NCBI RefSeq assembly: GCF_963678635.1 | Contig: NC_087064.1 | Location: 32,617,028-32,681,027, forward strand | DNA from: Symsagittifera roscoffensis | Lineage: Eukaryota | Direction: 5' to 3' | Length of the DNA stretch: 64,000 nt | Shown: piece after piece, positions 1 to 64,000 of the stretch | Position numbering within the stretch: position 1 is the first letter of the stretch | Layout: every line of letters starts with the position of its first letter | Position numbers and translations under genes: made by a program | The notes under the pieces: model-generated | What the model was told of the DNA's origin: nothing | The model's input: only the letters and a program-made list of their open reading frames with translations | Databases searched by the model: none

Positions 1-483
1 TGCAACCGATTTTTGAGCGTAAAATGAGGATAAAAACTGATTTAAGATTTAGAATTAGCGGCCAAAACTGCTATCATTAAACTTAGAGTGCACTCCAGTA
101 CTCATCAAACAGATTTGAATCGATAACATCAGTTCTAATTGCATAGTCAAGATTAGAGTTCTTGAATAGCTTATAAATTTTCCAGTCTTTTTTAAGCATC
201 AGTCTTTTTGAATCATTGTAAGTTTTTTCATTGAAACAATCTTTAACAGTTTTTATCAAGGAAGCAAGTCCTCCATCAGTGAAAATGTCGCTGGTCAAAA
301 AAATAAGAAAAAATTTATTTCAATCATTGAACCAAGTCTTTTGTCACCTAAATCATTGAATTTGGATTTCAATATATAGGTTTATCATACCCATCATTCT
401 AGTAGAACTTTTGAAACGAAGGAAACAGCGCAAATATTTGACGCGACCACTTTCAACTGGGAAAATGCAGTAATCTAAAAAAT

Positions 484-1012
484 AACAAGACTGCTCGTAT
501 CAGGGCGAAGCCCTGAAAGTTTCGACAGCCTTTTAAGGTTTATGGAGCAGTAAAAACATTAAAAAATTAAATGTAATAAAACAAAATGAAAATTTTTTTC
601 TTAAATTTGAAATTTTTTATGAAAATCATCCCCCCACACGCCATATAAAGTACAAAAAAATGGATTTCACTCCTTGTAACAAATCAATTATGGCTAATAA
701 GCTTCTTTCAACCAATTTGGAACGGTTTCTAGGACGGATTAAGTCTCCGCATACGCGTTAAAAGAGCAAAATATATCGCGCGTTATTTGTCTCAAATTGG
801 CCAAAATGGCAATCTTTAAACCCCCATAACTTTACAAAAAATGATCACAGGTGAAATATCTTTTCAAATTTGAGCTCATGACAACAATACCTTTCGAATG
901 ACATAGTAAAATTCCGTCAACAAGGGCTAGTTAAAAAGTCGAAATTTGTCTGAAGAAAAAAAACCAACCCCGAGCACGAATATTCCGTTACTTTCGTATC
1001 GAAAGTCGGAAC
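484..1012 (+). repeat. Copy 1 of a ~530-bp dispersed repeat unit, unclassified (SINE/MITE-like)
   Basis: Near-identical to 1041-1573 and to 2219-2750 in reverse complement. Starts AACAAGACTGCTCGTATCAGGGCGAAGCCCTGA, which contains the short hairpin CAGGGCGAAGCCCTG, and ends ...CTTTCGTATCGAAAGTCGGAAC. Confidence 0.6.
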
Positions 1013-1040
1013 TATAATCAGCAGTTGGTTTGTTAATGAA

Positions 1041-1573
1041 AACAAGACTGCTCGTATCAGGGCGAAGCTCTGAATGTTCTGACTGCCTTTTAAGGTTTAT
1101 GGAGCAGTGATAACATTAAAAAATTCAATGAAAAAAAAAACAAAATGAAAACTTTTTTTTTCTAAAATTTGAAATTTTTTCTGAAAATCATCCCCCCACA
1201 CGCCATTTTAAGTACAAAAGGATAGATTTCGCTCCTTGTAACAAACCAATTATGTCAAATAATGCTTCTTTTTACCAATTTGGACCGATTTCTAAGACGG
1301 ATTAACTCTCCGCTTACGCGTTAATAGCGCGAAATATCGCGCGTTAATTGTCCCAAATTGGCCAAAATGGCAATCTTTAAACCCCCGTAACTTTACGAAA
1401 AATGATCACAGGTGAAATATCTTTTCAAATTTGAGGTCAGGACAACAATACTTTTTGAATGATATAAAAAAATTCCGTCAAAAATGGCTAGTTAAAAAGT
1501 CGAAATTTGTCTGAAGAAAAAAAACCCACCCCGAGCACAAATATTCCGTTACTTTCGTATCGAAAGTCGGAAC
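1041..1573 (+). repeat. Copy 2 of the same ~530-bp repeat, a direct repeat of copy 1
   Basis: Aligns base-for-base with 484-1012, with only a few substitutions and indels. Confidence 0.6.
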
Positions 1574-2218
1574 AAAAAGAGTGCTATATTGAGCGTCCCG
1601 CAAGTCAGAAAAAAATGAAGCAAAATGGGATTTAAAAACATTCCAAACAAAACCATGTTGCTGTTATCTTCAGCAGAAAGAATTCGAAAAAAAAACTGCA
1701 CAGGGACTCGATGGCTCCAAAGGGACTCGATGGTTTTTTCATATTTGCTGGGAAAAGCAAAAAGGAATTGTCTTAATCAACAACCCTATTGAATCACAGC
1801 GCGCAGCTTTTTTTGGACAAAACTCAGGCCGGGGCATGAATCAACAGGCAGTGACACGAGAAGTTTATACGCTAAGTACTATAATTACAAGTACTATAAA
1901 AAAATACGAAAAATTTAAAAAAATAAAATTATGGATACTGTAAAACCTAGAAGATCTAAACAAAACCCAGAACCGTAGGACACAAACAAAAAGGGAGGAA
2001 AAACCGAAGTAGGATGTTTTGAGTCGTGACTTTGATCATTTTGAGCCGCACTTCATTCAACGATTTAATGCAGTTAGAAAACCTGATGTACTTTTGGCTT
2101 CAAGGTGAATTTAACTAATAATTGATCATATCCAATATTTAAAAGTCGGCTTTTTTAATCAACGTTTTCTTGTGGTTTTATGAAAATTATAGTGCAGTTC
2201 ACCCCGTTGCATCTGACT

Positions 2219-2750
2219 GTTCCGACTTTCGGTACGAAAGTAACGGAATATTTGTGCTCGGGGTGGATTTTTTTTTTCTTCAGACAAATTTCGACTTTTT
2301 ATCTAGCCATTTTTGACGGAATTTTTTTATATCATTCAAAAGATATTGTTGCCCTGAGCTCAAATTTGAAAAGATATTTCACCTGTGATCATTTTTCGGT
2401 AAGTTATGGGGGTTTAAAGATTGCCATTTTGGCCAATTTGGGACAATTAACGCGCGATATTTTTCGCGCTATTAACGCGTAAGCGGAGAGTTAATCCGTC
2501 TCAAAAATCGTTCCAAATTGGTTGAAAGAAACTTGATTGCCATAATTGATTTGTTACAAGGAGCGAAACCTATCTTTTTCTATTTTATATGGCGTGTGGG
2601 GGGATAATTTTCATAAAAAATTTCAAATTGTAGAAAAAAAATTTTTTCATTTTTTTAATACATTTAATTTTTAATGTTATTACTGCTCCATAATACCTTA
2701 AAAGGCAGTCGGAACCTTCAGGGCTTCGCCCTGATACGAGCAGTCTTGTT
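2219..2750 (-). repeat. Copy 3 of the ~530-bp repeat, in inverted orientation
   Basis: Reverse complement of copies 1 and 2. It begins with the reverse complement of the unit end (GTTCCGACTTTCGGTACGAAAGTAACGG) and ends with CGAGCAGTCTTGTT. The spurious ORF 2180-2482 lies inside it. Confidence 0.6.
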
Positions 2751-3362
2751 TTGATTTGGTAATTGTAACTAGGACCGTTCATCTTTCGCGCTAGAAGGAA
2801 TTTCGCGTCGACTATTTGAATTTTGATTGAACGTAGAAACGAGCATTTGGTAGGAGCGATTGCACGTAGGAACTACTTCTATCGAAAATGCGGATATAAC
2901 CCTGAGAATGCATACTGTTTTGACGGAGCTTGCTGATGAAGATTTTTCCGTAATTAGTTGTTTGTTGCATATTTGATTTTTTACTAAAACTTCAGTTTAC
3001 TTATTTGTGCTCGTTTTTAGAACGAAATTAGCCTCAACCCTAGTGACATCATCCACCAATTTGTCAAACTTTGCTATATTTTTTTTGCGTTGGCTTGTTG
3101 AGAAAAAATAGGGCAAACATTCAATTTGATGCTAGCTACAACGGTAACCAAAAATGAATTAGTTAAACTGCAATGAAATGATGAATTACTTTAATTCAGT
3201 TTGTTCAGACTGAACTTATTGCGGGTTCTGGAAAAATTGTCGCAGATTTCTCAAATTGGAGCATTTATGAGCGGTAGAGTGTTTGAACTATTTGCTTGCG
3301 GAGTCCACTCGCAGCTCACAAAATGCACAGTTCCGACTCGTAATGGTTTTCGTATTTAATCA

Positions 3363-4395
3363 AGGGCGGATTTAAGGTAAATGGCGGACGCCCACCTCAG
3401 GGTTTCGACCCCTCGGCAACGAAAGGGCCCTAGTTTGCAATTATTTGGTGAGCTACATCTTCGGCCGACCAACCCTAAATTTTTTCAAACTAAATTATAC
3501 AAATTATAATATTTTGTGTGGCCTTAACAATATACAATATCTGGTAAACACGTTTTCTATATTCCCGTTCGACCAAAACAATCCTATCCGATTTCTATTT
3601 CAATTCTTTTAAGGGAAATTACGGTTAATAGGCTTATTTTGCTATTGGCTGATTTCGCCATTGGCTTATTTTAGTACTTTGTTTCAATTCTTACCTACCC
3701 CGCACTTCTCAAGAGAAGAGCATTTCAACTTCTATGGAAGAACACAAAGCCAATATATACTAATTTTGAAGGGGTGCTCGAGCCGAAAAAAAAATTCAAT
3801 TTTGTGGTCAAAATATTTTTTAGAAAAAAGTCCGAAAACGGCGTCTCTTTGGTCAAAAAAAGTTGTTATAATGTTCTGCGAGCGCCTGAAAAATCAATTT
3901 GTTCAAGCTAAAAAAGTTCAGCTAAAATTTAAAATTTTTAAATATCCGACCCAGGGGCGGATCAAGGATTTTCTCGAGGGGGGGGGGGGCGTATTTTCAA
4001 AATTTGTTCGAAATTTTGTCGACCTTTTTTTTAGGTCGACTGAATTGAGCTCTCCCTACGCACAGTTTAGTCCCTGTTTTAGGCAAAGTTTCTGCGCCGC
4101 AGGCAAAATTTTGAAAAGCAGTCCAAAACAGGCGTTTTTGGCACTTTGTGGAAAAATTTGACCAAGTTGCGTTTTTTTGGCGCGCGCGCCCCCCTCAAAA
4201 TTAGTATATATTGGAGCCAAAGGCGCCTTTAGAAAAATTTTAGGGTCGGTCGGCCAAAAATGGATTTCTTAAAAAGTACCAAAGGGGGGACCCTTTGGGT
4301 CGGCAAGGGGTCGAATCCCTGAAGGAAAGCATATGCCCCTCCCGCCCCCCCCCCCCCCTAAATCCGCCCCTGATCCGACCCCTTCGAGAAAATCC
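3363..4395. mobile_element. Cluster of related MITE fragments forming a ~1-kb foldback structure. One full ~390-bp copy lies at ~3941-4335, with inverted partial fragments at 3363-3485 and 4340-4395.
   Basis: 3363-3485 (GGGCGGATTTAAGG...CAGGGTTTCGACCCCTCGGCAACGAAAGGGCCC...GGCCGACCAACCCTAAA) is the reverse-complement counterpart of 4230-4335 (AGGGTCGGTCGGCC...GGGTCGGCAAGGGGTCGAATCCCTGAAGG). Poly-G/poly-C tracts and a GGCGCGCGCGCC core are present. ORF 3661-4161 runs through the repeat and is judged spurious. Confidence 0.55.
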
Positions 4396-4806
4396 TAGAT
4401 CCGCCCGTGTCTGATAGAAAAATTTCGCTTTGACTCACCGGTTTTGCCGTCTTCAGTTTTTTGTTTTCATGTAAGCCATTTTTTTTTCTTGCATTTTTGC
4501 TTGCATGTAAGCTATTTTTTGACCTGTACTGTATGGTTTTATCTATTGACCCTGACAAATTTTGCTATACGCGATGATGGTTTTACTTATGTTCATATGG
4601 TTGGCATAGATTCACCCACATTGTCTACTTGAACTATCTGGCTCAGTCTGTCCTGTTGCGTTATAGTAGTGACATACAGATGAAGCCTAGCCGGACTTTT
4701 AATCATTAGGTATCACCTCTGTGCTCTATGCGAGCCTCAATTTGTTCCTCTGTCAGAAGTTTTTCGAAGCGATGAAACGTGTCTTCTTATTTAATCACTT
4801 GATTTT

Positions 4807-5110
4807 TTTCAGCCAGTGTTTCATCTTTGGCTCGAACTCCTTGATGAACTTTTTTCCGGCTCCCATATTTGTTTGATCTGATTCACAAGGGTTGTCAGAT
4901 ATATCGGATTCACAACTTCTGCCTTTGCTTTCAACGAACTTGCTTGTTCCTCGCCAAAAATTAGTTTCACAAACTTTGATGTCGCCACTGAATCCAGTTT
5001 TGTTAGGTTCACAACACTTGCTCTTGCCTATGGACTTCCAGAAGGCAGTCTTGTTTTTTGCAGCCGAGGATCCTCTCGCTTTGCATGCAGTGCCACAATT
5101 CCGGCTTCAA
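4807..5110 (-). CDS. Possible terminal coding exon of a small cysteine-rich peptide (tentative)
   Basis: Minus-strand frame reads ...SRNCGTACKARGSSAAKNKTAFWKSIGKSKCCEPNKTGFSGDIKVCETNFWRGTSKFVESKGRSCESDISDNPCESDQTNMGAGKKFIKEFEPKMKHWLKKIK*. A stop lies immediately upstream in frame and a TTGAAG acceptor-like site is at the 5' edge. No recognisable domain. Confidence 0.2.
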
Positions 5111-5175
5111 TTCATTCTTCCAGCCTCGATCAGAGAAACAGTGCCAACCATTAACATTGTCTTCAGAGGGCTTGA

Positions 5176-6075
5176 TGATTCCTTCTTTTGTTTCGCCATT
5201 ACATTTAATACCTACATTTTTTCTTCTTTAAAAAATGACTTGTTCGACTGCAATTCATCGCTTCTGGCAAAAATAATTTGGAAATTTTATATTTGAATGA
5301 TTTTTGTATAATTATATTTACATAATAATTATCTTCATTAGTAACCAAAATAAAATACATTTAAAAACCATTTAAATAGAAAAACCTCTGACACCAAAAA
5401 ATTTATTTAACGCCACGCTATCTTTACCAAATTTTTTAGGAGCAAAATAGCTAAGAAACCAACCAAAAGTTTGGTCCAATTAAAAAGTTTGCCCGACCTT
5501 CGTGGCTAAAAGTTGTCACTGATTCTGTTCATTTTTAAAGTCTTTTGGTACCTTTTGTACCTTTTTGAATTACTCTTAAAAATTTTAGATACTGCTGCCG
5601 GACGCTGCTTTGATATAATTGACAAAAAATGGTTTATATATGTTAAACCACTATTTTAATTTTAGAAGCTCTGAATTCAAGCGATAAATCCAAAGTTTTT
5701 TGACAAAAAAGTTTCAGAAAGAAACAGTTAATCATCTGACAACTTCGAATTGGAAATTAACTCTAATGAAAGCTTTCAAAAAGACTGAAATTTTAAATTG
5801 ACACTATTGGTTACATAATTTTAAAGGTCTGAGGTTAGAAATTTAAAATCTGAAATTTGAAGAGGCGACAAAAATCTCATCAGAGTGAATACTATTTTTT
5901 CATGTTTTTTATCCTCTTACCTACAAGATTCAGATTTAAGATATTGAGATGAGTGACATTATAAGATGTTTTGCATTAAAATAATGCAAAAAACGTAGTT
6001 CAAGAGAAAAAGCTGGTACGTTTTTCAAAAAAGTCAAACTGGGTTATAAGAACTAATTTTATTAGCGTGCACCAA
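5176..6075 (+). repeat. Unit 1 of a local tandem duplication
   Basis: 5176-6075 aligns with 6521-7533 (GATTCCTTCTTTTGTT...GCAATTCATCGCTTCTG...TAGCTAAGAAACCAACC...GTCACTGAT...GCGTGCACC). The MITE copy at 6085-6478 is inserted after unit 1 and is absent after unit 2. Confidence 0.55.
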
Positions 6076-6084
6076 CGCCCCCTC

Positions 6085-6478
6085 CTTCCCTCAGGGATTC
6101 GACACCCTGCCGACCCAAAGGGTCCCCCCTTTGGTACTTTTTAAGAAATCCATTTTTGGCCGACCGACCTTAAAATTATTCTAAAGGCGTCTTTGGCGCC
6201 AATATTTACTAATTTTGAGGGGGGAGCGCGCGCCAAAAAAACGCAATTTTTTGGTCAAAATTTTCCAAAAAGTGCCTAAAAACGCCTTTTTTTGACTGAT
6301 TTTTTCAAAAACTTGCCTACGGCGCAGAAAATTTTGCCAAAATAGGGACAAAACAGTGCTTTGGGAGAGCTCAAAAAATCAATTTGGTCGACCTAAAAAA
6401 AAGGTCGGCAAAATTTTCGATTTCTTTTTGAAAATCCGCCCCCCCCCCCACCTCGAGAGAACCCTAGATCAGCCCCTG
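6085..6478 (-). mobile_element. Second full copy of the same ~390-bp MITE-like element, in inverted orientation
   Basis: Reverse complement of 3941-4335 over nearly its whole length (CCCTCAGGGATTCGACACCCTGCCGACCCAAAGGGTCCCCCC...GAAAATCCGCCCCCCCCCCC). It sits exactly between the two units of the local tandem duplication. Confidence 0.6.
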
Positions 6479-6520
6479 TATAGTCACTTAAGTAAAACTA
6501 AATTATTACGATTGTAAGCT

Positions 6521-7533
6521 TTTGATTCCTTCTTTTGTTATGACATTTCATTTGATGCCTACAATTTTTTCTAATGTTTCTTGTTCTATTGCAATTCATC
6601 GCTTCTGTTGACAACAATTTTAAATTTTTATACGGTTTATAAGATGTTCGTTTGATTATGTACACATATCAATTATACTCATAAGTATAAAAGTTTTATA
6701 TATTAATTAAGCCAATTAAAACACAAAAATCTCTGTCGCCACAAACTTTATTAATAACGTCAAGCTATCTATACCAAAACTTTGTGGGAACAAAATAGCT
6801 AAAAGAAGAAGTAGAAACCAGCTAAACTTTAAAATTGATTACTTCAGAATGTAAAATGTCAGTTTGGTCCAATTAATAATAGTACGTTGCCGAAATTTGG
6901 GGCTGAAAGCTGCCACTGATTTTTCAAACTTTTTTGGAATCTTTTCTTCCTTTTTGACCTACTCTTAAAAATTCTGGATAGCTAATTTTAGCTAGGAAAC
7001 TGTTGACGGACACTGCTTCGACATAATTGACAAAACATGGTTTAAATATGTTCTAAAAAATTTTCGTTTTGAGAACCTTTATCTTTAAGCAATAACGAAC
7101 AATTAACATTCTGTCAACTTTGAATTGGAAAATAGCTCTGAGCAAACTTTCAAAAATGCTGAAGTTTTATGTTCACGCTATGGATTACATGAATTTATTG
7201 GTCTGAGAGTAGAAATTTGTATTCTGAGTTTTGAAAAGGCGACAAAAATACAGCTCAACAGAAAAAAGAACTGTTTTTTATTCATAGTTTTTTTTTACTT
7301 TCTCACTCTATGGATGCTATAAACTATGAGAAACGGGAGAGTGCACCTATATAATTGAGATATTCAGCAATTTTTTTTTGTTAATTTTAAATTAATGCAA
7401 AAAACGAGTTCAGGGGAACAATTTGTTTTTAAGTTAATGCAAAAAACGTAGTTCAGGGGGACAACCTGATAAAATTTACAAAAATAAAATTCAAACTGGT
7501 TTATAAAAACTAATTTTGACTGCGTGCACCCAA
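6521..7533 (+). repeat. Unit 2 of the local tandem duplication
   Basis: See unit 1. Unit 2 ends ...GACTGCGTGCACC and continues into unique sequence, then the BEL target-site duplication and LTR. Confidence 0.55.
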
Positions 7534-7622
7534 GAATAACAATATTTTGTTAATTACACGCGAGTTTAATTTACAACTTATGTTTTTATCAGACAAGGGT
7601 TTTTTTAGATAATTTTAATAAA

Positions 7623-7627
7623 ACAGG
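7623..7627. other. Target-site duplication ACAGG flanking the BEL/Pao element (left copy)
   Basis: ACAGG lies immediately before the LTR start TGTGGCGCAC at 7628. The identical ACAGG follows the other LTR end (...GCGCGAACA) at 17475-17479. Confidence 0.7.
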
Positions 7628-7924
7628 TGTGGCGCACTCTCGTATCCTGTAAGATCTAAAAAACCTGGTTCAACATCTGTAAATTATCGGCAATTTAAAC
7701 AGATAGTATGACAATATAAAGATAATATAAAATAAGGCAAACATCTTCCGGTTAACATGTTATCAAACGGTTTTTTCCACAATCTCAAAAATCTATAAAC
7801 ATTTTGATGGCAAACTGACCTTAATCGGACAAACCAGTAGTTTTCAAGGCCTTTTGTCTAAGCAAATCTTTTTTAGCTTTTTCACTTTCGCGCCATAATG
7901 ACGTCATTAATTTAAGCGCAAACA
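7628..7924 (-). repeat. 3' LTR in element orientation, 297 bp
   Basis: TGTGGCGCACTCTCGTATCCTGTAAGATC...CATAATGACGTCATTAATTTAAGCGCAAACA. Five differences from the other LTR copy. Confidence 0.85.
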
Positions 7925-8316
7925 TCTTCCGCGCCCAAAGGAGCAAAAACGGGTGCGAGTTTTACGGCCGGTCGAGTTAGCTCCCCGGAGCGGGTGGTAA
8001 CTACGGCGGATCGGGCTATGTTGTCTTTTCCGTAATTAAGGGTTTTTATACGAGCCAGAGGGTAGTGTCCCCTTGGGTTGCGTTCGTCAACAATCCACAC
8101 TAAATCCCCTGTTTTTAAAATAACGTCACTATCGGAGTGCCACTTACTGCGTTTATTCAGCGCTGGCACATAATCTCGCAGCCAACGACTCCAAATTGCG
8201 TTGGCGTAGCTTTGCGCTCGGATATATTGCTTTCGATGGTCGAAGTGCTCCTGGAAAGAGAGAGAAGGAAAGCTAGTACCATTTCGGCCTAACAAAAAAT
8301 GATTAGGAGTTAACAC
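7912..8316 (-). pseudogene. Integrase C-terminal segment of BEL pol, shifted in frame from the main pol ORF
   Basis: 134 aa: MLTPNHFLLGRNG...DLVWIVDERNPRGHYPLARI...; continues the DDE integrase that ends the 1017-aa ORF in another frame. Stop lies just inside the LTR. Confidence 0.6.
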
Positions 8317-8429
8317 CTCGAAACCATCCAGACTTGCACTTACTGATGTTATAGGTCGAGCGTTCAGTGATTGTTCTACAAGACAGAAAGTTGTTTCAAG
8401 GACTTCGGGAGTGAGCTTTCTACTTCCTA

Positions 8430-11400
8430 TTATTGCGTAGCATACCCTTTTACAACACCGAACGAGACGTTCCCAAGAACCCCTGTGATGCGGGGCTGCC
8501 GGGGGTTAAATTTCCACTTAATACCCTTTTTCGCCAGCTCTGGGGGTGCTTGATCGTTCCACGACTGAATACAATTTAAGAGTTCTTTCTCGGCTCCCAC
8601 AAAATTGGTGCCGTTATCAGACCAAATGACTGATGGAGTGCCGCGACGGGCTATGAATGTTTCGATTCCCATTACACACGAACTCGTGTCCATGGATGAG
8701 ACAATCTCAATATGTACAGCTCTGGTGGTCATACATGTAAAAAGGAAGCACCATCGTTTTTCAGAACTCCTCCTGATTGAGACGTAAAAGGGTCCAAAGT
8801 AATCAACACCACAGTTTGTGAAGGGAGGCTGGCGGTAACCAAGCCTTTCAACTGGAAGCTCTGCCATCATAGGTGTGACAGTTTTGGCTTTGCGCTTCCT
8901 ACATATAAGGCAGTGGACTTCAATGGACTTCAATAAAGAGCGAAGGTTCAAGATTGCGAACTCTAAGTGAATTACAGCTCGCAGGTAGTCTAAGAACTGG
9001 TGCTGATAGCGATAATGAATATCACTTACGAACAATTTCACCAAAGAATGCCTTCCATCAAGGATTATGGGGTGTTTTGTGTCATATTCAGTTTCAACTA
9101 GGCGGCGAATTCGCCCAGTTGAACGAATGAGGAATGCAGGACCCATAAACGGTGCATACTGTGCAATACGACTAGACTTTTTGACGTTTTTGTTGCAGGA
9201 CAGGAGTAAATATTCCGCTTCAAAAGATTCCTTTTGGGAAATTAACAAAAGTCGTTGTTTGGCGGTTTCTAATTCAACCGGATCGGTTATTTCCTTGACT
9301 TTAGTGCGGTAGTGCCGGTGTTTCGGACTAAGTCTGAGCATGAAGGCAACCACTCGCTGGAGTTTACGAAACGAGCTGAACTTTTCCCATGCAAATAAAA
9401 TGGGTTGTTTTTGTTTTTGTGCAACGTTTGAAAAATTAGAGGCCTGCTGTAAACCTTCATTAAGGTCACAAGCGGGACCAGCCAGGCGGATTTTCTTAAG
9501 TATTTCTATGCTCGGCTTGAAAGGCCACTCGCCACTTTTCAGCAGACTTGGCCCGTTCACCCAGCTGCTTGTTTTTAAGGACTCCGCTGAGATTCCTCTG
9601 GTTCCCGTATCAGCAGGGTTGTCTCCACTTAAGACATGAAACCACTGATCTACGGTCGTACTTTCTAGAATCTCTCCAATCCGGTTTGCCACGAACGTGG
9701 GTTGCTTACTACCTGAGTTTAACCACTGGAGCACAGTGGTGCTGTCAGTCCACATGAACGTGTTTGACACAGGAATGGTTAGAGCTTTGAGGACATCTTC
9801 CTTCAAGCGGGTAGCGAGTAACGCGGCCTGCAGTTCAAGCTTCGGGATGGAAAGCGCTTTCATGGGCGCCACTCTTGCTTTTCCAAAGACGAAGGCAACT
9901 TGTGTTTCGAGTGAAGTTTTCACACGGGCGCGAAGAAAAGCTACAGCACAAAAAATTTCTTCTGAGCTGTCACCGAACATGTGTAACTCAACCCAATCGA
10001 CTGGTGCGGAGAAGTAGCTGCGCTTTATACTCATTTTCCCTAGAGATGGCAAACCAGAGTGCCAGGCAAGAAATTTTGTCTTGATATCAACGGGTAGCTG
10101 ATCATCCCATTGTTGACCATGAATGCGCCAGATTTCTTTCAACAATAATCGGGCTCTTACGGTATAGGGCGCTACGAGACCTATGGGGTCGAAAACGGAA
10201 GAAACAAAACTTAACACTGTTCGCTGTGTTATCGAATTTTTAAGTTCACGGTTGACACCACGGCTTACGACCAAAGTGTCGTCAATATGGTCCCACTTCA
10301 GACCAAGAACATGAGAAGAATTATCCCCACAAGTTACAATATTTTTACTTTCCTGTTGCGGCGCGCTTTGGGGCGGGTTTAACTCTTTATTAATTTTAGC
10401 TACGTTACTTATGAATTTAGTTAATTTAAAACCACCTAGAGCTAACAGAGTAATCAACTCTTGACTCATTTTAAATGCAACATCAGGGTCCTCAAAGGAG
10501 TCAAGGTAGTCGTCCATATAAAATTTCTCTAGAACTGCGGATGCTGCGTCAGGGAACATCGCCTGATTATCCATTGCAGTCCGTTGCAATGCATAATTTG
10601 CACACGTTGGCGAATCTCTCGCTCCAAAGATATGTCTGGTGTACTGGTGTACAACCACATCGGCTGTGGGGTCCTCCCGCCACAGAAAACGAAGAGATGG
10701 TTGGTCCTCTGGAAGGACGCCGACTTGTAGGAACATCCCTTCAATGTCAGCCGATACGGCAAAATGATGTTGACGAAAACGGAGGAGAACGAACACAAGG
10801 TTTTGCAGTAGGTCGGGTCCTACTAGCAACGATTTGTTCAATGACGTACCATGGAATTTAGACGCTCCGTTAAGGACACGCCTCACTTTACCAGGTTTGT
10901 TTGGGTTCACCACGGGATGGTGGGGAAGATACCACTCGCGTATGCTGCGGTTCGAAAAATTATGGGGAGGAACTTGAATCACGTATCCTTTACTCAAATC
11001 ATCTTCGATAGTTTTTGAGTATTGATCCCTTAAGTGAGGATCTTTCGCTAAACGTTTTTCCAACGATTTTAACTGAACCAAAGAGGAATAGTAATTATCT
11101 GGTAACATGATAGATTCTTCTGCCCAAAGCATACCTACAACGTATCTTGATCCATCGTGGACGGTGGAGGAATCAAGTATTTTAGCCGCCCTTTTGTCTT
11201 CGGCTGAACGGGAATCAACCTGTTTGTAGGCTCCGTATGACTCTATTTCATACCAGCGTTTGATTTGACAAGCTAGTTCGGTATCATCCGTATTGCACTT
11301 GAAACAAGTAGAAAGGAAACCAGTAGATGTCGGCATTGGGCCGCTCAAGACCCAGCCTATTGGAAGGCGAACCGCGACGGGCGATGTGTTTGGATCGGCC

Positions 11401-11483
11401 TCACTCTTGAAATACTCCTCAGGCCGAATAGCATGGAAGGAGTCTTGACCAATTATTAAGTCTACATCGGCGTAGCTATACAC
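8430..11483 (-). CDS. BEL/Pao pol: protease C-terminal region, reverse transcriptase, RNase H and integrase core
   Basis: 1017-aa ORF. Motifs: VDLIIGQDSFHAI...VAVRLPIGWVLSGP (Peptidase A17/DUF1758 region), FYMDDYL (RT), GDSSEE...TDSTTVLQWL (RNase H), HIEIVS...WSDNGTNFVG (integrase DDE). Confidence 0.85.
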   Translation of the reverse strand: MYSYADVDLIIGQDSFHAIRPEEYFKSEADPNTSPVAVRLPIGWVLSGPMPTSTGFLSTCFKCNTDDTELACQIKRWYEIESYGAYKQVDSRSAEDKRAAKILDSSTVHDGSRYVVGMLWAEESIMLPDNYYSSLVQLKSLEKRLAKDPHLRDQYSKTIEDDLSKGYVIQVPPHNFSNRSIREWYLPHHPVVNPNKPGKVRRVLNGASKFHGTSLNKSLLVGPDLLQNLVFVLLRFRQHHFAVSADIEGMFLQVGVLPEDQPSLRFLWREDPTADVVVHQYTRHIFGARDSPTCANYALQRTAMDNQAMFPDAASAVLEKFYMDDYLDSFEDPDVAFKMSQELITLLALGGFKLTKFISNVAKINKELNPPQSAPQQESKNIVTCGDNSSHVLGLKWDHIDDTLVVSRGVNRELKNSITQRTVLSFVSSVFDPIGLVAPYTVRARLLLKEIWRIHGQQWDDQLPVDIKTKFLAWHSGLPSLGKMSIKRSYFSAPVDWVELHMFGDSSEEIFCAVAFLRARVKTSLETQVAFVFGKARVAPMKALSIPKLELQAALLATRLKEDVLKALTIPVSNTFMWTDSTTVLQWLNSGSKQPTFVANRIGEILESTTVDQWFHVLSGDNPADTGTRGISAESLKTSSWVNGPSLLKSGEWPFKPSIEILKKIRLAGPACDLNEGLQQASNFSNVAQKQKQPILFAWEKFSSFRKLQRVVAFMLRLSPKHRHYRTKVKEITDPVELETAKQRLLLISQKESFEAEYLLLSCNKNVKKSSRIAQYAPFMGPAFLIRSTGRIRRLVETEYDTKHPIILDGRHSLVKLFVSDIHYRYQHQFLDYLRAVIHLEFAILNLRSLLKSIEVHCLICRKRKAKTVTPMMAELPVERLGYRQPPFTNCGVDYFGPFYVSIRRSSEKRWCFLFTCMTTRAVHIEIVSSMDTSSCVMGIETFIARRGTPSVIWSDNGTNFVGAEKELLNCIQSWNDQAPPELAKKGIKWKFNPRQPRITGVLGNVSFGVVKGYATQ

Positions 11484-14311
11484 AATTGGTTTGATTGGAG
11501 CAAGGTACGGATACTTGCAGGGATGTTGACGGTATCGGTACCGACTTTAAGTTCATCCTTGACAAATGCGGTTAATTCGAATATGTATTCGAATCCATCG
11601 AAGTTAGAAGATACCTTCATCTGAACTTGTTTCGTTTTAACAACAGTCGTTGTGTTAATACCATTTACTGTGAGATCCAAATCTCTTCCTGAGAGATTCA
11701 GACATTTGACTAATTTAGCCGATATCCAGGAATGACTAGATGCTGAGTCACACAATGTTAAACAATCAGCACTCTGGAAATCGGTGGAAACTTGGAGCTT
11801 GATTATGGGCAGTAACCCTTTCGATGTTATGATTGATGATTGGTCGTTCGAGATTGCGCAACTTACATCCAACGGAACGGGATTAATGTCTGCATGATTC
11901 GAACTTGCGTTTGGTATATTCTTGCTGAATGATTTTCGATCAGCGTTTGTGCTCGCTTTATCCGGCTCTGCATTAGATCTTGGTTGACCAGCGTTGGGTC
12001 TTGTATGGCTATCATTTTTGTCCGGATTTCGACTAGGAAAAACACGTTCAGCCCCATGGAGAAGTACACTATGGGTGCTAGTGCAACCTGGTTTGGTGCA
12101 TTTCTTTGCTCTGGGACATTGCCGGAATGCGTGGTTCCCTTGTAAGCAGGAGAAGCACAATTTGTTTTCCGCAGAGAATTTTGCACGTTGTGTTGGAGTT
12201 TTCTCCTTAAACACAGAACACTTCCACAAGGCATGTTTCCCCTTGCAGAGGATACAAGAAGGATATTCAAACTTTTTCTCAACTGTACTTGTCGAGGCAA
12301 AAACTCTCGTTACAGCTTTAGTTTTGGATGGCTCTTCGACTTTGGGCTTTCCAGGCATATTTTTCATTTGCTCATGAGCTTCTGCTTTATCCTTTAACCA
12401 ATTGTTAAAGTCAATTAGGTTGGGGCGTGACCAATTACGTTTCACGACAAAAAGTGACCACGATTCTCTCATGTTTGGTGGAATTTTCGAAAGAGCTTGA
12501 TTTAACAAAGAGACGCTTTTCAAATCTTCTTCATAATCAAGAGACCTAAAGACAGCCACTAGACTTGAAATGGTCATCGAGAAGCTAATGATGTTCTCAG
12601 AGTTGTGCATTCGAAGCTGCGGGAAACTGGACAACTTATCAAGGTGGGCCGTAATTACGTTTTGTGGCTGGCCAAACTTTCTTTCTAGAGTTTTCAGAGC
12701 ATCTTTATACATTCTTCCATTGTATGCGAACTCTGCTATGGCTGACTTAGCTTTTCCCGTGACTAATGTTTTTAAATAAGTCAACTTCACATCATCGCTT
12801 AGGGACGCTGCGTCTACAGTACTGCAAAATTGGCCAAACCATTCGTGCCATTGGAGCGGGTTGCCATCGTACTGGGCCAGCTTCCATTCTGGAAGGGGAT
12901 CCTTCTTTGAGACTGACAGAGCTTGGACTAAGTCATTCAGTTTCACGGCTTGCGGTTGGGGAACTGGTTGCAACGACGGCAATGTGTTGCTAGGATCAGC
13001 TGCAAAAGGTTGCTGCTGATATATGTAAGTGTTTTCAGCCGATGCGTCGTGATTGGGAAACCCATAGTAAACGGTACCACCACTTGATACGTGGGGGAAT
13101 TGTTGCTGAGATATTGGCGTTACGGATGAAAAAACACCAACTGATGGGTTTGTGTTACCATCACTTGTTACCCCAGTGATGCATTGGGTGACTGCGGGTG
13201 TCCACTGTGACATTAGTGGCAAGTTGGGCTGACTAATAACGGCAGGCTGTCCGCTAAAAGGATTGTTCACTGACGCAGGGTTGCTATACACGTTATGTGA
13301 TAGCAAGTTTTGATTTCTGCAGATTAAATTTGCAGGTGGTTGTGACACAATGGCATGGGGGGTGTATCCAGAGTATTGATTGGAGATGGCGGGCATGTTT
13401 CCAACAACTCGGGAATCGTTATTGAAGTTGTTGACGGGGATATGTTGAATGGAAGACGAAGGATGAGGTACAGAGAAGTAACAGCATACCGGAGTATTGG
13501 TAGCTGCTGTTCCAGCTGGATTAAAAAATGATGATGTATTGTTTTCGCAAAGTGTAGCGTTATTGGAAATAAGCAACGACTGCGTTTCGTGCTCAGGATT
13601 AGTGGATACAGCGTGCTTGATTCCATCGCCATCGCTGAAGGAGACGGTTGGTTGATAGGGATAACATTGTTGATCACAATCAAAAGTCCGATTCGGCAAC
13701 GATCGCCGAGGTGAAGCTTCCGCTGTGGACACATTTCTGTGTTGATGCGAACCACTTTCTATATTTATACAGTTTTCAAACTTTGAAGAAGACGGAGCTA
13801 CCTTGGGTCCTTTTTGGTTTTCTAATGCATGATCAACCCAATCGTTTACCCTGTCAGAACGACGATCAACCGAAGACGCCAGCTTGAGATGCTGATCTAT
13901 TTCAGACTCTTCGAGGTATTCAGTTTCAACCATTTTTGCTTCAGCTACTTTAATACGATTTTCTTCGCTTAATCGTTCCATTTCAAGCCGACTTTTTTCG
14001 ATTCGTAAACGATGTTCTTGCTCTTTACGGTCAATTTCAAATTTAATTTCTTGTTGTTTTCGTTCCATCTCAATCAGATGCTGTTGCTCTTCGATGATGG
14101 CTTCCTGTTGTTTCAGTCTTAAGGTTGCTTCGTGTTGTTTTTCCAACTCTTCTCGCTTCATCTTTGCTAGGAGCAGCTCTTTGCGGCGCTCACTGGGGGT
14201 CAATGATTTCATTGAGCTTTGCTTACTCGACCCGGATTTTGCCGATTTTGATGAAACTTTTGATCGACTAGTTTCACTGACGCAGACCTCTGAAGCTTGA
14301 TTAGATTCCAT
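11462..14311 (-). CDS. BEL/Pao gag-protease polyprotein
   Basis: 949-aa ORF with a coiled-coil N-terminus and a Q/N/S-rich middle. Zinc knuckles CILCKGKHALWKC and CFSCLQGNHAFRQC. C-terminal aspartic-protease-like LTLCDSASSHSWIS, which is DSAS rather than the canonical DSGS. Overlaps the pol ORF by 22 nt in the -1 frame. Confidence 0.8.
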   Translation of the reverse strand: MESNQASEVCVSETSRSKVSSKSAKSGSSKQSSMKSLTPSERRKELLLAKMKREELEKQHEATLRLKQQEAIIEEQQHLIEMERKQQEIKFEIDRKEQEHRLRIEKSRLEMERLSEENRIKVAEAKMVETEYLEESEIDQHLKLASSVDRRSDRVNDWVDHALENQKGPKVAPSSSKFENCINIESGSHQHRNVSTAEASPRRSLPNRTFDCDQQCYPYQPTVSFSDGDGIKHAVSTNPEHETQSLLISNNATLCENNTSSFFNPAGTAATNTPVCCYFSVPHPSSSIQHIPVNNFNNDSRVVGNMPAISNQYSGYTPHAIVSQPPANLICRNQNLLSHNVYSNPASVNNPFSGQPAVISQPNLPLMSQWTPAVTQCITGVTSDGNTNPSVGVFSSVTPISQQQFPHVSSGGTVYYGFPNHDASAENTYIYQQQPFAADPSNTLPSLQPVPQPQAVKLNDLVQALSVSKKDPLPEWKLAQYDGNPLQWHEWFGQFCSTVDAASLSDDVKLTYLKTLVTGKAKSAIAEFAYNGRMYKDALKTLERKFGQPQNVITAHLDKLSSFPQLRMHNSENIISFSMTISSLVAVFRSLDYEEDLKSVSLLNQALSKIPPNMRESWSLFVVKRNWSRPNLIDFNNWLKDKAEAHEQMKNMPGKPKVEEPSKTKAVTRVFASTSTVEKKFEYPSCILCKGKHALWKCSVFKEKTPTQRAKFSAENKLCFSCLQGNHAFRQCPRAKKCTKPGCTSTHSVLLHGAERVFPSRNPDKNDSHTRPNAGQPRSNAEPDKASTNADRKSFSKNIPNASSNHADINPVPLDVSCAISNDQSSIITSKGLLPIIKLQVSTDFQSADCLTLCDSASSHSWISAKLVKCLNLSGRDLDLTVNGINTTTVVKTKQVQMKVSSNFDGFEYIFELTAFVKDELKVGTDTVNIPASIRTLLQSNQLCIATPM

Positions 14312-14771
14312 ATGAGCGCGAGCCTTACCAGTTACTTCATCGTTAACTTTAACTATCCTATCCCATCATGCAGCCAACTCCGTTAATAATTTGCTATGGT
14401 TATCGGTTTTATTAGCTAATATCACAAGTTCATCATTTTTAGCTAATGCTTTTTCGAGAATACTCTTGCAAGATTCAATTAAGGCGTTTATTTTTGTTTT
14501 CCGAATTGGTCCCTCTAAACAGTTATGCGACTGTGAACTGCGGAAAGCTCATTTTCTAGTGATGTTCGACCATTCATCAATCGTCGATATTTTAACTCAA
14601 TTTGTTCTGTCATTTTGATTACTTTTAAACTTGTTCACTTCTACTCAACCGCTCAACTGCTCAGTTTGAGAGAAAAAAAAGGGGAATAATTAATTTAAGA
14701 CCTTATATTTAGTATTAATAAATTATATTCTGACTCATTAAACAATATCACACCTTAGAGAAGCAATTTAT

Positions 14772-15371
14772 TTAACTCCTAGTGCTGCTCAGCATTTCTT
14801 CTGTTTCGATTAGCTTGCGTTTTCCTGGCTTAGGAGTATTTTTCTTTGCAATAATATACTTCAAATTCTTGCTATAACGCCTAAGGATCGTAAACGTTTT
14901 CAGTTCTAGAGAGGGATCCTGGTGTAGTTCTAAGTACTTTTGCCCTAACTCAGTGAGGTTCTGCTTCCTTCTAGATATCAGGTCTGTTACTATATTAATA
15001 ACTAATATACCTGACTCTTTCAACTTACTATATATATCTTCCGTGCCTACACGTTTAAAGTAAACGATTGCATAAATATTGCGTTTATAGTTTAAAAGAA
15101 TCTTCTTAAGCTGGTTAGGAGTTAGTGCGTTAAAGTTATTACTACGGTGTCGACTAATAGAGTTATTAACAGCGTCGTGCCAAATAACAATGTCGGTTCG
15201 GTTTAAGAGATAGTGATCAAGTTGATACTGACAAGTTTTACGGACGTTCACTGCGTTATGGTTGAAACTTAACCCGGGAATGGCTAAGCACGATGGAGAT
15301 ACACGCTTTTGCGAAGCGGGGGACAGTTTTTTCAAAGCGTGGTGCAGCGAGCTAGCAGCTAGTATGAACAT
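14772..15371 (-). CDS. Extra 199-aa ORF of unknown function in the BEL leader, between the 5' LTR/tandem array and gag
   Basis: MFILAASSLHHALKKLSPASQKRVSPSCLAIPGLSFNHNAVNVRK...; same strand as gag-pol. No motif I recognise. Not expected in canonical BEL/Pao elements. Confidence 0.3.
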   Translation of the reverse strand: MFILAASSLHHALKKLSPASQKRVSPSCLAIPGLSFNHNAVNVRKTCQYQLDHYLLNRTDIVIWHDAVNNSISRHRSNNFNALTPNQLKKILLNYKRNIYAIVYFKRVGTEDIYSKLKESGILVINIVTDLISRRKQNLTELGQKYLELHQDPSLELKTFTILRRYSKNLKYIIAKKNTPKPGKRKLIETEEMLSSTRS

Positions 15372-15539
15372 TTAGTGATTTAAATCAACTTAAGAGGGAG
15401 GGAATCAAGCAAACCGCGACCTGACCTCCCGCAACACCCTGAGCTAACAAGGTTGTAGCAAAAGGTAAGACGATTTGCTTAATAATACGCTACGGGTCTC
15501 GACTACGGCTACTTTTATCCAATTGAACTAGTTTAGATA

Positions 15540-15900
15540 GCTGCACCACGTTTCAAGAATAAAGACGGCGTTTTTCAGAATTTTTTTTTTTTCGAAAATT
15601 TCGGATTTTTTCCGAAAATTTTCCAAAAATTTTTTTTTTCGATTTTTTTTACGAAAATTTTTTCCACGTTTTCACCCAACGGTTCAAGTTCCAACAATAA
15701 CCTGATGCGTTTGCGAAATTTTGAATTTTTTTTTTTAAGTCCAAAACTTGGGGCAAAAAACTCGACTCGGTCGTTTAAATTAAATTATTATGAAACTAGG
15801 CGCTTTGCTGAATAATTTGCAAAACTTTAAAATTTTGGAAAAAAAAAATCAAAAATTTTCAATTTTTATTTTCAAAATTTTTGATCTTTTTTTCGATACG
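15540..15900. repeat. AT-rich low-complexity tract within the BEL leader
   Basis: Degenerate repeats of TTTTCCGAAAATTTTCC / TTTTTCGAAAATTT. Confidence 0.6.
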
Positions 15901-16194
15901 GTGTTGAGCTTACAAACAAGGTGTTAGGATAACGTAATTAAGGTTTATGAGGCCGGTTTTTTCCTAAACCCACAGAAAATTTTCTGATCGGGTTTTGGTA
16001 TCGAGAAAAATTGGGGGTTACTATTTTGCCATCAAAAAACCTCGTATTAGAATTTAAAGCATCAAATCAGCAAGTTAGCACAAATGGATAAAGTTTTGGT
16101 TTTTTAGTCTTACAAGTTTTGTAGAGGCGTTCACCGGTAGAATCCAAATTCCACAGAAAACGTCCACAATCCACAATCAGGATACCTGAAAAGG

Positions 16195-17135
16195 CCTCCC
16201 CTTCTCCTAACTGGGACGTTTCGGACAATCGGGTCTTTTCGGACAATCGGGTCGTTTCGTCCAATTGGGTCGTTTCGGCCAATTGGTCACCTTCTGACAA
16301 TTTTTGGCTAATTGGACACTTCTGGCCAATTCGGCATCTTCGGGCCACTTTCGGCTTTTGCACAATTTCAGCCAATTGGGTCAAGTTTGGACAAATGTCG
16401 ACTAATTGGACAATTTTGGCCAATTCGGATACTTCAGGGCAACTTTCGGCTAATTGCACAATTTCGGCCAATTGGGTCGTGTTTGGACAAATATCGGATA
16501 ATTGGACACTTTCGGCCAATTGGGATACTTTAGGGCAACTTTCAGCTAATTGCACAATTTCGGCCAATTGCGTCGTGTTTGGACAAATTTCGGCTAATTG
16601 CACAATTCCGGCCAATTGGGTCGTGTTTGGACAAATGTCGGCTAATTGCACAATTTCGGCCAATTGGGTCGTGTTTGGACAAATTTCGGCTAATTGCACA
16701 ATTTCGGCCAATTGGGTCGTGTTTGGACAATTTTCGGCTAATTGCACAATTTCGGCCAATTGGGTCGTGTTTGGACAAATTTCGGCTAATTGCACAATTT
16801 CGGCCAATTGGGTCGTGTTTGGACAATTTTCGGCTAATTGCACAATTTCGGGCAATTGGGTCGTGTTTCGACAAATATCGGCTAATTGGACACTTTCGGC
16901 CAATTGGGTCGTCTCTGGTAAAATTTCGGCTAATTGGTCACTTTCGGCCAATTGGGTTGTGTTTGGGCAAATTTCGGCTAATTAGTCATTTTCGGCCAAT
17001 TGGCTTGTGTTTGGGCAAATTTCGGCTAATTAGTCACTTTCGGCCAATTGGGTTGTTTGGGCAATTTTCGATTTATTGCACACTTTCGGCCAATTGGGTC
17101 GTACTGTCCGGAATATCGTCCTGAAAATCCTCTGG
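16195..17135. repeat. Tandem array of a 48-bp unit (24-bp sub-repeat), about 19 copies, inside the BEL leader
   Basis: Unit CGGCCAATTGGGTCGTGTTTGGACAAATTTCGGCTAATTGCACAATTT repeats with 48-nt phase. Because the period is divisible by 3, long open frames appear on both strands (for example 16067-16951 minus, 294 aa, QLAEIVQLAENCPNTT repeats). Confidence 0.85.
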
Positions 17136-17153
17136 AATATCGTCCGGAATATC

Positions 17154-17173
17154 GAGTCCGGGTCAGCGGACCA
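17154..17173 (-). promoter_or_regulatory. Putative primer-binding site of the BEL element
   Basis: In element orientation the 5' LTR ends ...CCACA and is followed by TTT then TGGTCCGCTGACCCGGACTC. This TGG-initiated stretch could pair with a tRNA 3' CCA end. No match to a specific tRNA was checked. Confidence 0.3.
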
Positions 17174-17176
17174 AAA

Positions 17177-17474
17177 TGTGGCGCACTCTCGTATCCTGTA
17201 AGATCTAAAAAACCTGGTTCAACATCTGTAAATTATCGGCAATTTAAACAGATAATATGACAATATAAAGATAATATAAAATAAGGCAAACATCTTCCGG
17301 TTAACATGTTATCAAACGGTTTTTTCCACAATCTCAAAAATCTATAAACATTTTGATGGCAAACTGACCTTAATCGGACAAACCAGTAGTTTTTAAGGCC
17401 TTTTGTCTAAGCAAATCTAATTTTAGCTTTTTCACTTTCGCGCCATAATGACGTCATTAATTTAAGCGCGAACA
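17177..17474 (-). repeat. 5' LTR in element orientation, 298 bp
   Basis: Same sequence as 7628-7924, followed by the ACAGG target-site duplication at 17475-17479. Confidence 0.85.
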
Positions 17475-19121
17475 ACAGGAAAAAACCAAGTAGCACAGAA
17501 TGTTCTGACCATAGTTTTAACAAACACAACAAAACTTTTTTTTCAAATTAGTATTGTTTTATTTTCGGTGTGTGTGACAAAAAAAGCTAATGGAAAAACT
17601 ATAATCGGGTATATTCGACAATCAAAGTAAATTAAGCGTATTGAAAATCAAAGTTTTCAACGAAAAAAGATTAAAAAAACGAAATAAAAAATTTAAAAAA
17701 ACTTCAAAAAGTTTTGTTTTCAGTTTTTTCAATTTTTGATGTTTTTGATTCCGAAAAAGGCGGTAAAATCATCAAAAAACTAACGTTACTCAAGCTACAC
17801 TAAGTTTCTATACTCTAAGTTAAAATTTTTAAAAAATTTTAAGCCATTTAAATAAGCAGTTGTAAGCCCGCTCACTCGCTTCAATCGCTCAAATTAAGAA
17901 GAAAAACCAAAAGTTTGAAGTCGGTTTCTCTCGACACTGGGAAAAAATTTTTGAATTTATTTAATGTCGTTCGAAATACGGCTGTAATGGCTTTATTATA
18001 AAATATCACTCAACTTTCTCCGATGATTGTTTGTGGTAGCTGACTTTGTGAGGAAAAAGGAAAAAAAAGGAAAAAACTAAAACACCCGAATACAAAGTTC
18101 CTTACCATTTCCCATTTTTCAAATGGTCGGAACAACAATTTGCTTCTCTATAATGAGGAAAATTTTGATTAGAAGAATGAAATGTATTACAGGTAATTTT
18201 TCTCAGGTGTTATTTGCTTTTAGGTGAGTATTTATTTCTCCTACTCATAGGATCTCCTGTTATCTACTCGGTACCGTTAATTCATGGTAAAAGAAATTGT
18301 ATTTCATGTTTTCAAAGCTTTGAAATGTTTTTACTGAAATCTTTACGGCAAGCTCATGAGTCGGAAAGCAAACATCTTTGTAGTTTCATGAAAATATTTG
18401 GTAGTCAAAAAAGAAAGTTTAAGATTGCTAATAATTCAAAAAATACGAGCAAGAAATACGCGCATCTCCAGTCGACACTTGCAATAATTGCCATGGCCAG
18501 TTTCAACTGCTATCTGAAAGTTACACTAAGGTCCGACTTGGTCTTTGTAGCCCGATCAAACGAATCGGTTGTCGTTATAGAAAAATTTGGTCAGCGCTTT
18601 TTATTGCAATACACTGGCCAGCTTCAGCTAATCGGAATTCAAAAACAATGTCAATTTTGTGATTTCTAAAACAATTTTGAGTTTTGAGATCTACCTAATT
18701 GTCTGGCTTTTCTGTAATAATTTGTTTTTGACTAATTTTTCTACGCTTTTTGAGATTCTAGTTGTACATCGTAGATAAACCTTTTACACTAAATTGGACA
18801 CAAGTTACACATCATTTAATCCATGTTAATTTGAAAGAGCACGGAAGAACAGATGGTGTTTGAAAATTATCCAACACCAGCTAATTTCTTTCTACTCAAG
18901 AAAAAGGATTGTGAAGTTCTTATTTAACGCACTCAACTCAACTTCTAACACACTCAACACACTGCCCCAAGGATAGATGTCTAAGGCAGTTTGAAATTCT
19001 TGAGACAAAAAAAATTTTTGGGTGTCAGTATTGCAGTGATTCATATTGCAGTGATTCGCGTGAACTTTCATCTAAATGTGTAACTAATAACGAAAGAGAT
19101 AACTTCATAAACTGTAGGACC

Positions 19122-19796
19122 ATGATGCAAATGAACGAGAAAATTGAAAAAGAGAGCGAGGGAATACAAGCACGTCTTGAAAATATGGAAAAAAGGCTGA
19201 CCGCATTGGTTGATGAAAAAGTCAAAAACGCTACAAAAACCACATGCGAAAAACTGGCAAAAAGCTATGCAGATGTACTCAGTGTGAAACCTGTTAAAGA
19301 TATGAAAGCTCAACCAGGAGCTGGAAAAGAAGTAAAACAAGAAATACATCAAAAAATCAATCAAAGCTTCCGTATACAGGGGATCAGAGAAGATCCCGAG
19401 AAATCAAAAGGCGAAAATTTTGTCCCCACAACCGCAAAAGTACATGAAGTACTAAACAAGTTAGGAGTTAAACCACAAATTGAAGAAATAAAAAGGCTAG
19501 GGAAATTCAGCAAAGAGCGCATCAAGTCAAGAACTTTATTAATAACTCTGTCAACGGAACATGAAGCACGATTGGTGCTGGCAAAGAGCTTCGAAAAAAG
19601 AGATGAGCTGCGAGATGAGGAAATTTACCTTCTGCCAGCATTATCGAAAGAAGATGCGAGGAAGGAAAACCTATGCTTTAAAAGACGAAGAGAACTTCTA
19701 GACGAAGGAGTTCCAAAGGAGAAAATCAAAATCAGGAAATTCGAGCTGTTCAATGATGGTAAAAAAAGAGATGATAGAAGCAGAACAAGCAGATGA
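19122..19796 (+). CDS. LINE ORF1 protein, 224 aa
   Basis: N-terminal heptad-rich MMQMNEKIEKESEGIQARLENMEKRLTALVDEK, then SFRIQGIRE...NFVPTTAKVHEVLNKLGV...RTLLITLSTEHEARLVLAKSF, resembling the L1 ORF1p RRM/CTD core. Confidence 0.65.
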   Translation: MMQMNEKIEKESEGIQARLENMEKRLTALVDEKVKNATKTTCEKLAKSYADVLSVKPVKDMKAQPGAGKEVKQEIHQKINQSFRIQGIREDPEKSKGENFVPTTAKVHEVLNKLGVKPQIEEIKRLGKFSKERIKSRTLLITLSTEHEARLVLAKSFEKRDELRDEEIYLLPALSKEDARKENLCFKRRRELLDEGVPKEKIKIRKFELFNDGKKRDDRSRTSR

Positions 19797-19827
19797 TGCT
19801 TGACTAGGCTTTCTCAACATCCTGCAA

Positions 19828-20658
19828 ATGAATGTAAGAAGTCTCATAAATCTCGAACGACGAATGAAGTTTGCAAATGCTATAGCAACATCAAACTATG
19901 ACATAATATGTCTCTGCGAGACTTGGTTAAATGAAAACATTGCAGCATCTGAAATAATGCTAAATGAATACAGTATTTATAGATCAGAACGACAAACAGC
20001 CAAAGATCAAAATTTGCACGGTGGAGTACTAATGGCAGTGAAACAAACATTTTCATCTAAATTGTTGCCAAATAAGCAACCTGAATGTTGTTTAACTTGC
20101 CGCATCCAAATAAACGATAAACGAATTATTGTCTGCTGTTTTTACAATCCACCTTCGAGCAGCAAATATTGCTATTGTCTAGGCGATTTCGCACAAATTT
20201 TAAATGAAATCGAGAAATCAAATCAATCAACTGCAACACTTATTTGCGGAGATGTAAATTTTCCAAATGCAAACTGGATTGACTATAGTAGCACGGAAAA
20301 TGAAGAAAACTCAATAATTGAACTAATCGAGCAACATCAGTTCGAGCAGGCAATAAATTTTCCAACTTGTGGCAAAAACATCCTAGACATTACATTATTC
20401 AAAAATTGTCACATTCATGCGACTCCTGACAAAAAATTTTCAAAAATTTACAATTGCTCCGACCACAAAGCAATCAGCATTCTAATTGAATGTCCTCACC
20501 ATGAGGTAAAGGTCGCTATTGAAAACTTTCGAAGCTTCGGTAGCGTGGACTATAACGAAATCAAGAAATCAATACTAAGTGAGCCTTTCTCACCAGTATG
20601 TCACACAAACATCAATAGAATGTGCGAGGAATTTACGACTATTTGGAAAATTTGTTAA
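19828..20658 (+). pseudogene. LINE ORF2 N-terminal part: apurinic/apyrimidinic-type endonuclease
   Basis: MNVRSLINLERRMKF...YDIICLCETWLNENI...GGVLMAV...ICGDVNFPNANW...CSDHKAI, matching the EEP/APE endonuclease signature. Frame is broken at ~20622-20658 before the RT. Confidence 0.75.
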
Positions 20659-22643
20659 ACCAACATGTGGCTAGAAGAACGAGACGTCGCCAATCACTTC
20701 CGCCATTGGTTACGCCAAGTACCTCAAACATCATGAACAAACTGCGAACACAAACTAGAATATACAAATTGAAACCTACAAGCTACCGCAGAAATCTCAT
20801 TCTATCTCTACATAAAATGATGGAAGAAGCAGTAGAGGAAGATAGAGTAAATTATCAGGAAAATTTGATGTCCACTCGTAACACCCATTTAATTTTCAAA
20901 CACTTTAAGAGTCTGAAAAAATCAGAAACTCTCCCAAAGACTATGATCAAGGACGAAATAGCTGTTTCCAAAGCCAAAGAAAAAGTGAACTTTTTGAATG
21001 AATATTTTCACTCTGTATTTTCGCCCAAATCAAGCTTCAACCTCAGTGACATGAAATGCGAAAACACGATATTGAGTAACTTCAGTATCTCAAAAACATA
21101 TTTAAACCAAATTATAACAGAGCTGGACATAACAAAATCGCGGGGCCCAGATGGACTCCCACCAATTTTCTTCCAGCGAACGGCCAGAGAAATGACCACA
21201 GTTTTGCATTGGGTTTTTAAAAACATCAAGAGGTTAAGGAAAATACCAGATAAATGGAAAGTTGCGGCTTTGTCACCTATTTGCAAGAAAGGTGACAAAC
21301 GACTAATGAAAAACTACCGGCCGGTGTCACTCCTCAATATCATGAGTAAACTCCTGGAAAAATGCATGCATCCAGCGTTGTATGACCATTTCATCAAATT
21401 TCTCACAAGAAGTCGGCACGGTTTTGTTAAAAACCGTTCAAGTGTTACAAACATGTTATCTTTCTTGAAAGAAATCTACGAAGCAATTGACAAGAACGCT
21501 GAAAACCATGTGATCGCATTATCTACCGACTTCTCTAAGGCATTCGACAAAGTCCCGCATTACGAACTACTAAAGAAAATGAGCAACCTTGGAGTTGGAG
21601 GCTGTTTCCTTGAAATAATCGCCGACTATCTCAGCAACAGGAAACAATTTGTTCGTGCTGACAATTTCTCATCAGAAACTTTAGAAATTACAAGTGGCGC
21701 ACCACAAGGATCGTTGATTGGTCCATTATTCTTCTGTATCTTCATAAATGATCTTCCTGAAGTATTGAAATTTAGTGACCCATTTATCTTTGCAGACGAC
21801 CTAAAATTACTAGCAGTGAATGAAGACACAAAGGACATCCAGCAGGACCTAAAAAGCGTTGAAAACTGGGTAGATAAAAACAAGATGAGTCTGGCACTGG
21901 ACAAATGTTTTAAAGTCGAATTTATAGGAAATCAACACGAATTTATTCTTTGTGAAACAGCAGTGGAAAGCTCGAATGTGATAAAGGATCTAGGAATACA
22001 TGTGTCCAAACATTTAACACGGACAACCCATATTGACTCAAGAATGTCGAAAGCGAATAAAACGTTCTATTGCATCCGCAGAAACTTAGAATTCAAAGTC
22101 AAAATGCGCATAAAACTTGGTCTGTACAAATCGTTAATACTTCCTGTTCTAACGTATGGTATAATTATTTGCAATATCTCAAGAAGCGACTTAGGGAGAT
22201 TAGAAAGGTTCCAAAAGAAAGTCTTAAAATGGATCACGGGAAACGATTCTGACTATACAGAGCAGCTGAGATTGTTAAACATCCTGCCTCTGGCGTTGTT
22301 TCTCCAGCTGAACGAGTTACTGATGATGGCAAAATTCATGCATGAAGAAAGCGATCACATTAAGCTCCCGGCAAAAATTGAAAATCCAGGAAGAACGAAA
22401 GAAATTTTCAACCTAAACAAGACCAGAACTGAAAAAACTGGAGGAGAGTTTACATTCAGGACCTGCCGTCTAATAAACCGACTAAATCAGAAAATTGAAT
22501 TTCGAGAAATGCGAGGCTTAAAGCGAAGATTGATACAGATGATGTGGAAATTTTTCGACGATCAATTCTCAGAACAAAACAAGTGCACATGGGTCCTCTT
22601 CTGTGACTGCAACATGTGCCGAAATAACTGGACAAAATTTTGA
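20622..22643 (+). pseudogene. LINE ORF2 reverse transcriptase and C-terminal Cys-rich region
   Basis: ALSTDFSKAFDKVPH (RT box 2-3), GAPQGSLIGPLFFCIFINDL, FADDLKLL (YxDD box), C-terminal CTWVLFCDCNMC. Confidence 0.8.
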
Positions 22644-22686
22644 GAACTTTGAGGATATCATCCCATCAGTATCCTACTGAAAATTC

Positions 22687-22708
22687 ACAACAACAACAAC
22701 AACAACAA
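22687..22708 (+). repeat. (CAA)n microsatellite forming the LINE 3' tail
   Basis: CAACAACAACAACAACAACAA lies directly downstream of the ORF2 stop. Confidence 0.9.
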
Positions 22709-25700
22709 AATACCCATTGTTCAAAATATGCTCAACAGAAGCCAAGTTCTGACTTTTTTCTAAGTAAATTGATTAATAACGATGTTAACTAGCTCATTAC
22801 TTTCTTAAATGCACTCTTTCGTTGATTTGAAATTAATATGATGTTAATTTTTCAATGTGCATTTGGCGCATATGTTTTGATACCAGTAATAATTGAACAC
22901 TTTCTATGTTTAAACAACAGTTTATGGCTAATACAGCTAAGCAAATAAAACTAAAATTGGAAAATTGAGCTTAACTGTACATGTATCATTAAAAATCTTG
23001 CCTTTTTGAATTCAAATCCATCCGAAAAAAAAATTAAAGAATCCAAATGTGACGTACTAAAGGTACGTCATTTAAAAATTTGATACATTTGATGCCATAG
23101 TAAGGGGCCTACTTTAAGTTATTCCAGTCATGAAAATTGATATATTATTGCTTAGATAAAGTAAATATTGTGATGAATTGAGAGAGAGAGTTTGCAAGAC
23201 CTAGTTACAGACAAGTAATTAAGAATATCTAACCAAAGTCGTAATTCATGAAGTCAGCTGAGAACCAATAGAGGAGAGACACAAACTGCCGGGCTCCACA
23301 TGTCCACATGAGTTACTATAATGAAAATAAAAAAGATCTAGGGATCTGGAAAATATACAGATTAGGAAACACTATGCAAGATGTTGCACTATATTTTCAA
23401 CTAATGTTTTGTTTTGTTATACTGCAAAATTGCCCCCTCCCTGTCATTTTAAGGTAGAAATTGAGTTTGTTGACAAAATTGAGTTTTGACGACAAATAAG
23501 TTAAACCCAATTCAAAAATATAGACACTTAAATTGCTTAAAAATATATTAGAAATTATTTTGCTAGTGTGTGCGTCATGTTGATAATTGTTAACAATGCA
23601 TGATAAATGAACCAAAACAAAACTAATCATTCAAATGTAGTTTAATAATAGTTTTTATAATGCCTCTTTAATAATTGAGTATTAAATCGTACAAAACAAG
23701 GGAATATTTTTCTTGATATAAACAACATAGTAATTGTTTCGCGTCGAGTTACGTGATCTTATTGAAAAAAACTAACCCCTATCGAGTTTAGTTTTGATCA
23801 CATCAACGGTACTCATCTCATTTTTAACAAAATCAATCTCTTCCATCTTCAGAAAAGCCAAAGGGTTTTGACCGGGTTGTGTGATAAAGGGACTCCTGAC
23901 TGAAATCTTGATCACTATGACACTTATGACCTTCTGTTAAATCGATTGAAAAAAAATTAACGGTTGCAAGATTTTTGAAAAAACAACTTCAGACCCAAAT
24001 CAATTTCTAAACTATTGCATGAGAAATGCATCCAGGACTTGTCTATAACTCATGTAACATTCGCCCGGAAAAATATACCGACGGAAAAAAGCTAGGTCCT
24101 AAAACGACTGGCTAGCGTCCAAACACAGCTCCGCATGCTTTTTACCGTCTCTACCAAAAACAGTTCAATATGTGGTCCATTAAGAGTCGTTACAACTTGA
24201 AGGCTATCGGCCAGAGTCTGCAAATGAACATAGTTACCTGCAAAAACAGTGAGCTCATGGCTCAGTCTCAATATCTCCAGACCTCCAGGTCAATCCTAAA
24301 ATCGAGGCTACCACTTAATTAATTTATTACTTTTGTTGACATAAATCATCATATCTATCGGAGATGGATCAAACTTTTCCCTCAACTCCTAGCTTCTCAT
24401 TATTTGAAAACGAATATTATGTTATTTAATTCAATTCAGGACATTCCGGGAAGATAAAAATTGTTAAAATTCACTATTTACAGTCTTCACCGAGATCCTT
24501 CCGGATTCTTGAATCCGGTCGAAGAGTTGTCTTCTTGGCAACCAGGAAGGGTAGCAGGGTTTCTCAATAGCCCTGCGAAATTTCGGGAATCGCTCTGTAA
24601 CGATTGTAGGTGCCCAATCGTTACAATTCCGGATGATCTTCCGCTAATATCTTCGATGATAATTTATGTCGTTTCTCATTTTTATTGCTGAAAATCGTCG
24701 ATTTGATTTTCGCGGTTTCAGTGATCACGTGTCATGAACGCCTACTTCGAAAAATTAAGAAATGTTTCGTTACTCCAAATTAAACTCTCCGTAAATGTTC
24801 AAATGAACGATTAACACTGCTTCGCTGCTTCGTTAATCTTTCGAAGCAGCGAATCCTCCCACTGTACTGTTCCGCAAAGAATTTCGTTGGAGACAAGAAA
24901 TTCGATGATTCTGGTCGATTGTAACGTACTCCCCGGACAGCCTGGTCAATGTCCTCATAGAACTTCGATAACTCATCAGCATTGTACAGTGTCATCGAAC
25001 AGAGTTTACAAAATGATTCACCAGAATTTTTATCCACATTTTATCGAATCAATAGGTGCTATAAGTGTCATCATACTACATTGCTATAGCCTTCTAAATT
25101 TTTCACTAATCTGCACTCTGAGGATATGACCCAAGATAAAAATATCTTTTCTGACTTTTAGTGTCATTGTCTCAAGTCAAAATTTTTCTCCTAGGGTTAA
25201 AAAGTGTTAGGACCCAGGTAATTCCTGCCAACTAACAAAATAATTTTATCCTACTATGTTTCTTCCCTTCGGATATTTTCTTGTTTTTGTTCGTGATGAT
25301 TAAAATTAAGAAATGCGGTGGTTAGATGAAACAATGAAGTAATCTTCCTCCTCAGGAAATCACTCAAGTCTTTCAAGTCATCACAAAGTGAACAATCTTC
25401 CTAGATGATTCAAAACAACCATGCAGGCTGGAATACTTCAAATATCACTCAAGCCTATCTAATTAAATAGTACGTGTCTCTGAAAACACTAACTAAAATT
25501 ACAAGGCAAAATTATAAATGCAGCAATTTTAACTCAAAATAACTAAATCTTTTCCTTTCGTCAAGTTTCCGTTTCTAGCTTAGTTGGCTTGATTTATCAT
25601 TTGAGTTTTTCTCACACAAAACTATTTTGATTTTTAAATTTTTCTTTTTTGTTACTCTTTGTTCATATCTTTTTTTGAAGTTTCGTCGTTTAGAAGTTCG

Positions 25701-26392
25701 AAAACTTCTAAATTCTTCTTATCGTTCTCTCTTTGGCATCTTGTCATCCAGCTATTGCCACTGTTTCATCTCCTCCTCCTTTCACATCGACTCTGCACTC
25801 TAGGTTTCTGTGGCTTGCAACACATCGGTGGCCATTCTGACGCTGTTGGATGTAGTCCTCCAGCACCATTGTTTGCAGCAAGGTAAAGGGTCTACATCAG
25901 TTTCCCTATGTGTGCAGAAGCTGTTGTGAAGGCACAACGTCACATTTATCTCCAGATCTATCTTCCTTCAACATTTCTTTTTTTTCTCTTCCGTCACAAT
26001 CGATTGTTTTCAACGTTTTTTTCACTGGGGTAGTTAGTGTTTTCCGATGTGTTACGAAAGCTCGCTTGAAAGCTTCCGATCCTGTGTCTATCTGATACGA
26101 ACTGTACGGCCTGTTGTGCTACGACATATGCTTTTTGCCAAAATCGTACAACCAAAGAGTCATGTTGGCTCTGAATCATGACATCAGTCGTCTTCTGGAC
26201 CATTTTTTCTTTAATTCCATCAAAATTTTGCACATTGTCTTAAAAAAATCTAAATCTTTTAGACAATCAAGCTCTCCTAACTGTACCTCTAAAGAAATCA
26301 ACATGCTGTAGAATCCTAGTGCAGTCACTAGATTCACTTCAGTTCCTTCATGACAATCCGTTATTAGTTCTGTTTCTGTACTCTTTTCATCA

Positions 26393-27654
26393 CTATATTT
26401 CCAAACAATATCGCCAGTTGCTTGTGCTGCCTCGCAAGTGAGTTTGCGCAGTCAAGACCGCCACACAGCTAACAGGTTTGACCCAGTCATCTGGTCCCCA
26501 GTCAGGCAACTCTACGTTGTTGTCTCGGTTGCTCCTAGAAGCTGTAGTCATCAAGTTGTAGTTGATGTTGATATCGCGCAAAAAGCAATCTGCATTCAAT
26601 TCTCTCTGTACATTCTGCGTTTCTCTCTCTCTCTCTCTCTCTCTGTCTCTGTACATCCTTGAACCAGCGTTTGGACTCGGGCGGCACCATGATGGCTTCA
26701 TTAATTCCAACAATATCATCAAGCTTGTCCTCAGTAATTCATCTGAGATTCCCAATCCAAACTCCACGCTGTTGTGAGATTTCGGTATGGAAGGTTTAGT
26801 TATTTTTTCTTGCAATACAAGTACTAGCTTGACTTGCTGACTTGCCTTACCTCTTATCATTGATATTCATGACAACCTGAATCTCAATAACACAGCTTGT
26901 TGTTCATAATCGAAGTAATAATCACATATGTCCTCATCGATGAAAGGATAGTACGCCATTCCAACAGTTCCCGACACATAATGGTATGACTTCTTTCTGA
27001 TAGGTCCACAGTTTTCACCGAACTTCAGCAGTGTCCCCAACGATTCTTTCGTGAGCCTAAGGTACTTATTGGAGAACATTCAGATTTCAACGTTGTTCCC
27101 CAAGGGTTCTAGTTCCACAAGTTCTTTCATATTCTCTCTCAGTGGCTTACTATAGTGAATGTCCAACAGTGCTTGTAAAAGCAAGGTTTTTACCAGATCA
27201 CTGCATTCTCTCAACATTTTCGCACAGGTATTTAGCGCTGGAACCGACATCTGTTCCAACATGAACCGGACGAAACAGAGAGCGTTTTTCCGTTTCGCAC
27301 ACACTACTACCGCTCCTTCACAGATCATTAGGTCTCTCAAATGCGTCATCAAGAGCACCTTCTGTTCTTTCGACCGTTTTGTTTTCTTCAGATTCATACT
27401 CTTGCAGCGTCAGTCCCGTCATACACCAAGCAAGTTTGAGTTGTAGCTCAGCTGTTCTGACGTACGGTATCGCCACCAGGGCATGTATTATCGGAGTAGC
27501 TCGCATTTTGTCTTCGAAATGGCGTAGTAAAACTGCCATCTACGAAAACCTCACCAATTGATCCACCGTTTCTGTGTGCATCTCGGAAAAAGCTAATGTT
27601 CCGTTTGCCTTCTGTTTCATTGTCGTGCCTTTGATCATTTCTCCCAAGTAACAA
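26393..27654 (-). pseudogene. String of frame-broken minus-strand ORFs of unknown origin, possibly a decayed TE or host gene
   Basis: Consecutive ORFs 27654-27448, 27539-27318, 27397-27080, 27079-26867 and 26860-26393 on one strand in shifting frames. No motif I can assign. A (CT)n/(GA)n microsatellite lies at ~26620-26650. Confidence 0.2.
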
Positions 27655-27717
27655 TCCATGGCACTTTTGTTTTCTAGAGCAATTAAATGTCTTCTAGCTT
27701 AGTTCTGTGTTAAAATA

Positions 27718-27868
27718 ATGTGTTAAAATTCCTCCCATTTTCAAGGTCGTTGCTGAAAGCGAAAGGAAACGTAGAATTAATTAAAATGAACAAAGCGATA
27801 AAAAAATAATTGCGTTGCAATAACGCAGCTTTCGCAGCAGCAAATGAGCGATTGAAATAGCACATATG
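27718..27868. repeat. Direct repeat A (~150 bp), matching 29268-29388
   Basis: TGTGTTAAAATTCCTCCCATTTTCAAGGTCGT...AATTAATTAAAATGAACAAAGCGATAAAAAAATAATTGCGTTGCAATAACGCAGCTTTCGCAGCAGCAAATGAGCGA is shared. A carries a 23-bp insert relative to A'. Confidence 0.7.
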
Positions 27869-28287
27869 ATGGTCTGTGGAACTGCTGTTTGCACAAGAGC
27901 GTCTCTTGTCCATGTCATCCAAGGGCCTTTACCAGTTATTACCTTAGTTGCAGGTCCAATGTTAAATTTGCCATAATTGTTTTTGTAATAACGTGATCTC
28001 ATCGGAGGCTTCAGCAATAAAAAATACTTGGACTTCAATAGCAGCTCATCCGATGTAGGTACATTGGTTGAAAGAGGTGTATAGTGCGTCGCTAACATTG
28101 TCCTGAGCTCACCGTTATTCACACCATCAAGGAACTTTGAAGCTTCTGCCAAGTTCATCCTGCTGCTTGACTCGTCCGTTTGAGTACGCCTTCTAAGCAT
28201 TTCTAAGTCATCCCTGAACTTGTCTATGGTTTCATTTTCACGTTGCCTTCGTTTATCGAAGTGCATCTTCGCTTGCTGTTTTTGCAC
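27781..28287 (-). pseudogene. Gag-like ORF (168 aa) between the A/A' repeats
   Basis: MQKQQAKMHFDKRRQRENETIDKFRDDLEMLRRRTQ...NLAEASKFLDGVNNGELRTMLATHYTP: weak resemblance to retrotransposon gag N-terminal domains. C-terminus is encoded by repeat A. Upstream S/R-rich ORF at 29012-28545. Confidence 0.25.
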
Positions 28288-29267
28288 TCCCGAGCCAAAC
28301 GCGATTAAACTGTATCTCGAAGTTTTTCTCAGCAGTGTCTTGCTGGTATTGCTTTTTGGCCAACACGCAATTCAGGAATGTCCCTTCCAAGTTGCTGGTG
28401 AGCGCATTGCATTCTGGTCTTTCTTTCAAGTCTTATTCATTAAAATCCAACTTCATGACTTCTATCCAGGTATCTATACAACCAACAGAATCATCCTTAT
28501 AACATCTCGGTCTCTTGAACACCCGTTTAGATTTCTCGCTAGGCTCAAGGATCCTGGACAACCTTGTGAGAAAAGTCTCCAAGGAACTGTTCAGGAATTG
28601 CTGTTGCATCCCGTGAATATCTCGATTGATCGTCCATATCTGATGTTTGAGGCTCTAAAACTTCCCTCCTGTCCGAGTCGCAGGAATGAGCTCTTCCCTG
28701 GTTCAGGGGATTGCAGTTTGCGGACTCACCTCTTCCACTCGCAGGTGCTTCTCGCGTAGGTCGTTGGTTCGAGGTTGGCCTAATGCCAATAGAGCCTGCT
28801 CTGATATTCGTGGGAATCCTAGACCGGTGACTCCCAGTGGTGCTGCTGGATGACTTACCCCTTCCTATTGTGGATCCATAGGTCCTTCCTCTGTTTGGAT
28901 GCTCGTTTAAGCTCACTCTCGGCTCTCTACTAGCTTCTCTTGAGTGTGCTACTCTATTTCTAAATTCGCTCCTGTTTACCAGGAGGCCATCCAATCTGTC
29001 CATTCGAGACATACGCGATGATGGCCTGAGTGTGTCTTTCCATCATCGCGTATGTCTCGTAGGTCCTGTATAATACGTCTATTGCGATTTATTTCCTTCC
29101 GGATTCTCTATCTCTCAATATGAACTGCTTTTTCTAGTCCACTCATTTTTTTGACATCTGTTGATTCTGTTCACTCTTGCTATCCACAATCTTAGTCAAT
29201 ACCTCTTCATTGATGTCCCGTTGTCCCCCAATGGAGTCACTAGTGGTGGCTTCACCTTGTTTGTGCA

Positions 29268-29388
29268 ATGTGTTAAAATTTCTCCCATTTTCAAGGTCGT
29301 CGAATTAATTAAAATGAACAAAGCGATAAAAAAATAATTGCGTTGCAATAACGCAGCTTTCGCAGCAGCAAATGAGCGAATGAAATGA
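29268..29388. repeat. Direct repeat A' (~120 bp), partner of 27718-27868. Together they bound ~1.4 kb holding gag-like ORFs.
   Basis: See repeat A. Possibly short LTRs of a non-autonomous LTR element, or internal repeats of a larger element. Confidence 0.6.
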
Positions 29389-29650
29389 GGACATTATACG
29401 GCTCATAAAAGATCCACAGATTCAAATCAAATGAACAACGACGTTCACTGTGAATGAAATGAATATATTATACAGCATTAAAAACACAACAGAATAAGTA
29501 GACATGAACAAAATGCACTGAATCACAACTAATAGTCATCATTGATGAATTTCAACAGTTTTTCAAAAGAAATTTTCGAGCTTTTCGTTACAAAGTCAGC
29601 CAGTTTAAGTGTTCTAGACTTCCAAGTAACTTCCGACACTTATGAATTTT

Positions 29651-32600
29651 CTACCATTGAACGGAGAGCCGATTTTCGATGCGTAGACGTTTGTCTTGCG
29701 GAATTTTGGTAGAGTAGACAGATTCCACCACTGAACGATTATCAGTAATTGCTTTCACAGGAACCTTCACAGATTTCAGTTTCGATATCATTTTCTGACA
29801 AAATAAAGCAGGTTCGACAGCAATAACACAAAAAAGTGTTTCGCCCTTTGCCGTGCTTCTGACAACGCGACGTAGACAATTCGATTTCCAATTAATGAGG
29901 GTTTTTGATCGAAGATTTCCATAAAGGAATACAAGATATCCTGCTTGTGTGTCTCGAGAAGGTAAATTTCCGAGAGATGCGTCGCTATAAGCTGTAGTTA
30001 ACCAAATTTTCGGATCTCCAGGGTTTTCAAAACACATGGCACAAAACTTGGCTGTTGCGTCTAGCTTTCTAACGATCTCGTTAGCAATTACAAAATGTTG
30101 TTCATTATTCCATAAATCTGAGCTGGCCAAAAACATATTGACTTCGAAACAAACGTCTGGACGTGTCTGAATCGCGACCCACTGCAATTTTCCCATCAAA
30201 GCCTTCAGTTCAGTGTGCTGCTTTCTGGACAGTATTTGCCCTACTTTCGGAGATTCAATCGTTTTGATCTGATTGACAATCACTCTGGTCCAATATGAGG
30301 CGACCATTTTCTTCCAAAACATCGAAACAGAGATATCGGAACTGGGCAATTTCACTGGAACGCACATTGAAAACTTTAGAAAGATAATTCACGATTTCTC
30401 ATTAGAAAATGTCGTCACCACACCACCAAAAATCGTCTACATGAAAGGATAGCATTCCATGAAGGGTTTCATTTCTTGTAAGGTGAAATAGCAAGGATCA
30501 AAAGGGAAACTGTCCAGGATTTCTTGCTTAACGCGCTTGTACCAGTGCCGAGCTGCATCAACCAAACCATAAACGCAGCGCATTAATTTCCAAAGTGAAC
30601 CTTCAACTTGGGCTTCAGGTGGAGGTTTTATAAAAACATCCCAAGTCAAAGGTAAGCCTTGTAAGAAAGCAATTTTAATGTCAAGAGAATTTGTCTTCCA
30701 TCCTTTCTAGACACAAATTAGCAGCAAAATACGAAATGCTTCTCTTGAACAAGTTGGGAGTCTTTGATAACCTTGTAGTAATCTGGATCTTCATACCCAC
30801 TGATGACCAAACGTGCCTTTTTCCTACCATTTTCGTCTGTCAAGACCCTTCTACAAGTGAGATACAACTGGACTTCATTCTCAGCAACACAGTAAACATC
30901 TTTATCTATCCAATTTTGGAATTCTTTGCACTTTTCAGCGGCACAAGGATCATTGATTCCTGACAATACCTCTTTGACAGTGGCAGTATCGACCGACAAT
31001 GCAACTTCTGGACCACAAACCAGCAAATTCTCTAGCCGTGAAATGTCTACAAAGTCTGTACGCCCCGCCAACAATTCAGGTGCGTCATACTTGACGTTCC
31101 ACCAATTTTTGTGCTCGCCAGAGGATTTTCGATTGCTTGTTTTCTAGATGTACAGATATTGGCTCAATGACCGCACTTCTACTTCTTTCTGATACTGGCA
31201 CCACAGTTTCGACCAAGACATTGTTTTCAACGCATTTTCTCAGTCGAGAGCAATGCACTTTCAGCATACTTCCTCCATGACGCAGAAAAATAACGGCATT
31301 ATCAACCCCAATTATGTTAGCAGGTCTCCGGCACCGATTCTCGCGCTCGGTTTTGTAATAGACAGCTTGATCCTGAAAAAGGTCCGTTGTCTTTGCGTGT
31401 TTTAGCGCACAGCGCTCTTTCACTCGATTACAGAAGTCAGCTTCTGGAAACGCTTTTCTAGCAGCATTGAACCCCGAAACTAGAGCAGAAACGAACTCGC
31501 TGGTGGTTTTTGCTTCAAGAGCCGGAGGTTTATTCGTCAAAACTTACGGCATGCGTGGATTTGAGCCGTAATCAACTGGAATGATGAAAAACCATCTTTT
31601 TTAAGCAGAGAATGTTTCGTGAAGCCTGCTACTCTCAAGAGACTATCTTTTCCTAATTTAGTTGAAGGATCTAGCTTCAACTTCAAAAACAGTTATGTGA
31701 TAACACTATTGTGCCGCTCGACCAGGGAGAGTTGGCAGCCGACGTTTTCACTGTAAAATCATAATTCTCAGCAAGCGACTTGAAACTTCCATTGTCGAAC
31801 TCCTTCCCATTGTTTGTTAAAATTACGTTCGGAAACCCGTAAACGAAACCCCAGTTATCGACGAGCTTTGCAATTATCGTATCAGCTCATTTATTGACAA
31901 TAAACGTCGCAACAGAGAAACGAGTGAAAATATCGATTATGTGTAAATGCCACACAGATCGGCCCAACTCGGTCATTTCATGATTTTACGTCTTCGCCGC
32001 TACTTTTCAGTAACTTCCTTAATTTGTCAACTGAGCAATGATCAAACTGTCGGTGCAGCTTCTGGATATTCGGCTTGTTGAGTTTGCAGGCAAAAAAACT
32101 AAAACCATCTTCGCTGAAATCACTGACATTCATCAGTAAATGCCCTGTTGATGCTGAAACAAGCGGTATGACAGAATTTTCCATGAAAATCGCTTTTCTT
32201 TTGCCGAAATCAATGACCATTCTGGATTTCTCCATTGAAACAATGCTCAACAACTTAAGTAACTCTCCAGGTATTCTTGAAACATTGAGAAAACAACAGC
32301 AATTACTAAACATCACCGGAATATAAAGGGCAGTTGTAATTTTAATTTTCTCACATCCTCCAAAAATAACACTGGAACTCACTGGTTTTCTGATTACTTG
32401 TTTGAACAGAGGCTTCGGCAGTAGTTTAAATTAATCGGTCAGCCATTTTTTTCCAGTTACAGTCGTAGAACAACCTGAATCCAAGATAGCTTTTCCATGG
32501 CATTCATCAGTGAGTTGACCAGACAACATAACAAAAGACAGAAAGGCCTTCTCCCTCAATGTCACGCGGAACATCGTCTTGTGACACCAAAGCTGACGAT

Positions 32601-33551
32601 TCTTTTTCTGGGCAATCTTTCACCCAATGAAAGTGACTTACTTCCACAGTGTCCACATGTTTTAATACGACCATCTTGGTTGGGAGGATTCGTTCCTGCT
32701 GGTTTCTGTCCACCGTTGTTATGAGAACCACGGACGTACGGTCGCTTACTTCGGACGTACGGAAGTTTCCTCCTCGTCCAGCACCTTTTCTATCGGTGTC
32801 GAAACTCCCCGAATTAGTGTACAAAGCGGTATCTACTTCACGATGGGATACGAAAACAGGTTCATCTTTAACCACAATTGGTGTACTCCCGGAGGCCTGG
32901 TTGCAAGCAATCACAGTTGAAAAATTTTTCTTGATGCTACTTTTCAAATCCGCCAAAGTGAGTTTCGGAGTGGCAGAGAGCACTAATTTTCTGTCTCGCT
33001 CATCTAGCCCAGTGCAGACTAATAGCTTGCAAGCTAGTACTTCTTCTGGTAACTCAATTTTTTTTGCTTTTTAAACCTAGCGTTCGCTTGCTCAAACTCA
33101 GCAATGAAGTCAACGATGCTCGCATTTGTTCGACAGAGTTTTTCAAACTTTTTATAGTCTGCGAAGAGTTCATCAACCGCTTCTTTACCGAACGCTCCTT
33201 TCAAAGTGTCTAAAAGTTTGGTTAGGCCTTCGTTAAGGTTCAATTTTGATAACGGAATAGACATCGCTGTTTCTGTCTTCGCACCCGTCAATGAAAGCGC
33301 TATCACAAGGGCTCGTTTTTCTTCTAGAATATCAGTGACCGCGGCCCACATTAAAATTTCTCTCTTCCAAGATTCAAATGACATGGTTGATAGCCATACC
33401 GGCGGGGTTTGAACATTGATACAACCGATGGTTGCACTGTTGAGGCGGATCCATCATCTGCTCCTGCATCCATGTGAACTGGATAAAAAACACTGTTTGG
33501 TTCAGACTGTATTAGTAAACCCCACCGGACAACATTACAGCGCTGAAACAT
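29651..33551 (-). mobile_element. Degenerate Ty1/copia-type LTR retrotransposon internal region (gag - protease/integrase - RT - RNase H), multiple frameshifts, no LTRs recognised
   Basis: Minus-strand ORF pieces in copia order. Gag is 33551-32507 (UBN2-like N-terminus; knuckle remnant HFHWVKDCPEK). Integrase zinc finger LHRQFDHCSVDKLRKLL is at 32382-31978, IN C-terminus at 31540-31085. RT is 31074-30437 (KARLVISGYED; YGLVDAARHWY). RNase H is 30367-29651 (TRPDVCF...YSDASLGN...GYLVFLYGNLRSKTLINWKS). Confidence 0.7.
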
Positions 33552-33904
33552 GTTTATATGTAAAAAAAAATTGTTAACAGAAACTAAACAAAAAAGCTGG
33601 CTGATCCATAAAAGCAGGAGCTAACTGATCATAAGCAACTACTTACCATAGTTGGTTTTTCAAGGGACCACTCTATCATAGTATTACCACTATGGATATC
33701 GGAAGTGGCCTTGAGTCTAGTCTTTCGTTCAATTCCTTTCATCACGCCACGAACCAAAAGATTTAAATTAATTGAAAAAAAAACTTATTTGTAGAGTTTT
33801 AAGATTATGATCGGAACACTTTGTGCTATTTGCACAGCAACCGGCTATCCTTGTTTTCTTATGAATTCAAATTAGGCTTTTGTGATTTTCATTCTTGTTT
33901 TTAG

Positions 33905-34115
33905 TTGGAAAATTCTTACAGATCATGATCAATGCAATTGTTCTACTGCGACAAAGAAAAGGAGAATCATTTGTTCAAAGCTTGACCTGAACGATAGCAG
34001 AAATTCTGATGGGCTAGAACATTCTTCTTGTCAGCATCTTATCAAACCTTTCAATCATCCAGCCCCATGCCCTGAAGACTGTCCCCCTTCGTGGATTGTC
34101 TTCAATTTTACTGAG
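33905..34115 (+). CDS. Exon of a TSR/Ig-domain gene: C-terminal half of a thrombospondin type-1 repeat (5' boundary uncertain; gene probably starts upstream)
   Basis: Strong acceptor CATTCTTGTTTTTAG at 33890-33904 (the apparent N-terminal 'MIFILVF' is just the translated polypyrimidine tract). Encodes ...CNCSTATKKRRIICSKLDLNDSRNSDGLEHSSCQHLIKPFNHPAPCPEDCPPSWIVFNFTE. Donor GAG|GTAATC at 34116. Confidence 0.5.
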
Positions 34116-34187
34116 GTAATCTAAATTAACTAAACCAAAATTGCTATGCTGGTTTTTGCGAGCCTTTTATTTAGATACAATGTTTAG

Positions 34188-34364
34188 TGTAGCGTAAAAT
34201 GCGGCGGAGGAATCAAAACTCGGGAAGTATTCTGCGGGAACCCAAATCACGAAAGCTATCGAGCGGATGTCGAAAAATGTTTACTGCAACCAGAACCCAG
34301 TAGAACCGTGAAATGTGCCGACACTGACTGCGAGCCTCAGTATTCTACTTCCAAGTGGTCAACT
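34188..34364 (+). CDS. Exon: complete TSP1 repeat core
   Basis: Acceptor TGTTTAG|TGT. Encodes CSVKCGGGIKTREVFCGNPNHESYRADVEKCLLQPEPSRTVKCADTDCEPQYSTSKWST, the canonical CSxTCGGGxxTRxxxC ... C...KP...R...C layout. Phase 0 join with the previous exon (...FNFTE|CSVKCGGG). Donor GTTAGT at 34365. Confidence 0.6.
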
Positions 34365-34990
34365 GTTAGTTCTAATTACCTTAGTTAGTCCTAAAAATTG
34401 ATTGTAATAGAGTTGGTTATAAAATGTTGGGGTCAGAAAATGTTTGCACTTGTTTACACAAGCGAACGATAGGATATTTAACGAATTTTTTTCTAAGCTC
34501 TTTTGGTGGAACTTTCGCTGCATACCTTAAGCAATTTAATCAAATCTGTTTTTATTGATGGCTAGTGGTGGTTGCAGTTTGTCAAGTGACCATGGGGTAG
34601 ATGCGAGGACGTGAAACTCGTTGTTAAGTTCGGTGTTTAGAAGTCAGTAGGTAGTCATAGTTTTATTTTTTGCTACTTGCCTTTAACTTTAATTTTATAA
34701 GGTGTGTTTTTACTTCTTCTTTATTCATTTTTTATATAATTTATTGGAGTAGTTTTTTCTCGTTTTTTCGATTGCGTTAGCGTAGTGCAACTTTGCCTCT
34801 GTGTAAAAAGTTGTGTTTAAATTTATGTGAATTCGAACAGTATGTGTTCTCGCTTTTGTTTTGTAAAGAAACAATTGGTTTTCATATTCAGACCATTTAA
34901 TGTGCATTGACACTGTATATTTGTTACATTTTTACACTAGCGAACTTGTGATCGTAGTGTATTAGTATGGACATACTTTTTTCCAACCTT

Positions 34991-35250
34991 ACTCCCAAAT
35001 AAAAGTACTCATTTGGTGGCATTTTTGCTATGATCACGATCTTTAGCATTGTAAATTTCATAGCATCTGCTCTCTGCTTTATTTGTGGCTAGTGTTTGTC
35101 GATCATTAAGTGTCCGTGGCAGAGTGGGCAATACAAGAGGCTCTTAATCTCGAGGTTGCTAGTTCGAATCCGTCGTTAAAAATGTTTAAAAATTTTGTTG
35201 TTTTGCTAGGTTTTGCGAAAAGCAGCTTCGCCTCGGGTATAAATAAAAGA
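34991..35250 (+). mobile_element. SINE-like element copy: tRNA-Lys-like head plus conserved GCGAAG hairpin tail
   Basis: GTCCGTGGCAGAGTGGGCAATACAAGAGGCTCTTAATCTCGAGGTTGCTAGTTCGAATCCGTCG has a CUCUUAA anticodon-loop-like segment and a GTTCGAATCC T-arm box. Tail is GCGAAAAGCAGCTTCGCCTCGGGT. Homologous over ~260 bp to 59191-59470. Confidence 0.6.
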
Positions 35251-36007
35251 TCTAATGATAATGGAAACACGCGTTAACCGCTGATGCAAATTGATACACT
35301 TCCGCGAGCAATTGTTATAATCGATGGCTCGATTTTATTTTCTCGAAAACAACTTTGCAGCATTAATCGTTGGAAGTTTAATTTTTCTAACCACATGTAA
35401 ATAGCCTTTCCGGCGTTTGTTGAACAGTTCATTGACATAGAAAAATTGGTAATATTCCAACGCATTTTAGTCAAAGATAGGAGTTAGGGTTTTTTCAGTT
35501 TTTGGTTTAAGTTTAGCTGTCTTATTTGCCCTGCTTTGATTGTTTTGAGCCCCTTGATCTTTCTTGCATATGTATTTCAGTTATCTTGCTCATTTTAAGT
35601 TTTAGCGGTGAAGATGAGTATTTTCCAAGGTCTTGCTTTCTATTTGTATGTCTTTTCACGAGCTTAGCGTAGTGTGGTAGCTTCTAAAAAAAATTTGAAT
35701 AAAAGTGCTTCTTTTCAGCGGCAATGTTGAATCAGTAAGAATCATTGGCACTTTCGTGATATGTGCTTTGACATCTGATTAGTAATAAGTTAACGCAGTT
35801 GATACGTTCTTAATTCGTCAATTGGAACAAAAAAAGCTATTTATTTCTTGCACCATTTTTACCCTTGCGATAAGCAAGAGTATTGCAATCGGGTACTAGA
35901 CTTTTTGGGCCTGTAAATAACTATGTTCACTGAAGAGTCAACATTATAAATTGTAAATTTAGGTTCAGTTCATATTGAATTCTATTTTTTTCGCGTATCC
36001 GTCACAT

Positions 36008-36062
36008 TTGGTCTGGAGGTAACGAATATGCCTGCGGCGGCCAAGGGTTCGAATCTCACAGG
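36008..36062 (+). repeat. tRNA-derived fragment, probably a SINE-head remnant and not a functional tRNA
   Basis: GGTCTGGAGGTAACGAATATGCCTGCGGCGGCCAAGGGTTCGAATCTCACAGGATC: D-loop-like and T-arm-like boxes, but no complete cloverleaf can be drawn. Confidence 0.35.
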
Positions 36063-37129
36063 ATCTGTTTTTTTTTTTCAAACGAGCAATATTCCGTCTC
36101 AAAAAAAATTGTCTGCTTATTATGTGTCTATATGTTTTGTCTCCTTAGTTGCCTTATTGTATTTTTTTTGTTTTACACAATTAATTTCTTTTTGCTTTAA
36201 ATGTTTTGATACATTTCTGCTATTTGTACTTCGTGTCTTCGTATATTTTCATTTTTTGTCTTTTCTTTCGCTTAGAAACTTTATTCTGCCCAAATGATTT
36301 CGGCTGAATCTTTATCGGCTTAATGACCTAATTTTCAGTCGTTTCAAAGGAAAAGTGTTATTGTTTTTTGCTCATTGGTTTGCATAAATTGCTCTAAATT
36401 TTATTGAAATTTTAGTTAGCTTTTTCTTGACGATATTTTGTTCGGCCTCATATTTTTCGGATAGGTTCTGTATTATATCGGTTTATGGCTCTATATGACG
36501 TGTTTCAACGAGCGAATCAACTTGTGCGCATGTGTGTGTTGAGGGCGAGGAGGAACTAATAATTGTTTATTAGTCTAAGTTTTTGGAATTTTTTATTGGC
36601 ATAATAGTTTTTGGTCTATATTATTTTGGCTTAGTGGTCTCCTGTTGTCTGATTTGACGAGCAATTAAAGTTTTGTGTGTGTGTTTTTAGGGTGAAGGGG
36701 ACTTGTTTTTTTTTCTTGGTTAAGTCTTGGCATGCAAAACTAGCGTTATTCATTCTGATAGATCTAGTTTGTTTTGATTTTTTTTTCGATTCTTTTCCCC
36801 GACTTTATTTATTACACGCAGAGTTAGTGCGGTTGCCTTTAGTTTATTGCATGCAAATGTTGAGGTTTCTGCATTTTAAAGCTCTTGAATCTTTGCCGCT
36901 TTCTCGCTTGTGTTTGCAAATTTACTTTTTCTAGTTCATTTTTCTGCATAAAATTTAGAAAAAACGATCGGTTTTGTTATTTTTGACTCAAATAACGTGC
37001 AAATTTTCTTTGTTTTTCTTTGACACCGTTTTGATGTGCGTCCGATTTCCGTTTTTTTCTTAAGAATTATGAAGGACTTCAAAAAGTTTTTGTTGAAAGT
37101 CATTTTGGTGACACTTAGCTCCATGCACT

Positions 37130-38560
37130 ACTTGAAATTTTCACTAACTGCAATTTGCTGCTCTTTTTGAAATTTTGCTGCACTTCTTGAAATTTTCACT
37201 AACTGTGCAATTTGCTGCTCTTTTTGAAATTTTGCTGCACTATTTGAAAATTTCACTAACTGTGCAATTTACTGCTCTTTTTGAAATTTTACTGCACTAC
37301 TTGAAATTTTCACTAACTGTGCACTTTGTTGCTCTTTCACTAACTTTGCAATTTGCTGCTTTTTAAAAAATTTTGCTGCACTACTTGAAATTTTCACTAA
37401 CTGTGCAATTTGCTGCTCTTTTTGAAATTTTACTGCACTACTTGAAATTTTCACTTACTGTGCACTTTGCTGCTCTTTCACTAACTGCGCAATTTGGTGC
37501 TCTTTTTGAAATTTTGCTGCACTACTTGAAATTTTCACTAACTGTGCAATTTGCTGCTCTTTTTGAAATTTTGCTGAACTACTTGAAATTTTCATTAACT
37601 GTGAACTTCGCTGCTCTTTCACTAACTGTGCAATTTGCTGCTTTTTTGAAATTTTGCTGCACTACTTGAAGTTTTCACTAACTGTACAATTTGCTGCTCT
37701 TTTTGAAATTTTGCTGCACTACTTGAAATTTTCACTAACTGTGCATTTTGTTGCTCTTTCACTAACTGTGCAATTTGCTGCTCTATTTGAAATTTTCACT
37801 AGCTGTGCAATTTGCTGCTCTTTTTGAAGTTTTGCTGCACTACTTGAAATTTTCATTAACTGTGAACTTCGCTGCTCTTTCAGTAACTGTGCAATTTGCT
37901 GCTTTTTTTGAAATTTTGCTGCACTACTTGAAGTTTTCACTAACTGTACAATTTGCTGCTCTTTTTGAAATTTTGCTGCACTACTTGAAATTTTCACAAT
38001 CTGTGCATTTTGTTGCTCTTTCACTAACTGTGCAATTTGCTGCTCTATTTGAAATTTTCACTAGCTGTGCAATTTGCTGCTCTTTTTGAAATTTTGCTGA
38101 ACTACTTGAAATTTTCATTAACTGTGAACTTCGCTGCTCTTTCACTAACTGTGCAATTTGCAGCTTTTTTTGAAATTTTGCTGCACTACTTGAAGTTTTC
38201 ACTAACTGTACATTTTGCTGCACGTTTTGAAATTTTGCTGCACTACTTGAAATTTTCACTAACTGTGCATTTTGTTGCTCTTTCACTAACTGTGCAATTT
38301 GCTGCACTATTTGAAATTTTCACTAGCTGTGCAATTTGCTGCTCTTTTTGAAGTTTTGCTGCACTACTTGAAATTTTCACGAACTATGCACTTTGTTGCT
38401 CTTTCACTAACTGTGCAATTTGCTGCTCTATTTGAAATTTTGCTGCACTACTTGAAATTTTCACTTACTGTGCAATTTGCTGCACTACTTGAAATTTTCA
38501 CTAACTGTGCACTTTGCTGCTCTTTCACTAACTGTGCAATTTGCTGCAACGATTTAAGTT
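37130..38560. repeat. Satellite: ~57-bp unit in higher-order arrangement, ~1.4 kb, inside an intron of the TSR/Ig gene
   Basis: TGCTGCACTACTTGAAATTTTCACTAACTGTGCAATTTGCTGCTCTTTTTGAAATTT repeated about 25 times with variant subunits (TGCACTTTGTTGCTCTTTCACTAACTGTG). Periodic pseudo-ORFs appear on both strands. Confidence 0.85.
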
Positions 38561-38620
38561 AACCAAGTGATTATTAGAATATTAGTCTTTGTCCTAAATC
38601 GTTTTGTTTTGGTGGTGCAG

Positions 38621-38792
38621 GCCTGTCATACTACGAACGTCGGTAAATCATGTGGGCGTGGAGTCAATACCAGGGACTTAGGATGTCAACAGAGACTGGC
38701 CGATGGTACCACTGTACAATCTCAACACTGTGACTTGAAAGATAAACCAAGTAGCTTCCGAGACTGCTACAAACCGTGTCCGGGAGATCAGT
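38621..38792 (+). CDS. Exon: another TSP1 repeat
   Basis: Acceptor GGTGGTGCAG|GCC. Encodes ACHTTNVGKSCGRGVNTRDLGCQQRLADGTTVQSQHCDLKDKPSSFRDCYKPCPGDQ. Donor T|GTAATT gives phase 1. Confidence 0.55.
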
Positions 38793-38858
38793 GTAATTTT
38801 TTTTCAGATTTAATTGCTGCTTTGTTTACTAAGAAGTTAATAGTAAGGTTATTTTAAG

Positions 38859-39170
38859 TGCTGAACTTGACAGTTTTCAATCTCTCTCGGACGTTCTTCG
38901 TCAAAAAGGGACAACCAGTGAATTTGTCATGTGCCTTGGACTGCCGATTTCCAGGCTCAACTTTTTCGTGGAAAATAAATGGCGAACTGGACAAGACGAG
39001 ATTATCGGCGAAGAAAGATTATTATATTGACAGCTTTGAACCCGAGAATCAAGCTGGCCTTTATACGTGCTCTATAAACATTCCAGAAATCTGTTACTCC
39101 AGGCATAATAAAGCAAATACTAGTCCAGAATGCAGATGCCAAAAACAGCTCAATTTCACGCTTATCTTCC
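38859..39170 (+). CDS. Exon: immunoglobulin-like (I-set/V-like) domain
   Basis: 66-nt intron with TTTTAAG acceptor, and phase 1 matches the previous donor. Encodes LLNLTVFNLSRTFFVKKGQPVNLSCAL...STFSWKINGEL...YYIDSFEPENQAGLYTCSINIPEI, with the Ig hallmarks C...W...Y.C. Donor C|GTAAGT at 39171 (phase 1). Confidence 0.6.
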
Positions 39171-39343
39171 GTAAGTTTTATTTGCTCGTTTTAAACTTTG
39201 CGTGCATTTTTGCGCCTTTAAAAATAATGCTGGAGTAAATAAAACATTAACACTTCTGTAACATGTCTTGATTGGAAAAGTTTTGAAGACAGAAAAGAGA
39301 ATACTTTGAAGTTGATCAAGATTTTTATCTTGTTTGTGTTCAG

Positions 39344-39495
39344 TTGAAGATGAAGCGAGGCAAATTTTCCAGAAGGCCCCTCAGCTCAGCACAAGTCCGG
39401 AAACTATTGAGACCAAATCAGAGGACTTAAATGGAGAATGCTACCGGGGCAATTGTTCCATAGAGTGGATAACCTCAGCTTGGCCCTCGCTTGAG
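39344..39495 (+). CDS. Exon: linker plus start of the final TSR (WxxSxW)
   Basis: Acceptor TGTTTGTGTTCAG at 39343, phase 1 consistent. Encodes LEDEARQIFQKAPQLSTSPETIETKSEDLNGECYRGNCSIEWITSAWPSLE. Donor GAG|GTAAAT. Confidence 0.55.
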
Positions 39496-40103
39496 GTAAA
39501 TTTCCTCTCATTTAGAAGTTTGGAAGCTACGCTGTATTTGTTCCATCAAGTAACTGTTTGCAAGATCAATTTAATGTTGAAGCTGAGAGGTTTTGATAAG
39601 AAGTTTCGAGAAAAAAATTAAATCGAAATCGTCTCGAACTACGATGTTCAACTTGCCTGTTTGGATCAATCTGATCTCAAACGTTAACTCTTTCTATTGA
39701 GCTGTTTTTTTTACACAATAAACGCTGTGAATATAAAATAAGTATTTTTTTTACAAACTACCTTGCATGAGTTAAAGCTTAATTTAGCTTGTGTTTTATC
39801 CGCTGTGTTTAAGTCATGTATGTACTCTAGTTGCTTGATGGAACTGGTGGTTCAGCCAGGAAGACGTATGCTTCAAAATTCGGAAGCCTGAGATTTGAAA
39901 AGCAGAGAGGGAAACTGCTTATTTACTTTTTTTGTTTTTTCTTTCTTGCAGTTTTGAAGCTCCTGTTTTCCATGCTTTTTTGCTTGCGGTCGCGAAGCGC
40001 AGCTTTGCCTGTTTAAAGGATATGGAATTCAGTGCATTTTTGATGCTTTGTCTTTCATTTGTTTAAGCTGCTTCTGTGAGACAAAAAGCGCTTATTTTTT
40101 CAG

Positions 40104-40298
40104 TGCTATCAACGTGAGGATAATGAAGATGGAGAGGAAACAAGCAAAAGCCAGACATCAAATTTGTGCACAAAGAGAGAACAGCGCCTTGTATGGTGTG
40201 GTGTGGATAGTCCAGAAAGCAGCTCAGTTGTCGACCCCTCTAACTGCAATCCAGAGCTGAAGCCAGAAGAAATGCGAGATTGTCTCATCGAATGTTAA
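40104..40298 (+). CDS. Terminal exon: C-terminal half of a TSR, then stop
   Basis: Acceptor CTTATTTTTTCAG|TGC. Encodes CYQREDNEDGEETSKSQTSNLCTKREQRLVWCGVDSPESSSVVDPSNCNPELKPEEMRDCLIEC*. AATAAA-like signal ~220 nt downstream (GTTAATAAACT ~40515-40523). Confidence 0.55.
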   Translation, partial: CYQREDNEDGEETSKSQTSNLCTKREQRLVWCGVDSPESSSVVDPSNCNPELKPEEMRDCLIEC

Positions 40299-40894
40299 CC
40301 ATAGTCGAGTTGTCATGCTTTCGCTAACACTTTTGTGCAACCATGTCTATCTCTATAATTGAAAATATTTTTATATGCAACTGTTTTGTTTCACGAATCA
40401 CAATTGGTCAAGACTGTTTAGCAGCCGTATCATCGAAAAGGGAAAAGTGGCTACGAACTTTGCCTCTCAGTTGAAAGATTGGTGGTTTGAAGTCCAACAC
40501 TATACATTCTGAAGAGTTAATAAACTAAGTGAGTTTTCACTAATTTAGGTCTAGTAGTTTTGATAGTTTTGTTTTTAGGTTATCGGTTGGACTTTTCTAG
40601 TTCGTTTACTTCAAATTCATTTGTTGAATCCAGGTCAATTCAAGCCCTCTAATAAAAAACTGTGATTGGCTCAAAAAAACGTGAACGAATTTAGGTTTCT
40701 GAAGTGATTTTTTCTAGAATTTGCAGCGGAATAATAAAAATACTTATTGATCCGGATCTACTTAACAATCGCCCTCCTTTTGGTATCTACGTAAGAATTT
40801 TGGTATCTACGTAAGAATTTCGACCCCTGTTAATAAAAGCAGTAAATTAGCGCTAGAGGTTTGTATTGAGAATAATAATTTTTTGGAATTTAAA

Positions 40895-42075
40895 GGAGGG
40901 AAACTGCTTATTTACTTATTGTTTTTTTTCTTGCAGTTGTAACAGAACTTTTTGAAAATTTTATATAAAAAAGCCGAAAAAACAAGAATTTTTTACAACA
41001 TTGTTTTCTTCTTAACAATGGGGGGGGGGGGAGCAATTGTTAAGTAGATTTATTGAGCCCGTTTTCTCAGATTGATTAAATTCATTTTTCCATTGAAAAT
41101 GCGTTTTTGAAATTTGGCATTTTCCGGTATTCTTCGGTTCCTCTAACTTTCCCATCTGTCTGTTTGCGAAGTTCGCGTGCATTCCCATTTTTCATTTTGG
41201 TTGTGCACGCAAGCGAAGCGTAGAAAAAAATCGCGTTTGGTAATTTCGATCAAAATCAAAAAAGGTAGAAATTGACTTTTTTTGTAGTTTTTTTATTTCG
41301 TCCCAATATTTGACGGTTATTTGTCAATTCAATTTATTCAATTCATTGTTTTATCCAATTCAATTTTGAAGAACGAAACTATATTTAACGGTTTTTTTAG
41401 TTTCTCTACACGCTAAAAGTATCAGTTAGAAAATGAAAAATTTTAAAGTGATTTTTTGTTTGACTTTTTTGAATGCTCTTTTCATTTTTTTGAATGCTTG
41501 GTTTCGTTTTTTGTTCCGAAAGGACTGGCAGTTAGCTAAAAGTAATGAAAAGTTTTGTTTGGCAATTTTGACTTTACTGTTTTGTCTACGAAGGTATTTT
41601 CTTATATTCTATCAAACATCTGGCGTAGAGGTATCACAAAGAGGCACAATCTACTGGCTCGAATCCGGCCGGGGTCTGTGTTTTTTGTAAACTTCATCTG
41701 TTGCTTTTTCGGACTATGGTTCGTTTGTTTATTTTTCTCGGCTCAGTTCCCGCAGAAAAGATTTTTTTTTGAAAATTCGGCTTCTTTCTAGCATTCCCAA
41801 AGCTTCTTGTGAAGTTTCTAATCGAACAGGTAGTTTTGTTCCGGACTTTTTTTGGCTTTTTTGCAATTTTAATATTTTATTTTGGATTTTTGATTTTTCT
41901 TGTCATTTGATTTTAATCTTAGTCATTCATTTTTGTTTTGCTAGTGGTGAGAATTTCAGCTTCGCCTCTGTGTTTAGATTTATATAGGGTCAATGAACGA
42001 AGTGAAGACACTACTTAAGTAGTGTTGTTTTTTCGGCTTTTTTATATTAAATTTTAAAAAGTTCTGTTACAAGAA
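40895..42075. mobile_element. ~1.2-kb segment bounded by ~65-bp terminal inverted repeats (candidate non-autonomous DNA element)
   Basis: 40915-40978 (CTTGCAGTTGTAACAGAACTTTTTGAAAATTTTATATAAAAAAGCCGAAAAAAC) is the reverse complement of 42012-42072. The interior holds SINE-tail motifs (41165-41230, 41950-41990). Confidence 0.35.
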
Positions 42076-42784
42076 AAATTGGACTGATTTTTGCTAGTCA
42101 GACTCAAATCAGTGTAGGTAAGTTGTCTGAATTCTCAGCATCCTCATTCCAACGACGATTTTTAGACAAAGTTAGCTCGAGAAAATCGACATTACCTCGA
42201 GGATTAGGCAAGCCTATCTGTTTTATCTATCGTTGGAAGAAACATACACATGAACATTTTTAACACCATTTTAGGTACATCGGGGAACTAGTTGATATTT
42301 TGTAGTAGTACATTGAAGCCATTTCAGTCGTGATTCTGATTCCAAAAAAATCAATAATTGTTTTTGTGTCAAGAAATCATTTAACTAATATGACGCCAAA
42401 ATTTTTTGAAATTTCAAGCCTTTTTTTTCTTTTTTCTGGCGTTGAGTTTCAAGTCTCTTATGATTAAACTGAAGAAAAATAGTGTTTTGTTTCTTTTATA
42501 ACTTTTTCCTATGTTACCGTGCTCAGAACCTCCTGTGCTACTGGCCCAGCAACCGAACTTGTATCTAGTTAGCGTATCTTTTTGAATTTCCCTTTTCGCA
42601 GAATCATCTGTGTCAAGTATGTTATCGTCTTTTAAAGCTCTTTTTACCATGGCTTCTTATTTTCGATTGCACCTTAATCTTGTCTTGTATTGGCGAGTAT
42701 TCATCAAATGCATCATCAGAGTTATTCAATTTTCTCACGTAAAATGTTTTTTTTTGATTTCATGGTCATTAGGCTGCCAAAATA

Positions 42785-43530
42785 CAGTGCTGATTTAAAT
42801 TAACCGGACAAAACGCGTTAAACTTGAAATTTAAAACGAGTTTTTCTCAAATTGGGTTCAGTTTAGGTGAAAACTTATGAAGACAAGAGTTGCTTGAAAT
42901 TTTTGCAGAATTAATATGGTGTAATTTGTTTTGCAAAATTCGGGCCCAAAATTTTACCCCAAAAATGGGTCATTTTGGCTTTTCTTAGTTAATCAAAAAT
43001 TACGCCAAAAATACCCAGTCGATCACAGACATAGTTATATCAAAGAGAGCGCCTTACGTTGCCCAACAAACTTTCAGAAGGGTATATTCTCAAAAAAATG
43101 CAAACCGTTTAAAAATTGTTTTTAAAATAAAAAGTTGATGTTTTATATAGTAAAAACGACCTTTTTTGTCTATCAACCAAAAAAATTTATTAACTTATTC
43201 AATGTTTTGGTGAATATACCCTTCTTAAAGTTTGTTGGGCTACGCAAGGCGGCACTCTCTTTGATTTAATTATGTCTGTGATCGACTGGGTATTTTTGGC
43301 GTAATTTTTGATTAACTAAGAAAAGCCAAAATGACCCATTTTTGGGGTAAAATTTTGGGCCCGAATTTTGCAAAACAAATTACGCCATATTAATTCTGCA
43401 AAAATTTCAAGCAACTCTTGTCTTCATAAGTTTTCACCTAAACTGAACCCAATTTGAGAAAAACGCGTTTTAAGTTTCAAGTTAAACGCATTTTATCTGG
43501 TTAATGTCCGGTTAATTTAAATCAGCACTG
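42785..43530. mobile_element. Foldback element, copy 1: 746-bp near-perfect palindrome
   Basis: CAGTGCTGATTTAAATTAACCGGACAAAAC...GTTTTGTCCGGTTAATTTAAATCAGCACTG. The arms 42785-43140 and 43175-43530 are reverse complements with very few mismatches. Flanked by TA on both sides. Confidence 0.8.
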
Positions 43531-44479
43531 TATTGCAGTTAGTTGCGTTTCATCTGACAGCAATTTTTTAAATTCATTAAAACACATGAATAATTTGAAT
43601 TAATAAGTAGGTCTAATGTATCACCACCTGCATTATCACTGAAATGACTGTTTGATAACTGAACATAGGACTGGTGTTAGTTGCTGAAAAGTCCTCCTTT
43701 TACGGTCATATGCGTTTCATCTCTGCCAGCTTGAACCTACAATTTGGACAAATATGCACAATATCCTGGCAAGGGGTGCACACAAAGGGTAGCCAGAAAA
43801 GGGGACAGAATAAGAAAGCCAGCAGGAATGACCAGAGCCAGGTTGCCAGTCCTATTTGTGTGCGGGTGAATGACCAGACATTCTGGTTACAGTTTGGACA
43901 GTAGAAGCCCATGGGCTCGTCCACTATCAGGTAGGGTCTTATGTACTGTGTGCTGGCCGTGTAGGCAGTTGGCTGCGCGTAGAAATGCTCTCCTAAATAG
44001 TGTCATGATTTATAAATAGTGTTATGAAAAATCTGATTAATTAAGTTTTCTTAGGTACAACTGATTGTAATTACTATCAAATTTAAAATAAAAATTAAAA
44101 AAACAGGAAACTTTTATCGTGAATGTAAATTTTGATCCGAATACGTGAAAATTCAGCCCTTTAAGTCCTATAGGTAGATTTGACCTAAAGTTGATCTAAA
44201 TTTGTCCCATCCTCTCAAATAAGTTGTACTGCAGATATTGTAATTTTTTAAAGCATGATTTCAGTAGCTGTTATTTTTTTACGAAAATTTTCCCCGCATT
44301 TTCAATTTAGTGTGCGGATTAATATATTTTAATGATTTATTCTCAATTTTCAACGAAACGTTTAGTCAATATTTTATTCTGAAAATTCATTGTTTTGCTT
44401 TGTAAAAAACTTGGCAATTTTTAGCCTCTATTGGCAATTTGTTGACACTTTTTTGCCTTCATTGGCAATTTGATACCCC

Positions 44480-44745
44480 GTGTTTATCTGCCTTATTAGT
44501 GGTTAGTGGGACCGTCTACGGCAAAATGGATGACATCTATCTCCCCCTCGGAAGCAAGACCCGAGATTGGGACCGGGGGCAATTAAAAAAGGAAATGGGA
44601 CTCTTAATCTCAAGGTTGCGGGTTTGATTCCATTTCATGGCAAAAGTTTTTTTCAAGGCCTGTTCTCACTTAAGAGTTATTTTTCGGCGTTTTGTTGCTT
44701 GTGTTTGCGAAGTGCAGCTTCGCATCTGTGGTCTCAGCACCAAAA
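44480..44745 (+). mobile_element. SINE-like copy with tRNA-like head and GCGAAG tail
   Basis: ...GGGACTCTTAATCTCAAGGTTGCGGGTTTGATTCCATTTCATGG then ...GTGTTTGCGAAGTGCAGCTTCGCATCTGTGG. Confidence 0.45.
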
Positions 44746-44819
44746 GCTTTAGCTTTTTTTTTCTAACATTTAGAATGAATAACCTTCTGAATAACGTTCC
44801 TAATGGAGCAGATGAGATC

Positions 44820-44820
<1 letters not shown>

Positions 44821-44851
<31 letters not shown>

Positions 44852-44872
44852 AAGATAGAGAGAAAAAAGGGT
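44821..44872. repeat. (GA)n / (AGAA)n microsatellite
   Basis: GAGAAAGAGAGAGAGAGAGAGAGAGAGAAAGAAAGATAGAGAG. Confidence 0.9.
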
Positions 44873-47696
44873 CTAATTCTTTCAACAGAATATTAAACAT
44901 AGAAATAGCAGACATTTTGCCTTTTTTTAATGATTTTTTTTTCGGTTTAGTTGCCTCATGAAGCGTCGTTAATTTAACAACGTTCGTCTGCCCCGTTACC
45001 TCTTGATAAGTTTTATTTAATAATAAATTTATCACTGCTAGTTGTTTTTTTTTGGAAAATTTTTTCCTCCAATTGAACGTACTAAATGAATCGAAATTTG
45101 GGTTGAATTTTGATCATTTTTTCAAATTTTTTTGGCTCACTGGTTTTCGTTTTTGTTGTTTTGAATATTTGTTTTGCCATTAAGAGTAGATGAACATAGT
45201 GAAGTCACCAATATAGTTCGAGATAGTTTTTTTTCGATTTTTGCGGTTTGATTTTTTGAATAAACTTGCGAGAGCAAGTGTCTTGTAATGGGGAACTAGA
45301 CTATTTTCCGCGTAAAAAACTATACTTATGAGAAATTGAACTTATTTTTATCATTGAATCGTAACAACTTCTAGGTTCCATCGCATTTAGCCTAAAGGTA
45401 ACACGGCTGCTTTTGCATCCTATGGTGTGGCTTCGATTCACGGCAAGACCTTGTTTTTTCAGTATGTAAAATTGAATTTTTTTCCGGTAAAAATTAAATA
45501 GTTGGACTTTCGTTTGTCTGCTCAAGTTCTGTCGGCTTAGGTGCCACATCTATGATTTTTTCTTAGCTGTAAGCAAGAATCATGGTAATTGCAAGTGTTG
45601 TTCCTTCTAGTTTCAGGAGAGAGTGACTTGAAACTTTTTAAAGTTTCATAATAATAATAAAGCGTTTTTTCAGCTCAACTAGTGTCTGCTCAAAAGATTG
45701 TCGTCTTTGTTTCCGCTTTCGTAAAATGTTCCTATGCTTATTTAAAATTCAAATGTCATGCTTGACATGTTTGCCTAGACTTCTTGTGTGATAAAAACAG
45801 GTATTATGAAAATGATTGGGTTTTTTTTATTTTTTAATTTTTTGAGACGCTTTGGTAAATTTTGCGGAATTTTTAAAAAGGTAATCAAAAAACCCTTTTA
45901 AAAATCAAGGTCATCAAAGGTAATAAAACACCGGTTAATCAAAAAAGGGTATCAATGGAAAGACCGCCTACTCCCCTGCGAAAATCTCCTCTGCGCAAGC
46001 GGCTTGGGCCAATTTTACACATAAAGCTAGGATTCTCAGTAAAATCACATTATTGATTTGACCGTTTTTTGGAAACTTTTTAGCTTTTCTCACAAACTAC
46101 GCCGCCAATTCTCAAGATAAGTGTGCAATCGCGAAACCCGGTTTATGGAATTTTTTCTGCTTTAGCGACCATGACCTACTTTTTGCAGAAAAACAATTAT
46201 TGATAGCGGAAATTCAAGTTTTTGAAGTTTTGACGTTTTTATAAATTTTTTGAATTTACTTAAAACCTACCCTTTCGAAAGAATCGGTTGTGAGACTTTT
46301 TCTGTAGAAGTGGCGACGCCTAAATTTTTTGTAAGAAAAATGTTGTGTCTTTGGGAAACTTTCAATATCTCAAAAATTTTCAATCTTCTCACCTATTTTA
46401 TTAGAGAAACTAAGATTTCGGGCGAAGTCCAATATTTGATATTACTCATTTCATCCCGCATCAAAAGAACAAATTAAAAAATATCAAACACATATTTTAG
46501 TAGGGCCTCTAAAATTGTTTTATCGAGACATAAAGACAATTTTCGTTCACCTAGTTTTTTTTCAACATTTTTCATTTTTTTTCTACTTATGTTTTTTGTT
46601 TGTTTTTATGGTATTGCATGTGGTGCGAAGCTCCACTTCGTCTCGATGCTTATTTTGAAGTCCAGTTCCTTTCCTTCAAAAAATGAAGGCAAATTTGCTA
46701 TCAAATAGCAAAAGTAACAAGGTCACGAAAAACATGATTGTCTTCTAGTTTAGCAAGTGGAATTTAATTTCAGATTTTCCAGCGGAATTTTTTTTAAACC
46801 TATAAATCCAGTTTGCTAGATGGGATAATTTTATCAAAAAACAGCCAACTATAGTTTTTCTGGAAATGCGAAGGTTTTTAAGGCCATAGATTTATTACTT
46901 TGTGATTCGAAAGTTGAATGTTTTTTTTTTTCAAGAAAGAATTTAGTGTTTTCTCTGTTTCCTTGCGCTCATTGACTCGTTTCCAACTGTCTGTTTTTTT
47001 TTCTTTGACTTTGCATTTTAATAGTCCGAAGCTTCGCTCGCCCTCTGTGTCTACTTTTGAATGGTGCAATACTTTAAGCTACTAACCATCTTCTCTGCTA
47101 CTAACTATTTTCTCTGCACCAGTTTTGTATCGCAACTGGTGCAAAGCTCCTGCTTGGCCTGTGTTTGAAGTTTTTTTGCCGTAATCGAAATGAACGCCAG
47201 CTTTCTTGTCGTTCCGAAACTCGGGTTGAAAAATATATCGCTGCGTTGGAATTCTATTTTCGGTCTAAATAAATGAAATTCATTTCGGGTTTGGTAGAAT
47301 TTTGTGTTTCCTTTTGAAACTGGAAAGTTGAAAAATGTACAAAATAACTTGAATAATTTATTTTCGGTTTCATTGAGTTCATTAACACTGATCCCATTGC
47401 CTGTTGGTTATGTTTTGAGATTTTGTAGGAATGCAACTTTCAAAAAATACAAGCGCTTCTGTAAAAAGCGCTTGTGAAAATTTAAGGCGAAGAATTTTTT
47501 TTTTGAATTTGCTGTTTTTTAGTTTATTAGATATAAGGAAAGTTAATGTAGTCGCTATTTGACATAAAAGTTGAGCAGATCTTCAAATTTTGCGAAAACT
47601 TAGTTTCAACCGAAAAAAAAATTTCACTAAAATTATGTGATTTTTATTTGTCCCAAACTGATTTTTGTTGCTCTGGCGATTCTTCAGAACCACTAT

Positions 47697-47772
<76 letters not shown>

Positions 47773-47812
47773 ATCTATATCTATCTATACCTATCTATAT
47801 CTATCTATACTA
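47697..47812. repeat. (TATC)n microsatellite, about 25 units, with degenerate 3' part
   Basis: TTATCTATCTATCTATCTATC... runs of CTAT; produces the spurious ORFs 47637-47872. Confidence 0.9.
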
Positions 47813-47959
47813 TATTTAACTGCTAGTGACAGCTATCTCCCATGTTTAAGCATAATATTTTTGCATGTTTAACGAAAGAATTTTTGCACGTTTAAGCTAT
47901 ATCGTATATTGCAATGGTTAATTTTTTTCGACTTTCCAGTTTGAATTCAGTGATTATTC

Positions 47960-49480
47960 CACCGAGTTTAAAATAAGCAGCCCAATAGTGGTACGCTGTC
48001 AGGATTCCCCAAGGGGTTGCGAATTTGGCCTCCAATTAAGAATGCTCAAATCCTTTTAGTGTACGAGTGCGACGATTACAAAATAATTTACAAAACATGA
48101 AAATCCCAACTCTGTAGTTGGGTGCTTTCAGAGTACTCTCGAGGATTGCGAATCTTTTCTCCAAATGTGACGGCTCAAATCCTTGTAGTTTCCGAGATAT
48201 GACGTTTTTTGTGATTTTTTTTTTAAATTTTCAGAAAACTTAAACGAAATTTTTTTCTTAAAAATTTCACATTCTCAACCATGTATTTGGGGGCTATCAG
48301 AGTACTCTCAGGGGTTGCGAACCTTGCTTCCAATTATGACTGCCCAAATCCTTGTAGTTATCGAGATATGACTTTTTTGTGATTTTTTCAAAAAATTTTC
48401 AGGAAACTTAAACGAAATTTTTTCTTCAAAATTTCAAATTCTCAAACATGTAGTTGGGGGCTATCAAAGTACTCTCAGGAGTTGCGAACCTTGCCTCCAA
48501 TTATGGTTGCTCAAATCCTTGTAGTTTTCGAGATATGACTTTTTTGTGTTTTTTTTTTCAAAAGTTTTCAGAAAACACATTACAAAATATTTTAGAAAAC
48601 TTGGAATTCTCAACCCTGTATTTGGGTGCTATCAGAGTAGTCTCTAGAATTGCGAATCTTGTCGCCAATTATGACGGCTGAACTCCTCGTAGTTGTCGAG
48701 ATATGACGTTTTTTGTGATTTTTTCAAAAAAAATTTCAGGAATTTTAAACGCAATTTTTTGTTCATAATTTCAAATTCTCAAACCTGTATTTGGGGGCTA
48801 TCAGAGTACTCTCAGGGTATCGAACCTTGCCTCCAATTATGACTGCTCAAATCCTTGTACTTTTTGAGATATGACCTCTTTGTGATTTTTTCAAAAAACT
48901 TTGAGGAAACTTAAACGAAATTTTTTTCTTCAAAATATGAACTTCCCTTCCCTGTAGTTGGGGGCTATCAGAGTACTCTCAGGGTATCGAACCTTGCCTC
49001 CAATTATGACTGCTCAAATCCTTGTACTTTTTGAGATATGACCTCTTTGTGATTTTTTCAAAAAACTTTGAGGAAACTTAAACGAAATTTTTTTCTTCAA
49101 AATATGAACTTCCCTTCCCTGTAGTTGGGGGCTGTCAGAGTACTCTCAGGGTTGCGAACCTTGCCTCCAATTATGACAGCTCAAATCCTTGTAGTTTTCG
49201 AGATGACGTTTTTTGTGATTTTTTTGAAAAAGTTTTCAGGAAACTTCAACGAATTTTTTTTTTCAAATTCTCAACCATGTAGTTGGGTGCTGCCAGGGCA
49301 CTCTCAGTCGTTGCGAATCTTGCCTCCAAATATGACTACTCAAAAATTTGTAGCTCTCGAGATTTGACGTTTTCGGGATTTGACGGAAAATTGGAATTAA
49401 AAAAAGTTTATAAAGTTTGAAATTACCAACCCTGTAATTGGGTGCTGTCAGAGCACACTAAAAGCCTGCAGATCTGGTTT
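47960..49480. repeat. Satellite with ~165-177-bp unit, about 9 copies
   Basis: Recurring GGGGGCTATCAGAGTACTCTCAGGGGTTGCGAACCTTGCCTCCAATTATGACTGCTCAAATCCTTGTAGTTTTCGAGATATGAC...AAACGAAATTTTTTTCTTCAAAATTTCAAATTCTCAA, with landmarks at 48118, 48289, 48466, 48627, 48791, 48962, 49126, 49290 and 49443. Confidence 0.85.
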
Positions 49481-50455
49481 CCAATATATATGTGGTTTTT
49501 CATGAATTGTCAAAAATTCGAAGCACCGGAGGTGCGTTTTACGCTAGTTTTATTGATTTGACTGTGATTCTAGTCCAGATATGAGGCAATTATTTTAGGG
49601 GATTTCAAAAGCTCAACGTCTATTTTTTGATATATGTAATGTCTGTTGCTCACCTGGGCCAATCCAGATTCCCTGGCGCGGCTCGCTGACTCTGAACCCT
49701 GGTGACCCATATCCATGGGGTGTGCTGCTCTCAGTTGACCCGTAAGGTGGAGGTTGGACTCGACCAGTTGGTTCTTTGTATGTCGATGACTCATAAGATG
49801 GCGGCGCTGAGGCAGCCATTGATGAAATGCCAGAAAAACTCCTGCTAATTTCAAAGGGATAATTTGTACAGAGATAGGTTTAATAAATCAATTATACCAG
49901 TGTATCATTGATATCAGATAAATGATATAGTTTATACATTTTTTCCTTGAAGTAAGTTCTGTTCTTTAAACGAATTTTTTGTTGATAGACTAAGGAAGTT
50001 TTAAAAAACTAAACTATGTTGTGCTCCTAATCTATTGAAGATTATGCTGGAAAATATATGTTGCTTTTAAGCACCATATGGCGAGCATAGGCTTTAGATC
50101 AACACGCAATAGTTTTCACTTTAGTGCTCCTTAAAAATATGAATTACATTAAACTATGCCATATAATTGAATGATCCTTTGGTATAGCTCGACTGGTCGC
50201 TCTCGATAACAGACATTGTTCTGTTCCTAGATTTTTTAATGAAATTTTTTTTCAGATAGAGTATTCGACTAAAAGATTATATTAAAAAGATTAAACTGAA
50301 GCATTTTTCAAAGGTAATTTCGATGTGGATTCTAAAATTGAGAAAATAGCTAGGTAATTACTGGCAGATCATCAAAGGATGCAATATTAGATGGGTTACT
50401 GATGACTATCACGTTTTGAAATTCCAGTAGTTTTTAGTTTGGTGTTTCTTCAGAA

Positions 50456-50635
50456 ATGACTAAAATGCCGGAAAATAACAAAGAACGTAATCAGAGATTT
50501 AAAACGATGTTCAAATACGGCGCCTTTGCGGGAATAGGATGCATAACAGCTCCCTTTGTTGCAAGTTTTGGACTGTCTTTGATGGGCTTTAAGTCTGCAG
50601 GCATAGCTGCAGGTTCATTGGCTGCTACTTTGCAG
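50456..50635 (+). CDS. Exon 1 of an IFI6/IFI27 (ISG12, Ifi-6-16 family)-like small membrane protein gene
   Basis: MTKMPENNKERNQRFKTMFKYGAFAGIGCITAPFVASFGLSLMGFKSAGIAAGSLAATLQ followed by donor CAG|GTCAGT. Matches the family motif G-F-T-x-x-G-I-A-A-x-S-x-A-A (human IFI6, as I recall it: LGFTGAGIAANSVAASLMS ... GGLVATLQSLGAGG). Confidence 0.7.
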
Positions 50636-50959
50636 GTCAGTTCATTTACAAAATTGTTTTTAAAAAAATGCGCACTTTCTACCATAATTTTTCTCGACAA
50701 AAAGAGTTCAACAGGTTTTTTGTGATGCATTTTCACAATGGGATATTTGTTAACCAACACAGCTTTAGAATTGTTACCCTTGCGACAGCAAGTGTATTGC
50801 AATCGGGTACTAGACTTTTTTCCCGTAAACAACTTTGTCCACAGGGCTCATTGGACTCATTGCACTGGCGGTACCTCGGCTCATAATGAATTCAAGTTTG
50901 GTAGTGTCTCTTGCACACTTAGCTTGGTGGTAACAAATAGAGTTTTTTGCTTTTTCGGT

Positions 50960-51360
50960 TTATTGTCCGTCTGTTTATTTTTGTCGGCTTAGTTCCCGTA
51001 GCTCGATGGTTCAGCTTTATTCCAAGTTGCTGTAACCCCAATGCTTGAAACGACAAAGCCCGGAAGTTCGATTCCAATTGAAACTTGTTTTTCTTGCACA
51101 TAGAAAATTTTGGCTACTTTAGATTGTCTGCTTAGTTTTTCAGAAAGGACTTTTTTTGAAAACTTGGTTTTCTGTATAGCATTCTCAAAGCTCTTCGTAG
51201 AGTTTCTTATGGTGCAGGCAATTTTGTTCCGGATATTTTGGGCTTTTGTAGCAATTTTTGATGACAAAAACGACTTTTTGAATTTCCGTTTGATTTTCAT
51301 AGTCAATCATATTTGTATCGCAAATGGTGCGAAGTTCAGCTTCGCCTCGGTGTATCAATA
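50960..51360 (+). mobile_element. SINE-like copy (tRNA-like head ~51000-51085; GCGAAG tail 51325-51350) inside the IFI27-like intron
   Basis: CCCGTAGCTCGATGGTTCAGC...CCCGGAAGTTCGATTCCAATTG (A-box and B-box-like) ... GGTGCGAAGTTCAGCTTCGCCTCGGTGT. Confidence 0.45.
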
Positions 51361-53381
51361 ATGGCTTTAACAAGTTATTAAATGACGCACAATAACTTTT
51401 CTGCCAAAGTTCTTTGTTGTTCCCGAATAGCCGAAATATTTGCTTAACTATGGGACTTAAAATGCAAACTCTGATTCACGCCGTATAATTCTCTCGCAGA
51501 ATTTAAGCGCAGCGGAGGAAGAGCGCGGTAGTTGCCATCATCGTGTACTCAATAAGTATATTTATTTTGCTACATTTCAATATTTTTGGGTCAGATCCGA
51601 GAGAATTTTTTTGTGAGCGGAGTATTTGACTTTGTGACATGCACCCAAGTTATAGAGGTTTCAGAAAAAGTCCGGATGTGAATGGTTTATTGGTGTTTGC
51701 TATATTGACGTGAAAGCTCCCTCAGTTTTACGTTAAGGTTTTTTTTTAAAATGAAGTATGCCCTGATAGTGCATTCGGGTACTAGACGTTTTTCCCTTAA
51801 ATAACTTTGTTCACAGAATAGTCAGTTTTATAGAAACGATAAATTTCTGAAAGTTCAAAAGAACTAATCGTCATTTAGGTAGTCAATAGGTGGAGTCTGT
51901 TTCTGGTAAATTTCTTGAAAAAATGTCATTTTTTGCTGATTTGTTGTTTTCGGTCTAGTTTCCGATTTTTCATGGCTTTTGTTTGAGCTGGTTCTGTTTT
52001 TCAGCTTACTTTGTAAATTTTAGATTTTTTTATTTAAAATTTTTTGCTATAATTTCTCTAATTTGTCATTTAACCAAGTCTGGTTTTCATGAATTCATTT
52101 TTTTTTTCAATTAAAGGTTTGCAGCTTGTTTTATCGTCTTAGTCAGCTTATAATGCGTAGTTCTGAGGACACACAAGTTCATGTAAGAGAAATCAAGGTA
52201 TTATGAAAATGTATGGGATTCATTTTTCATTTTAATTAATTTTGAGATTTTTCGGAAATTTTTTCATTTATCGCTTAGATTTTAATTTTCCTCAAAAGCT
52301 ACTTCACCGATTTTCAAAATATTGGACCAATGGAAAGACCGGTTACTACATTGTGCGTCTGCATATTTTGCTAGTCATTTTTCTTTGCAGTACTCACCAT
52401 CGACGACCTTTGAAAATTTCAACGGGGGAATGTTTTTTTCGTTTTTTTTTTTGCTTTTTTTTCTCAGAATACCCTGCCAAATCTGAGATAAAGGTTTCAA
52501 TGGAAGGAAAAGATAGCAGGGATCTTTTTTACATACGCCGCTACGCGTTAATTTTTAAAGAAAGTCGCTCCGCTTCGCCTTTGTTTTTAAAATTGATGGC
52601 CAGGCTCTTTCCAAGACCAACGTGTTTTGACGATGCTCCCTTCTGTTATGAATCAAAATTTTTAAAAAGTTAAATCCGATTAGCTCTCATTTATTGCGTA
52701 AGTCAGGATTTAATTGCATTAAGTTGAGTGCAATACCGGGCAATCAAATTGCGTTGTCTTAGCAAAACAGAGAATTTACAAAGTAAATTTGAGAAATTCT
52801 CACATAGTTATAGAAAGGTTATTTATACATCTGAAAGGTTGATTTCGAAGACCGCGGATTGATGCAAGAAAACGAGGGAGAAATGCGCATTTTTTTTTCG
52901 TTGCATGTGTCGCATATGAAGTAATATCAGTTGATCTAAGACGATATTGATAAAAGTTCTAATGAAAATAGAGAAACAAATAGAGAACAAGAAAATTATT
53001 ATTTTTTTTCGATAAGAACATGAACTAAAAAAAAAAGAAATCATGACTACAATATAATGCAAATAAAAGCTAAAAATTAGAGTTAGTTGTTCTGTCATTT
53101 CTTGAGTATGCTATCACTTCCGTCAGAAAAACCACAGCTTTGAAAAAGATTTCGAAATATCTCGGAGCCTTATCAATCTCTTTTAGGCATATCAAGAACT
53201 CTTTCGTGTGTATTTCGCCGCTTATCCGTATTTTTTATTAGATTTGAATCATTATCCGAACAGTCTCAAAGTATTATCCGTTTCCGCAAACTATTGCTAC
53301 GGCCTCGAATGACCTTCCCCGTCTTGTCTGTTTTCGCTTCCGGCCCACAATATCTCCCATAAAAACCAACTGAACAATCTC

Positions 53382-54642
53382 GGGGCAGTACAACAGTGCC
53401 GAAGTACAACAGTGCCGAAAATGAAAACTTTGTTCAACAGTGCCGAAAAGGAAAACTTTGTCCAACAGTGCCGAAAGTTTGAATAATGTTCAACATACTA
53501 AGTGCGACAATCAAAAATTAAACAGCGATCGTTTACAATCTTCAGTAAAACTTTTAGATTTTGAGCAAGAAAATTTGCAATTTAGACGTTTTGGCGCCAA
53601 AATAATTGTTTATTTTGAAGTTGCAGACATATTGGCGCCAAAATTGGAGCGATTTTCTTTGATAATTAGCGTCAGTAATTTCCCGCTCTTTAGAAAATGC
53701 GTGTAAATTATTCTGCAATTTTCCCGCCATTTTCGGGCTCTTTTCCAGTTTCCCCCCCTTTCAAATTCAGTTTTGAAAAGCTTATTTAACGTTGTCATAA
53801 TGCAATGAAATTTGGCGTGCTGAACAAATCGACAACTGTGAACAGATTTGTTCTTCATACTTTACAGCGTAACATCACGCATTTAGCCGTAATAACACGT
53901 AGAACAAACATAAAACTCGGTATTTTGAAAGGGGGGAACTGGAAAAGAGCCCATTTTCGGCACTGTTGTACTTCGGCACTGTTGAACGCCCCCACAATCT
54001 CTCCCCTAGAATTGGGGGCGTTCAACAGTGCCGAATAAGGCGGGAAAATATCAGAATAATTCACACGCATTTTCTAAAGAGCGGGAAATTACTGACGCTA
54101 ATTATCAAAGAAAATCACTGCAATTTTGGCGCCAAAACGTGTAAGCTGCAAATTTTCTTGCTCAAAATCTTGAAGTTTTACTTAAGATTGTAAACGATCG
54201 CTGGGGGACCGACATTTTACCAGACCGACCTTTTACCAGAAAAGTTATAATATGGACCCTTTACCAGACTCGATAAACAAATTTGATTGACAGATGTATT
54301 GACGCCGTTTAGTCTGGTTAAAGACAAGGATTTCACGGTTTTTCAGCAAAGTTTTGTTTGTTCTAACCGCTTCTTTTTAGAATCTTCCACTAATTTAAAT
54401 TCATCTTAAACGAATTATGACATTTTGGTCTAATAAAAGGTCGGTCTGGTAAAAGACCTAGCCCCGATCGCTGTTTATTTTTTGATTAATGCACTTAATA
54501 TGTTGAAGTTTGTTCAAATTTTTGGCACTGTTGAACAAAGTTTTCATTTTCGGCACTGTTGAACAAAGAATTCATTTTCGGCACTGTTGAACAAAGTTTT
54601 CGTTTTCGGCAGTGTTGTACTTCGGCACTGTTGTACTGCCCC
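53382..54642. mobile_element. Composite non-autonomous DNA-transposon-like element with long TIRs carrying subterminal repeats
   Basis: The left end GGGGCAGTACAACAGTGCCGAAGTACAACAGTGCCGAAAATGAAAACTTTGTTCAACAGTGCCGAAAAGG... has four CAACAGTGCCGAA subterminal repeats. The right end 54520-54642 is its reverse complement (CGGCACTGTTGAACAAAG... x4 ...CTTCGGCACTGTTGTACTGCCCC). Inner arms 53525-53760 and 53925-54200 are also mutually inverted. A nested 75-bp mini-palindrome lies at 53970-54045, and a further inverted pair at 54196-54240 and 54440-54475. Confidence 0.65.
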
Positions 54643-54689
54643 CTAGAATTAAATGTAAATGACAAATTCAAGCTGTAAGGCTTGCAGGT

Positions 54690-55080
54690 GGCGTCCCTCA
54701 TGCTTGAAGAACCGAATGCTTGAAATTAATTTTAGCTTACTTTCAGCCAATCAGTAAAATCTCAAAGTAAATCGCGAAACTCTCAAAGTAAGAAAATAAA
54801 TCCAGGCCATTAGTGTTAATATTGACCGATTAGATAATAAGCAGATGAGTTTTTGAGATTGAAAAATTCTGATGATTTTGACCTCATTAATCTTGATGAT
54901 TATCTGAATAGTATTGCGGTTGTAACTCGCAATTTGTAATTTTTTTGATTATTTTCCACTGATTTAATACATTTTCTGTTAATATTGACTTCGATTTTGT
55001 GAGAAAGGCATTTAGCCAATAGAAACGCTTAGCGATTTGGATTGGTTAAAATTTTTCAAGCATTCGGTCCTTCAAGCCTG
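54690..55080. mobile_element. ~390-bp MITE-like element with ~40-bp TIRs
   Basis: 54690-54726 GGCGTCCCTCATGCTTGAAGAACCGAATGCTTGAAAT versus 55046-55080 CAAGCATTCGGTCCTTCAAGCCTGAG (reverse complement). The CGAAGGACCGAATG motif is shared with 56394-56475 and 57535-57560. Confidence 0.45.
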
Positions 55081-56035
55081 AGAACCCTCCCCAGGCCTGC
55101 ATATACTATTCACAAATCTCACTGGCTAATAATAGTACTTTTAAACGAGTGAGATATCTCGAAGAAGACGAAAAGAAGGAAACTGAAAGAGTTCGAAAAA
55201 CCAGACAGCAAATAAATGCTTAGAAAAATTAGTTGTTTTTCGAAATTCTTAGAAATCTGGTTTTAACCTCCAACTGACAACTCAATAATTTTGGAGCAGA
55301 AATATCCGACGAGCCTTGTATATTTTTGATTTAACGTTTTCGGGGCGCTTGTTTTTGCAGTAGAAATTTTGATTCCAGCTCATTTTTCGAAATAACTGTG
55401 AAAAGTTATACCATACTAATATAGATTTAATATATGAATAGTAGCTCTGAAGGTGGCCTATGTTTTTTTTGTAAACTATAAAAATCCGATTTATTTTGAA
55501 ATTTTGCTGCAGGCAAATTTTTCTGCGTGCTATTTAAAATTTCAATCGTTTATCAAGATAGCTGTAAATATTTCACATATTTGGTTTCAGCTACCGGACA
55601 CCCATCAAAATTGTATTTTTTGTGAAGAATATGAATGAAAGTAAAAAAGGTTTTTGATTTAGTCAGATTTATTCGGTTTACTTACTACCACATGGAAAAC
55701 TTTGAAAGAAATTCTTTCATTAAGACGGATGGGTCCTGTTTGCTAAACCGTTATGCAGATGACATCAGGAATGAACACAATTGAGGCCTTTGGTGCCGAA
55801 AAATAAGTTGTGATATCATTCAGGTGAAAAAGTAGAATAACCAACACTGATCCCTGCGTAACGACTTAAGCAATATTTGGCATTTAAGATTTTTTCTTGT
55901 TTTTTTTTCAGATATATGATTGGGTTAAATTTCCAACATTTCTTCTGATGACTATAGAGTGAAGCTTGTAGAGAATTATTCGGTGATTAACGGTATCGAA
56001 TGTTTAACCGAAATCAAGAAACAAGCAAACTTTGT

Positions 56036-56100
56036 ACCAATGGTCTTCTTACCATTGTACCAATTTGTTCTTTGTACCAATTTGTTCTTTGTACCAATTT
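56036..56100. repeat. Minisatellite, ~20-bp unit x3
   Basis: CTTACCATTGTACCAATTTGTTCTTTGTACCAATTTGTTCTTTGTACCAATTTCTTCTTAG. Confidence 0.7.
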
Positions 56101-56393
56101 CTTCTTAGTTGGTCAGCCAGCTGTAGAACTGATTGTATTTATGAGCAGTTTTTTATAAACTAAAATGGGAATTGCACGAAGTTTAGTTTTGATCAATGAA
56201 AGACATTAAACTTACTAATACGTTTTTTTTCCAGAATTTTTCTGAGGGCAGTTTGGGCTTTTAATATGGTGAACGAGCTGAACCCGCCCAACATGGGCTA
56301 AAGAAAGAAAGAACGATTTTTTTGCAGTCTCGTGTTAAAATCTATAGACCATATATTTTGTTAGTTGTCTTCTCAAACGAGGGCTATTCTCAT

Positions 56394-57560
56394 GCGCGAA
56401 GGACCGAATGAGCGAAAAAACTCGTGAACGGGGGCTATTCTCATGCGCGAAGGACCGAATGAGCGAAAAAACTCGAAAATAAAATTAGCCGAAAGGCAAT
56501 TTTTAAAAAGAAGCAATGGCCATTCAATTAAAATGAATTGAATAAAGCAATATTTTGCTTCTTTCATTACGAAACCCTTGAAATATAAAATTTGTCCGAA
56601 TTTTGCGGCGGTCAATGACAATTTGAAAATTTCGCATATTTCTGCAGTTTTTACAGTGCTGATTTAAATTAACCGGACAAAACGAGCAAAGCTTGAAATT
56701 TAAAACGCGTTTTTCTCAAATTAGGTTGAGTTTAGGTGAAAGCTTATCAAGACAAAACTAGCTTAAACTTTTAGCAGAATTAATATATTGTAATTTGTTT
56801 TGCGAAATTCGGGCCCAAAATTTTACCCCAATAATGGGTCATTTTGGCTTTTCTTAGTTAATAGAAAATTACGCCAAAAGTACCCAGTCGATCTAGACAT
56901 AATTATACCAAAGTGAGCCCCTTACGTAGCCCAACAAACAAGTCTCCAAAAAAATTTGCAAACCGTTTAAAACTTGTTTTAAAGTAAAAATTTGATGTTT
57001 TATATAGTAAAAACGACCTCTTTTGTCTATCAAACAAAAATAAATTAACTTATATAATATTTTGGAGAATATACTCTTCTTAAAGTTTGTTGGGCTACGT
57101 AAGGGGCTCACTTTGGTATAATTATGTCTAGATCGACTGGGTTCTTTTGGCGTAATTTTCTATTAACTAAGGAAGCCAAAATGACCCATTTGTGGGGTAA
57201 AATTTTAGGCCCGAATTTCGCAAAACAAATTACAATATATTAATTCTGCTAAAAGTTTAAGCAAGTTTTGTCTGATAAGCTCTCACCTAAACTCAACCCA
57301 ATTTGAGAAAAACGCGTTTTAAATTTCAAGCTTAGCTCGTTTTGTCCGGTTAATTTAAATCAGCACTGTAAAAACTGCAGAAATATGCAAAATTTTCAAA
57401 TTGTCATTGACCGCCGCAAAATTCGGACAAATTTTATATTTCAAGGGCAATATCAATACTCCAGTCACTAGAAATGTTTACTTTCTTTCCAAATTTTAGA
57501 TTAGTGAAATCTGATTGGCTGATTTTTGTTTTCGCGCATTCGGTCCTTCGCGTATAAGGG
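56394..57560. mobile_element. Outer palindromic MITE (~1.17 kb) of the CGAAGGACCGAATG family, carrying a nested insertion
   Basis: 56573-56653 is the reverse complement of 57369-57450 (..TTTGTCCGAATTTTGCGGCGGTCAATGACAATTTGAAAATTT..). The outer parts 56394-56475 (duplicated GCGCGAAGGACCGAATGAGCG) pair with 57530-57560. The inner foldback interrupts at a TA. Confidence 0.5.
56654..57368. mobile_element. Foldback element, copy 2 (715 bp), nested in the outer palindromic MITE
   Basis: Same termini as copy 1 (CAGTGCTGATTTAAATTAACCGGACAAAAC...CCGGTTAATTTAAATCAGCACTG), roughly 90% identical. Flanked by TA. Confidence 0.8.
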
Positions 57561-57851
57561 ATTCCACCTTCTCAAACTACTCGCGGACCGAGTTTGAGCA
57601 TATTATTACATAGGGGTCTATAATTGGAACTAACCTTTCTTACTCTCTTGCACTAATTTCAAAGTGTTTTGCTTTATCGGTTGTTGTCTTGTGCGGGACT
57701 GGGTTATTGCGTGAATGGCAAAAATTTTGATGGATTTTGTGTTAGCGTCATTTTCTGTCGTTTTGAAAACTAGCCGTTAATCATTAGCCGTCGTGATTAT
57801 TTCGTACAGCGTGTTTCTACGAATATGAATTTTAATTTTAGTGTTTTTTAG

Positions 57852-58124
57852 TCTATTGGAGCTGGTGGGCTTAAGCTGGGATCATACGTAATGCTTGGTG
57901 GAATGGGAGCTGCGGGTGGTGCTGGAATTGGGTACAAGTTAGACAGCGACAAAAGCTCCAGCGAAAAAACTATAGAAATTCAAGAAAACAAAAACTTCTC
58001 TTGGGCAGAATCAATAGAAGCCGGTGTCCAAAAAAGTTCCGAAGTAGTTGGAAATGCTGCGGGGAGCACATACGGCTATATTAAAAAAATCCCAAGCAAA
58101 ATTGGCAATCTGACTAAATTGTAA
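57852..58124 (+). CDS. Exon 2 (terminal) of the IFI6/IFI27-like gene
   Basis: Acceptor TGTTTTTTAG|TCT, phase 0. Encodes SIGAGGLKLGSYVMLGGMGAAGGAGIGYKLDSDKSSSEKTIEIQENKNFSWAESIEAGVQKSSEVVGNAAGSTYGYIKKIPSKIGNLTKL*. The junction ...GSLAATLQ|SIGAGG... parallels IFI6 ...GGLVATLQSLGAGG..., and GYKLDSDKSSSE parallels IFI6 YATHKYLDSEEDEE. Confidence 0.65.
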   Translation, partial: SIGAGGLKLGSYVMLGGMGAAGGAGIGYKLDSDKSSSEKTIEIQENKNFSWAESIEAGVQKSSEVVGNAAGSTYGYIKKIPSKIGNLTKL

Positions 58125-58133
58125 GCTGACGTT

Positions 58134-58700
58134 TAGTTTTTGGTCAAAATTAACTTGAAATTTCACTGTTATTCGATTGCTTCGGTGACAACAAATATGA
58201 ATTTCCATGAAAGTGAATTACGATTGCACATTTTCTTTTATTGCGATTTTCATAAACGGTTTAATATCGCTTGTTTTGTAGATTGACAGTTATTTATTTA
58301 ACAATAATTTATGTAGACAATTAGCTAATGGGGCTTAAGTGCAGGCGTTACTTACAAATGCTTTAGTTCTATCCTCTCCCATCGTCTATGTTGTATTATG
58401 GTTGAAATTTGTTGATAAAGAAAGAAAATATTCCACAACATAATTTATTTTCTTCATAAGTCATGATTAATCTTTGATTATAAGTCAGACTCTTTTGATT
58501 CTAGCATGCTTGAAAAAGTGAAGGAGTTATGACGGAGGTGAGTCTTTTTCTGCGATTTTATGTACCTCGTTGAAATCTTGTCGGGAATCCAGTGTGGCAC
58601 AACACTAAAACCATTTAAATCATGATCTGAATTACAAAAAGAAAATTTAAAAAAAACTATCTGATTTCTCTACTTTTTACTTTGGCGAGTGAATGAAGAT
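58134..58700 (+). repeat. Segment X: 3' flank of the IFI27-like gene, duplicated at 62838-63400
   Basis: TTTTTGGTCAAAATTAACTTGAAATTTCACTGTTATTCGATTGCTTCGGTGACAACAAATATGAATTTCCATG... to ...CTATCTGATTTCTCTACTTTT matches 62838-63400 at ~90%. The duplication starts 10 bp after the stop codon. Confidence 0.7.
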
Positions 58701-59190
58701 TCAAATGCCAATTTGATTCTAGATTCAGAATACATAATTGAAACTTATGTTCGTTCGTAAAATTGCATATAAATTGATCATTTTTTGTACTATTTTTTTC
58801 TTTGCAAATATTACTGTGGACGAAACATGTTTTGCTGTTTGCAAAGACACCAACTTCTATTTCTTGTTTATCCATCCAATTTATTATACAGAGTTTGAAT
58901 CAACCCGCAGAAAACTTTTTTCAATTTGGAACAATTAAGCTTTAAATATAAATTGACACTAGTTTGGAATAGCCTCGAAAATAGAAATCTATCTTTTAAC
59001 ACTTGGTGTTGATCAAGAATTAGCGAATAGGTTTATTGATTTCTTTGTTGACTAAGTTCGCAAACTAGCCCTTATCTTTATGCCTGATGCCAATAAGCTG
59101 GAATGTCTAATTCCACTAAAAAATTGCTCTTTTTGTTACACTAGCCAGCAGCGTTTTATTAATACGTACCTTCTTTTTTTTCTAATCTAA

Positions 59191-59470
59191 CTCGCAAATA
59201 AAAGTGTTCTTCAAAAGTATTCACTTATTTGGTGGCACTTTTGCTATAATCGCAATTTCATAGGATCTGTTCTCTGCTTTATTTGTGACTAGTGTTTGTG
59301 ATTTATTGAGAGTCCGTGGCTGAGTGGTTAGTGCGTGAGACTCAAAATCTCTAGGTTGCAGACCGAATCCGAGACGTAGTCGATTTTTTCTTATTGCACT
59401 TTATAAAGCTGCCTGTATCGTGTTCTCGGTAGTGTTTGCGAAGTGCAGCCTTGTCTCTATTTTAAATCGA
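59191..59470 (+). mobile_element. SINE-like copy (tRNA-like head 59311-59380; GCGAAG tail 59440-59465)
   Basis: Homologous to 34991-35250. Head GTCCGTGGCTGAGTGGTTAGTGCGTGAGACTCAAAATCTCTAGGTTGCAGACCGAATCCGAGACG. Tail GTGTTTGCGAAGTGCAGCCTTGTCTC. Confidence 0.55.
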
Positions 59471-59740
59471 TGAATTCTCCCATTTCCCCGTCCTTTTCAA
59501 AAATGTGTTTGTCTAGCCTTACCTCAAGAAACCAAATGCAGGCTCTGAACAACTTGTCATATTGGCCACTTTCCATTTTTTTTTTCAGCAGAAATTTTGA
59601 GAAAAATTTTGATAAATGAGTATCTTACTATGAATAATCTGCTATATACTCATCAATCAGCTTATAGAAGGGCTTATTCGAACGAGACCGCCTTTTGAAC
59701 ACTTCCATCCAGTGATTTGATGACAAAATTAGAACAATGA

Positions 59741-60692
59741 AAAACATTAGTGTTGTTGTAAGCTCGTATGCTGCAAATAAGGGCTTCTGACACGGTTTGT
59801 TTGCTTGATTGTCCGTGTTCTTGATTTGTTTGACGGTGCTTGGGTGGTTGTCAATCGCTTGTTTTCATTACTTTGGTTCAGATGAAACAAAAATTGATTT
59901 GTTGGTTTCGACTCGTCCTGTGGCAAATATGCTTTGTGACTCTCTTGGGGTTGCCCTGGGTAGGCGGAGAGTCCCAATTCCAGTAAAAAAAATACCGTCA
60001 ATTATACCAGTGTCTTCACTAGTTGCTAGTGGCATCAATTGTTTGTCCAATTGGTTAAAATTTGGTGTGTTATGAACTCGACGTGAAGGCCTTTTTTCCT
60101 CTGGCTGGTACCCAGAAGTGACCTAGTCGTCATGTGAGCGATGCTGTTAGCTGAGGTTTAAGAACGCAGCAGCTTTGATGAGGTCTTCCCATAAACTTTC
60201 AATTGTGAGGTCTCTCGGGTTTTGTTGACAGTTGAACAGATGTTTGGTATCGTGATGCACAATTTTGCACAGTGGGTATTCATTTGTCCTTTGAGGATCT
60301 ATTTTACTCATGTAGGAGTTTAGACGTTTACTATGCCCAAAAGTACTTGTGATAGAATGACTCTTGTGCCTCAAGATAGTTTGAGATCATCCTCTTGATT
60401 TTTGTTGGAAGGGAACCAGTGACTTTGTTGACACATCATTCCGATGATTATATCTGTGCTTTTTGCTATTCAACCATGATGATTTCGTTGTTTTCGTCTA
60501 AAAACAAGTCAGTTTAATTGCCGAAGCGATTTATCCAGTGTTGGGTGGATGAGCCTGGACTCGCTCGTAAGTGTGGTGATCAGGTCTATGTGGACGGTGA
60601 CTGCCAACAAGAAACTGCTTTGATAACATCTCATTGTGAGGCTTTACTTCAAGCATTTCTGTTTCGTCATGCAGACTATTGGAGACTATTCC
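59741..60692 (+). repeat. Unit R1 of a ~0.95-kb repeat present three times (R2 61212-62180, R3 63451 to window end). Contains a LINE-ORF2-C-terminus-like fragment on the minus strand.
   Basis: R1 and R2 align throughout (AAAACATTAGTGTTGTTGTAAGCTCGTATGCTGCAAAT...GACTATTGGAGACTATTC). R3 lacks the first ~85 bp and is joined directly to segment X'. Confidence 0.7.
60147..60374 (-). pseudogene. Fragment resembling the reverse-transcriptase-associated zinc-binding C-terminal region (zf-RVT-like) of a LINE ORF2
   Basis: ...KRLNSYMSKIDPQRTNEYPLCKIVHHDTKHLFNCQQNPRDLTIESLWEDL has the C-x2-C...E-T-x-x-H-L-F-x-x-C...W pattern. Repeated in R3 at 63767-63994 and disrupted in R2. Confidence 0.35.
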
Positions 60693-61211
60693 AGTTTGTG
60701 TTACTAATGGCTGGCGTCCAAATTGGTGCTCTGTGGTTTAGTACACTGCGCTCGATGATCGTGTAAGTAACAGTCGGTGTTTCTTTTGAGCAAACCCAAT
60801 TGGAACCAGATAGCGTTTTAATGATGTTATTGCGTTTTTGAAGTTTCCCTCATGTGTTAGTGATGTGTTGAAAGAAATTGAGCATGCTTTCAAATGTGAC
60901 CCCTAATGTTTTCGGCTTGGACTTCAGGGGGTTAGTTTGACCACTTATTGATAGCTGTGGGTCAAAACTCACCTCGTCGCTCCAATTCGAAAAGATTGCT
61001 CACGATGATTTGTCTGCGGAAAGTGTAAATACTCTTGAGTCAAGCCATTCTTCGAATTCTGTTAGATACGGAGAGGTTTGTGGGTTCAGTTGTTTGACGT
61101 CGCTGTTGGATGTTTGTATAGTCATATCGTCAGCATAGGTTATAATGTTTGTATTAGTGGGGGCTTTGGTAGAGTGCTAATGTAGATTTTAAGTAGCATG
61201 GGCGCATGGGA

Positions 61212-62180
61212 AAAACATTAGTGTTGTTGTTTTAAGCTCGTATCCTGCAAATTAAGACTTCAGGCTTCTGACACGGTTTGTTTGCTTGATTGCCCGTGTT
61301 CTTGATTTTTTTTGACGGTGCTTGGGTGGTTGTCAATCGTTTGTTTTCATTACTTTGGTTCAGATGAAACAGAAATTGATTTGTTGGTTTCGACTCGTCT
61401 TGTGGCAAATAAACACTGACTCTCCCTGGGTGCCCCTGGGTAGGTGGAGAGTCTACCAATTCCAGTGCAAGGCCCGTCAATTGTACCAGTGTGTTCACTA
61501 GTTGCTAGTCGCATCACTTGTTTGTTCAACTTAAAGTTTCAAGTTAATGTTTGGTGTGTTATGGACTCGACGTGAAGGCCTTTTTTTCTCTGGCTGGTAC
61601 CCAGAAGTGACCTAGTCGTCATGTAAGTGATGCTGTTAGCTGAGGTTTAAGAACGCAGCAGCTTTGGTGAGGTCTTCCCATAAACATCAAATTGTGAAGT
61701 CTCTCGGATTTTTTTGACAGTTGAACAGATGTTTGGTATCATGTTGCACAATTTTGCATAGTGGGCATTCACTTGTCCTTTGAGGATCTATTCTACTCAA
61801 ATAGGTGCTTAGGCGTTTACTATGCCCAAAAGTATTTGTGATAGAATGACTCTTGTGCCTCAAGATAGTTTGAGTTCATCCTCTTGATTATTGTTGGGAG
61901 GGAGCCAGTGACTTTGTTGACACATCATTCCGATGATTATATCTGTGCTTTTTGCTATTCAACCATGTTGAATCCGTTGTTTTCATCTAAAAACAAGTCA
62001 ATTTCATTGCCGAAGCGATTTATCCAGTGTTGGGTGGATGAGCCTGGACTCGCTCGTAAGTGTGGTGATCAGGTCTATGTGGACGGTGACTGCCAACAAG
62101 AAACTGCTTTGATAACATCTCATTGTGAGGCTTTACTGCAAGCATTTCTGTTTCGTCATGCTGACTATTGGAGACTATTC
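61212..62180 (+). repeat. Unit R2
   Basis: See R1. The plus-strand ORF 61884-62183 is equivalent to 60518-60766 in R1. Confidence 0.7.
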
Positions 62181-62837
62181 TAGTAGTTGCTATGCAAATA
62201 AGTAGTTGATACTCAAACAGAAGCATAAATAACTGTCAACAATTGTTATTAGTTGCTACAGAAATAAATATTTGCTACTTCAACAGTAACATAAAAATAT
62301 TTGCAACTCAAAACATTTGTTTCCTGTGAACTGAACTTCCGCAAGGATCTCTGTTAGGGTCACTGAAATTTTTTTAAATCTCCATGACTTTGTTGCTTGC
62401 AGTTGTCTTGAAAACAAGATCTGCGTACGTTAGCATCGCAGGCGATTCTTTTATTAAACATTTCTGTTGATAAATCTGAAAGTATGGCAGTTGTTCCGAA
62501 AGGCCCAGATCGAATTGTAAATTGGTTCAAAAATGCAGGTTTTGTTTTAAAATTGGAGAAGAATTGGACACATTCCATGCTTGTAAATAGCCGATAAAAA
62601 GCCTAAAAGGCTTACCTAACTTCACCTTACAAGGCATAATAGTTTTTTTTGTGATACTAGGAGTTACTCATGCTGATAATGTGGTAATGACCGACGAAAT
62701 AAAACGTTGCTACCATCTTTTGCTGAAAATTTATTTCATTTGATTTTACTTCAGCTCTGATAGTGAGACATGCTAGTCACATTTCTACTTCTTTCATGAC
62801 TGGATTAATGCTATTGTTTTTACACTCTCGTCAAAAA

Positions 62838-63400
62838 ATCTAAATTTTAGTTTTTGGTCAGAATTAACTTGAAATTTCACTGGTATTCGATTGCTCCGGT
62901 GACAACAAATAATGGATTTCCATGGAAGTGAATTATGATTGCACGTTTTTTTTATATAGCTGTTTTCATAAACGGTTGAATATCGTTTGTTTTGTTGATT
63001 GACAATTATTTATTTAACAATAATTTATATAGACAATTAGTTAATGGAGCTTAAGTGCTGGCGTTACTTACAAATACTTGTGTTTTATCCCCGCCTATCA
63101 TCCATGTTGTATTTTAATTGAAATTTAATTGTTGATAAAGATAGCAAATGTTTCTCCACTACAGAATTTATTTTCTTCATAAGTCATGATTAATATTTGA
63201 TTAAAAGTCAGTCTCTTTTGATCCTGTTGTTCTTGAAAAAGTGAAAGAATTATGACTGAGGGTGACTCTTGTTTTCTGCGATTTTTTGTACCTCGTTGAA
63301 ATCTTGTCGGGAATCCAGTGTGGCACAATACTAAAACCCTTTAAATCATTATCTGAAATACAAAAAGGAAATTAAAAAACTATCTGATTTCTCTACTTTT
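62838..63400 (+). repeat. Segment X': duplicate of 58134-58700
   Basis: See segment X. No upstream copy of IFI27-like exon 2 precedes it. Confidence 0.7.
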
Positions 63401-63450
63401 CACATATAATTGTTCGTAAAATTGCATAAATTGATCATTTTTTTGTACTG

Positions 63451-64000
63451 TTTGACGGTGCTTGGTTGGTTGTCAATCGTTTGTTTTCATTACTCTGGTT
63501 CGGATGAAACAGAAATTGATTTGTTGGTTTCGACTCGTCCTGTGGCAAATATGCTTTGTGACTCTCCTGGGGTTGCCCTGGGTAGGTGGAGAGTCCCAAT
63601 TCCAGTAAAAAAAATACCGTCAATTATACCAGTGTCTTCACTAGTTGCTAGTGACATCAATTGTTTGTCCAATTGGTTAAAGTTTGGTGTTATGTACTCG
63701 ATGTGAAGGCCTTTATTCCTCTGGCTGGTACCCTGAGGTGACCTAGTCGTCATATGAACGATGCTGTTAGCTGAGGCTTAAGAACGCAGCAGCTTTGATG
63801 AGGTCTTCCCATAAACTTTCAATTGTGAGGTCTCTCGGGTTTTGTTTACAGTTGAACAGATGTTTGGTATCGTGATGCACAATTTTGCATAGTGGGTATT
63901 CATTTGTCCTTTGAGGATCTATTTTACTCATGTAGGAGTTTAGACGTTTACTATGCCCAAAAGTACTTGTGATAGAATGACTCTTGTGCCTCAAGATAGT
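63451..64000 (+). repeat. Unit R3 (truncated by the window end)
   Basis: TTTGACGGTGCTTGGTTGGTTGTCAATCGTTTG... aligns to R1 from ~59828 onward. The zf-RVT-like ORF lies at 63767-63994 (minus). Confidence 0.65.

Follow-up and report, generated by a model that had tools for sequence, protein, structure and literature searches.

The locus described here raises the question of whether the long, repeat-bearing leader of a BEL/Pao LTR retrotransposon, with an additional open reading frame (ORF0) ahead of gag, is a proper part of the element, and what the product of that ORF might contribute. The element is located in the acoel Symsagittifera roscoffensis, within a stretch of 64,000 nucleotides that we call the 64-kb window and to which all positions below refer. 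It extends from 7623 to 17479, target duplications included, and all of its parts lie on the minus strand. A sequence-only reading had taken it for a young copy with an intact target-site duplication, and both points were borne out. The 3' LTR (297 bp; 7628–7924), with the termini TGTT...CACA on the element strand, and the 5' LTR (298 bp; 17177–17474) were identical at 293/298 positions (98.3%) in a global alignment, with 4 mismatches and 1 indel. A perfect 5-bp duplication, ACAGG, flanks the element at 7623–7627 on its 3' side and at 17475–17479 on its 5' side, a match with a chance of ~1/1024 at fixed positions. The polypurine tract GGGCGCGGAAGA adjoins the 3' LTR (7925–7936) and is kept in two other copies of the family, L002 and L003; those of L006 and L008 are similar (GAGCCCGGAGGA and GGGCCCGGAGGA, respectively). 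A PBS-like sequence beginning with TGG, TGGTCCGCTGACCCGGACTCGA, was observed 3 nt past the 5' LTR (17152–17173), and tRNA and Rfam scans of the 64-kb window and the compared loci returned no tRNA gene. Self-BLAST detected no further copies of the element in the rest of the window.

The assignment to BEL/Pao, also made in the sequence-only reading, was confirmed by matches to DUF1759, Peptidase_A17, rve and DUF5641. RVT_1 is recorded for close homologues of pol, and the domain order (gag DUF1759, Peptidase_A17, RT/RNase H, integrase, DUF5641) is as in BEL/Pao elements. In the window copy, gag-pol is broken into at least 4 pieces. The gag N-terminus (14312–14613), with its start ATG at 14613, is disrupted by a 4-bp deletion at ~14521 and a TGG>TGA nonsense codon at ~14365; this ATG and its frame are open in L002 and L003. 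The gag and protease region (11462–14311), with DUF1759 (4.7e-17) at aa 481–619 of its ORF, is severed by a 10-bp deletion at ~11519 from a pol piece (8430–11483) that matches Peptidase_A17 (E = 3.9e-41) and the integrase core, rve (E = 4e-5). A C-terminal pol piece with DUF5641 (PF18701, E = 1.5e-21), at 7912–8427, is out of frame with the pol ORF upstream of it, and the pol stop codon falls 11–13 nt within the 3' LTR. The 8430–11483 pol piece is 95–98% identical to NCBI-annotated S. roscoffensis proteins. Another assembly of the same locus has one uninterrupted ORF of 2055 aa, and comparison of the window copy with that assembly showed deletions of 4, 1, 10 and 1 bp; at the 1-bp difference at 14089 the window state is that of L002 and L003, so the extra base belongs to the other assembly. 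This particular copy is young by its LTRs yet already dead and, taken alone, is an ordinary dead insertion.

With the gag ATG at 14613, the leader runs from 17176 to 14614 and measures 2563 bp. The figure of 2.9 kb given earlier was too high by ~300 bp, because 14312–14613 is disrupted gag coding sequence; the description of the leader as atypical for BEL/Pao holds for a 2.6-kb leader with a separate 5' cistron. In the direction of the element, and on the minus strand throughout, the leader comprises a 12-bp tandem array of 4.1 copies (17106–17154), a 48-bp array of 17.4 copies with 84% matches (16273–17102), an 18-bp array of 4.2 copies (16212–16286), a unique part (15901–16211) that is collinear with L002 and L003 at ~97% identity, an AT-rich low-complexity tract (15571–15900), and a proximal segment (15372–15570) in which the pyrimidine tract TTCCCTCCCTCTTAAG lies 20 nt ahead of the ORF0 ATG. 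ORF0 itself (14772–15371) starts with ATG and encodes 199 aa. It is followed by a 158-nt ORF0–gag spacer (14614–14771), where a polypyrimidine tract and then CAG are located ~55 nt ahead of the gag ATG. The AT-rich tract had been noted before and was confirmed, with GC 0.20–0.31 at 15600–15899; it is also present in L002 and L003, and a divergent lineage, L011, carries a similar tract.

L002 and L003 lie at other loci, have 5-bp duplications of their own (TGGCT and TAAAA), and are collinear with the window copy from the array through the 3' LTR at 96.8–97.5% identity. Only array number differs in their layout, with 10.4 and 15.4 units against 17.4 in the window copy. An older relative, L004 (79–86% identity), has the layout unchanged. 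Comparison with other family copies, the check that had been suggested along with the sequence-only reading, therefore finds leader, ORF and array to be family-wide.

The 48-bp unit reads ACGACCCAATTGGCCGAAATTGTGCAATTAGCCGAAATTTGTCCAAAC on the element strand and consists of two related half-units, with CAATTRGCCGAAA in each; every unit has the palindromic CCAATTGG and a CAATTA core. The ~19 copies reported earlier are a fair number only if the full 943-bp tandem block is counted, the measured number being 17.4. The array had also been called a satellite, which we reject: in the 64-kb window and ~260 kb of loci, the unit was found only in leaders of the window family and no long arrays occurred outside the element. 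It is an internal array of the element and not a demonstrated genomic satellite. In our interpretation, the tandem array would be a hypervariable stretch of the 5' UTR that the element tolerates. Alternatively, it might be a functional cis-element (enhancer, insulator or protein-binding cluster), or a site that produces small RNAs or is targeted by them, beyond tolerated slippage. Several lineages do have an array just past the PBS, with units unrelated to one another: the unit is 48 bp long in the window family, L007/L008 has 32 bp x 9, and L006 has 10 bp x 4.7. The palindrome and the core are present in each 48-bp unit, and the palindrome may offer repeated protein-binding motifs. The array of Su(Hw) sites within the 5' UTR of gypsy, together with the repeats in ZAM, Idefix and roo UTRs, is a precedent for a functional array. 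However, near-identical copies differ freely in array number, array sequences are not conserved from one lineage to the next, and L011 is without an array; that the array is missing from other lineages or swapped for unrelated ones speaks against a function that depends on its sequence. The UTRs of LTR retrotransposons, moreover, commonly contain tandem repeats, which are often neutral (PMC7004042). We regard a function of this kind as possible but rather unlikely, and favor a tolerated part of the UTR.

ORF0, in contrast to the array, has a large and conserved family. We found 141 homologues, many of them 97–98% identical and many 40–48% identical with a length of ~200 aa kept; 921 clusters (50% identity) reached E <= 1e-3, and 615 reached E <= 1e-10. 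Among the homologues listed there were no named or NCBI-sourced members and, with no Pfam match either, annotation pipelines seem to miss ORF0. Seven ORF0 lineages were sampled, in a comparison drawn partly from four metagenome samples with the host identified for one: five in BEL/Pao elements, one in a LINE, and one without assignable context. In the five BEL/Pao lineages (the window family, L006, L007/L008, L011 and L013), ORF0 lies 160–500 bp upstream of a DUF1759 gag. The pol proteins of the latter four are 57–66% identical to that of the window family; those of the BEL/Pao elements at L009 and L005, which have no ORF0, are 27–31% identical to it. Identity of ORF0 across the clade is 38–44% against the 57–66% of pol, and this co-divergence indicates that selection has long kept ORF0 in the LTR element. 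Between lineages, dN/dS for ORF0 is ~0.1–0.3 (dN 0.255 and dS ~2.5 for L006 versus L007; dN/dS 0.32 for L005 versus L009), with dN of 0.5–0.66 and saturated dS in deeper pairs. By these codon comparisons, ORF0 is under purifying selection.

The sequence-only reading had offered several origins for the ORF. A lineage-specific accessory gene is the one favored by our observations, since ORF, array and AT-rich tract are collinear in independent copies, the ORF is kept upstream of gag in five divergent lineages, and it is under purifying selection. A captured host fragment, in the sense of a recent or inert capture, was not supported; ancient capture of an SGNH gene is the likely ultimate origin of ORF0. 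The layout of the clade is 5' LTR, PBS, variable tandem array, AT-rich tract, ORF0, a 160–500-nt spacer, gag-pol and 3' LTR. Taken together with the structure predictions described below, these observations leave us largely confident that the window element is a copy of an ORF0-bearing BEL/Pao clade, and that ORF0 is a long-kept accessory gene with a predicted SGNH/GDSL fold.

ORF0 had been described as a same-strand 199-aa ORF without a recognisable domain. At the sequence level this description stands. A Pfam scan of ORF0 and its relatives (26 members) gave no match at E <= 10, searching PDB sequences with a family profile (E <= 10) gave no SGNH chain and nothing relevant, and hhalign of the ORF0 family against E. 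coli TesA (an approximate sequence) gave no match; Foldseek of ORF0 against PDB likewise gave no significant match. At the level of predicted structure the description does not stand: ORF0 is predicted to adopt an SGNH/GDSL hydrolase fold, three-layered (alpha/beta/alpha) with a five-stranded parallel sheet. The protein starts directly with strand 1 and is stand-alone, with no preceding coiled coil. Its signature consists of a Ser in G-A-S-S-L after strand 1 (G5-A6-S7-S8-L9), a Gly, an Asn in W-H-D-x-x-N-N-S and a His in H-P/Q, and the candidate active-site residues are S7/S8, G33, N69/N70 and H150. The positions of these motifs agree with secondary-structure elements of the predicted models. 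Among 122 diverse representatives, S7 and G33 are each kept in 106, H65 in 112, N69 in 100, and N70 and H150 in 110 each, with P or Q following H150. A catalytic Asp three residues ahead of H150 (DxxH) is not conserved in these 122 representatives, position 147 being K, R, S, Q or A; acidic residues that are conserved elsewhere are D66 and E156. Y104 and C105 are conserved in the family, and the window ORF0 carries F in place of C105, a residue with at least 90% conservation in A1. Most family members end in a basic, NLS-like tail, RPKRPSKRARNAAKRA; in the window ORF0 the tail is frame-shifted, and the basic tail is out of frame. An env-like role for ORF0 was considered and rejected, as the protein is without a TM or coiled-coil segment and its hydrophobic N-terminus is strand 1.

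By analogy with the role proposed for the esterase of CR1/L2 ORF1p, ORF0 would most likely be an esterase or lipid-binding factor, through which the particle or RNP might engage membranes or lipid-modified partners. Alternatively, ORF0 might be SGNH-folded but non-catalytic, an RNA-binding or scaffold protein like OSK of Drosophila Oskar that packages or localises element RNA. With the triad Asp not conserved, a Ser-His dyad enzyme and a non-catalytic protein are both conceivable; the family conserves the basic residues K45, R107 and K158 in addition to its basic C-terminal tail, and the LINE esterase itself has a low turnover rate (PMC3905857). Yet ~85–95% of the 122 representatives keep each of Ser, Gly, Asn and His, and H-P, the typical block V context, occurs in 52/122, whereas for Oskar-type non-catalytic SGNH-like proteins, OSK included, a loss of hydrolytic activity is reported (PMC3905857). 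A non-catalytic ORF0 is, in our judgment, unlikely, and an esterase or lipid-binding factor remains our preferred assignment.

A LINE-borne ORF0 (P0046) is 48% identical to the window ORF0. At L005, L009 and L010, we observed ORF0, then ORF1 (PHD, RRM-like, CCHC), then an APE-RT ORF2. The three insertions have one 5' end in common, and at L009 a 14-bp target duplication encloses the full LINE unit, ORF0 included; a word of 14 bp was common to 0/300 random segment pairs. The ORF0 homologue is an integral first ORF of this LINE. A rough NJ tree placed the LINE-borne ORF0 among BEL/Pao-borne ones, which implies at least one exchange between retroelement classes; the tree is star-like and cannot tell whether the gene passed from LTR element to LINE or the other way. 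Possibly, then, ORF0 is mainly a LINE gene that the BEL/Pao clade obtained by template switching in reverse transcription, and it acts as a selfish passenger, decoy or antagonist (e.g. against competing LINEs or host silencing) and not as a replication helper. Such a history would suit the integral place of ORF0 in the LINE, its nested position in the tree, and the classical status of esterases as LINE ORF1 domains. However, five of the seven sampled lineages are BEL/Pao against one LINE, and throughout the BEL/Pao clade ORF0 and pol have diverged together, with ORF0 long retained in the LTR element by selection; we consider this history improbable.

An origin of the leader, ORF0 and array included, as a nested insertion or captured fragment, either private to this copy or recent and functionless, is very improbable, for although the leader is atypical, ORF0 lacks a Pfam domain and BEL/Pao elements without ORF0 exist in related genomes (the upstream elements at L009 and L005), independent copies with their own target duplications retain 14312–17176 with the whole leader collinear, which rules out a private nested insertion, and ORF0 is constant in position in five lineages that group as a single clade by pol, has dN/dS well below 1 between lineages, keeps its ~200-aa length across hundreds of clusters, and shows no surrounding insertion signature (duplication, poly(A)). 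A non-LTR fragment nested in the leader was rejected on the same ground, ORF0 having no flanking poly(A) or duplication.

Both ORF0 and gag may be translated through leaky scanning. In the window copy, the ORF0 ATG has a weak context (T at -3) and the gag ATG has A at -3; position -3 is invariably a pyrimidine for the ORF0 AUG and usually a purine for the gag AUG, and ORF0 is ATG-poor in the window family. The leader contains 2 ATG versus 4 CAT, with ~10 expected, a depletion that the array inflates, and depletion inside ORF0 is marginal (P = 0.054). Because the complementary CAT is also scarce and the array inflates the effect, ATG depletion is weak evidence for scanning. Alternatively, separate cis- or trans-spliced mRNAs would serve ORF0 and gag, an option suggested by the pyrimidine tracts followed by AG ahead of both AUGs and by the habits of the host, in whose genome, half of it LTR retrotransposons, 30% of genes are SL trans-spliced (PMC9911081). 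The polypyrimidine tract and CAG of the spacer are, judged from their sequence, a putative splice acceptor.

These observations address the question of why some retrotransposons carry an SGNH esterase. A strongly conserved, separate cistron of predicted SGNH fold is present in BEL/Pao elements, with a close homologue in a LINE in related genomes, and ORF0 shows gene exchange between retroelement classes. It is also a small stand-alone protein suited to biochemistry, and it bears on annotation of a genome of which LTR retrotransposons make up about half. We tentatively advance, as a proposal that goes beyond the fold and is itself rather doubtful, that ORF0 is an active lipid/acyl esterase needed for replication of a hugely successful acoel BEL/Pao clade and exchanged between LTR elements and LINEs. 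If so, SGNH esterases would occur in LINEs, Penelope-like elements, rotifer Vesta and BEL/Pao, membrane- or lipid-directed hydrolysis would be a general, repeatedly recruited step of retrotransposition, and ORF0 would provide a compact 200-aa stand-alone enzyme for testing that step. A bicistronic RNA, possibly resolved by spliced-leader trans-splicing, would then be a new expression strategy for LTR retrotransposons.

Compared with canonical BEL/Pao elements (Pao, BEL, roo, Cer7-13, Sinbad, Suzu), the window element has the same TG...CA termini, 5-bp duplication, gag-pol domain order and single long gag-pol frame, but differs in its 2.6-kb leader with a separate conserved 5' cistron and in a long coiled-coil-like gag extension of ~480 aa ahead of DUF1759. 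Short-unit arrays that vary in number between copies also occur in the 5' UTRs of Drosophila gypsy, ZAM and roo, and ORF1 of plant Ogre elements likewise lies between 5' LTR and gag. An array of short units with copy number varying between copies is found in the 3' UTR of plant Ogre/Tat elements as well (PMC7004042); the unit sequences of all these arrays are unrelated to ours, and the window array was not seen expanded outside the element. Rice Retrosat2 has an extra conserved ORF0 between 5' LTR and gag (PMC3485330), but Retrosat2 and Ogre are plant Ty3/gypsy elements whose proteins are unrelated to the window ORF0 and of unknown fold.

The closest parallels are retroelement esterases. An ES domain is present in ORF1p of CR1, L2 and RTEX LINEs and in some Penelope-like elements (Kapitonov and Jurka 2003; ZfL2-1 structure, PMC3905857); the esterases of LINE ORF1p show activity and bind to acidic phospholipids (PMC3905857). 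ORF0 resembles these domains in its predicted SGNH fold, in its conserved Ser, Gly, Asn and His, in a His four residues ahead of the block III Asn (H191/N195 in ZfL2-1; H65/N69 in ORF0), and in being coded upstream of a retroelement polymerase gene; at L005 and L009 the family also supplies the first ORF of a LINE whose ORF1 is of the PHD-RRM-CCHC type. Near where a counterpart of S228, with H191 a transposon-specific residue of ZfL2-1, would be expected, ORF0 has the conserved Y104 and C105. In contrast, ES is a domain of ORF1p after a coiled coil, whereas ORF0 is a stand-alone protein of ~200 aa, separate from the RNA-binding ORF1 or gag, with no HMM-level similarity found and the triad Asp not conserved, and it occurs mostly in LTR (BEL/Pao) elements. 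For LTR retrotransposons, our literature search found an esterase only in Vesta elements of bdelloid rotifers, whose GDSL ORF3 is common to other retroelement classes (PMC5408684). Vesta and the window clade are alike in being LTR retrotransposons with an SGNH accessory ORF, signature residues intact, of a type also present in another retroelement class; Vesta, however, is a rotifer-specific retrovirus-like LTR lineage of another host phylum, with ORF3 downstream of pol and not upstream of gag, and the two ORFs are probably independent captures. If the predicted fold is correct, ORF0 newly extends the known theme of retroelement SGNH esterases to a BEL/Pao clade.

The BEL/Pao element (7623-17479, minus strand) is bounded by LTRs that a repeat search placed as direct repeats at 7628-7924 (3' LTR) and 17177-17474 (5' LTR). 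On global alignment, the two are identical at 293 of 298 positions (4 mismatches and 1 indel); their ends on the element strand read TGTT...CACA, and the target duplication ACAGG adjoins both outer ends of the element, at 7623-7627 and 17475-17479. The candidate primer sites are TGGTCCGCTGACCCGGACTCGA, separated by a 3-base gap from the 5' LTR upstream of it, and GGGCGCGGAAGA, directly before the 3' LTR. Tandem Repeats Finder identified three arrays, all on the minus strand: 17.4 copies of a 48-bp unit at 16273-17102 (84% matches), flanked on one side by a 12-bp array at 17106-17154 and on the other by an 18-bp array at 16212-16286. The leader also contains an AT-rich tract at 15600-15899, where GC falls to 0.20-0.31, and ORF0, a 199-aa frame with an ATG start (14772-15371, minus strand). 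The large ORFs matched DUF1759, Peptidase_A17, rve and DUF5641 in Pfam. The sequence-only reading had thus described LTRs, target duplication, arrays, AT tract and 199-aa ORF accurately, apart from the length of the leader and the defects of this copy. It put the leader at 2.9 kb; however, gag starts at the ATG at 14613 (MTEQIELKYRRLMNG...) in the window copy and all sister copies, so that the leader is 2563 bp long and 14312-14613 is damaged gag.

The gag gene of the window copy carries a TGG>TGA nonsense codon, which is present too in the second assembly of the locus (L001). Relative to L001, the window has deletions of 4 bp (~14521), 1 bp (14089), 10 bp (~11519) and 1 bp (8506). At 14089 the window agrees with the sister copies L002 and L003, and the extra base therefore belongs to the L001 assembly. 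In the window ORF0, F replaces C105, a residue with at least 90% conservation in the set of ORF0 sequences A1, and the basic tail RPKRPSKRARNAAKRA, with which most members of the family end, is frame-shifted. On its own, the window copy is an ordinary dead insertion. We also observed that the gag N-terminal extension is unusually long, with ~480-490 aa ahead of DUF1759 (window 11462-14613, minus strand; L008 11039-12907); it is E/K/R/Q-rich and coiled-coil-like, and has no Pfam match.

We used the ORF0 protein to locate other copies. An exact-sequence look-up of the 199-aa protein recovered L001, which is 99.84% identical to the window over 20.6 kb, and ORF0 proteins 97–98% identical to the window's led to L002 and L003, which have 5-bp target duplications of their own (TGGCT and TAAAA, respectively). 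The window copy is collinear with L002 (96.8% identity) and L003 (97.5%) over a stretch that starts within the array and runs to the 3' LTR, and each of these has the 12-bp, 48-bp and 18-bp arrays, the AT-rich tract, ORF0 and gag-pol. The sole difference in leader layout was the number of 48-bp units (10.4, 15.4 and 17.4 in L002, L003 and the window). An older relative, L004, is 79–86% identical and has the same order, with the array in a 46/94-bp version. The leader is a feature of the family. A nested insertion, which the sequence-only reading had offered as one explanation, is contradicted by the retention of 14312-17176 in independent copies with target duplications of their own. As a separate observation, the LTRs of the sister copies are just 87–88% identical to those of the window copy, compared with ~97% for internal regions (L001, L002 and L003 compared), which points to LTRs that were swapped, or evolved faster, between subfamilies.

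The array lies just after the candidate PBS. Neither the window nor ~260 kb of fetched loci contained the 48-bp unit outside the family leaders, so that these data do not justify calling it a satellite, as had been done. Other ORF0-bearing lineages have unrelated arrays in its place (32 bp x 9 in L007/L008, 10 bp x 4.7 in L006), and L011 has none. Tolerated repeat segments are common in LTR-retrotransposon UTRs (PMC7004042), and we take the array to be one of these, hypervariable and tolerated. Because each 48-bp unit contains the palindromic CCAATTGG, the array may be of some regulatory value.

A word-indexed search yielded 141 ORF0 homologues, comprising near-identical copies and a large set at 40–48% identity in which the ~200-aa length is kept. 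When 1.84 billion cluster representatives were searched exhaustively with a profile, 921 clusters reached E <= 1e-3 and 615 reached E <= 1e-10, nearly all of them stand-alone proteins of ~200 aa; none of ten clusters looked up had a name or came from an annotated proteome. The related loci lie in ENA metagenome assemblies, in which host DNA is evidently present. The window family was present in samples ERZ25878734 and ERZ25071366, and more distant relatives were found in ERZ25074608 and ERZ25071359, in one of which pol is 75% identical to a Convolutriloba macropyga protein. The window pol region is itself 95–98% identical to NCBI-annotated proteins of Symsagittifera roscoffensis, an acoel (Xenacoelomorpha).

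ORF0 was found upstream of a BEL/Pao gag in five lineages: the window family (L001-L004), L006, L007/L008, L011 (from a sample shared with the window's contig) and L013. The distance from ORF0 to the DUF1759 gag is 160–500 nt. The pol proteins of these lineages are 57–66% identical to that of the window family, whereas those of BEL/Pao elements without ORF0, in L009 and L005, are only 27–31% identical to it; the ORF0-bearing elements thus form one pol clade, in step with which ORF0 (38–44% identity) has diverged. We measured selection by the Nei-Gojobori method. For ORF0 of L006 and L007, dN was 0.255 and dS ~2.5; L005 and L009 gave dN/dS = 0.32; deeper pairs gave dN of 0.5–0.66 with dS saturated. 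Pairs within a family were nearer neutral, as expected from post-insertion decay. Among the interpretations first offered for the 199-aa ORF, neither an inert fragment nor a nested insertion holds, and it is the accessory gene that is supported by a family-wide leader and ORF0, retention upstream of gag in five BEL/Pao lineages, and purifying dN/dS.

In L006 (6600-10994) a 2.2-kb LTR-ORF0 unit is tandemly duplicated (98.4% identical), so that a single element has ORF0 twice and three LTRs. L012 (4971-12231) contains a 264-aa ORF0 homologue, P0153, with no recognisable retroelement genes of BEL/Pao or LINE type nearby; 3.6 kb of 180-bp units (~20 copies) lie upstream of it and a 189-bp array (5.7 copies) downstream. 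This locus may be a non-autonomous derivative, or a site of expansion of an element-borne array.

At three loci (L005, L009 and L010), ORF0 is the first ORF of a LINE. The L005 and L009 LINEs, 95% identical to each other, have the order ORF0, a PHD-finger ORF with an RRM-like segment, a CCHC ORF and an APE-RT ORF2. The three are independent insertions: their upstream flanks are unrelated, and the LINEs have a common 5' end ~50 nt before the ORF0 ATG. In L009, an exact 14-bp repeat, TATAACCTCACGAA, at 9929-9942 and 15021-15034 encloses the whole unit including ORF0, which is thus an integral gene of that LINE; in a random control, none of 300 segment pairs shared a word as long. LINE-borne ORF0 is 44–48% identical to the window protein (48% for P0046 of L005), as close as BEL/Pao-borne ORF0 sequences are to one another. 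LTR element and LINE must have exchanged the gene at least once, and the neighbor-joining tree is too star-like to show in which direction. A 2449-bp tandem duplication in the L005 LINE (11115-16010; 99.96% identical), which doubles part of ORF1 and APE, is either an assembly artefact or very recent.

The sequence-only reading found no recognisable domain in the 199-aa ORF, and at the level of sequence this holds: Pfam gave no match for it, nor for 26 ORF0 members even at E <= 10; the ORF0 profile retrieved nothing relevant from PDB sequences; and hhalign of the family with E. coli TesA gave no match. Predicted structure, in contrast, points to an SGNH fold. Models were confident by pLDDT, at 85.5 for the window ORF0 with 26 relatives and 91.1 for P0060 (43% identical) with 50 relatives. 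Foldseek against PDB gave no significant match. Among the hits from structure prediction were PAF acetylhydrolase, viral haemagglutinin-esterases, the Oskar OSK domain, and 3p94 and 2waa, the chains reported by HHpred for L2 and CR1 ORF1 esterases (PMC4120745). Signature residues, counted over 122 representatives, fall in the right order and structural context: strand 1 runs straight into G-A-S-S-L (S7 kept in 106), strand 2 is followed by G33 (106) and strand 3 by W-H-D-x-x-N-N-S (N69 in 100, N70 in 110), and the C-terminal loop carries H150 with P or Q as the next residue (110). Asp three residues ahead of the His was not conserved in these representatives. One lead is that the four-residue spacing from the 'transposon-specific' H191 to N195 of the zebrafish ZfL2-1 esterase equals that of H65 to N69 in ORF0, a likeness of spacing only (PMC3905857).

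In the aggregate, these observations establish a bicistronic layout that is conserved across a BEL/Pao clade and has a selected SGNH-fold protein as first cistron, and we are fairly sure that ORF0 has that fold and is an accessory gene present throughout the family and under selection. Esterases of LINE ORF1p hydrolyze pNP-acetate, show binding to phosphatidic acid and to phosphoinositides, and co-float with liposomes; they have been proposed to carry the RNP to membranes (PMC3905857); a similar role was tentatively assigned to the GDSL ORF3 of rotifer Vesta elements (PMC5408684). By analogy, ORF0 would most likely serve as an esterase or lipid-binding helper of the element's particle. Whether it is catalytically active we regard as an even question, and the main rival to an esterase or lipid-binding helper is a non-catalytic, Oskar-like RNA-binding role.

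In each of the 6 lineages examined, the base at -3 of the ORF0 AUG is a pyrimidine, and at the AUG downstream of ORF0 it is a purine in 5 of 6. ORF0 of the window family contains just 2 internal ATGs where 5.6 would be expected (P = 0.054). The non-array part of the leader likewise contains 2, with an expectation of 9.9, a shortage that is weak evidence for scanning, as the complementary triplet is rare too (4). Pyrimidine tracts followed by AG lie ahead of both the ORF0 AUG (by ~20 nt) and the gag AUG (by ~55 nt) and could serve as acceptors in a host with frequent SL trans-splicing. The ORF0-gag spacers of L006 (10637-10960) and L007/L008 (10661-10990) contain three copies of a 24-nt motif, GTCCNNACTTNAYTGTNNGGTTGA, absent from the window family. 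A 6-bp hairpin is possible in this motif, with compensatory changes in some copies (CCGGAC/GTCCGG, CCAGAC/GTCTGG, CCAAAC/GTTTGG), and the motif might act in packaging, dimerisation or translation.

Several other features lie near the element. A non-LTR retrotransposon (19122-22643, plus strand), 1.6 kb past the 5' LTR, has a 224-aa ORF1, an APE ORF (Exo_endo_phos_2) and an RT ORF (RVT_1); its ORF1 has no Pfam match and is unrelated to ORF0. Between the window (4788-25371) and L001, all 17 mismatches and 4 indels fall within TE sequence, 7 in this LINE at 20877-21448 and the remainder in the BEL/Pao gag-pol, with none in leader, array or unique flanks; this does not look like ordinary allelic variation, but like gene conversion or like cross-talk of paralogous copies in the consensus during assembly. 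The segment 25000-34000 (GC 0.40-0.42, compared with ~0.35), with six minus-strand ORFs of 151–238 aa, none with a Pfam match, is probably another degraded repeat. Outside the element, on the side of its 3' LTR, 3952-4327 and ~6070-6462 form a ~390-bp inverted repeat pair of 86% identity.

Esterase domains are established for LINEs (CR1, L2 and RTEX), for some Penelope-like elements and, among LTR elements, for ORF3 of Vesta in bdelloid rotifers. Full-text searches, which did not extend to Repbase or subscription journals, turned up no mention of a BEL/Pao esterase, nor any LTR retrotransposon with an esterase as its 5' cistron. ORF0 resembles the known retroelement esterases in its SGNH fold and in the pairing of a retroelement with an SGNH protein, yet differs from them in element superfamily (BEL/Pao), in position and in being a stand-alone sequence family. 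New, besides superfamily and position, are a sequence family that escapes current profile libraries and direct evidence that this family is common to an LTR element and a LINE.

Follow-up and report, generated by a model that had tools for sequence, protein, structure and literature searches.

Six coding exons of an annotated madd-4-like gene, encoding a probably secreted TSR/Ig protein, in a repeat-rich locus of the acoel Symsagittifera roscoffensis

In the 64-kb window (the whole stretch of Symsagittifera roscoffensis DNA that was analysed), the final six coding exons of a forward-strand gene span positions 33905–40298 (Table 1). The gene was known beforehand from its RefSeq annotation as 'protein madd-4-like', a name assigned automatically by NCBI. 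All six exons are bordered by GT/AG sites with cumulative phases of 0, 0, 1, 1 and 0; the acceptors of exons 1–6 read ...tttttag|T, ...tgtttag|, ...ggtgcag|, ...attttaag|, ...tgttcag| and ...ttttcag|, and the donors of exons 1–5 read gtaatc, gttagt, gtaatt, gtaagt and gtaaat. The T at 33905 is the last base of a codon opened in an upstream exon, and the frame closes with a TAA stop at 40296–40298. The conceptual spliced product of 405 aa is 100% identical to S. roscoffensis RefSeq proteins XP_063714439.1 and XP_063714440.1 (444 aa in isoform X1, 411 aa in isoform X2). The six-exon model and its phases, first proposed in a sequence-only reading of the window, were arrived at independently by NCBI's automated annotation, and the intron positions are also conserved in another acoel genus, Convolutriloba. 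That reading further held that the 66-nt intron keeps the frame only if one particular pair of splice sites is used. Retention of the intron does lead to a stop, but ten GT/AG pairs would preserve the frame; the pair chosen is nonetheless that of RefSeq and is conserved in the Convolutriloba orthologue.

Table 1. Coordinates of gene and repeat features in the window.
Feature	Position	Strand	Description
Isoform X2 first exon, coding part	32843–32859	+	ATG GGA TAC GAA AAC AG, then gttcat; MGYEN + two bases of Ser
Exon 1	33905–34115	+	Degenerate TSR-like module (motif W...C.C...R..C...C..KP...C...C) + first (W) strand of TSR2; enters phase 2, leaves phase 0
Intron	34116–34187	+	72 nt, gtaatc...tttag; retention gives an in-frame stop
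Exon 2	34188–34364	+	177 nt, phase 0/0; TSR2 body (CSVKCGGGIKTR...) + TSR3 first strand
Large intron	34365–38620	+	4256 nt
SINE-like insertion	34975–35585	+	611 bp; varies between haplotypes; carries tRNA-like segment
Second tRNA-like fragment	36009–36079	+	GGTTCGAATCTCACAGG, then T run; read directly from sequence
Satellite array	37124–38548	+	1.43 kb (TRF); 57-bp unit = 27 + 30 bp sub-units
Exon 3	38621–38792	+	172 nt, phase 0 to 1; TSR3 body
Intron	38793–38858	+	66 nt, gtaatt...ttttaag
Exon 4	38859–39170	+	312 nt, phase 1/1; Ig-like domain (C...W...Y.C) + four extra conserved cysteines
Intron	39171–39343	+	173 nt, gtaagt...ttcag
Exon 5	39344–39495	+	152 nt, phase 1 to 0; acidic Ser/Thr-rich linker, CYRGNC, first (W...W) strand of last TSR-like module
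Intron	39496–40103	+	608 nt
Exon 6, last coding	40104–40298	+	Degenerate C-terminal TSR body, TAA included
Candidate polyadenylation signal	40519–40524	+	AATAAA, first after the stop (221 nt downstream); sequence pattern only

An upstream 5' exon had been predicted for this gene, and both RefSeq isoforms have one. The peptide MGYEN of isoform X2 was located in the window only at its first exon, whose terminal AG joins the T at 33905 to form AGT, encoding Ser as in XP_063714440.1. This exon lacks a signal peptide and sits antisense inside broken retroelement-like ORFs. In isoform X1, a 39-residue putative signal-peptide segment (MEMFPVLILCLVFYSSELMTLHHLESINSTEENAEAIYN) is joined straight to the exon at 33905; the signal-peptide exon expected upstream is present in RefSeq but lies outside the window, >41.7 kb upstream. 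It was found neither in the window, by exact 4–6-mer peptide searches and relaxed tblastn, nor in the 7.8 kb before it, by a walk on the identical ENA contig; matches to 'AEAIY' at 60520 and 62009 fell inside a repeat and were dismissed as chance. Spliced-leader trans-splicing was likewise rejected as the source of the 5' end. Because the spliced leader published for S. roscoffensis lacks an ATG and no in-frame Met occurs in the exon at 33905, a cis-spliced upstream exon is needed. X1 has one hydrophobic stretch (residues 3–14) and no second membrane-like segment, with 32 cysteines beyond that stretch and 10 N-x-S/T sequons. The signal-like segment is missing from isoform X2 and from the annotated N-terminus of the Convolutriloba protein.

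The encoded modules start with a degenerate TSR, followed by two clear ADAMTS-type TSRs, a single Ig domain, a linker and another degenerate TSR, and the order TSR-TSR-TSR-Ig-TSR proposed earlier was upheld by Pfam, a custom TSR profile and a PDB profile search. Pfam TSP1_ADAMTS (PF19030) scored 66 bits on the whole product and, at a cut-off of 23.8 bits, 52.2 bits on TSR2 alone (E=7e-14) and 30.8 bits on TSR3 alone. The Ig exon scanned alone reached 28.2–28.5 bits against Pfam Ig_2 (cut-off 27), with matches in both orthologues, and a profile built from the two Ig segments retrieved only Ig-superfamily chains from PDB, contactin-1 being the best (E=3e-6). The module at 33905–34115, initially described as half a TSR, is TSR-related but nearly whole and degenerate: it has no Pfam match, and aligns to positions 11–54 of the 59-position custom profile at 11–12 bits, a score equalled by 0 of 500 shuffles. 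The divergent C-terminal TSR is supported by the same profile (15–16.5 bits, reached by none of 500 shuffles), but falls under the Pfam cut-off, with TSP1_ADAMTS at 14.4 bits (E=0.045) as the sole, weak Pfam match of the C-terminal 95 residues. ADAM_spacer1 and the ADAMTS Cys-rich domain were absent at E<=1 on the whole product and E<=10 on segments, as were Pfam matches to PLAC in the product or its C-terminal 95 residues, to Kunitz/BPTI in the whole product or segments, and to any protease domain in the product. An AlphaFold2 model of the full protein from a two-sequence alignment was unusable (mean pLDDT 31.5).

The sole full-length relative found was Convolutriloba macropyga XP_075239378.1 (also 'protein madd-4-like'), a true orthologue with 45% identity over its full length, colinear over the six exons and conserving every cysteine, including those of the C-terminal TSR. 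Its gene shares the five intron positions and phases, and the phase-2 junction before the first of these exons. The two loci have no nucleotide similarity. The counterparts of the 177-nt and 172-nt exons are equal in length, and the introns of 72, 4256 and 66 nt correspond to introns of 65 nt (same position and phase), 4397 nt and 70 nt (phase 1), respectively. Only the Convolutriloba gene has an extra 59-nt intron in the Ig exon, and its last intron spans 11 kb. The start of the 462-aa protein is encoded by two short exons lying no more than 1.3 kb upstream, which contain neither a domain nor a signal peptide. Outside acoels, no colinear TSR-Ig relative was present among the 150 best matches of an exhaustive phmmer search, in which the Ig region was reached only by alignments to TSR-TSR-CUB tails, from Ptychodera, or to generic, CD22-like Ig proteins; the TSR region alone found relatives, generic multi-TSR proteins such as ADAMTS9.

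Repeats occur within the large intron. TRF detected the 57-bp higher-order satellite described earlier and put its higher-order periods at 141 bp (92% matches) and at 262 bp (94%, 3.8 copies); all 31 matches in the window to its 27-nt core fall inside 37194–38523. No satellite was found in the large intron of Convolutriloba. Of the three haplotype contigs, ctg22271l lacks the 611-bp insertion whereas the other two have it and, together with its tRNA-like segment, this difference suggests a SINE-like mobile element, although we saw no clear target-site duplication. The tRNA-like segment (about 35104–35175) begins not at the 5' end of the element but ~130–140 bp into it, with A-box-like TGGCAGAGTGG and B-box-like AGTTCGAATCC read from the sequence at 35116–35175. 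Positions 34977–35172 share 70% identity (E=2e-26) with window positions 59176–59371, a copy that has a weak full-length tRNA match (17.1 bits, E=0.54; Rfam cut-off 29). The 'SINE' of the sequence-only reading holds as a probable tRNA-related mobile element within the intron, but the intron copy is not recognised as a tRNA by ARAGORN or Rfam. Neither program matched the second tRNA-like fragment, and across the large intron they returned no credible RNA family, three matches with E>2 being noise. No conserved role attaches to the satellite, the tRNA-like insertion or the retroelements, which are passengers in the intron or in flanking DNA.

Every exon length, splice site and reading frame is intact in the three haplotype contigs, with 4 differences per contig over 1218 coding positions; in the L004 haplotype, mismatches in the surrounding DNA amount to about 1.5%, above the coding rate. 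The repeats are more variable: the satellite measures ~0.95 kb in L004 and 0.88 + 2.14 kb in L001, and positions 39635–40049, in the 608-nt intron, are missing from one haplotype. In contig ctg22271l (L001), 3.35 kb are duplicated in tandem, with the junction at L001 13540–13600 and the intronic satellite at the border; the duplication includes another intact TSR2 exon that, if spliced in, would add exactly one complete TSR. These differences in satellite length, mobile element and exon-2 duplication give an example of how repeats in introns may bring about change in domain arrays, but may partly be assembly artefacts.

The product was initially likened to ADAMTS-like proteins and papilin. The Ig domain set among TSRs and the subtype of the TSRs (PF19030) bear this out, but the Cys-rich, spacer, PLAC and Kunitz domains of those families are absent, and judging by sequence, the resemblance to ADAMTSL/punctin is limited to domain types. 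Like the short isoform of C. elegans punctin/MADD-4 and vertebrate ADAMTSL1 and ADAMTSL3, the acoel protein is non-catalytic and putatively secreted, with tandem PF19030 TSRs and a single Ig-like C2-type domain between TSRs. MADD-4 isoforms have 7–10 TSRs and further modules (PMC9083331); the acoel protein, at 444 aa, has about four TSR-like modules, of which two are degenerate, and X1 has just 39 residues before the first module, with none of the PLAC, ADAMTS Cys-rich and spacer regions of punctin/ADAMTSL. The canonical CSxTCG motif is CSVKCG in TSR2 of the S. roscoffensis protein. Papilin, a secreted matrix protein, similarly combines ADAMTS-type TSRs with an Ig domain, but is far larger and has Kunitz/BPTI domains, an ADAMTS spacer cassette and PLAC.

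The gene structure was read directly from the locus, and expression of the gene is predicted by the RefSeq model. We are highly confident that this is a real, intact gene, the product of which is a probably secreted TSR/Ig binding or adaptor protein. The six exons might instead terminate a far larger ADAMTSL/papilin-type gene, with Cys-rich, spacer and more TSR exons upstream of the window, as could be supposed from the distant and unseen first coding exon of X1, and from MADD-4, in which long and short isoforms arise from alternative promoters (PMC9083331). The direct joining of the 39-residue segment to the 33905 exon in X1 and the compact, domain-free upstream exons of the 462-aa Convolutriloba orthologue speak against this. 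Moreover, positions 1–33900 hold mainly retroelements. No other TSR-coding sequence exists anywhere in the 64-kb window, so a giant multi-TSR gene does not have its tail here; we consider a larger gene very unlikely. A decaying or unexpressed pseudogene, its RefSeq model a homology-driven artefact and its exon consistency only apparent, appears slightly more improbable still. Isoform X2 does start within a retroelement remnant without a signal peptide, and the introns do carry satellite and mobile-element insertions, but frames and splice sites are intact in 3/3 haplotypes, coding polymorphism in L004 is below that of flanking DNA, and 32/32 cysteines are conserved, along with the intron positions, in a genus at 45% identity.

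The name given by NCBI would fit a true functional counterpart of punctin/MADD-4S, that is, a neuron-secreted protein organising postsynaptic receptor domains through its Ig domain. ADAMTS-type TSRs with an embedded Ig domain are indeed the arrangement of MADD-4S (PMC9083331), but MADD-4S has 7 TSRs (PMC9083331) to the four TSR-like modules seen here, PLAC is lacking, and the relatives found outside acoels, through the TSR region only, are of the generic multi-TSR kind; functional equivalence is thus unlikely, though less so than either a larger gene or a pseudogene. With similarly little expectation, we raise a 'minimal punctin' restricted to acoels. This would be a secreted organiser of 444 aa with the order TSR-TSR-TSR-Ig-TSR, lacking colinear relatives beyond Convolutidae; its exons would be modular, with phase 0/0 borders and, in each, one TSR body and the opening strand of the following TSR, and would perhaps be expanding in ctg22271l.

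Under our preferred reading of an intact gene for a probably secreted binding or adaptor protein, the N-terminal hydrophobic signal-like segment of X1 would direct export via the secretory pathway, where the protein would be folded with 16 disulfides and N-glycosylated. Outside the cell, by analogy with TSR/Ig proteins of the ADAMTSL/punctin kind, X1 may act in the matrix or at the cell surface as a binding or adaptor protein without catalytic activity.

The main value of the locus is as a check of method, in that a reading of raw sequence by eye gave the right six-exon model, with its phases, the order of its domains and the repeats in its intron, in an acoel genome rich in repeats. In biological terms, it adds one more uncharacterised, probably extracellular TSR/Ig protein, with no new mechanism shown. 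Acoels serve reasoning on early bilaterian nervous systems and matrix, and a short punctin-like acoel protein might be worth following in expression studies.

The last six coding exons of the gene, read over 33000-41500 and spliced, give a 405-aa translation that is 100% identical to two Symsagittifera roscoffensis RefSeq isoforms differing at their 5' end, XP_063714439.1 (X1, 444 aa) and XP_063714440.1 (X2, 411 aa), both named 'protein madd-4-like', and the NCBI pipeline has therefore independently arrived at the same exon-intron structure. ENA contig ERZ25878734 ctg22781l is likewise 100% identical to window positions 28858-49238. All five introns have GT...AG ends and pyrimidine-rich acceptors, their cumulative phases (0, 0, 1, 1, 0) are those proposed in the sequence-only reading, and the frame ends on TAA at 40296-40298. 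Each TSR is divided between exons, with the first (W) strand ending one exon and the body lying in the next. It had also been proposed that the 66-nt intron keeps the frame only with one donor-acceptor pair; its retention does produce a stop codon, but ten GT/AG combinations preserve the frame, making 'only if' too strong.

Features of the window around and within the madd-4-like gene
Feature	Position	Strand	Details
Coding exons (n = 6)	33905-34115, 34188-34364, 38621-38792, 38859-39170, 39344-39495, 40104-40298	+	
X2 start	32843-32859	antisense in retroelement debris	MGYEN, then AG/gttcat; peptide search
'SINE' segment	34975-35585		611 bp; lacking in one haplotype contig
Satellite array	37124-38548		1.43 kb; TRF; unit 57 bp, higher-order 141 bp (92% matches) and 262 bp (94%)
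Pao/BEL-type LTR retrotransposon	7912-14311	-	near-intact; gag-like DUF1759, Peptidase_A17, integrase
LINE	19122-22643	+	endonuclease and reverse transcriptase
Broken retroelement-like ORFs, upstream of gene	26000-33400	-	decayed copia-type look by eye

Among 1.84 billion representative proteins searched exhaustively with phmmer, a single full-length relative emerged, XP_075239378.1 of Convolutriloba macropyga, with 45% identity, all six exons colinear and all cysteines invariant. When this protein was mapped onto its genomic locus (L006), intron positions and phases matched at five of five introns, and the phase-2 junction preceding the exon equivalent to that at 33905 was shared as well. Exons of 177 and 172 nt are equal in length in the two species, the 312-nt exon corresponds to 110 + 214 nt in C. 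macropyga, where an extra 59-nt intron splits it, and the large intron occupies the same place with a comparable length (4397 nt versus 4256 nt in S. roscoffensis). Exon lengths, reading frames and splice sites are all preserved in two more S. roscoffensis haplotype contigs (L001/L003 and L004), each with only 4/1218 coding differences, against ~1.5% mismatches in DNA around the gene in the L004 haplotype. Orthologue colinearity, intron positions and intact haplotypes together argue for a genuine gene under constraint. The orthologue's 11-kb last intron also holds an extra copy of the coding sequence of the first TSR-like exon (L006 16654-16767; aa 51-85, 63% protein identity), which could be a pseudo-exon or a duplication relic.

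In Pfam scans, the whole product scored 66 bits on TSP1_ADAMTS, and by segment TSR2 (52.2 bits) and TSR3 (30.8 bits) exceeded the 23.8-bit cut-off, whereas the C-terminal module fell below it (14.4 bits) and the N-terminal module had no Pfam match. The Ig exon scored 28.2-28.5 bits on Ig_2 (cut-off 27), a family matched by both orthologues. With a custom profile of 2152 ADAMTS-type TSRs drawn from phmmer matches, the C-terminal module reached 15-16.5 bits and the N-terminal one 11-12 bits in the two species, values attained by 0/500 composition-matched shuffles, with the Ig domain as control at 2 bits. The N-terminal module, called a 'TSR half' from sequence alone, covers profile positions 11-54 of 59 and is therefore a nearly whole, degenerate TSR. 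A two-sequence Ig profile matched only Ig-superfamily chains in the PDB (contactin-1 at 3e-6, CEA, sidekick and CD22), and four extra cysteines in the Ig domain are conserved with C. macropyga. Structure prediction gave a mean pLDDT of 31.5, too low for fold-based inference.

As anticipated, the 5' end lies upstream of 33905, because the T at this position completes a codon whose first two bases lie in another exon. The start codon cannot come from trans-splicing alone, since the published S. roscoffensis spliced leader lacks an ATG and the first exon in the window lacks an in-frame Met. The X2 start exon encodes no signal peptide; its antisense position in a decayed retroelement-like run suggests a transcript begun from a transposon remnant. 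Between it and 33905, 62 bp (33173-33234) are missing from haplotype contig ctg22271l. The 39-residue N-terminus of X1 (MEMFPVLILCLVFYSS...) is absent from the window and the 7.8 kb preceding it, placing its exon >41.7 kb upstream of 33905. X1 carries a single hydrophobic stretch (residues 3-14), with no other membrane-like segment, and beyond it 32 cysteines; it has 10 N-x-S/T sequons. No signal peptide is present in the annotated N-terminus of the Convolutriloba protein, and that gene model may therefore be incomplete at its 5' end.

The 57-bp higher-order satellite described in the large intron was recovered by TRF, and all 31 matches to its 27-nt core fall within the array. It varies in length among haplotypes, was not found in the Convolutriloba large intron, and is a lineage-specific passenger. 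The first 196 bp of the 611-bp segment share 70% identity with a second window copy (59176-59371), whose tRNA-like part scores weakly as a full-length tRNA (17.1 bits, E = 0.54); ARAGORN and Rfam recognised no tRNA in the intron copy, nor was a clear target-site duplication visible. This haplotype-variable segment is mobile and tRNA-related, and plausibly the SINE it had been called.

Haplotype contig ctg22271l (ENA ERZ25071366) carries a tandem duplication of ~3.35 kb (L001 10229-17400, equivalent to window 34109-38520) that takes in the final 6 nt of the first exon in the window, intron 1, exon 2, the 5' part of the large intron and some of the satellite. Its copies are 99.47% identical, with an 18-bp filler at the junction after the satellite; it could represent genuine structural variation or a spurious haplotype duplication. 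In the second copy of exon 2 (L001 13658-13834) the splice sites are preserved and there is one A-to-V change; splicing of both copies into the transcript would lengthen the protein by exactly one TSR. The same contig lacks 415 bp of intron 5 (39635-40049), a haplotype indel with 'gtct' microhomology at the junction. A 47-bp motif (gggaaactgcttatttac...cttgcag) occurs in intron 5 (39907-39953) and, 89% identical, in the 3' flank (40896-40938), and probably derives from a small dispersed repeat.

The surroundings fit the published genome description, in which repeats, chiefly LTR retrotransposons, account for 61%, heterozygosity is high and haplotypes are under-collapsed (PMC9911081). By narrower limits than those tabulated, the Pao-type element in the window spans 8433-14311 and the LINE 19828-22640. 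Immediately before the window comes another Pao element (L005 659-5808), and the broken ORFs preceding the gene had no Pfam match. A second tandem array, unrelated to the intronic satellite (16273-17102; 48-bp unit, 17.4 copies, 84% matches), yields long spurious ORFs on both strands. A ~700-bp repeat occurs at 42799-43505 and 56652-57370, and again in haplotype loci; the latter window copy matches in both orientations and therefore has internal inverted symmetry.

By published definition, both MADD-4 isoforms contain an Ig C2 domain and PLAC; MADD-4L combines these with 10 TSRs and with Cys-rich and spacer modules, MADD-4S with 7 TSRs (PMC9083331). The S. roscoffensis product has in common with them only the TSR subtype and an embedded Ig domain, whereas PLAC, present in both MADD-4 forms, and the Cys-rich and spacer modules of MADD-4L are missing. 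Neither these three nor Kunitz was detected by Pfam in the whole product or its segments, so the ADAMTS-like/papilin-like architecture initially proposed holds for the TSR subtype and Ig domain but not for the remaining modules. A larger gene, of which these exons would be a part, is disfavoured by the lack of other TSR-coding sequence elsewhere in the window. Non-acoel relatives in the phmmer search align over the TSR region only and are large proteins with many TSRs, Nematostella ADAMTS9 among them; among the few alignments extending to the Ig region, none revealed a colinear TSR-Ig protein outside acoels. A specific punctin-like synaptic role seems improbable to us.

The gene call itself was correct, with gene structure and domain content directly observed; the gene, already annotated and uncharacterised, represents ordinary biology and adds little that is new. 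Judging by what is established for TSR and Ig domains, its product would be exported, disulfide-folded and N-glycosylated, and may act outside the cell in binding or as an adaptor, without catalysis.

Follow-up and report, generated by a model that had tools for sequence, protein, structure and literature searches.

What kind of element gave rise to the hairpin-ended repeats of this Symsagittifera roscoffensis locus? The original prediction, made for positions 34,991-59,470 of the 64,000-nt stretch of DNA analysed here (the window), saw in them an abundant SINE-like family combining a tRNA-Lys-like head with a hairpin tail. The stretch at 34.7-59.5 kb contains about 11 decayed copies of one non-coding mobile-element family, in which ORFs are short and without family matches. 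As a genomic parasite the family is of an ordinary sort, but its build is unusual and departs from that of a textbook SINE. The copies are best read as old, non-coding, non-autonomous non-LTR retroposons, to which we assign a probability of roughly 0.55.

Copies, order of parts and size forms

A profile of the ~45-nt tail (TTTGTATCGCAAATGGT-GCGAAGY-TCA-RCTTCGC-CTCTGTG) gave nine solid nhmmer matches in the 64-kb window, with E-values from 2e-14 to 6e-7, all on the + strand and within 34.7-59.5 kb, and none in 1-34.7 kb or 59.5-64 kb (Table 1). The 12-mer CAGCTTCGCCTC, with up to two mismatches allowed, was found eight times in the window versus 2.05 expected. These matches confirm a dispersed family with a common tail. 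Its predicted abundance holds locally, with nine tails in 25 kb where about 0.2 would be expected at the rate of other loci, but not elsewhere, since ~85 kb of LINE-chosen loci from the same genome gave a single tail. The four headed copies originally listed are real, the pairings being c1 with c4 (69-74% identity) and c3 with c5 (72-73%), whereas a full copy at 34455-34804 had been missed. Among the proposed tail-only fragments, those at 41165-41230, 47030 and 52550 did not reach E < 1 with nhmmer, while the other sites do have tails; those at 35215, 44700, 51325 and 59440 are parts of headed copies and were therefore counted twice.

Table 1. Copies and fragments of the family in the window. 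Tails are nhmmer matches; tRNA-Lys matches are from BLAST with a manually entered tRNA-Lys(CUU) query.
Feature	Position	Strand	Leader and tRNA-like part	Tail (E-value)	Details
c0, short form	34455-34804	+	leader TACACAAGCGAAC..., degenerate tRNA-like part	34750-34804 (2.2e-7)	BLAST: 34502-34619 matches c4 at 59228-59343; further basis, alignment and 5' motif
c1, short form	34933-35236	+	tRNA-Lys-like segment 35112-35172: A-box-like TGGCAGAGTGG, CTCTTAA, B-box-like AGTTCGAATCC	35184-35236 (2.8e-9)	hairpin ~35214-35231; tRNA-Lys match 35123-35177, E 1e-3
Long-form 5' module (U), no tail after	35860-36153	+	leader TACCCTTGCGATAAGCAAG with small 5' hairpin; unit 35989-36149 (unit profile E 3.7e-27), then T11 run		
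Tail-only copy, 5'-truncated or decayed	39963-40012	+		39963-40012 (1.3e-8)	
c5, long-form 3' part	41602-41973	+	one unit, 41602-41747 (E 1.1e-24)	41916-41973 (1.4e-10)	unit, body, tail; lacks the second unit present in c3
c2, probably short form	44480-44730	+	tRNA-Lys(CUU)-like 3' half 44595-44631 (GGGACTCTTAATCTCAAGGTTGCGGGTTTGATTCC)	44674-44730 (8.7e-8)	tRNA-Lys match at 85% over 33 nt (E 1.7e-4), the best one in ~210 kb
Probable decayed full-length long form	45261-46648	+	U module 45261-45571; unit 45369-45541 (E 6.7e-21)	46601-46648 (3.4e-8)	module and tail 1.39 kb apart
Tail-only copy, long-form type (GTATCGCAACTGGTGCAAAG...)	47115-47165	+		47115-47165 (1.2e-8)	
Long-form copy, internally shortened	50775-51353	+	U leader 50775-50939 joined to c3 (50935-51353); unit 50999-51137, B-box-like 51065-51075	51297-51353 (2e-14)	hairpin 51329-51345, GCGAAGT/TCA/GCTTCGC
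U-leader fragment only	51757-51846	+			repeat family D18 match
c4, short form	59137-59461	+	tRNA-like segment 59312-59371: TGGCTGAGTGG, CTCAAAA, AGACCGAATCC	59407-59461 (5.6e-7), decayed	tRNA-Lys match E 3e-3; a 68-nt deletion in another assembly removes half of the hairpin

The copies share one fixed order of parts, namely a leader, one or more tRNA-like units, a body and the hairpin tail, and homology breaks off sharply at the element ends. Two size forms are present, a short one of ~300-350 nt (c0, c1, c4 and probably c2) and a long one of ~1.0-1.7 kb, consisting of a U module and then a B module (c3 together with its U leader, c5 and the element at 45261-46648). The last of these is probably a single element, as judged from the spacing of its U module and tail, because its middle is too diverged for alignment. 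Both forms have in common the 5' leader TACMCWWGCGA... and the ~45-nt 3' tail, which ends in a 6-7-bp hairpin GCGAAG(Y)...(R)CTTCGC, the motif CTCTGTG and a short, variable AT-rich end.

tRNA-like units and the tail hairpin

A tRNA head with a hairpin tail first suggests a classical tRNA-derived SINE, transcribed by pol III from the A and B boxes of the tRNA-Lys-like head through body and tail, with the RNA copied by a partner LINE. When both strands of ~210 kb were searched by BLAST with a manually entered tRNA-Lys(CUU) sequence, the three best matches were the heads of c2, c1 and c4 (E-values 2e-4, 1e-3 and 3e-3, respectively), and on this similarity the short copies appear to contain a segment related to that tRNA. 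c1 and c4 each have an A-box-like motif and, ~31 nt from it, a B-box-like one, the B-box pattern by itself being just ~2-fold enriched. However, ARAGORN called no tRNA, and Rfam gave none either, whether for the full window (E ≤ 1) or for the elements alone (E ≤ 10). The anticodon-loop-like CTCTTAA, proposed as a constant part of the head, occurs in c1 and c2 only, c4 having CTCAAAA and c3 a different tRNA-like unit.

The position of these parts also speaks against internal promotion. Their distance into the conserved leader is 55-190 nt or exceeds 500 nt, and the tRNA-Lys-like head is not 5'-terminal. In the short form the leader common to c0, c1 and c4, which is homologous to the long-form leader, precedes the tRNA-like part by ~180 nt. 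The long copies (1.0-1.7 kb) hold three units with spacers of ~70-90 nt, the first beginning ~130 nt in and later ones up to more than 500 nt, behind a 5' end with the small hairpin CTTGC-GAYA-GCAAG. Every unit is followed within ~15-25 nt by a T4-T10 run that is kept across copies, and each element carries 3-18 T4+ runs on the tRNA-sense strand. Since the leader lies upstream of the A box it would be absent from a transcript started there, and pol III should stop before the tail; a transcript from these boxes could therefore contain neither end of the element, and pol III promotion of the whole element from internal boxes is unlikely. The short form falls inside the usual SINE range (~100-700 nt) and the long form, with its three units, above it. 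What survives of the SINE interpretation is a mobile non-coding family with target-site-like duplications, 5' truncation in other copies and a conserved tail; as an account of the whole element, with the internal unit behind its leader and the T-runs, it is unlikely.

The tail hairpin lies ~8-17 nt from the 3' end. The form originally proposed, GCGAAG-N4-CTTCGC, has no literal match, even with one mismatch: the spacer is 5 nt, or, in an alternative reading, a 7-bp stem encloses a 3-nt loop. The hairpin is the predicted fold in good copies, and in register 89.7% of cells pair, versus 33-46% when the arms are slid (14 sequences). Covariation in the same 14 sequences did not go beyond shuffles, its score being reached by 195-374 of 500. 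Substitutions are mostly CpG-type transitions, and the hairpin has been kept as a sequence, without compensatory changes. By analogy with known systems, we infer that it may act as a recognition structure for a LINE reverse transcriptase. The proposal that a partner LINE recognizes it found no backing here: comparison of the tail with LINE 3' ends revealed no LINE ending in it in ~210 kb (the window and contigs L001-L008), an absence established for this sample of the genome. The LINE of the window ends in (CAA)n, that of L008 is unrelated, and that of L005 is a later insertion with its own flanking ATATTTCACTTTTT repeat.

Mode of dispersal and rival explanations

Evidence for retroposition came from contigs of public assemblies of the same genome (L001-L008 and L010), identified as such by the identity of L010 with the window (99.35%) and by a LINE 96% identical in L001. 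Relatives of c3 in L005, L006 and L008 are 80-85% identical and have unrelated flanks. Target-site-like duplications of 13-25 nt flank these three best-preserved outside copies: in L006 a repeat of 15-16 nt (TACCCATTTTGATGA / TACCGGATTTTGCTGA) directly borders the element, with one copy next to the leader and the other next to the 3' end; the repeats of L005 and L008 measure 22-25 nt (p=0.008) and 13-20 nt (p=0.02), respectively. The L005 and L008 copies start inside the element and keep the complete tail. Duplications of variable length, combined with loss of 5' sequence and a preserved 3' end, are characteristic of target-primed reverse transcription and argue for LINE-type retroposition starting at the tail end. 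None of the nine window copies has convincing target duplications, in keeping with a presumed old age, so the evidence for retroposition is that of the three outside copies.

In the retroposon interpretation, a "stringent-type" LINE would supply a reverse transcriptase that recognizes RNA of the T-rich (+) strand at the 3' tail and, beginning there, copies it into a nicked target; target-site duplications and many 5'-truncated copies would be the outcome. The tRNA-derived units, one to three per element and in the short form Lys-CUU-like, would be cargo or vestiges rather than the promoter of the whole transcript; host read-through or pol II would therefore most likely supply the transposing RNA. 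Both the polymerase and the partner LINE are thus presumed parts of the scheme. The lack of a tail-sharing LINE in ~210 kb, of covariation in the hairpin and of convincing target duplications in the window count against it, as do two further observations. All pieces in the window, L006 and L008 point in the same direction (~2^-13 if independent), a strict co-orientation that simple random retroposition does not predict, and 5'-only pieces occur, namely the two tail-less U pieces of Table 1 (35860-36153 and 51757-51846) and L008 14432-14522.

Conserved termini around an interior that varies from 0.3 to 1.7 kb, the many tail-only pieces and the duplications around some copies would also suit internally deleted or 5'-truncated derivatives of an autonomous LINE outside the sample, with the leader as the start of its 5' UTR, the tail as the end of its 3' UTR and the tRNA-like units in the UTRs. 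The ORF-bearing parent would be bounded by TACCCTTGCGA... and the hairpin tail. No copy, however, runs upstream into coding sequence, the only RT ORFs adjacent to the L005 copy belong to the later-inserted LINE, and tblastn with that LINE gave nothing near other copies; such a parentage is likewise improbable.

Still more doubtful is a joint reading in which the tRNA-like parts are no promoter and the element travels in transcripts of the T-rich strand, made by the host or by pol II, while its units act as RNase P/Z-type processing or stabilizing signals, which would release or mark RNA with the hairpin tail. Same-strand clusters of 10-25 kb would then come from a strand-specific step, such as insertion or retention that depends on which way transcription or replication runs, not from chance.

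Strict co-orientation in three loci, a hairpin so near the 3' end, heterogeneous interiors, the small hairpin at the long-form 5' end and nearby tandem arrays recall a non-autonomous rolling-circle or single-strand DNA transposon (Helitron- or Helentron-like), with a 3' subterminal hairpin terminator, captured interior and strand-specific insertion. Helitrons are marked by a 5' TC, a 3' CTRR and insertion at AT and, to our knowledge, make no target-site duplications. The variable-length direct repeats (13-25 nt) around three copies, termini of TACMC... and ...CTCTGTG plus the AT-rich end in place of TC and CTRR, the lack of terminal inverted repeats and of Rep/helicase in the sampled DNA make this origin very unlikely. 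A TIR DNA transposon or MITE was rejected, the reverse complement of the tail having no match above shuffle level in the 800 nt upstream of 11 of 11 copies. Finally, the excess of same-strand tails over the rate of other loci and the recurrent order of an element followed 400-600 nt later by a U module could reflect remnants of an old local tandem or segmental block duplication, or a conserved cis-element of resident genes, immobile here, but the sharp stops of homology, the identity of c3, which is higher with its relatives on other contigs (80-85%) than with local c5 (72%), and the unrelated flanks and own duplications of those relatives render this very improbable.

In annotation, ~5 kb of the 25-kb stretch, like comparable pieces in other parts of the genome, is best masked as a single retroposon family of two size classes, and not recorded as tRNA pseudogenes or regulatory hairpins. 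Should both hold across the genome, the common orientation of the copies and the tRNA-like cassettes inside them would lift the family above routine.

Comparison with known systems

With non-autonomous Helitrons and Helentrons the family shares a subterminal 3' hairpin at ~10 nt from the end, as well as heterogeneous interiors and nearby tandem arrays, but it differs in its flanking direct repeats and in having neither TC...CTRR ends nor asymmetric terminal inverted repeats. SIDEs of R2 are internally deleted, non-autonomous LINE derivatives; like them, the present elements are conserved at both termini, vary in the interior and have a precise 3' end that is not poly(A), but the present ones contain tRNA-derived cassettes and no autonomous parent was seen. 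Twin of Culex is an example of a dimeric or multimeric tRNA-SINE and likewise has more than one tRNA-related unit per element, although here the units keep terminator-like T-runs and ~70-90-nt spacers, and the first is not 5'-terminal.

Unlike SINEs of the UnaSINE1/UnaL2 type, the present family does not begin with its tRNA-like part, which a conserved leader precedes, and it has as many as three units with their own T-runs, many further sense-strand T-runs, a long form above the usual SINE size and no terminal short-repeat array, and no partner LINE was found in ~210 kb. The similarities to UnaSINE1/UnaL2 of eel and the L2-type pairs of zebrafish comprise a tRNA-related segment and, at a 3' end without poly(A), a short stem-loop that is conserved, together with the target-site duplications, 5' truncation and lack of coding capacity of such SINEs. 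Recognition of a 3' stem-loop by the protein of a stringent-type LINE is documented for UnaL2 and zebrafish LINEs, and tail sharing between SINEs and stringent-type LINEs has published precedent (PMC1636434, PMC4176376).

Structure of the hairpin-tailed family

The hairpin-tailed copies constitute a real, old family of non-autonomous retroposons that carry inserts derived from tRNA and share a conserved hairpin tail. The tail sequence CAGCTTCGCCTC, searched at ≤2 mismatches, gave eight matches in the window against 2.05 expected, and an nhmmer profile built from 14 tails recovered nine (E values from 2e-14 to 6e-7), all on the plus strand and all within 34.75-59.46 kb. Thus the shared tail of the original prediction was borne out, although its literal form, GCGAAG-N4-CTTCGC, is absent from the window because the actual spacer is 5 nt; of its fragments, those at 41165-41230, 47030 and 52550 fail the tail profile, and one full copy (c0) had been overlooked. 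The headed copies belong to two types, represented by the short-form copies c1 and c4 (69-74% identical over ~280-350 nt) and the long-form 3' parts c3 and c5 (72-73% identity across ~240 nt). All that the two types have in common is the tail (~45 nt) and a short block preceding the tRNA-like part. A ~9.4-kb tandem duplication was rejected as the explanation for the recurring spacings (families D18 and D20), the self-BLAST matches being short and non-collinear only.

Further copies were found through an 83-aa chance ORF spanning c3, with four matching ORFs called on ENA contigs. The loci of the matching ORFs (L005 to L010) contain c3-type copies of 74-85% identity with unrelated flanks, and reveal an element longer than had been predicted. 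Its 5' module (U, ~320 nt) is composed of a leader (TACCCTTGCGAYAGCAAG...), a tRNA-like unit and a T7-T10 run, while its 3' module (B) harbors two further tRNA-like units of homologous sequence. After each of these two come a T-run and a spacer that ends in GTCTGYTTATTTTTGTCGGCTTAGTT, and the module closes with a body of ~200 nt and the tail. The short-form leader is homologous to the U leader over its first ~55 nt, so short and long forms belong to a single family whose 5' and 3' termini are common to both. Within the L006 copy lies a tandem repeat of 578 nt, its two halves 99% identical. Its presence in the second assembly as well (L007) marks it as a recent internal duplication comprising two tRNA-like units. 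No family copies were found in two more LINE loci from other species (L011 and L012).

Genomic setting and orientation of the copies

The window comes from an animal genome, has a GC content of ~35% and is rich in retroelements. The 298-nt direct repeats on either side of the Pao/BEL-type coding region (98% identity, 9.5 kb apart) are probably the LTRs of that element, pointing to a recent insertion. The window LINE is nearly intact, with an ORF1 of 224 aa and a frame break between the endonuclease and RT ORFs; it shares 96% identity with a copy in locus L001 (ENA assembly ERZ25071366), and among named LINEs its closest relative belongs to the acoel Convolutriloba macropyga (52% identity). Dozens of protein clusters at 83-90% in the same assemblies suggest that this LINE family is young and active. 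A literature search on acoel SINEs yielded nothing useful.

Features of the window and of the additional loci
Feature	Locus	Position	Strand	Remarks
Family element boundaries				5' TACCCTTGCGA..., 3' hairpin tail
Short-form copy c0	window	34455-34804	+	
Short-form copy c1	window	34933-35236	+	
Short-form copy c2	window	44480-44730	+	
Short-form copy c4	window	59137-59461	+	
Long-form 3' part c5	window	41602-41973	+	
Long-form 3' part c3	window	50935-51353	+	
U-then-B order	L006	8470-10151		includes the 578-nt duplication
U-then-B order	L005			interrupted by two later insertions
U-then-B order	window	50775-51353	+	internally shortened
U-then-B order, probable	window	45261-46648	+	
U-then-B order, probable	L008	17590-18892		
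578-nt tandem duplication	L006	8780-9358 / 9357-9936		
Flanking repeat	L006			TACCCATTTTGATGA / TACCGGATTTTGCTGA
Flanking repeat	L005			TCCTTCTCTGGCACCGATATCTTTT / TCCTTTGCCACCGAGATGTTTT; p=0.008 vs shuffles
Flanking repeat	L008			around TACTATGAT(A/G)C...GAC(A)TTTG; p=0.02
RT/RLE-type LINE	L005	4972-8330		
Pao/BEL-type pol	window	7.9-14.3 kb	-	
298-nt direct repeats	window	7628-7924 / 17177-17474		
48-nt array	window	16262-17137		
APE+RT LINE	window	19.1-22.7 kb (19076-22710)	+	3' end (CAA)n
Copia-like element	window	26-33.4 kb	-	
TSP1_ADAMTS and Ig exons	window	33.9-40.3 kb	+	
Tandem array	window	37099-38586		units spaced 121+20 nt; ~1.5 kb
Foldback/MITE-like palindrome	window	42781-43534 / 56575-57447		
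LITAF-like exon	window	43706-43924	-	
(CTAT)n	window	47665-47820		
167-nt satellite	window	48075-49381		~1.3 kb
IFI6/27-like exon	window	near 50.5 kb	+	
Right-end repeats, two-fold	window	58132-58680 / 62846-63403		87-96% identity (both sets)
Right-end repeats, three-fold	window	59739-60695 / 61210-62184 / 63449-64000		

A contig of ERZ25071366 matches window positions 41229-61360 at 99.35%, and the second assembly (ERZ25878734) matches the window at 96-98%. No family member differs in presence or absence between the window and the second assembly, the sole change being a 68-nt deletion in the tail of c4. A ~1.0-kb stretch (53695-54712), found in the window and in the overlapping locus L010, is missing from the second assembly (L009, 12484/12489), and neither terminal repeats nor a target duplication could be clearly made out at the junction; it overlaps a long hairpin (inverted repeats 53382-54643) that gave the only Rfam matches, MIR7533/MIR2619-like and far under the gathering score. 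The palindromic element (~750-870 nt, its own reverse complement) is present in two copies ~86% identical, and has weak Rfam matches to plant miRNA families at 43047-43254, of the type that MITE hairpins give. The tandem array and the 167-nt satellite, the latter with a B-box-like GGTTCGCAACC on the minus strand, both sit between family copies. The right-end repeats, which have no relation to the hairpin-tailed family, represent either a different family of repeats or a duplication of local origin.

The window's 11 family pieces are all on the plus strand, and those at L006 and L008 (two or three each) are also co-oriented, with a chance of ~2^-13 if the pieces were independent. Even with the elements masked, the plus strand of the window domain is T-rich (AT skew -0.107). 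The domain carries plus-strand genes, and at L006 the copies have the sense orientation relative to dynein exons. However, the cluster encloses a minus-strand LITAF exon, and no skew is seen at the other loci. Tail density is ~9 in 25 kb locally versus ~1 in 85 kb of LINE-chosen loci, a biased sample.

Mode of spread and the search for a partner LINE

Direct repeats abut the element ends in the three best-preserved copies (L006, L005 and L008); they were assessed by a gapped, position-restricted test, an ungapped 14-mer duplication search being no better than its control. The L005 and L008 copies start inside the element and keep a complete tail. Copying from the tail end by a LINE enzyme would generate long variable duplications and 5'-truncated copies, and the long, variable-length duplications and 5' truncation found here indicate target-primed reverse transcription (summarised in PMC1636434) by such an enzyme. 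Copies in the window, at ~30% divergence between pairs, are older, and no convincing target-site duplications were seen around them. Helitron termini are absent from the family ends. So are terminal inverted repeats, since an apparent match (TTACAC.../...GTGTAA) did not exceed shuffles.

In the 7-bp stem, 89.7% of cells across the 14 tails pair in register versus 33-46% with the partner slid. Covariation measures for these tails are at the shuffle level, the changes being mostly G-C to G-U, a pattern expected of CpG decay. Good copies are predicted to fold into the hairpin (z about -1.6 to -2), and decayed copies have lost it. With covariation no higher than in shuffles, a role as recognition structure is putative, drawn from the analogy with UnaL2 and zebrafish LINEs, which bear such a structure at their 3' end (PMC1636434; PMC4176376). 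The partner LINE originally proposed to recognise the hairpin did not emerge: no LINE carrying the tail was found in the readable DNA (~210 kb), and the window LINE has (CAA)n, not the tail, at its 3' end. The L008 LINE is unrelated: the B copy that follows its ORF2 was inserted separately, is 5'-truncated and has a flanking repeat of its own. As for the L005 RT/RLE-type LINE, located between U and B and considered as an autonomous parent, its own ATATTTCACTTTTT flanking repeat and A-rich end show that it is a later insertion into a family copy. This LINE encodes a PHD-like finger, an RT (GGIRPIGIGE motif) and a C-terminal CCHC and RHN restriction-like endonuclease region, with no matches in precomputed Pfam tables.

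tRNA-like units and comparison with textbook SINEs

The tRNA-Lys-like head was upheld in likeness and not in position, the tRNA-like parts being internal. With a tRNA-Lys(CUU) query that was not the host's own sequence, the three best matches in ~210 kb (both strands) were the heads of c2, c1 and c4 (E values of 1.7e-4, 1e-3 and 3e-3, respectively), which argues that the short form carries a decayed tRNA-Lys-related segment; the c3 unit is tRNA-like, of another type. ARAGORN detected no tRNA in the window or eight further loci, and Rfam none at E≤1 window-wide or at E≤10 on element-bearing 1.8-kb stretches. Relaxed ARAGORN thresholds gave 31-216 unspecific calls, without singling out c1, c2 and c4.

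A T4-T10 run, conserved among copies, lies within ~15-25 nt after each tRNA-like part, and T4+ runs number 3-18 per element on the tRNA-sense strand. The family is therefore not a textbook SINE, spread as a pol III transcript from A/B boxes: such a transcript would miss the conserved leader and be expected to terminate at the T-runs before the tail, so that a pol II or read-through transcript would more likely supply the transposing RNA. With its tRNA-like parts internal and a conserved T-run behind each, the family is SINE-like in the broad sense but atypical in build. In kind it is ordinary.

Follow-up and report, generated by a model that had tools for sequence, protein, structure and literature searches.

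A palindromic transposon locus in the acoel Symsagittifera roscoffensis, read as two inverted insertions of one MITE family 4 bp apart

In the 64,000 nucleotides of Symsagittifera roscoffensis contig NC_087064.1 that were analysed (positions 32,617,028 to 32,681,027, assembly GCF_963678635.1; hereafter the window), the block at 53382-54642 is palindromic as a whole, contains a smaller palindrome at its centre, and is bordered by two strings that recur in that centre. The question raised by this locus is whether it is a single transposable element of unusual construction or the product of several ordinary insertions. An earlier note had taken the block for one composite element with long TIRs, and suggested that its central palindrome could be an excision- or circle-junction-like relic or a pre-existing mini-MITE. 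The reading preferred here, which is considered very probable, is that the region consists of two independent insertions of one small non-autonomous cut-and-paste transposon (E), lying 4 bp apart in opposite orientations.

Two collinear copies within the block

The sequence features first described for this block, namely the long inverted arms, the repeated motif, the mini-palindrome and the flank echo, are all present at 53382-54642. The outer arms (53382-53495 and 54529-54642) form an inverted repeat of 114 nt that is 89% complementary. The motif CAACAGTGCCGAA, with at most one mismatch, has 12 matches in the 64-kb window, all of them inside 53391-54633, against 0.06 expected by chance. It had been described as four evenly spaced copies at each end; the repetition is real but the regularity is not, since the motif starts lie at 10, 26, 54 and 82 nt when counted from the outer terminus, with spacings of 16, 28 and 28 nt, the right arm carries a fifth motif at offset 110 (a further 28-nt step), and two of the right-arm motifs have one mismatch each. 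Three more motifs are found at the inner ends, at 53956, 53972 and 54023. The central palindrome, placed by the earlier note at 53970-54045, does exist but spans 53972-54035 (64 nt), with arms of 23 nt (53972-53994 and 54013-54035) that are 100% complementary and 18 nt apart. The flank strings ACAATCTC and CTAGAATT were correctly noted to occur just outside the block and again in its centre.

The block divides into two copies of one element. The left copy, E1 (53382-53993, plus strand, 612 bp), has its long end on the left and its short end, the reverse complement of GGGGGCGTTC..., on the right; the right copy, E2 (54014-54642, minus strand, 629 bp), is inverted relative to E1, with the short end on the left and the long end, bearing five motifs, on the right. 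When E1 is compared with the reverse complement of E2 the two are collinear end to end, with 91.4% identity over 314 aligned columns, and the identity begins precisely at the first G of GGGG, the outer 20 nt being unrelated. Both copies have the same polarity, that is, a long end starting with GGGGCAGTAC and carrying 4 or 5 motifs and a short end starting with GGGGGCGTTC and carrying 1 or 2; written as longer strings, the family termini are GGGGCAGTACAACAGTGCCGAA and GGGGGCGTTCAACAGTGCCGAA. In E1 the long end, GGGGCAG followed by the four CAACAGTGCCGAA motifs at the offsets given above, occupies 53382-53475 on the plus strand, and the short end, GGGGGCG followed by motifs at offsets 10 and 26, occupies 53952-53993 on the minus strand. 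The ends of E1 form a 42-nt inverted repeat that is 93% complementary, and those of E2 one of 22 nt that is 86% complementary.

After removal of the nested inserts described below (N1 and N2) and of one copy of each of their duplications, the core of E1 measures 388 bp and that of E2 359 bp. The cores are 90-94% identical per segment; what still separates them is a single 28-nt repeat unit, a single 16-nt unit and an internal duplication of 41 nt. The longest ORF in these elements encodes 88 amino acids and no Pfam family scored above the cut-off in the element ORFs; E, N1 and N2 are all non-coding, and the initial description of the block as TIR-type DNA transposon sequence is borne out, with no coding capacity. 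The E core also conserves a further palindrome, TTTTGGCGCCAAAA, present in one copy as ATTGGCGCCAAAAT; it lies at 53589-53602, 53630-53643 and 54124-54137, twice in E1 through the 41-nt duplication and once in E2.

Target-site duplications, nested elements and alternative readings

The boundaries of E1, E2 and N2 were set by homology alone, and those of N1 were chosen. Each of E1, E2 and N2 is flanked by an exact direct repeat of 8 bp and no longer. For E1 the duplicated string is ACAATCTC, at 53374-53381 on the left and 53994-54001 on the right; for E2 it is CTAGAATT, at 54006-54013 on the left and 54643-54650 on the right; and the 4 bp between both duplications (54002-54005) are host DNA that reads directly as TCCC. 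At the local base composition the chance of one 8-bp match of this kind is 2.6e-5 and that of two is 6.8e-10. The block taken as a whole, 53382-54642, is flanked by ACAATCTC on one side and CTAGAATT on the other, with no direct repeat longer than 1 bp. The central 20 bp, ACAATCTC-TCCC-CTAGAATT, is host target DNA, and because each copy has its own 8-bp duplication the pre-insertion host site can be read as ...CTGA ACAATCTC TCCC CTAGAATT AAAT..., the uninterrupted form of which is AACTGAACAATCTCTCCCCTAGAATTAAATG. Read from left to right, the central 20 bp thus hold the right-hand ACAATCTC of E1, 4 nt from the host and the left-hand CTAGAATT of E2, which fully explains the flank echo. The arrangement is one of short ends facing each other, tail to tail, across 20 bp of host DNA. 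The mini-palindrome is these two facing short ends, and the apparent 350-bp TIRs likewise arise from the arrangement.

Each copy was itself entered by a different element. N1, a 216-bp MITE at 53736-53951 in E1, has TIRs of about 30 bp (GGCTCTTTTCCAGTT...) forming an inverted repeat, and is flanked by CATTTTCG at 53728-53735, repeated exactly at 53952-53959, the latter lying within the short end of E1. Since the N1 termini are G/C, the length of this duplication may alternatively be taken as 6 or 10 bp. N2, a 262-bp MITE at 54204-54465 in E2 with termini GGGGACCGAC... and GGGGCTAGGTC..., is flanked by GATCGCTG at 54196-54203 and, as an exact repeat, at 54466-54473. The empty sites are reciprocal: N1 is missing from the homologous point of E2, where the target is uninterrupted, and N2 is missing from E1, where a single site lies within 53523-53531, in both cases precisely at the single-copy target. 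E, N1 and N2 show no sequence similarity past their termini. In a search of Rfam the best matches were hairpin-shaped plant miRNA precursors over N1, at 38 bits against a gathering score of 230; this identity was discarded as far below threshold, there being no credible Rfam match.

Several other histories could be proposed for such a structure. That the block is one composite element with TIRs of about 350 bp, whose internal palindrome is the relic of joined ends left by excision or by a circle, agrees with outer arms that are long inverted repeats and inner ends that closely abut, and is nevertheless considered highly improbable: no target duplication surrounds 53382-54642 while an exact 8-bp one surrounds each half, and the two arms show 8.6% divergence and do not contain the same nested insert. 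Moreover, a junction formed by the whole block would join long ends and place CTAGAATT before ACAATCTC, whereas short ends are joined here and ACAATCTC comes first, the flank strings standing exactly where two 8-bp duplications predict them (p about 7e-10). For the proposal that a mini-MITE already stood at 53972-54035 when a long-TIR element inserted into it or around it, there is the 64-nt unit itself, whose perfect 23-nt arms are made of the same terminal sequence. Against this, the 20-nt 'loop' of the supposed mini-MITE consists of host DNA that goes on into the outer flanks on either side, the 8-mers of the outer flanks would not be expected inside it, and its arms, being the short ends of E1 and E2, align collinearly with the remainder of those copies; next to no weight is given to this reading. 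The central ACAATCTC...CTAGAATT is the host's original target, which disposes of the circle-junction and mini-MITE proposals alike.

A single insertion that was then duplicated in inverted form, by replication template switching or by fold-back repair, or a palindromic assembly artefact, would account for the palindromic structure overall and for its strong predicted folding (-662 kcal/mol against -286 +/- 12 for shuffled sequences, with 310 of the 478 pairs linking E1 to E2). An inverted duplication, however, would have flipped the flank as well and left GAGATTGT beside E2, where E2 instead has its own direct repeat CTAGAATT, and a chimeric assembly is incompatible with copies whose sequence (8.6% divergence), number of repeat units and nested MITEs all differ; this explanation too is scarcely credible. 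With two insertions of E as the preferred reading, what had appeared to be an exotic composite with a circle-junction relic becomes four ordinary MITE insertions, and the value of the analysis is mainly corrective. It also shows how loci of this kind can be dissected when each member of a pair of copies preserves the empty site of the other's insert. The conclusion is drawn from evidence internal to the locus, namely the collinearity of the copies, four exact 8-bp duplications and two reciprocal empty sites.

Ends, superfamily and the adjacency of the two copies

In E the offsets of the CAACAGTGCCGAA motifs are 10, 26, 54 and 82 nt at the long end, with 110 nt added in E2, and 10 nt at the short end, with 26 nt added in E1, the 16-nt unit being GTACAACAGTGCCGAA. 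N2 has a motif of its own, CMTTTTACCAGA, which starts at 10, 26 and 54 nt from one end and at 10 and 26 nt from the other; the absolute offsets vary with the register chosen for each motif, and the spacing of 16 and then 28 nt is independent of it. The motifs of E and N2 are unrelated and the GGGG tip and the spacing are common to both, which suggests related transposases that might use one binding geometry with different specificities; the common spacing is a small, testable clue to transposase geometry. The likeness to transposase-binding subterminal repeats that had been pointed out earlier fits the arrangement of the 13-mers, binding itself being a supposition. According to PMC10368747, the asymmetric subterminal repeat arrays of Hermes (hAT) are bound by transposase and needed for mobility, and left/left or right/right combinations of ends are nearly immobile; if E behaves likewise, the E1-E2 block, whose outer ends are both long ends, is not necessarily mobile as a unit.

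A mechanism consistent with these features can be outlined. A transposase encoded elsewhere would bind the (GTW)CAACAGTGCCGAA repeats, of which the short terminus has one or two next to it and the long one 4 or 5, would cut at the 5'-GGGG termini, and would integrate the element across an 8-bp staggered cut, whose repair would duplicate 8 bp. On the preferred reading one copy entered the host site at ACAATCTC and the other, inverted, at CTAGAATT, 4 bp further on; later a different MITE (N1 and N2, respectively) inserted into each copy, again with an 8-bp duplication.

As to the superfamily of E, a Merlin-like origin is the leading guess and a tentative one, drawn from just two structural hallmarks. 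These hallmarks, as PMC8101967 gives them in summarising Feschotte 2004, are duplications of 8 or 9 bp and TIRs that always start with 5'-GG; the range of Merlin TIR lengths cited in the same source is 24-462 bp, and Merlin elements are described there as abundant in the acoel Hofstenia, with hundreds of matches. The MITEs of the present locus have in common with Merlin MITEs the 8-bp duplication, the 5'-GG termini (in E, N1 and N2) and a TIR length within that range. The termini are GGGGCAG and GGGGGCG in E, GGGGAC and GGGGCT in N2, and GGCTC in N1 when its duplication is read as 8 bp. Among the ORFs of the 64-kb window no transposase was found, including a Merlin-type DDE_Tnp_IS1595 partner, and in the literature no description of subterminal direct-repeat arrays in Merlin was found.

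The earlier note had compared the ends with those of hAT, Mutator and CACTA elements. An assignment of E to hAT, ranked after the Merlin-like one, is rather doubtful. The hAT elements Ac/Ds and Hermes resemble E in having an 8-bp duplication, motifs clustered at the tips and an unequal number of motifs per end. The termini of hAT elements are YARNG (CAG.., TAG..), whereas all four termini of E are GGGG, so that the duplication length fits and the ends do not. A target preference of nTnnnnAn is known for the Hermes/Ac type (PMC10368747); none of ACAATCTC, CTAGAATT, GATCGCTG and CATTTTCG has T2 and A7 on either strand, which with four sites is weak evidence. A canonical hAT-like MITE in the same window, at 3952-4372 (CAGGGGCGGAT...), is unlike E. 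CACTA (En-Spm) elements have CACTA termini and a 3-bp duplication, and the assignment fails on both counts, given the GGGG termini and the 8-bp duplication of E. Mutator elements (MULEs) have long TIRs and a duplication that is usually 9-11 bp; this superfamily is not favoured, with 8 bp in all four insertions, which is below the usual length and at the lower limit of what is reported, although G-rich termini are compatible with it. For the P superfamily, with duplications of 7-8 bp and CA-type termini, the length of the E duplication fits and the GGGG termini do not.

The order in which E1 and E2 inserted and the cause of their adjacency can at most be inferred. The 8.6% divergence between the two copies implies that the insertion events are old. 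It is quite possible, if somewhat short of an even chance, that one of the two copies is the daughter of the other, produced by excision after replication and inverted reinsertion 4 bp away, the donor site being restored from the sister chromatid. The two copies at this locus are the only ones in 64 kb and lie 4 bp apart, and it is estimated that with 10,000 copies in a genome of 1.1 Gb (PMC9911081) a second one would fall within 20 bp by chance with a probability of about 4e-4; in addition, P elements show local hopping and re-use of occupied sites (PMC2577343). The same divergence and the difference in repeat number, however, make a common origin so old as to be indistinguishable from independent arrivals, and an insertion hotspot would look no different. 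Because chance proximity within 20 bp is estimated at below 1e-3 when the family is taken to have as many as 10,000 copies, some form of targeting is likely, and the adjacency of two independent insertions may reflect a local hop, tethering to transposase-bound ends (homing), or a sequence hotspot.

The closest documented case is the P-element singed-weak allele of Drosophila, in which two inverted P elements occupy one target site (Roiha et al. 1988, as related by Linheiro & Bergman 2008, PMC2577343). Common to both loci are two defective, inverted copies of one family, 8-bp duplications and a palindromic double element; the singed-weak copies, however, occupy one target site and lie 8 bp apart, whereas here distinct 8-mers lie 4 bp apart and the elements 20 bp apart. 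The P termini are CATG and those of E are GGGG, and the E family has no known transposase. It could further be imagined, as an improbable extension of these ideas, that transposase sitting on a resident copy's short end tethers incoming copies (homing) and leads the family to build inverted pairs regularly, that host transcripts running through such pairs form hairpins of several hundred bp which feed small-RNA silencing of the family, and that the 16/28-bp spacing of E and N2 marks one transposase lineage with a fixed multimer geometry.

Hairpin potential, searches for further copies and the surrounding window

If transcribed, the block would, judging from the predicted fold given above, yield a long hairpin, and it may be a source of small RNA. 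Mu killer is an inverted transposon duplication that silences Mutator via small RNA. Like Foldback (FB) elements and Mu killer, the present block has long inverted arms that consist in part of tandem subrepeats and would form a hairpin if transcribed; here, however, each arm is an element that inserted separately and has a duplication of its own, and not a TIR of one element.

The status of E as a family is based on two copies, on which its ends and its duplication length were seen. BLAST of 53301-54720 against the whole 64-kb window returned nothing outside the locus. In a scan of JGI metagenomes for paired motifs 14 matches were obtained, nearly all in GC-rich contigs and every one an unrelated tandem repeat. 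A scan of GTDB genomes with a 22-nt terminus gave one match, in bacterial coding-like DNA, with about 0.5 expected by chance, and a scan of IMG/VR gave none; a literature search for the 13-mer retrieved primer coincidences only, and the motif is absent from an ENA contig that carries a 67%-identical Pao element and is probably from another species. Two of the JGI contigs (L009 at 150-330 and L013 at 1240-1340, GC 0.56-0.57) hold four TTCGGCAACAGTGCCGAA palindromes next to GGGGACTGGAG; this array overlaps the E 13-mer but lies in GC-rich, probably bacterial DNA, and is judged a coincidence.

E, N1 and N2 are three undescribed MITE families, of a known kind, in an acoel genome. Exact ends, duplication length and the layout of candidate binding sites are given here for these three families. 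In S. roscoffensis 85% of the repeats are LTR elements (PMC9911081), and DNA transposons are a small and poorly characterised minority.

Other mobile sequences are present in the window. About 50 bp to the right of E2, at 54697-55082, lies an element of about 390 bp with inverted arms of 29 nt that are 93% complementary (CTCATGCTTGAAGAACCGAATGCTTGAAA...); no clean target duplication was found at its ends. The hAT-like MITE at 3952-4372, with termini CAGGGGCGGAT..., has an exact 8-bp duplication, ATCCGACC, within the stretch 3944-4409. A second copy of its right end, at 4379-4409 (31 nt), is 90% complementary to the left TIR of this MITE and is the better-matching of the two; its start falls within the right-hand duplication, which gives the impression of an additional solo end or partial copy lying directly against the element. 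On the minus strand, 7912-14311 is a Pao/BEL LTR retrotransposon whose ORFs contain DUF1759 (gag-like), Peptidase_A17, integrase and DUF5641 domains, and its pol ORF matches two RefSeq proteins of S. roscoffensis at 95-98% identity. A non-LTR retrotransposon occupies 19122-22643 on the plus strand, with an ORF1 of unassigned family, an endonuclease (Exo_endo_phos) and a reverse transcriptase (RVT_1), and its ORFs look largely intact.

Satellite-like arrays are located at 16273-17102, 37124-38548 and 48100-49381, with, in the same order, a 48-bp unit repeated 17 times, a complex array of 57/141/262-bp units, and a 167-bp unit repeated 7.7 times. At 38567-39238 on the plus strand, two in-frame ORFs separated by a stop codon contain thrombospondin type 1 (TSP1) and immunoglobulin domains and are probably exons of a host gene; the immunoglobulin ORF had no match in the protein database. 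The GC content of the window ranges from 33 to 46% per 2 kb, which is consistent with the 36.7% of the S. roscoffensis genome (PMC9911081).
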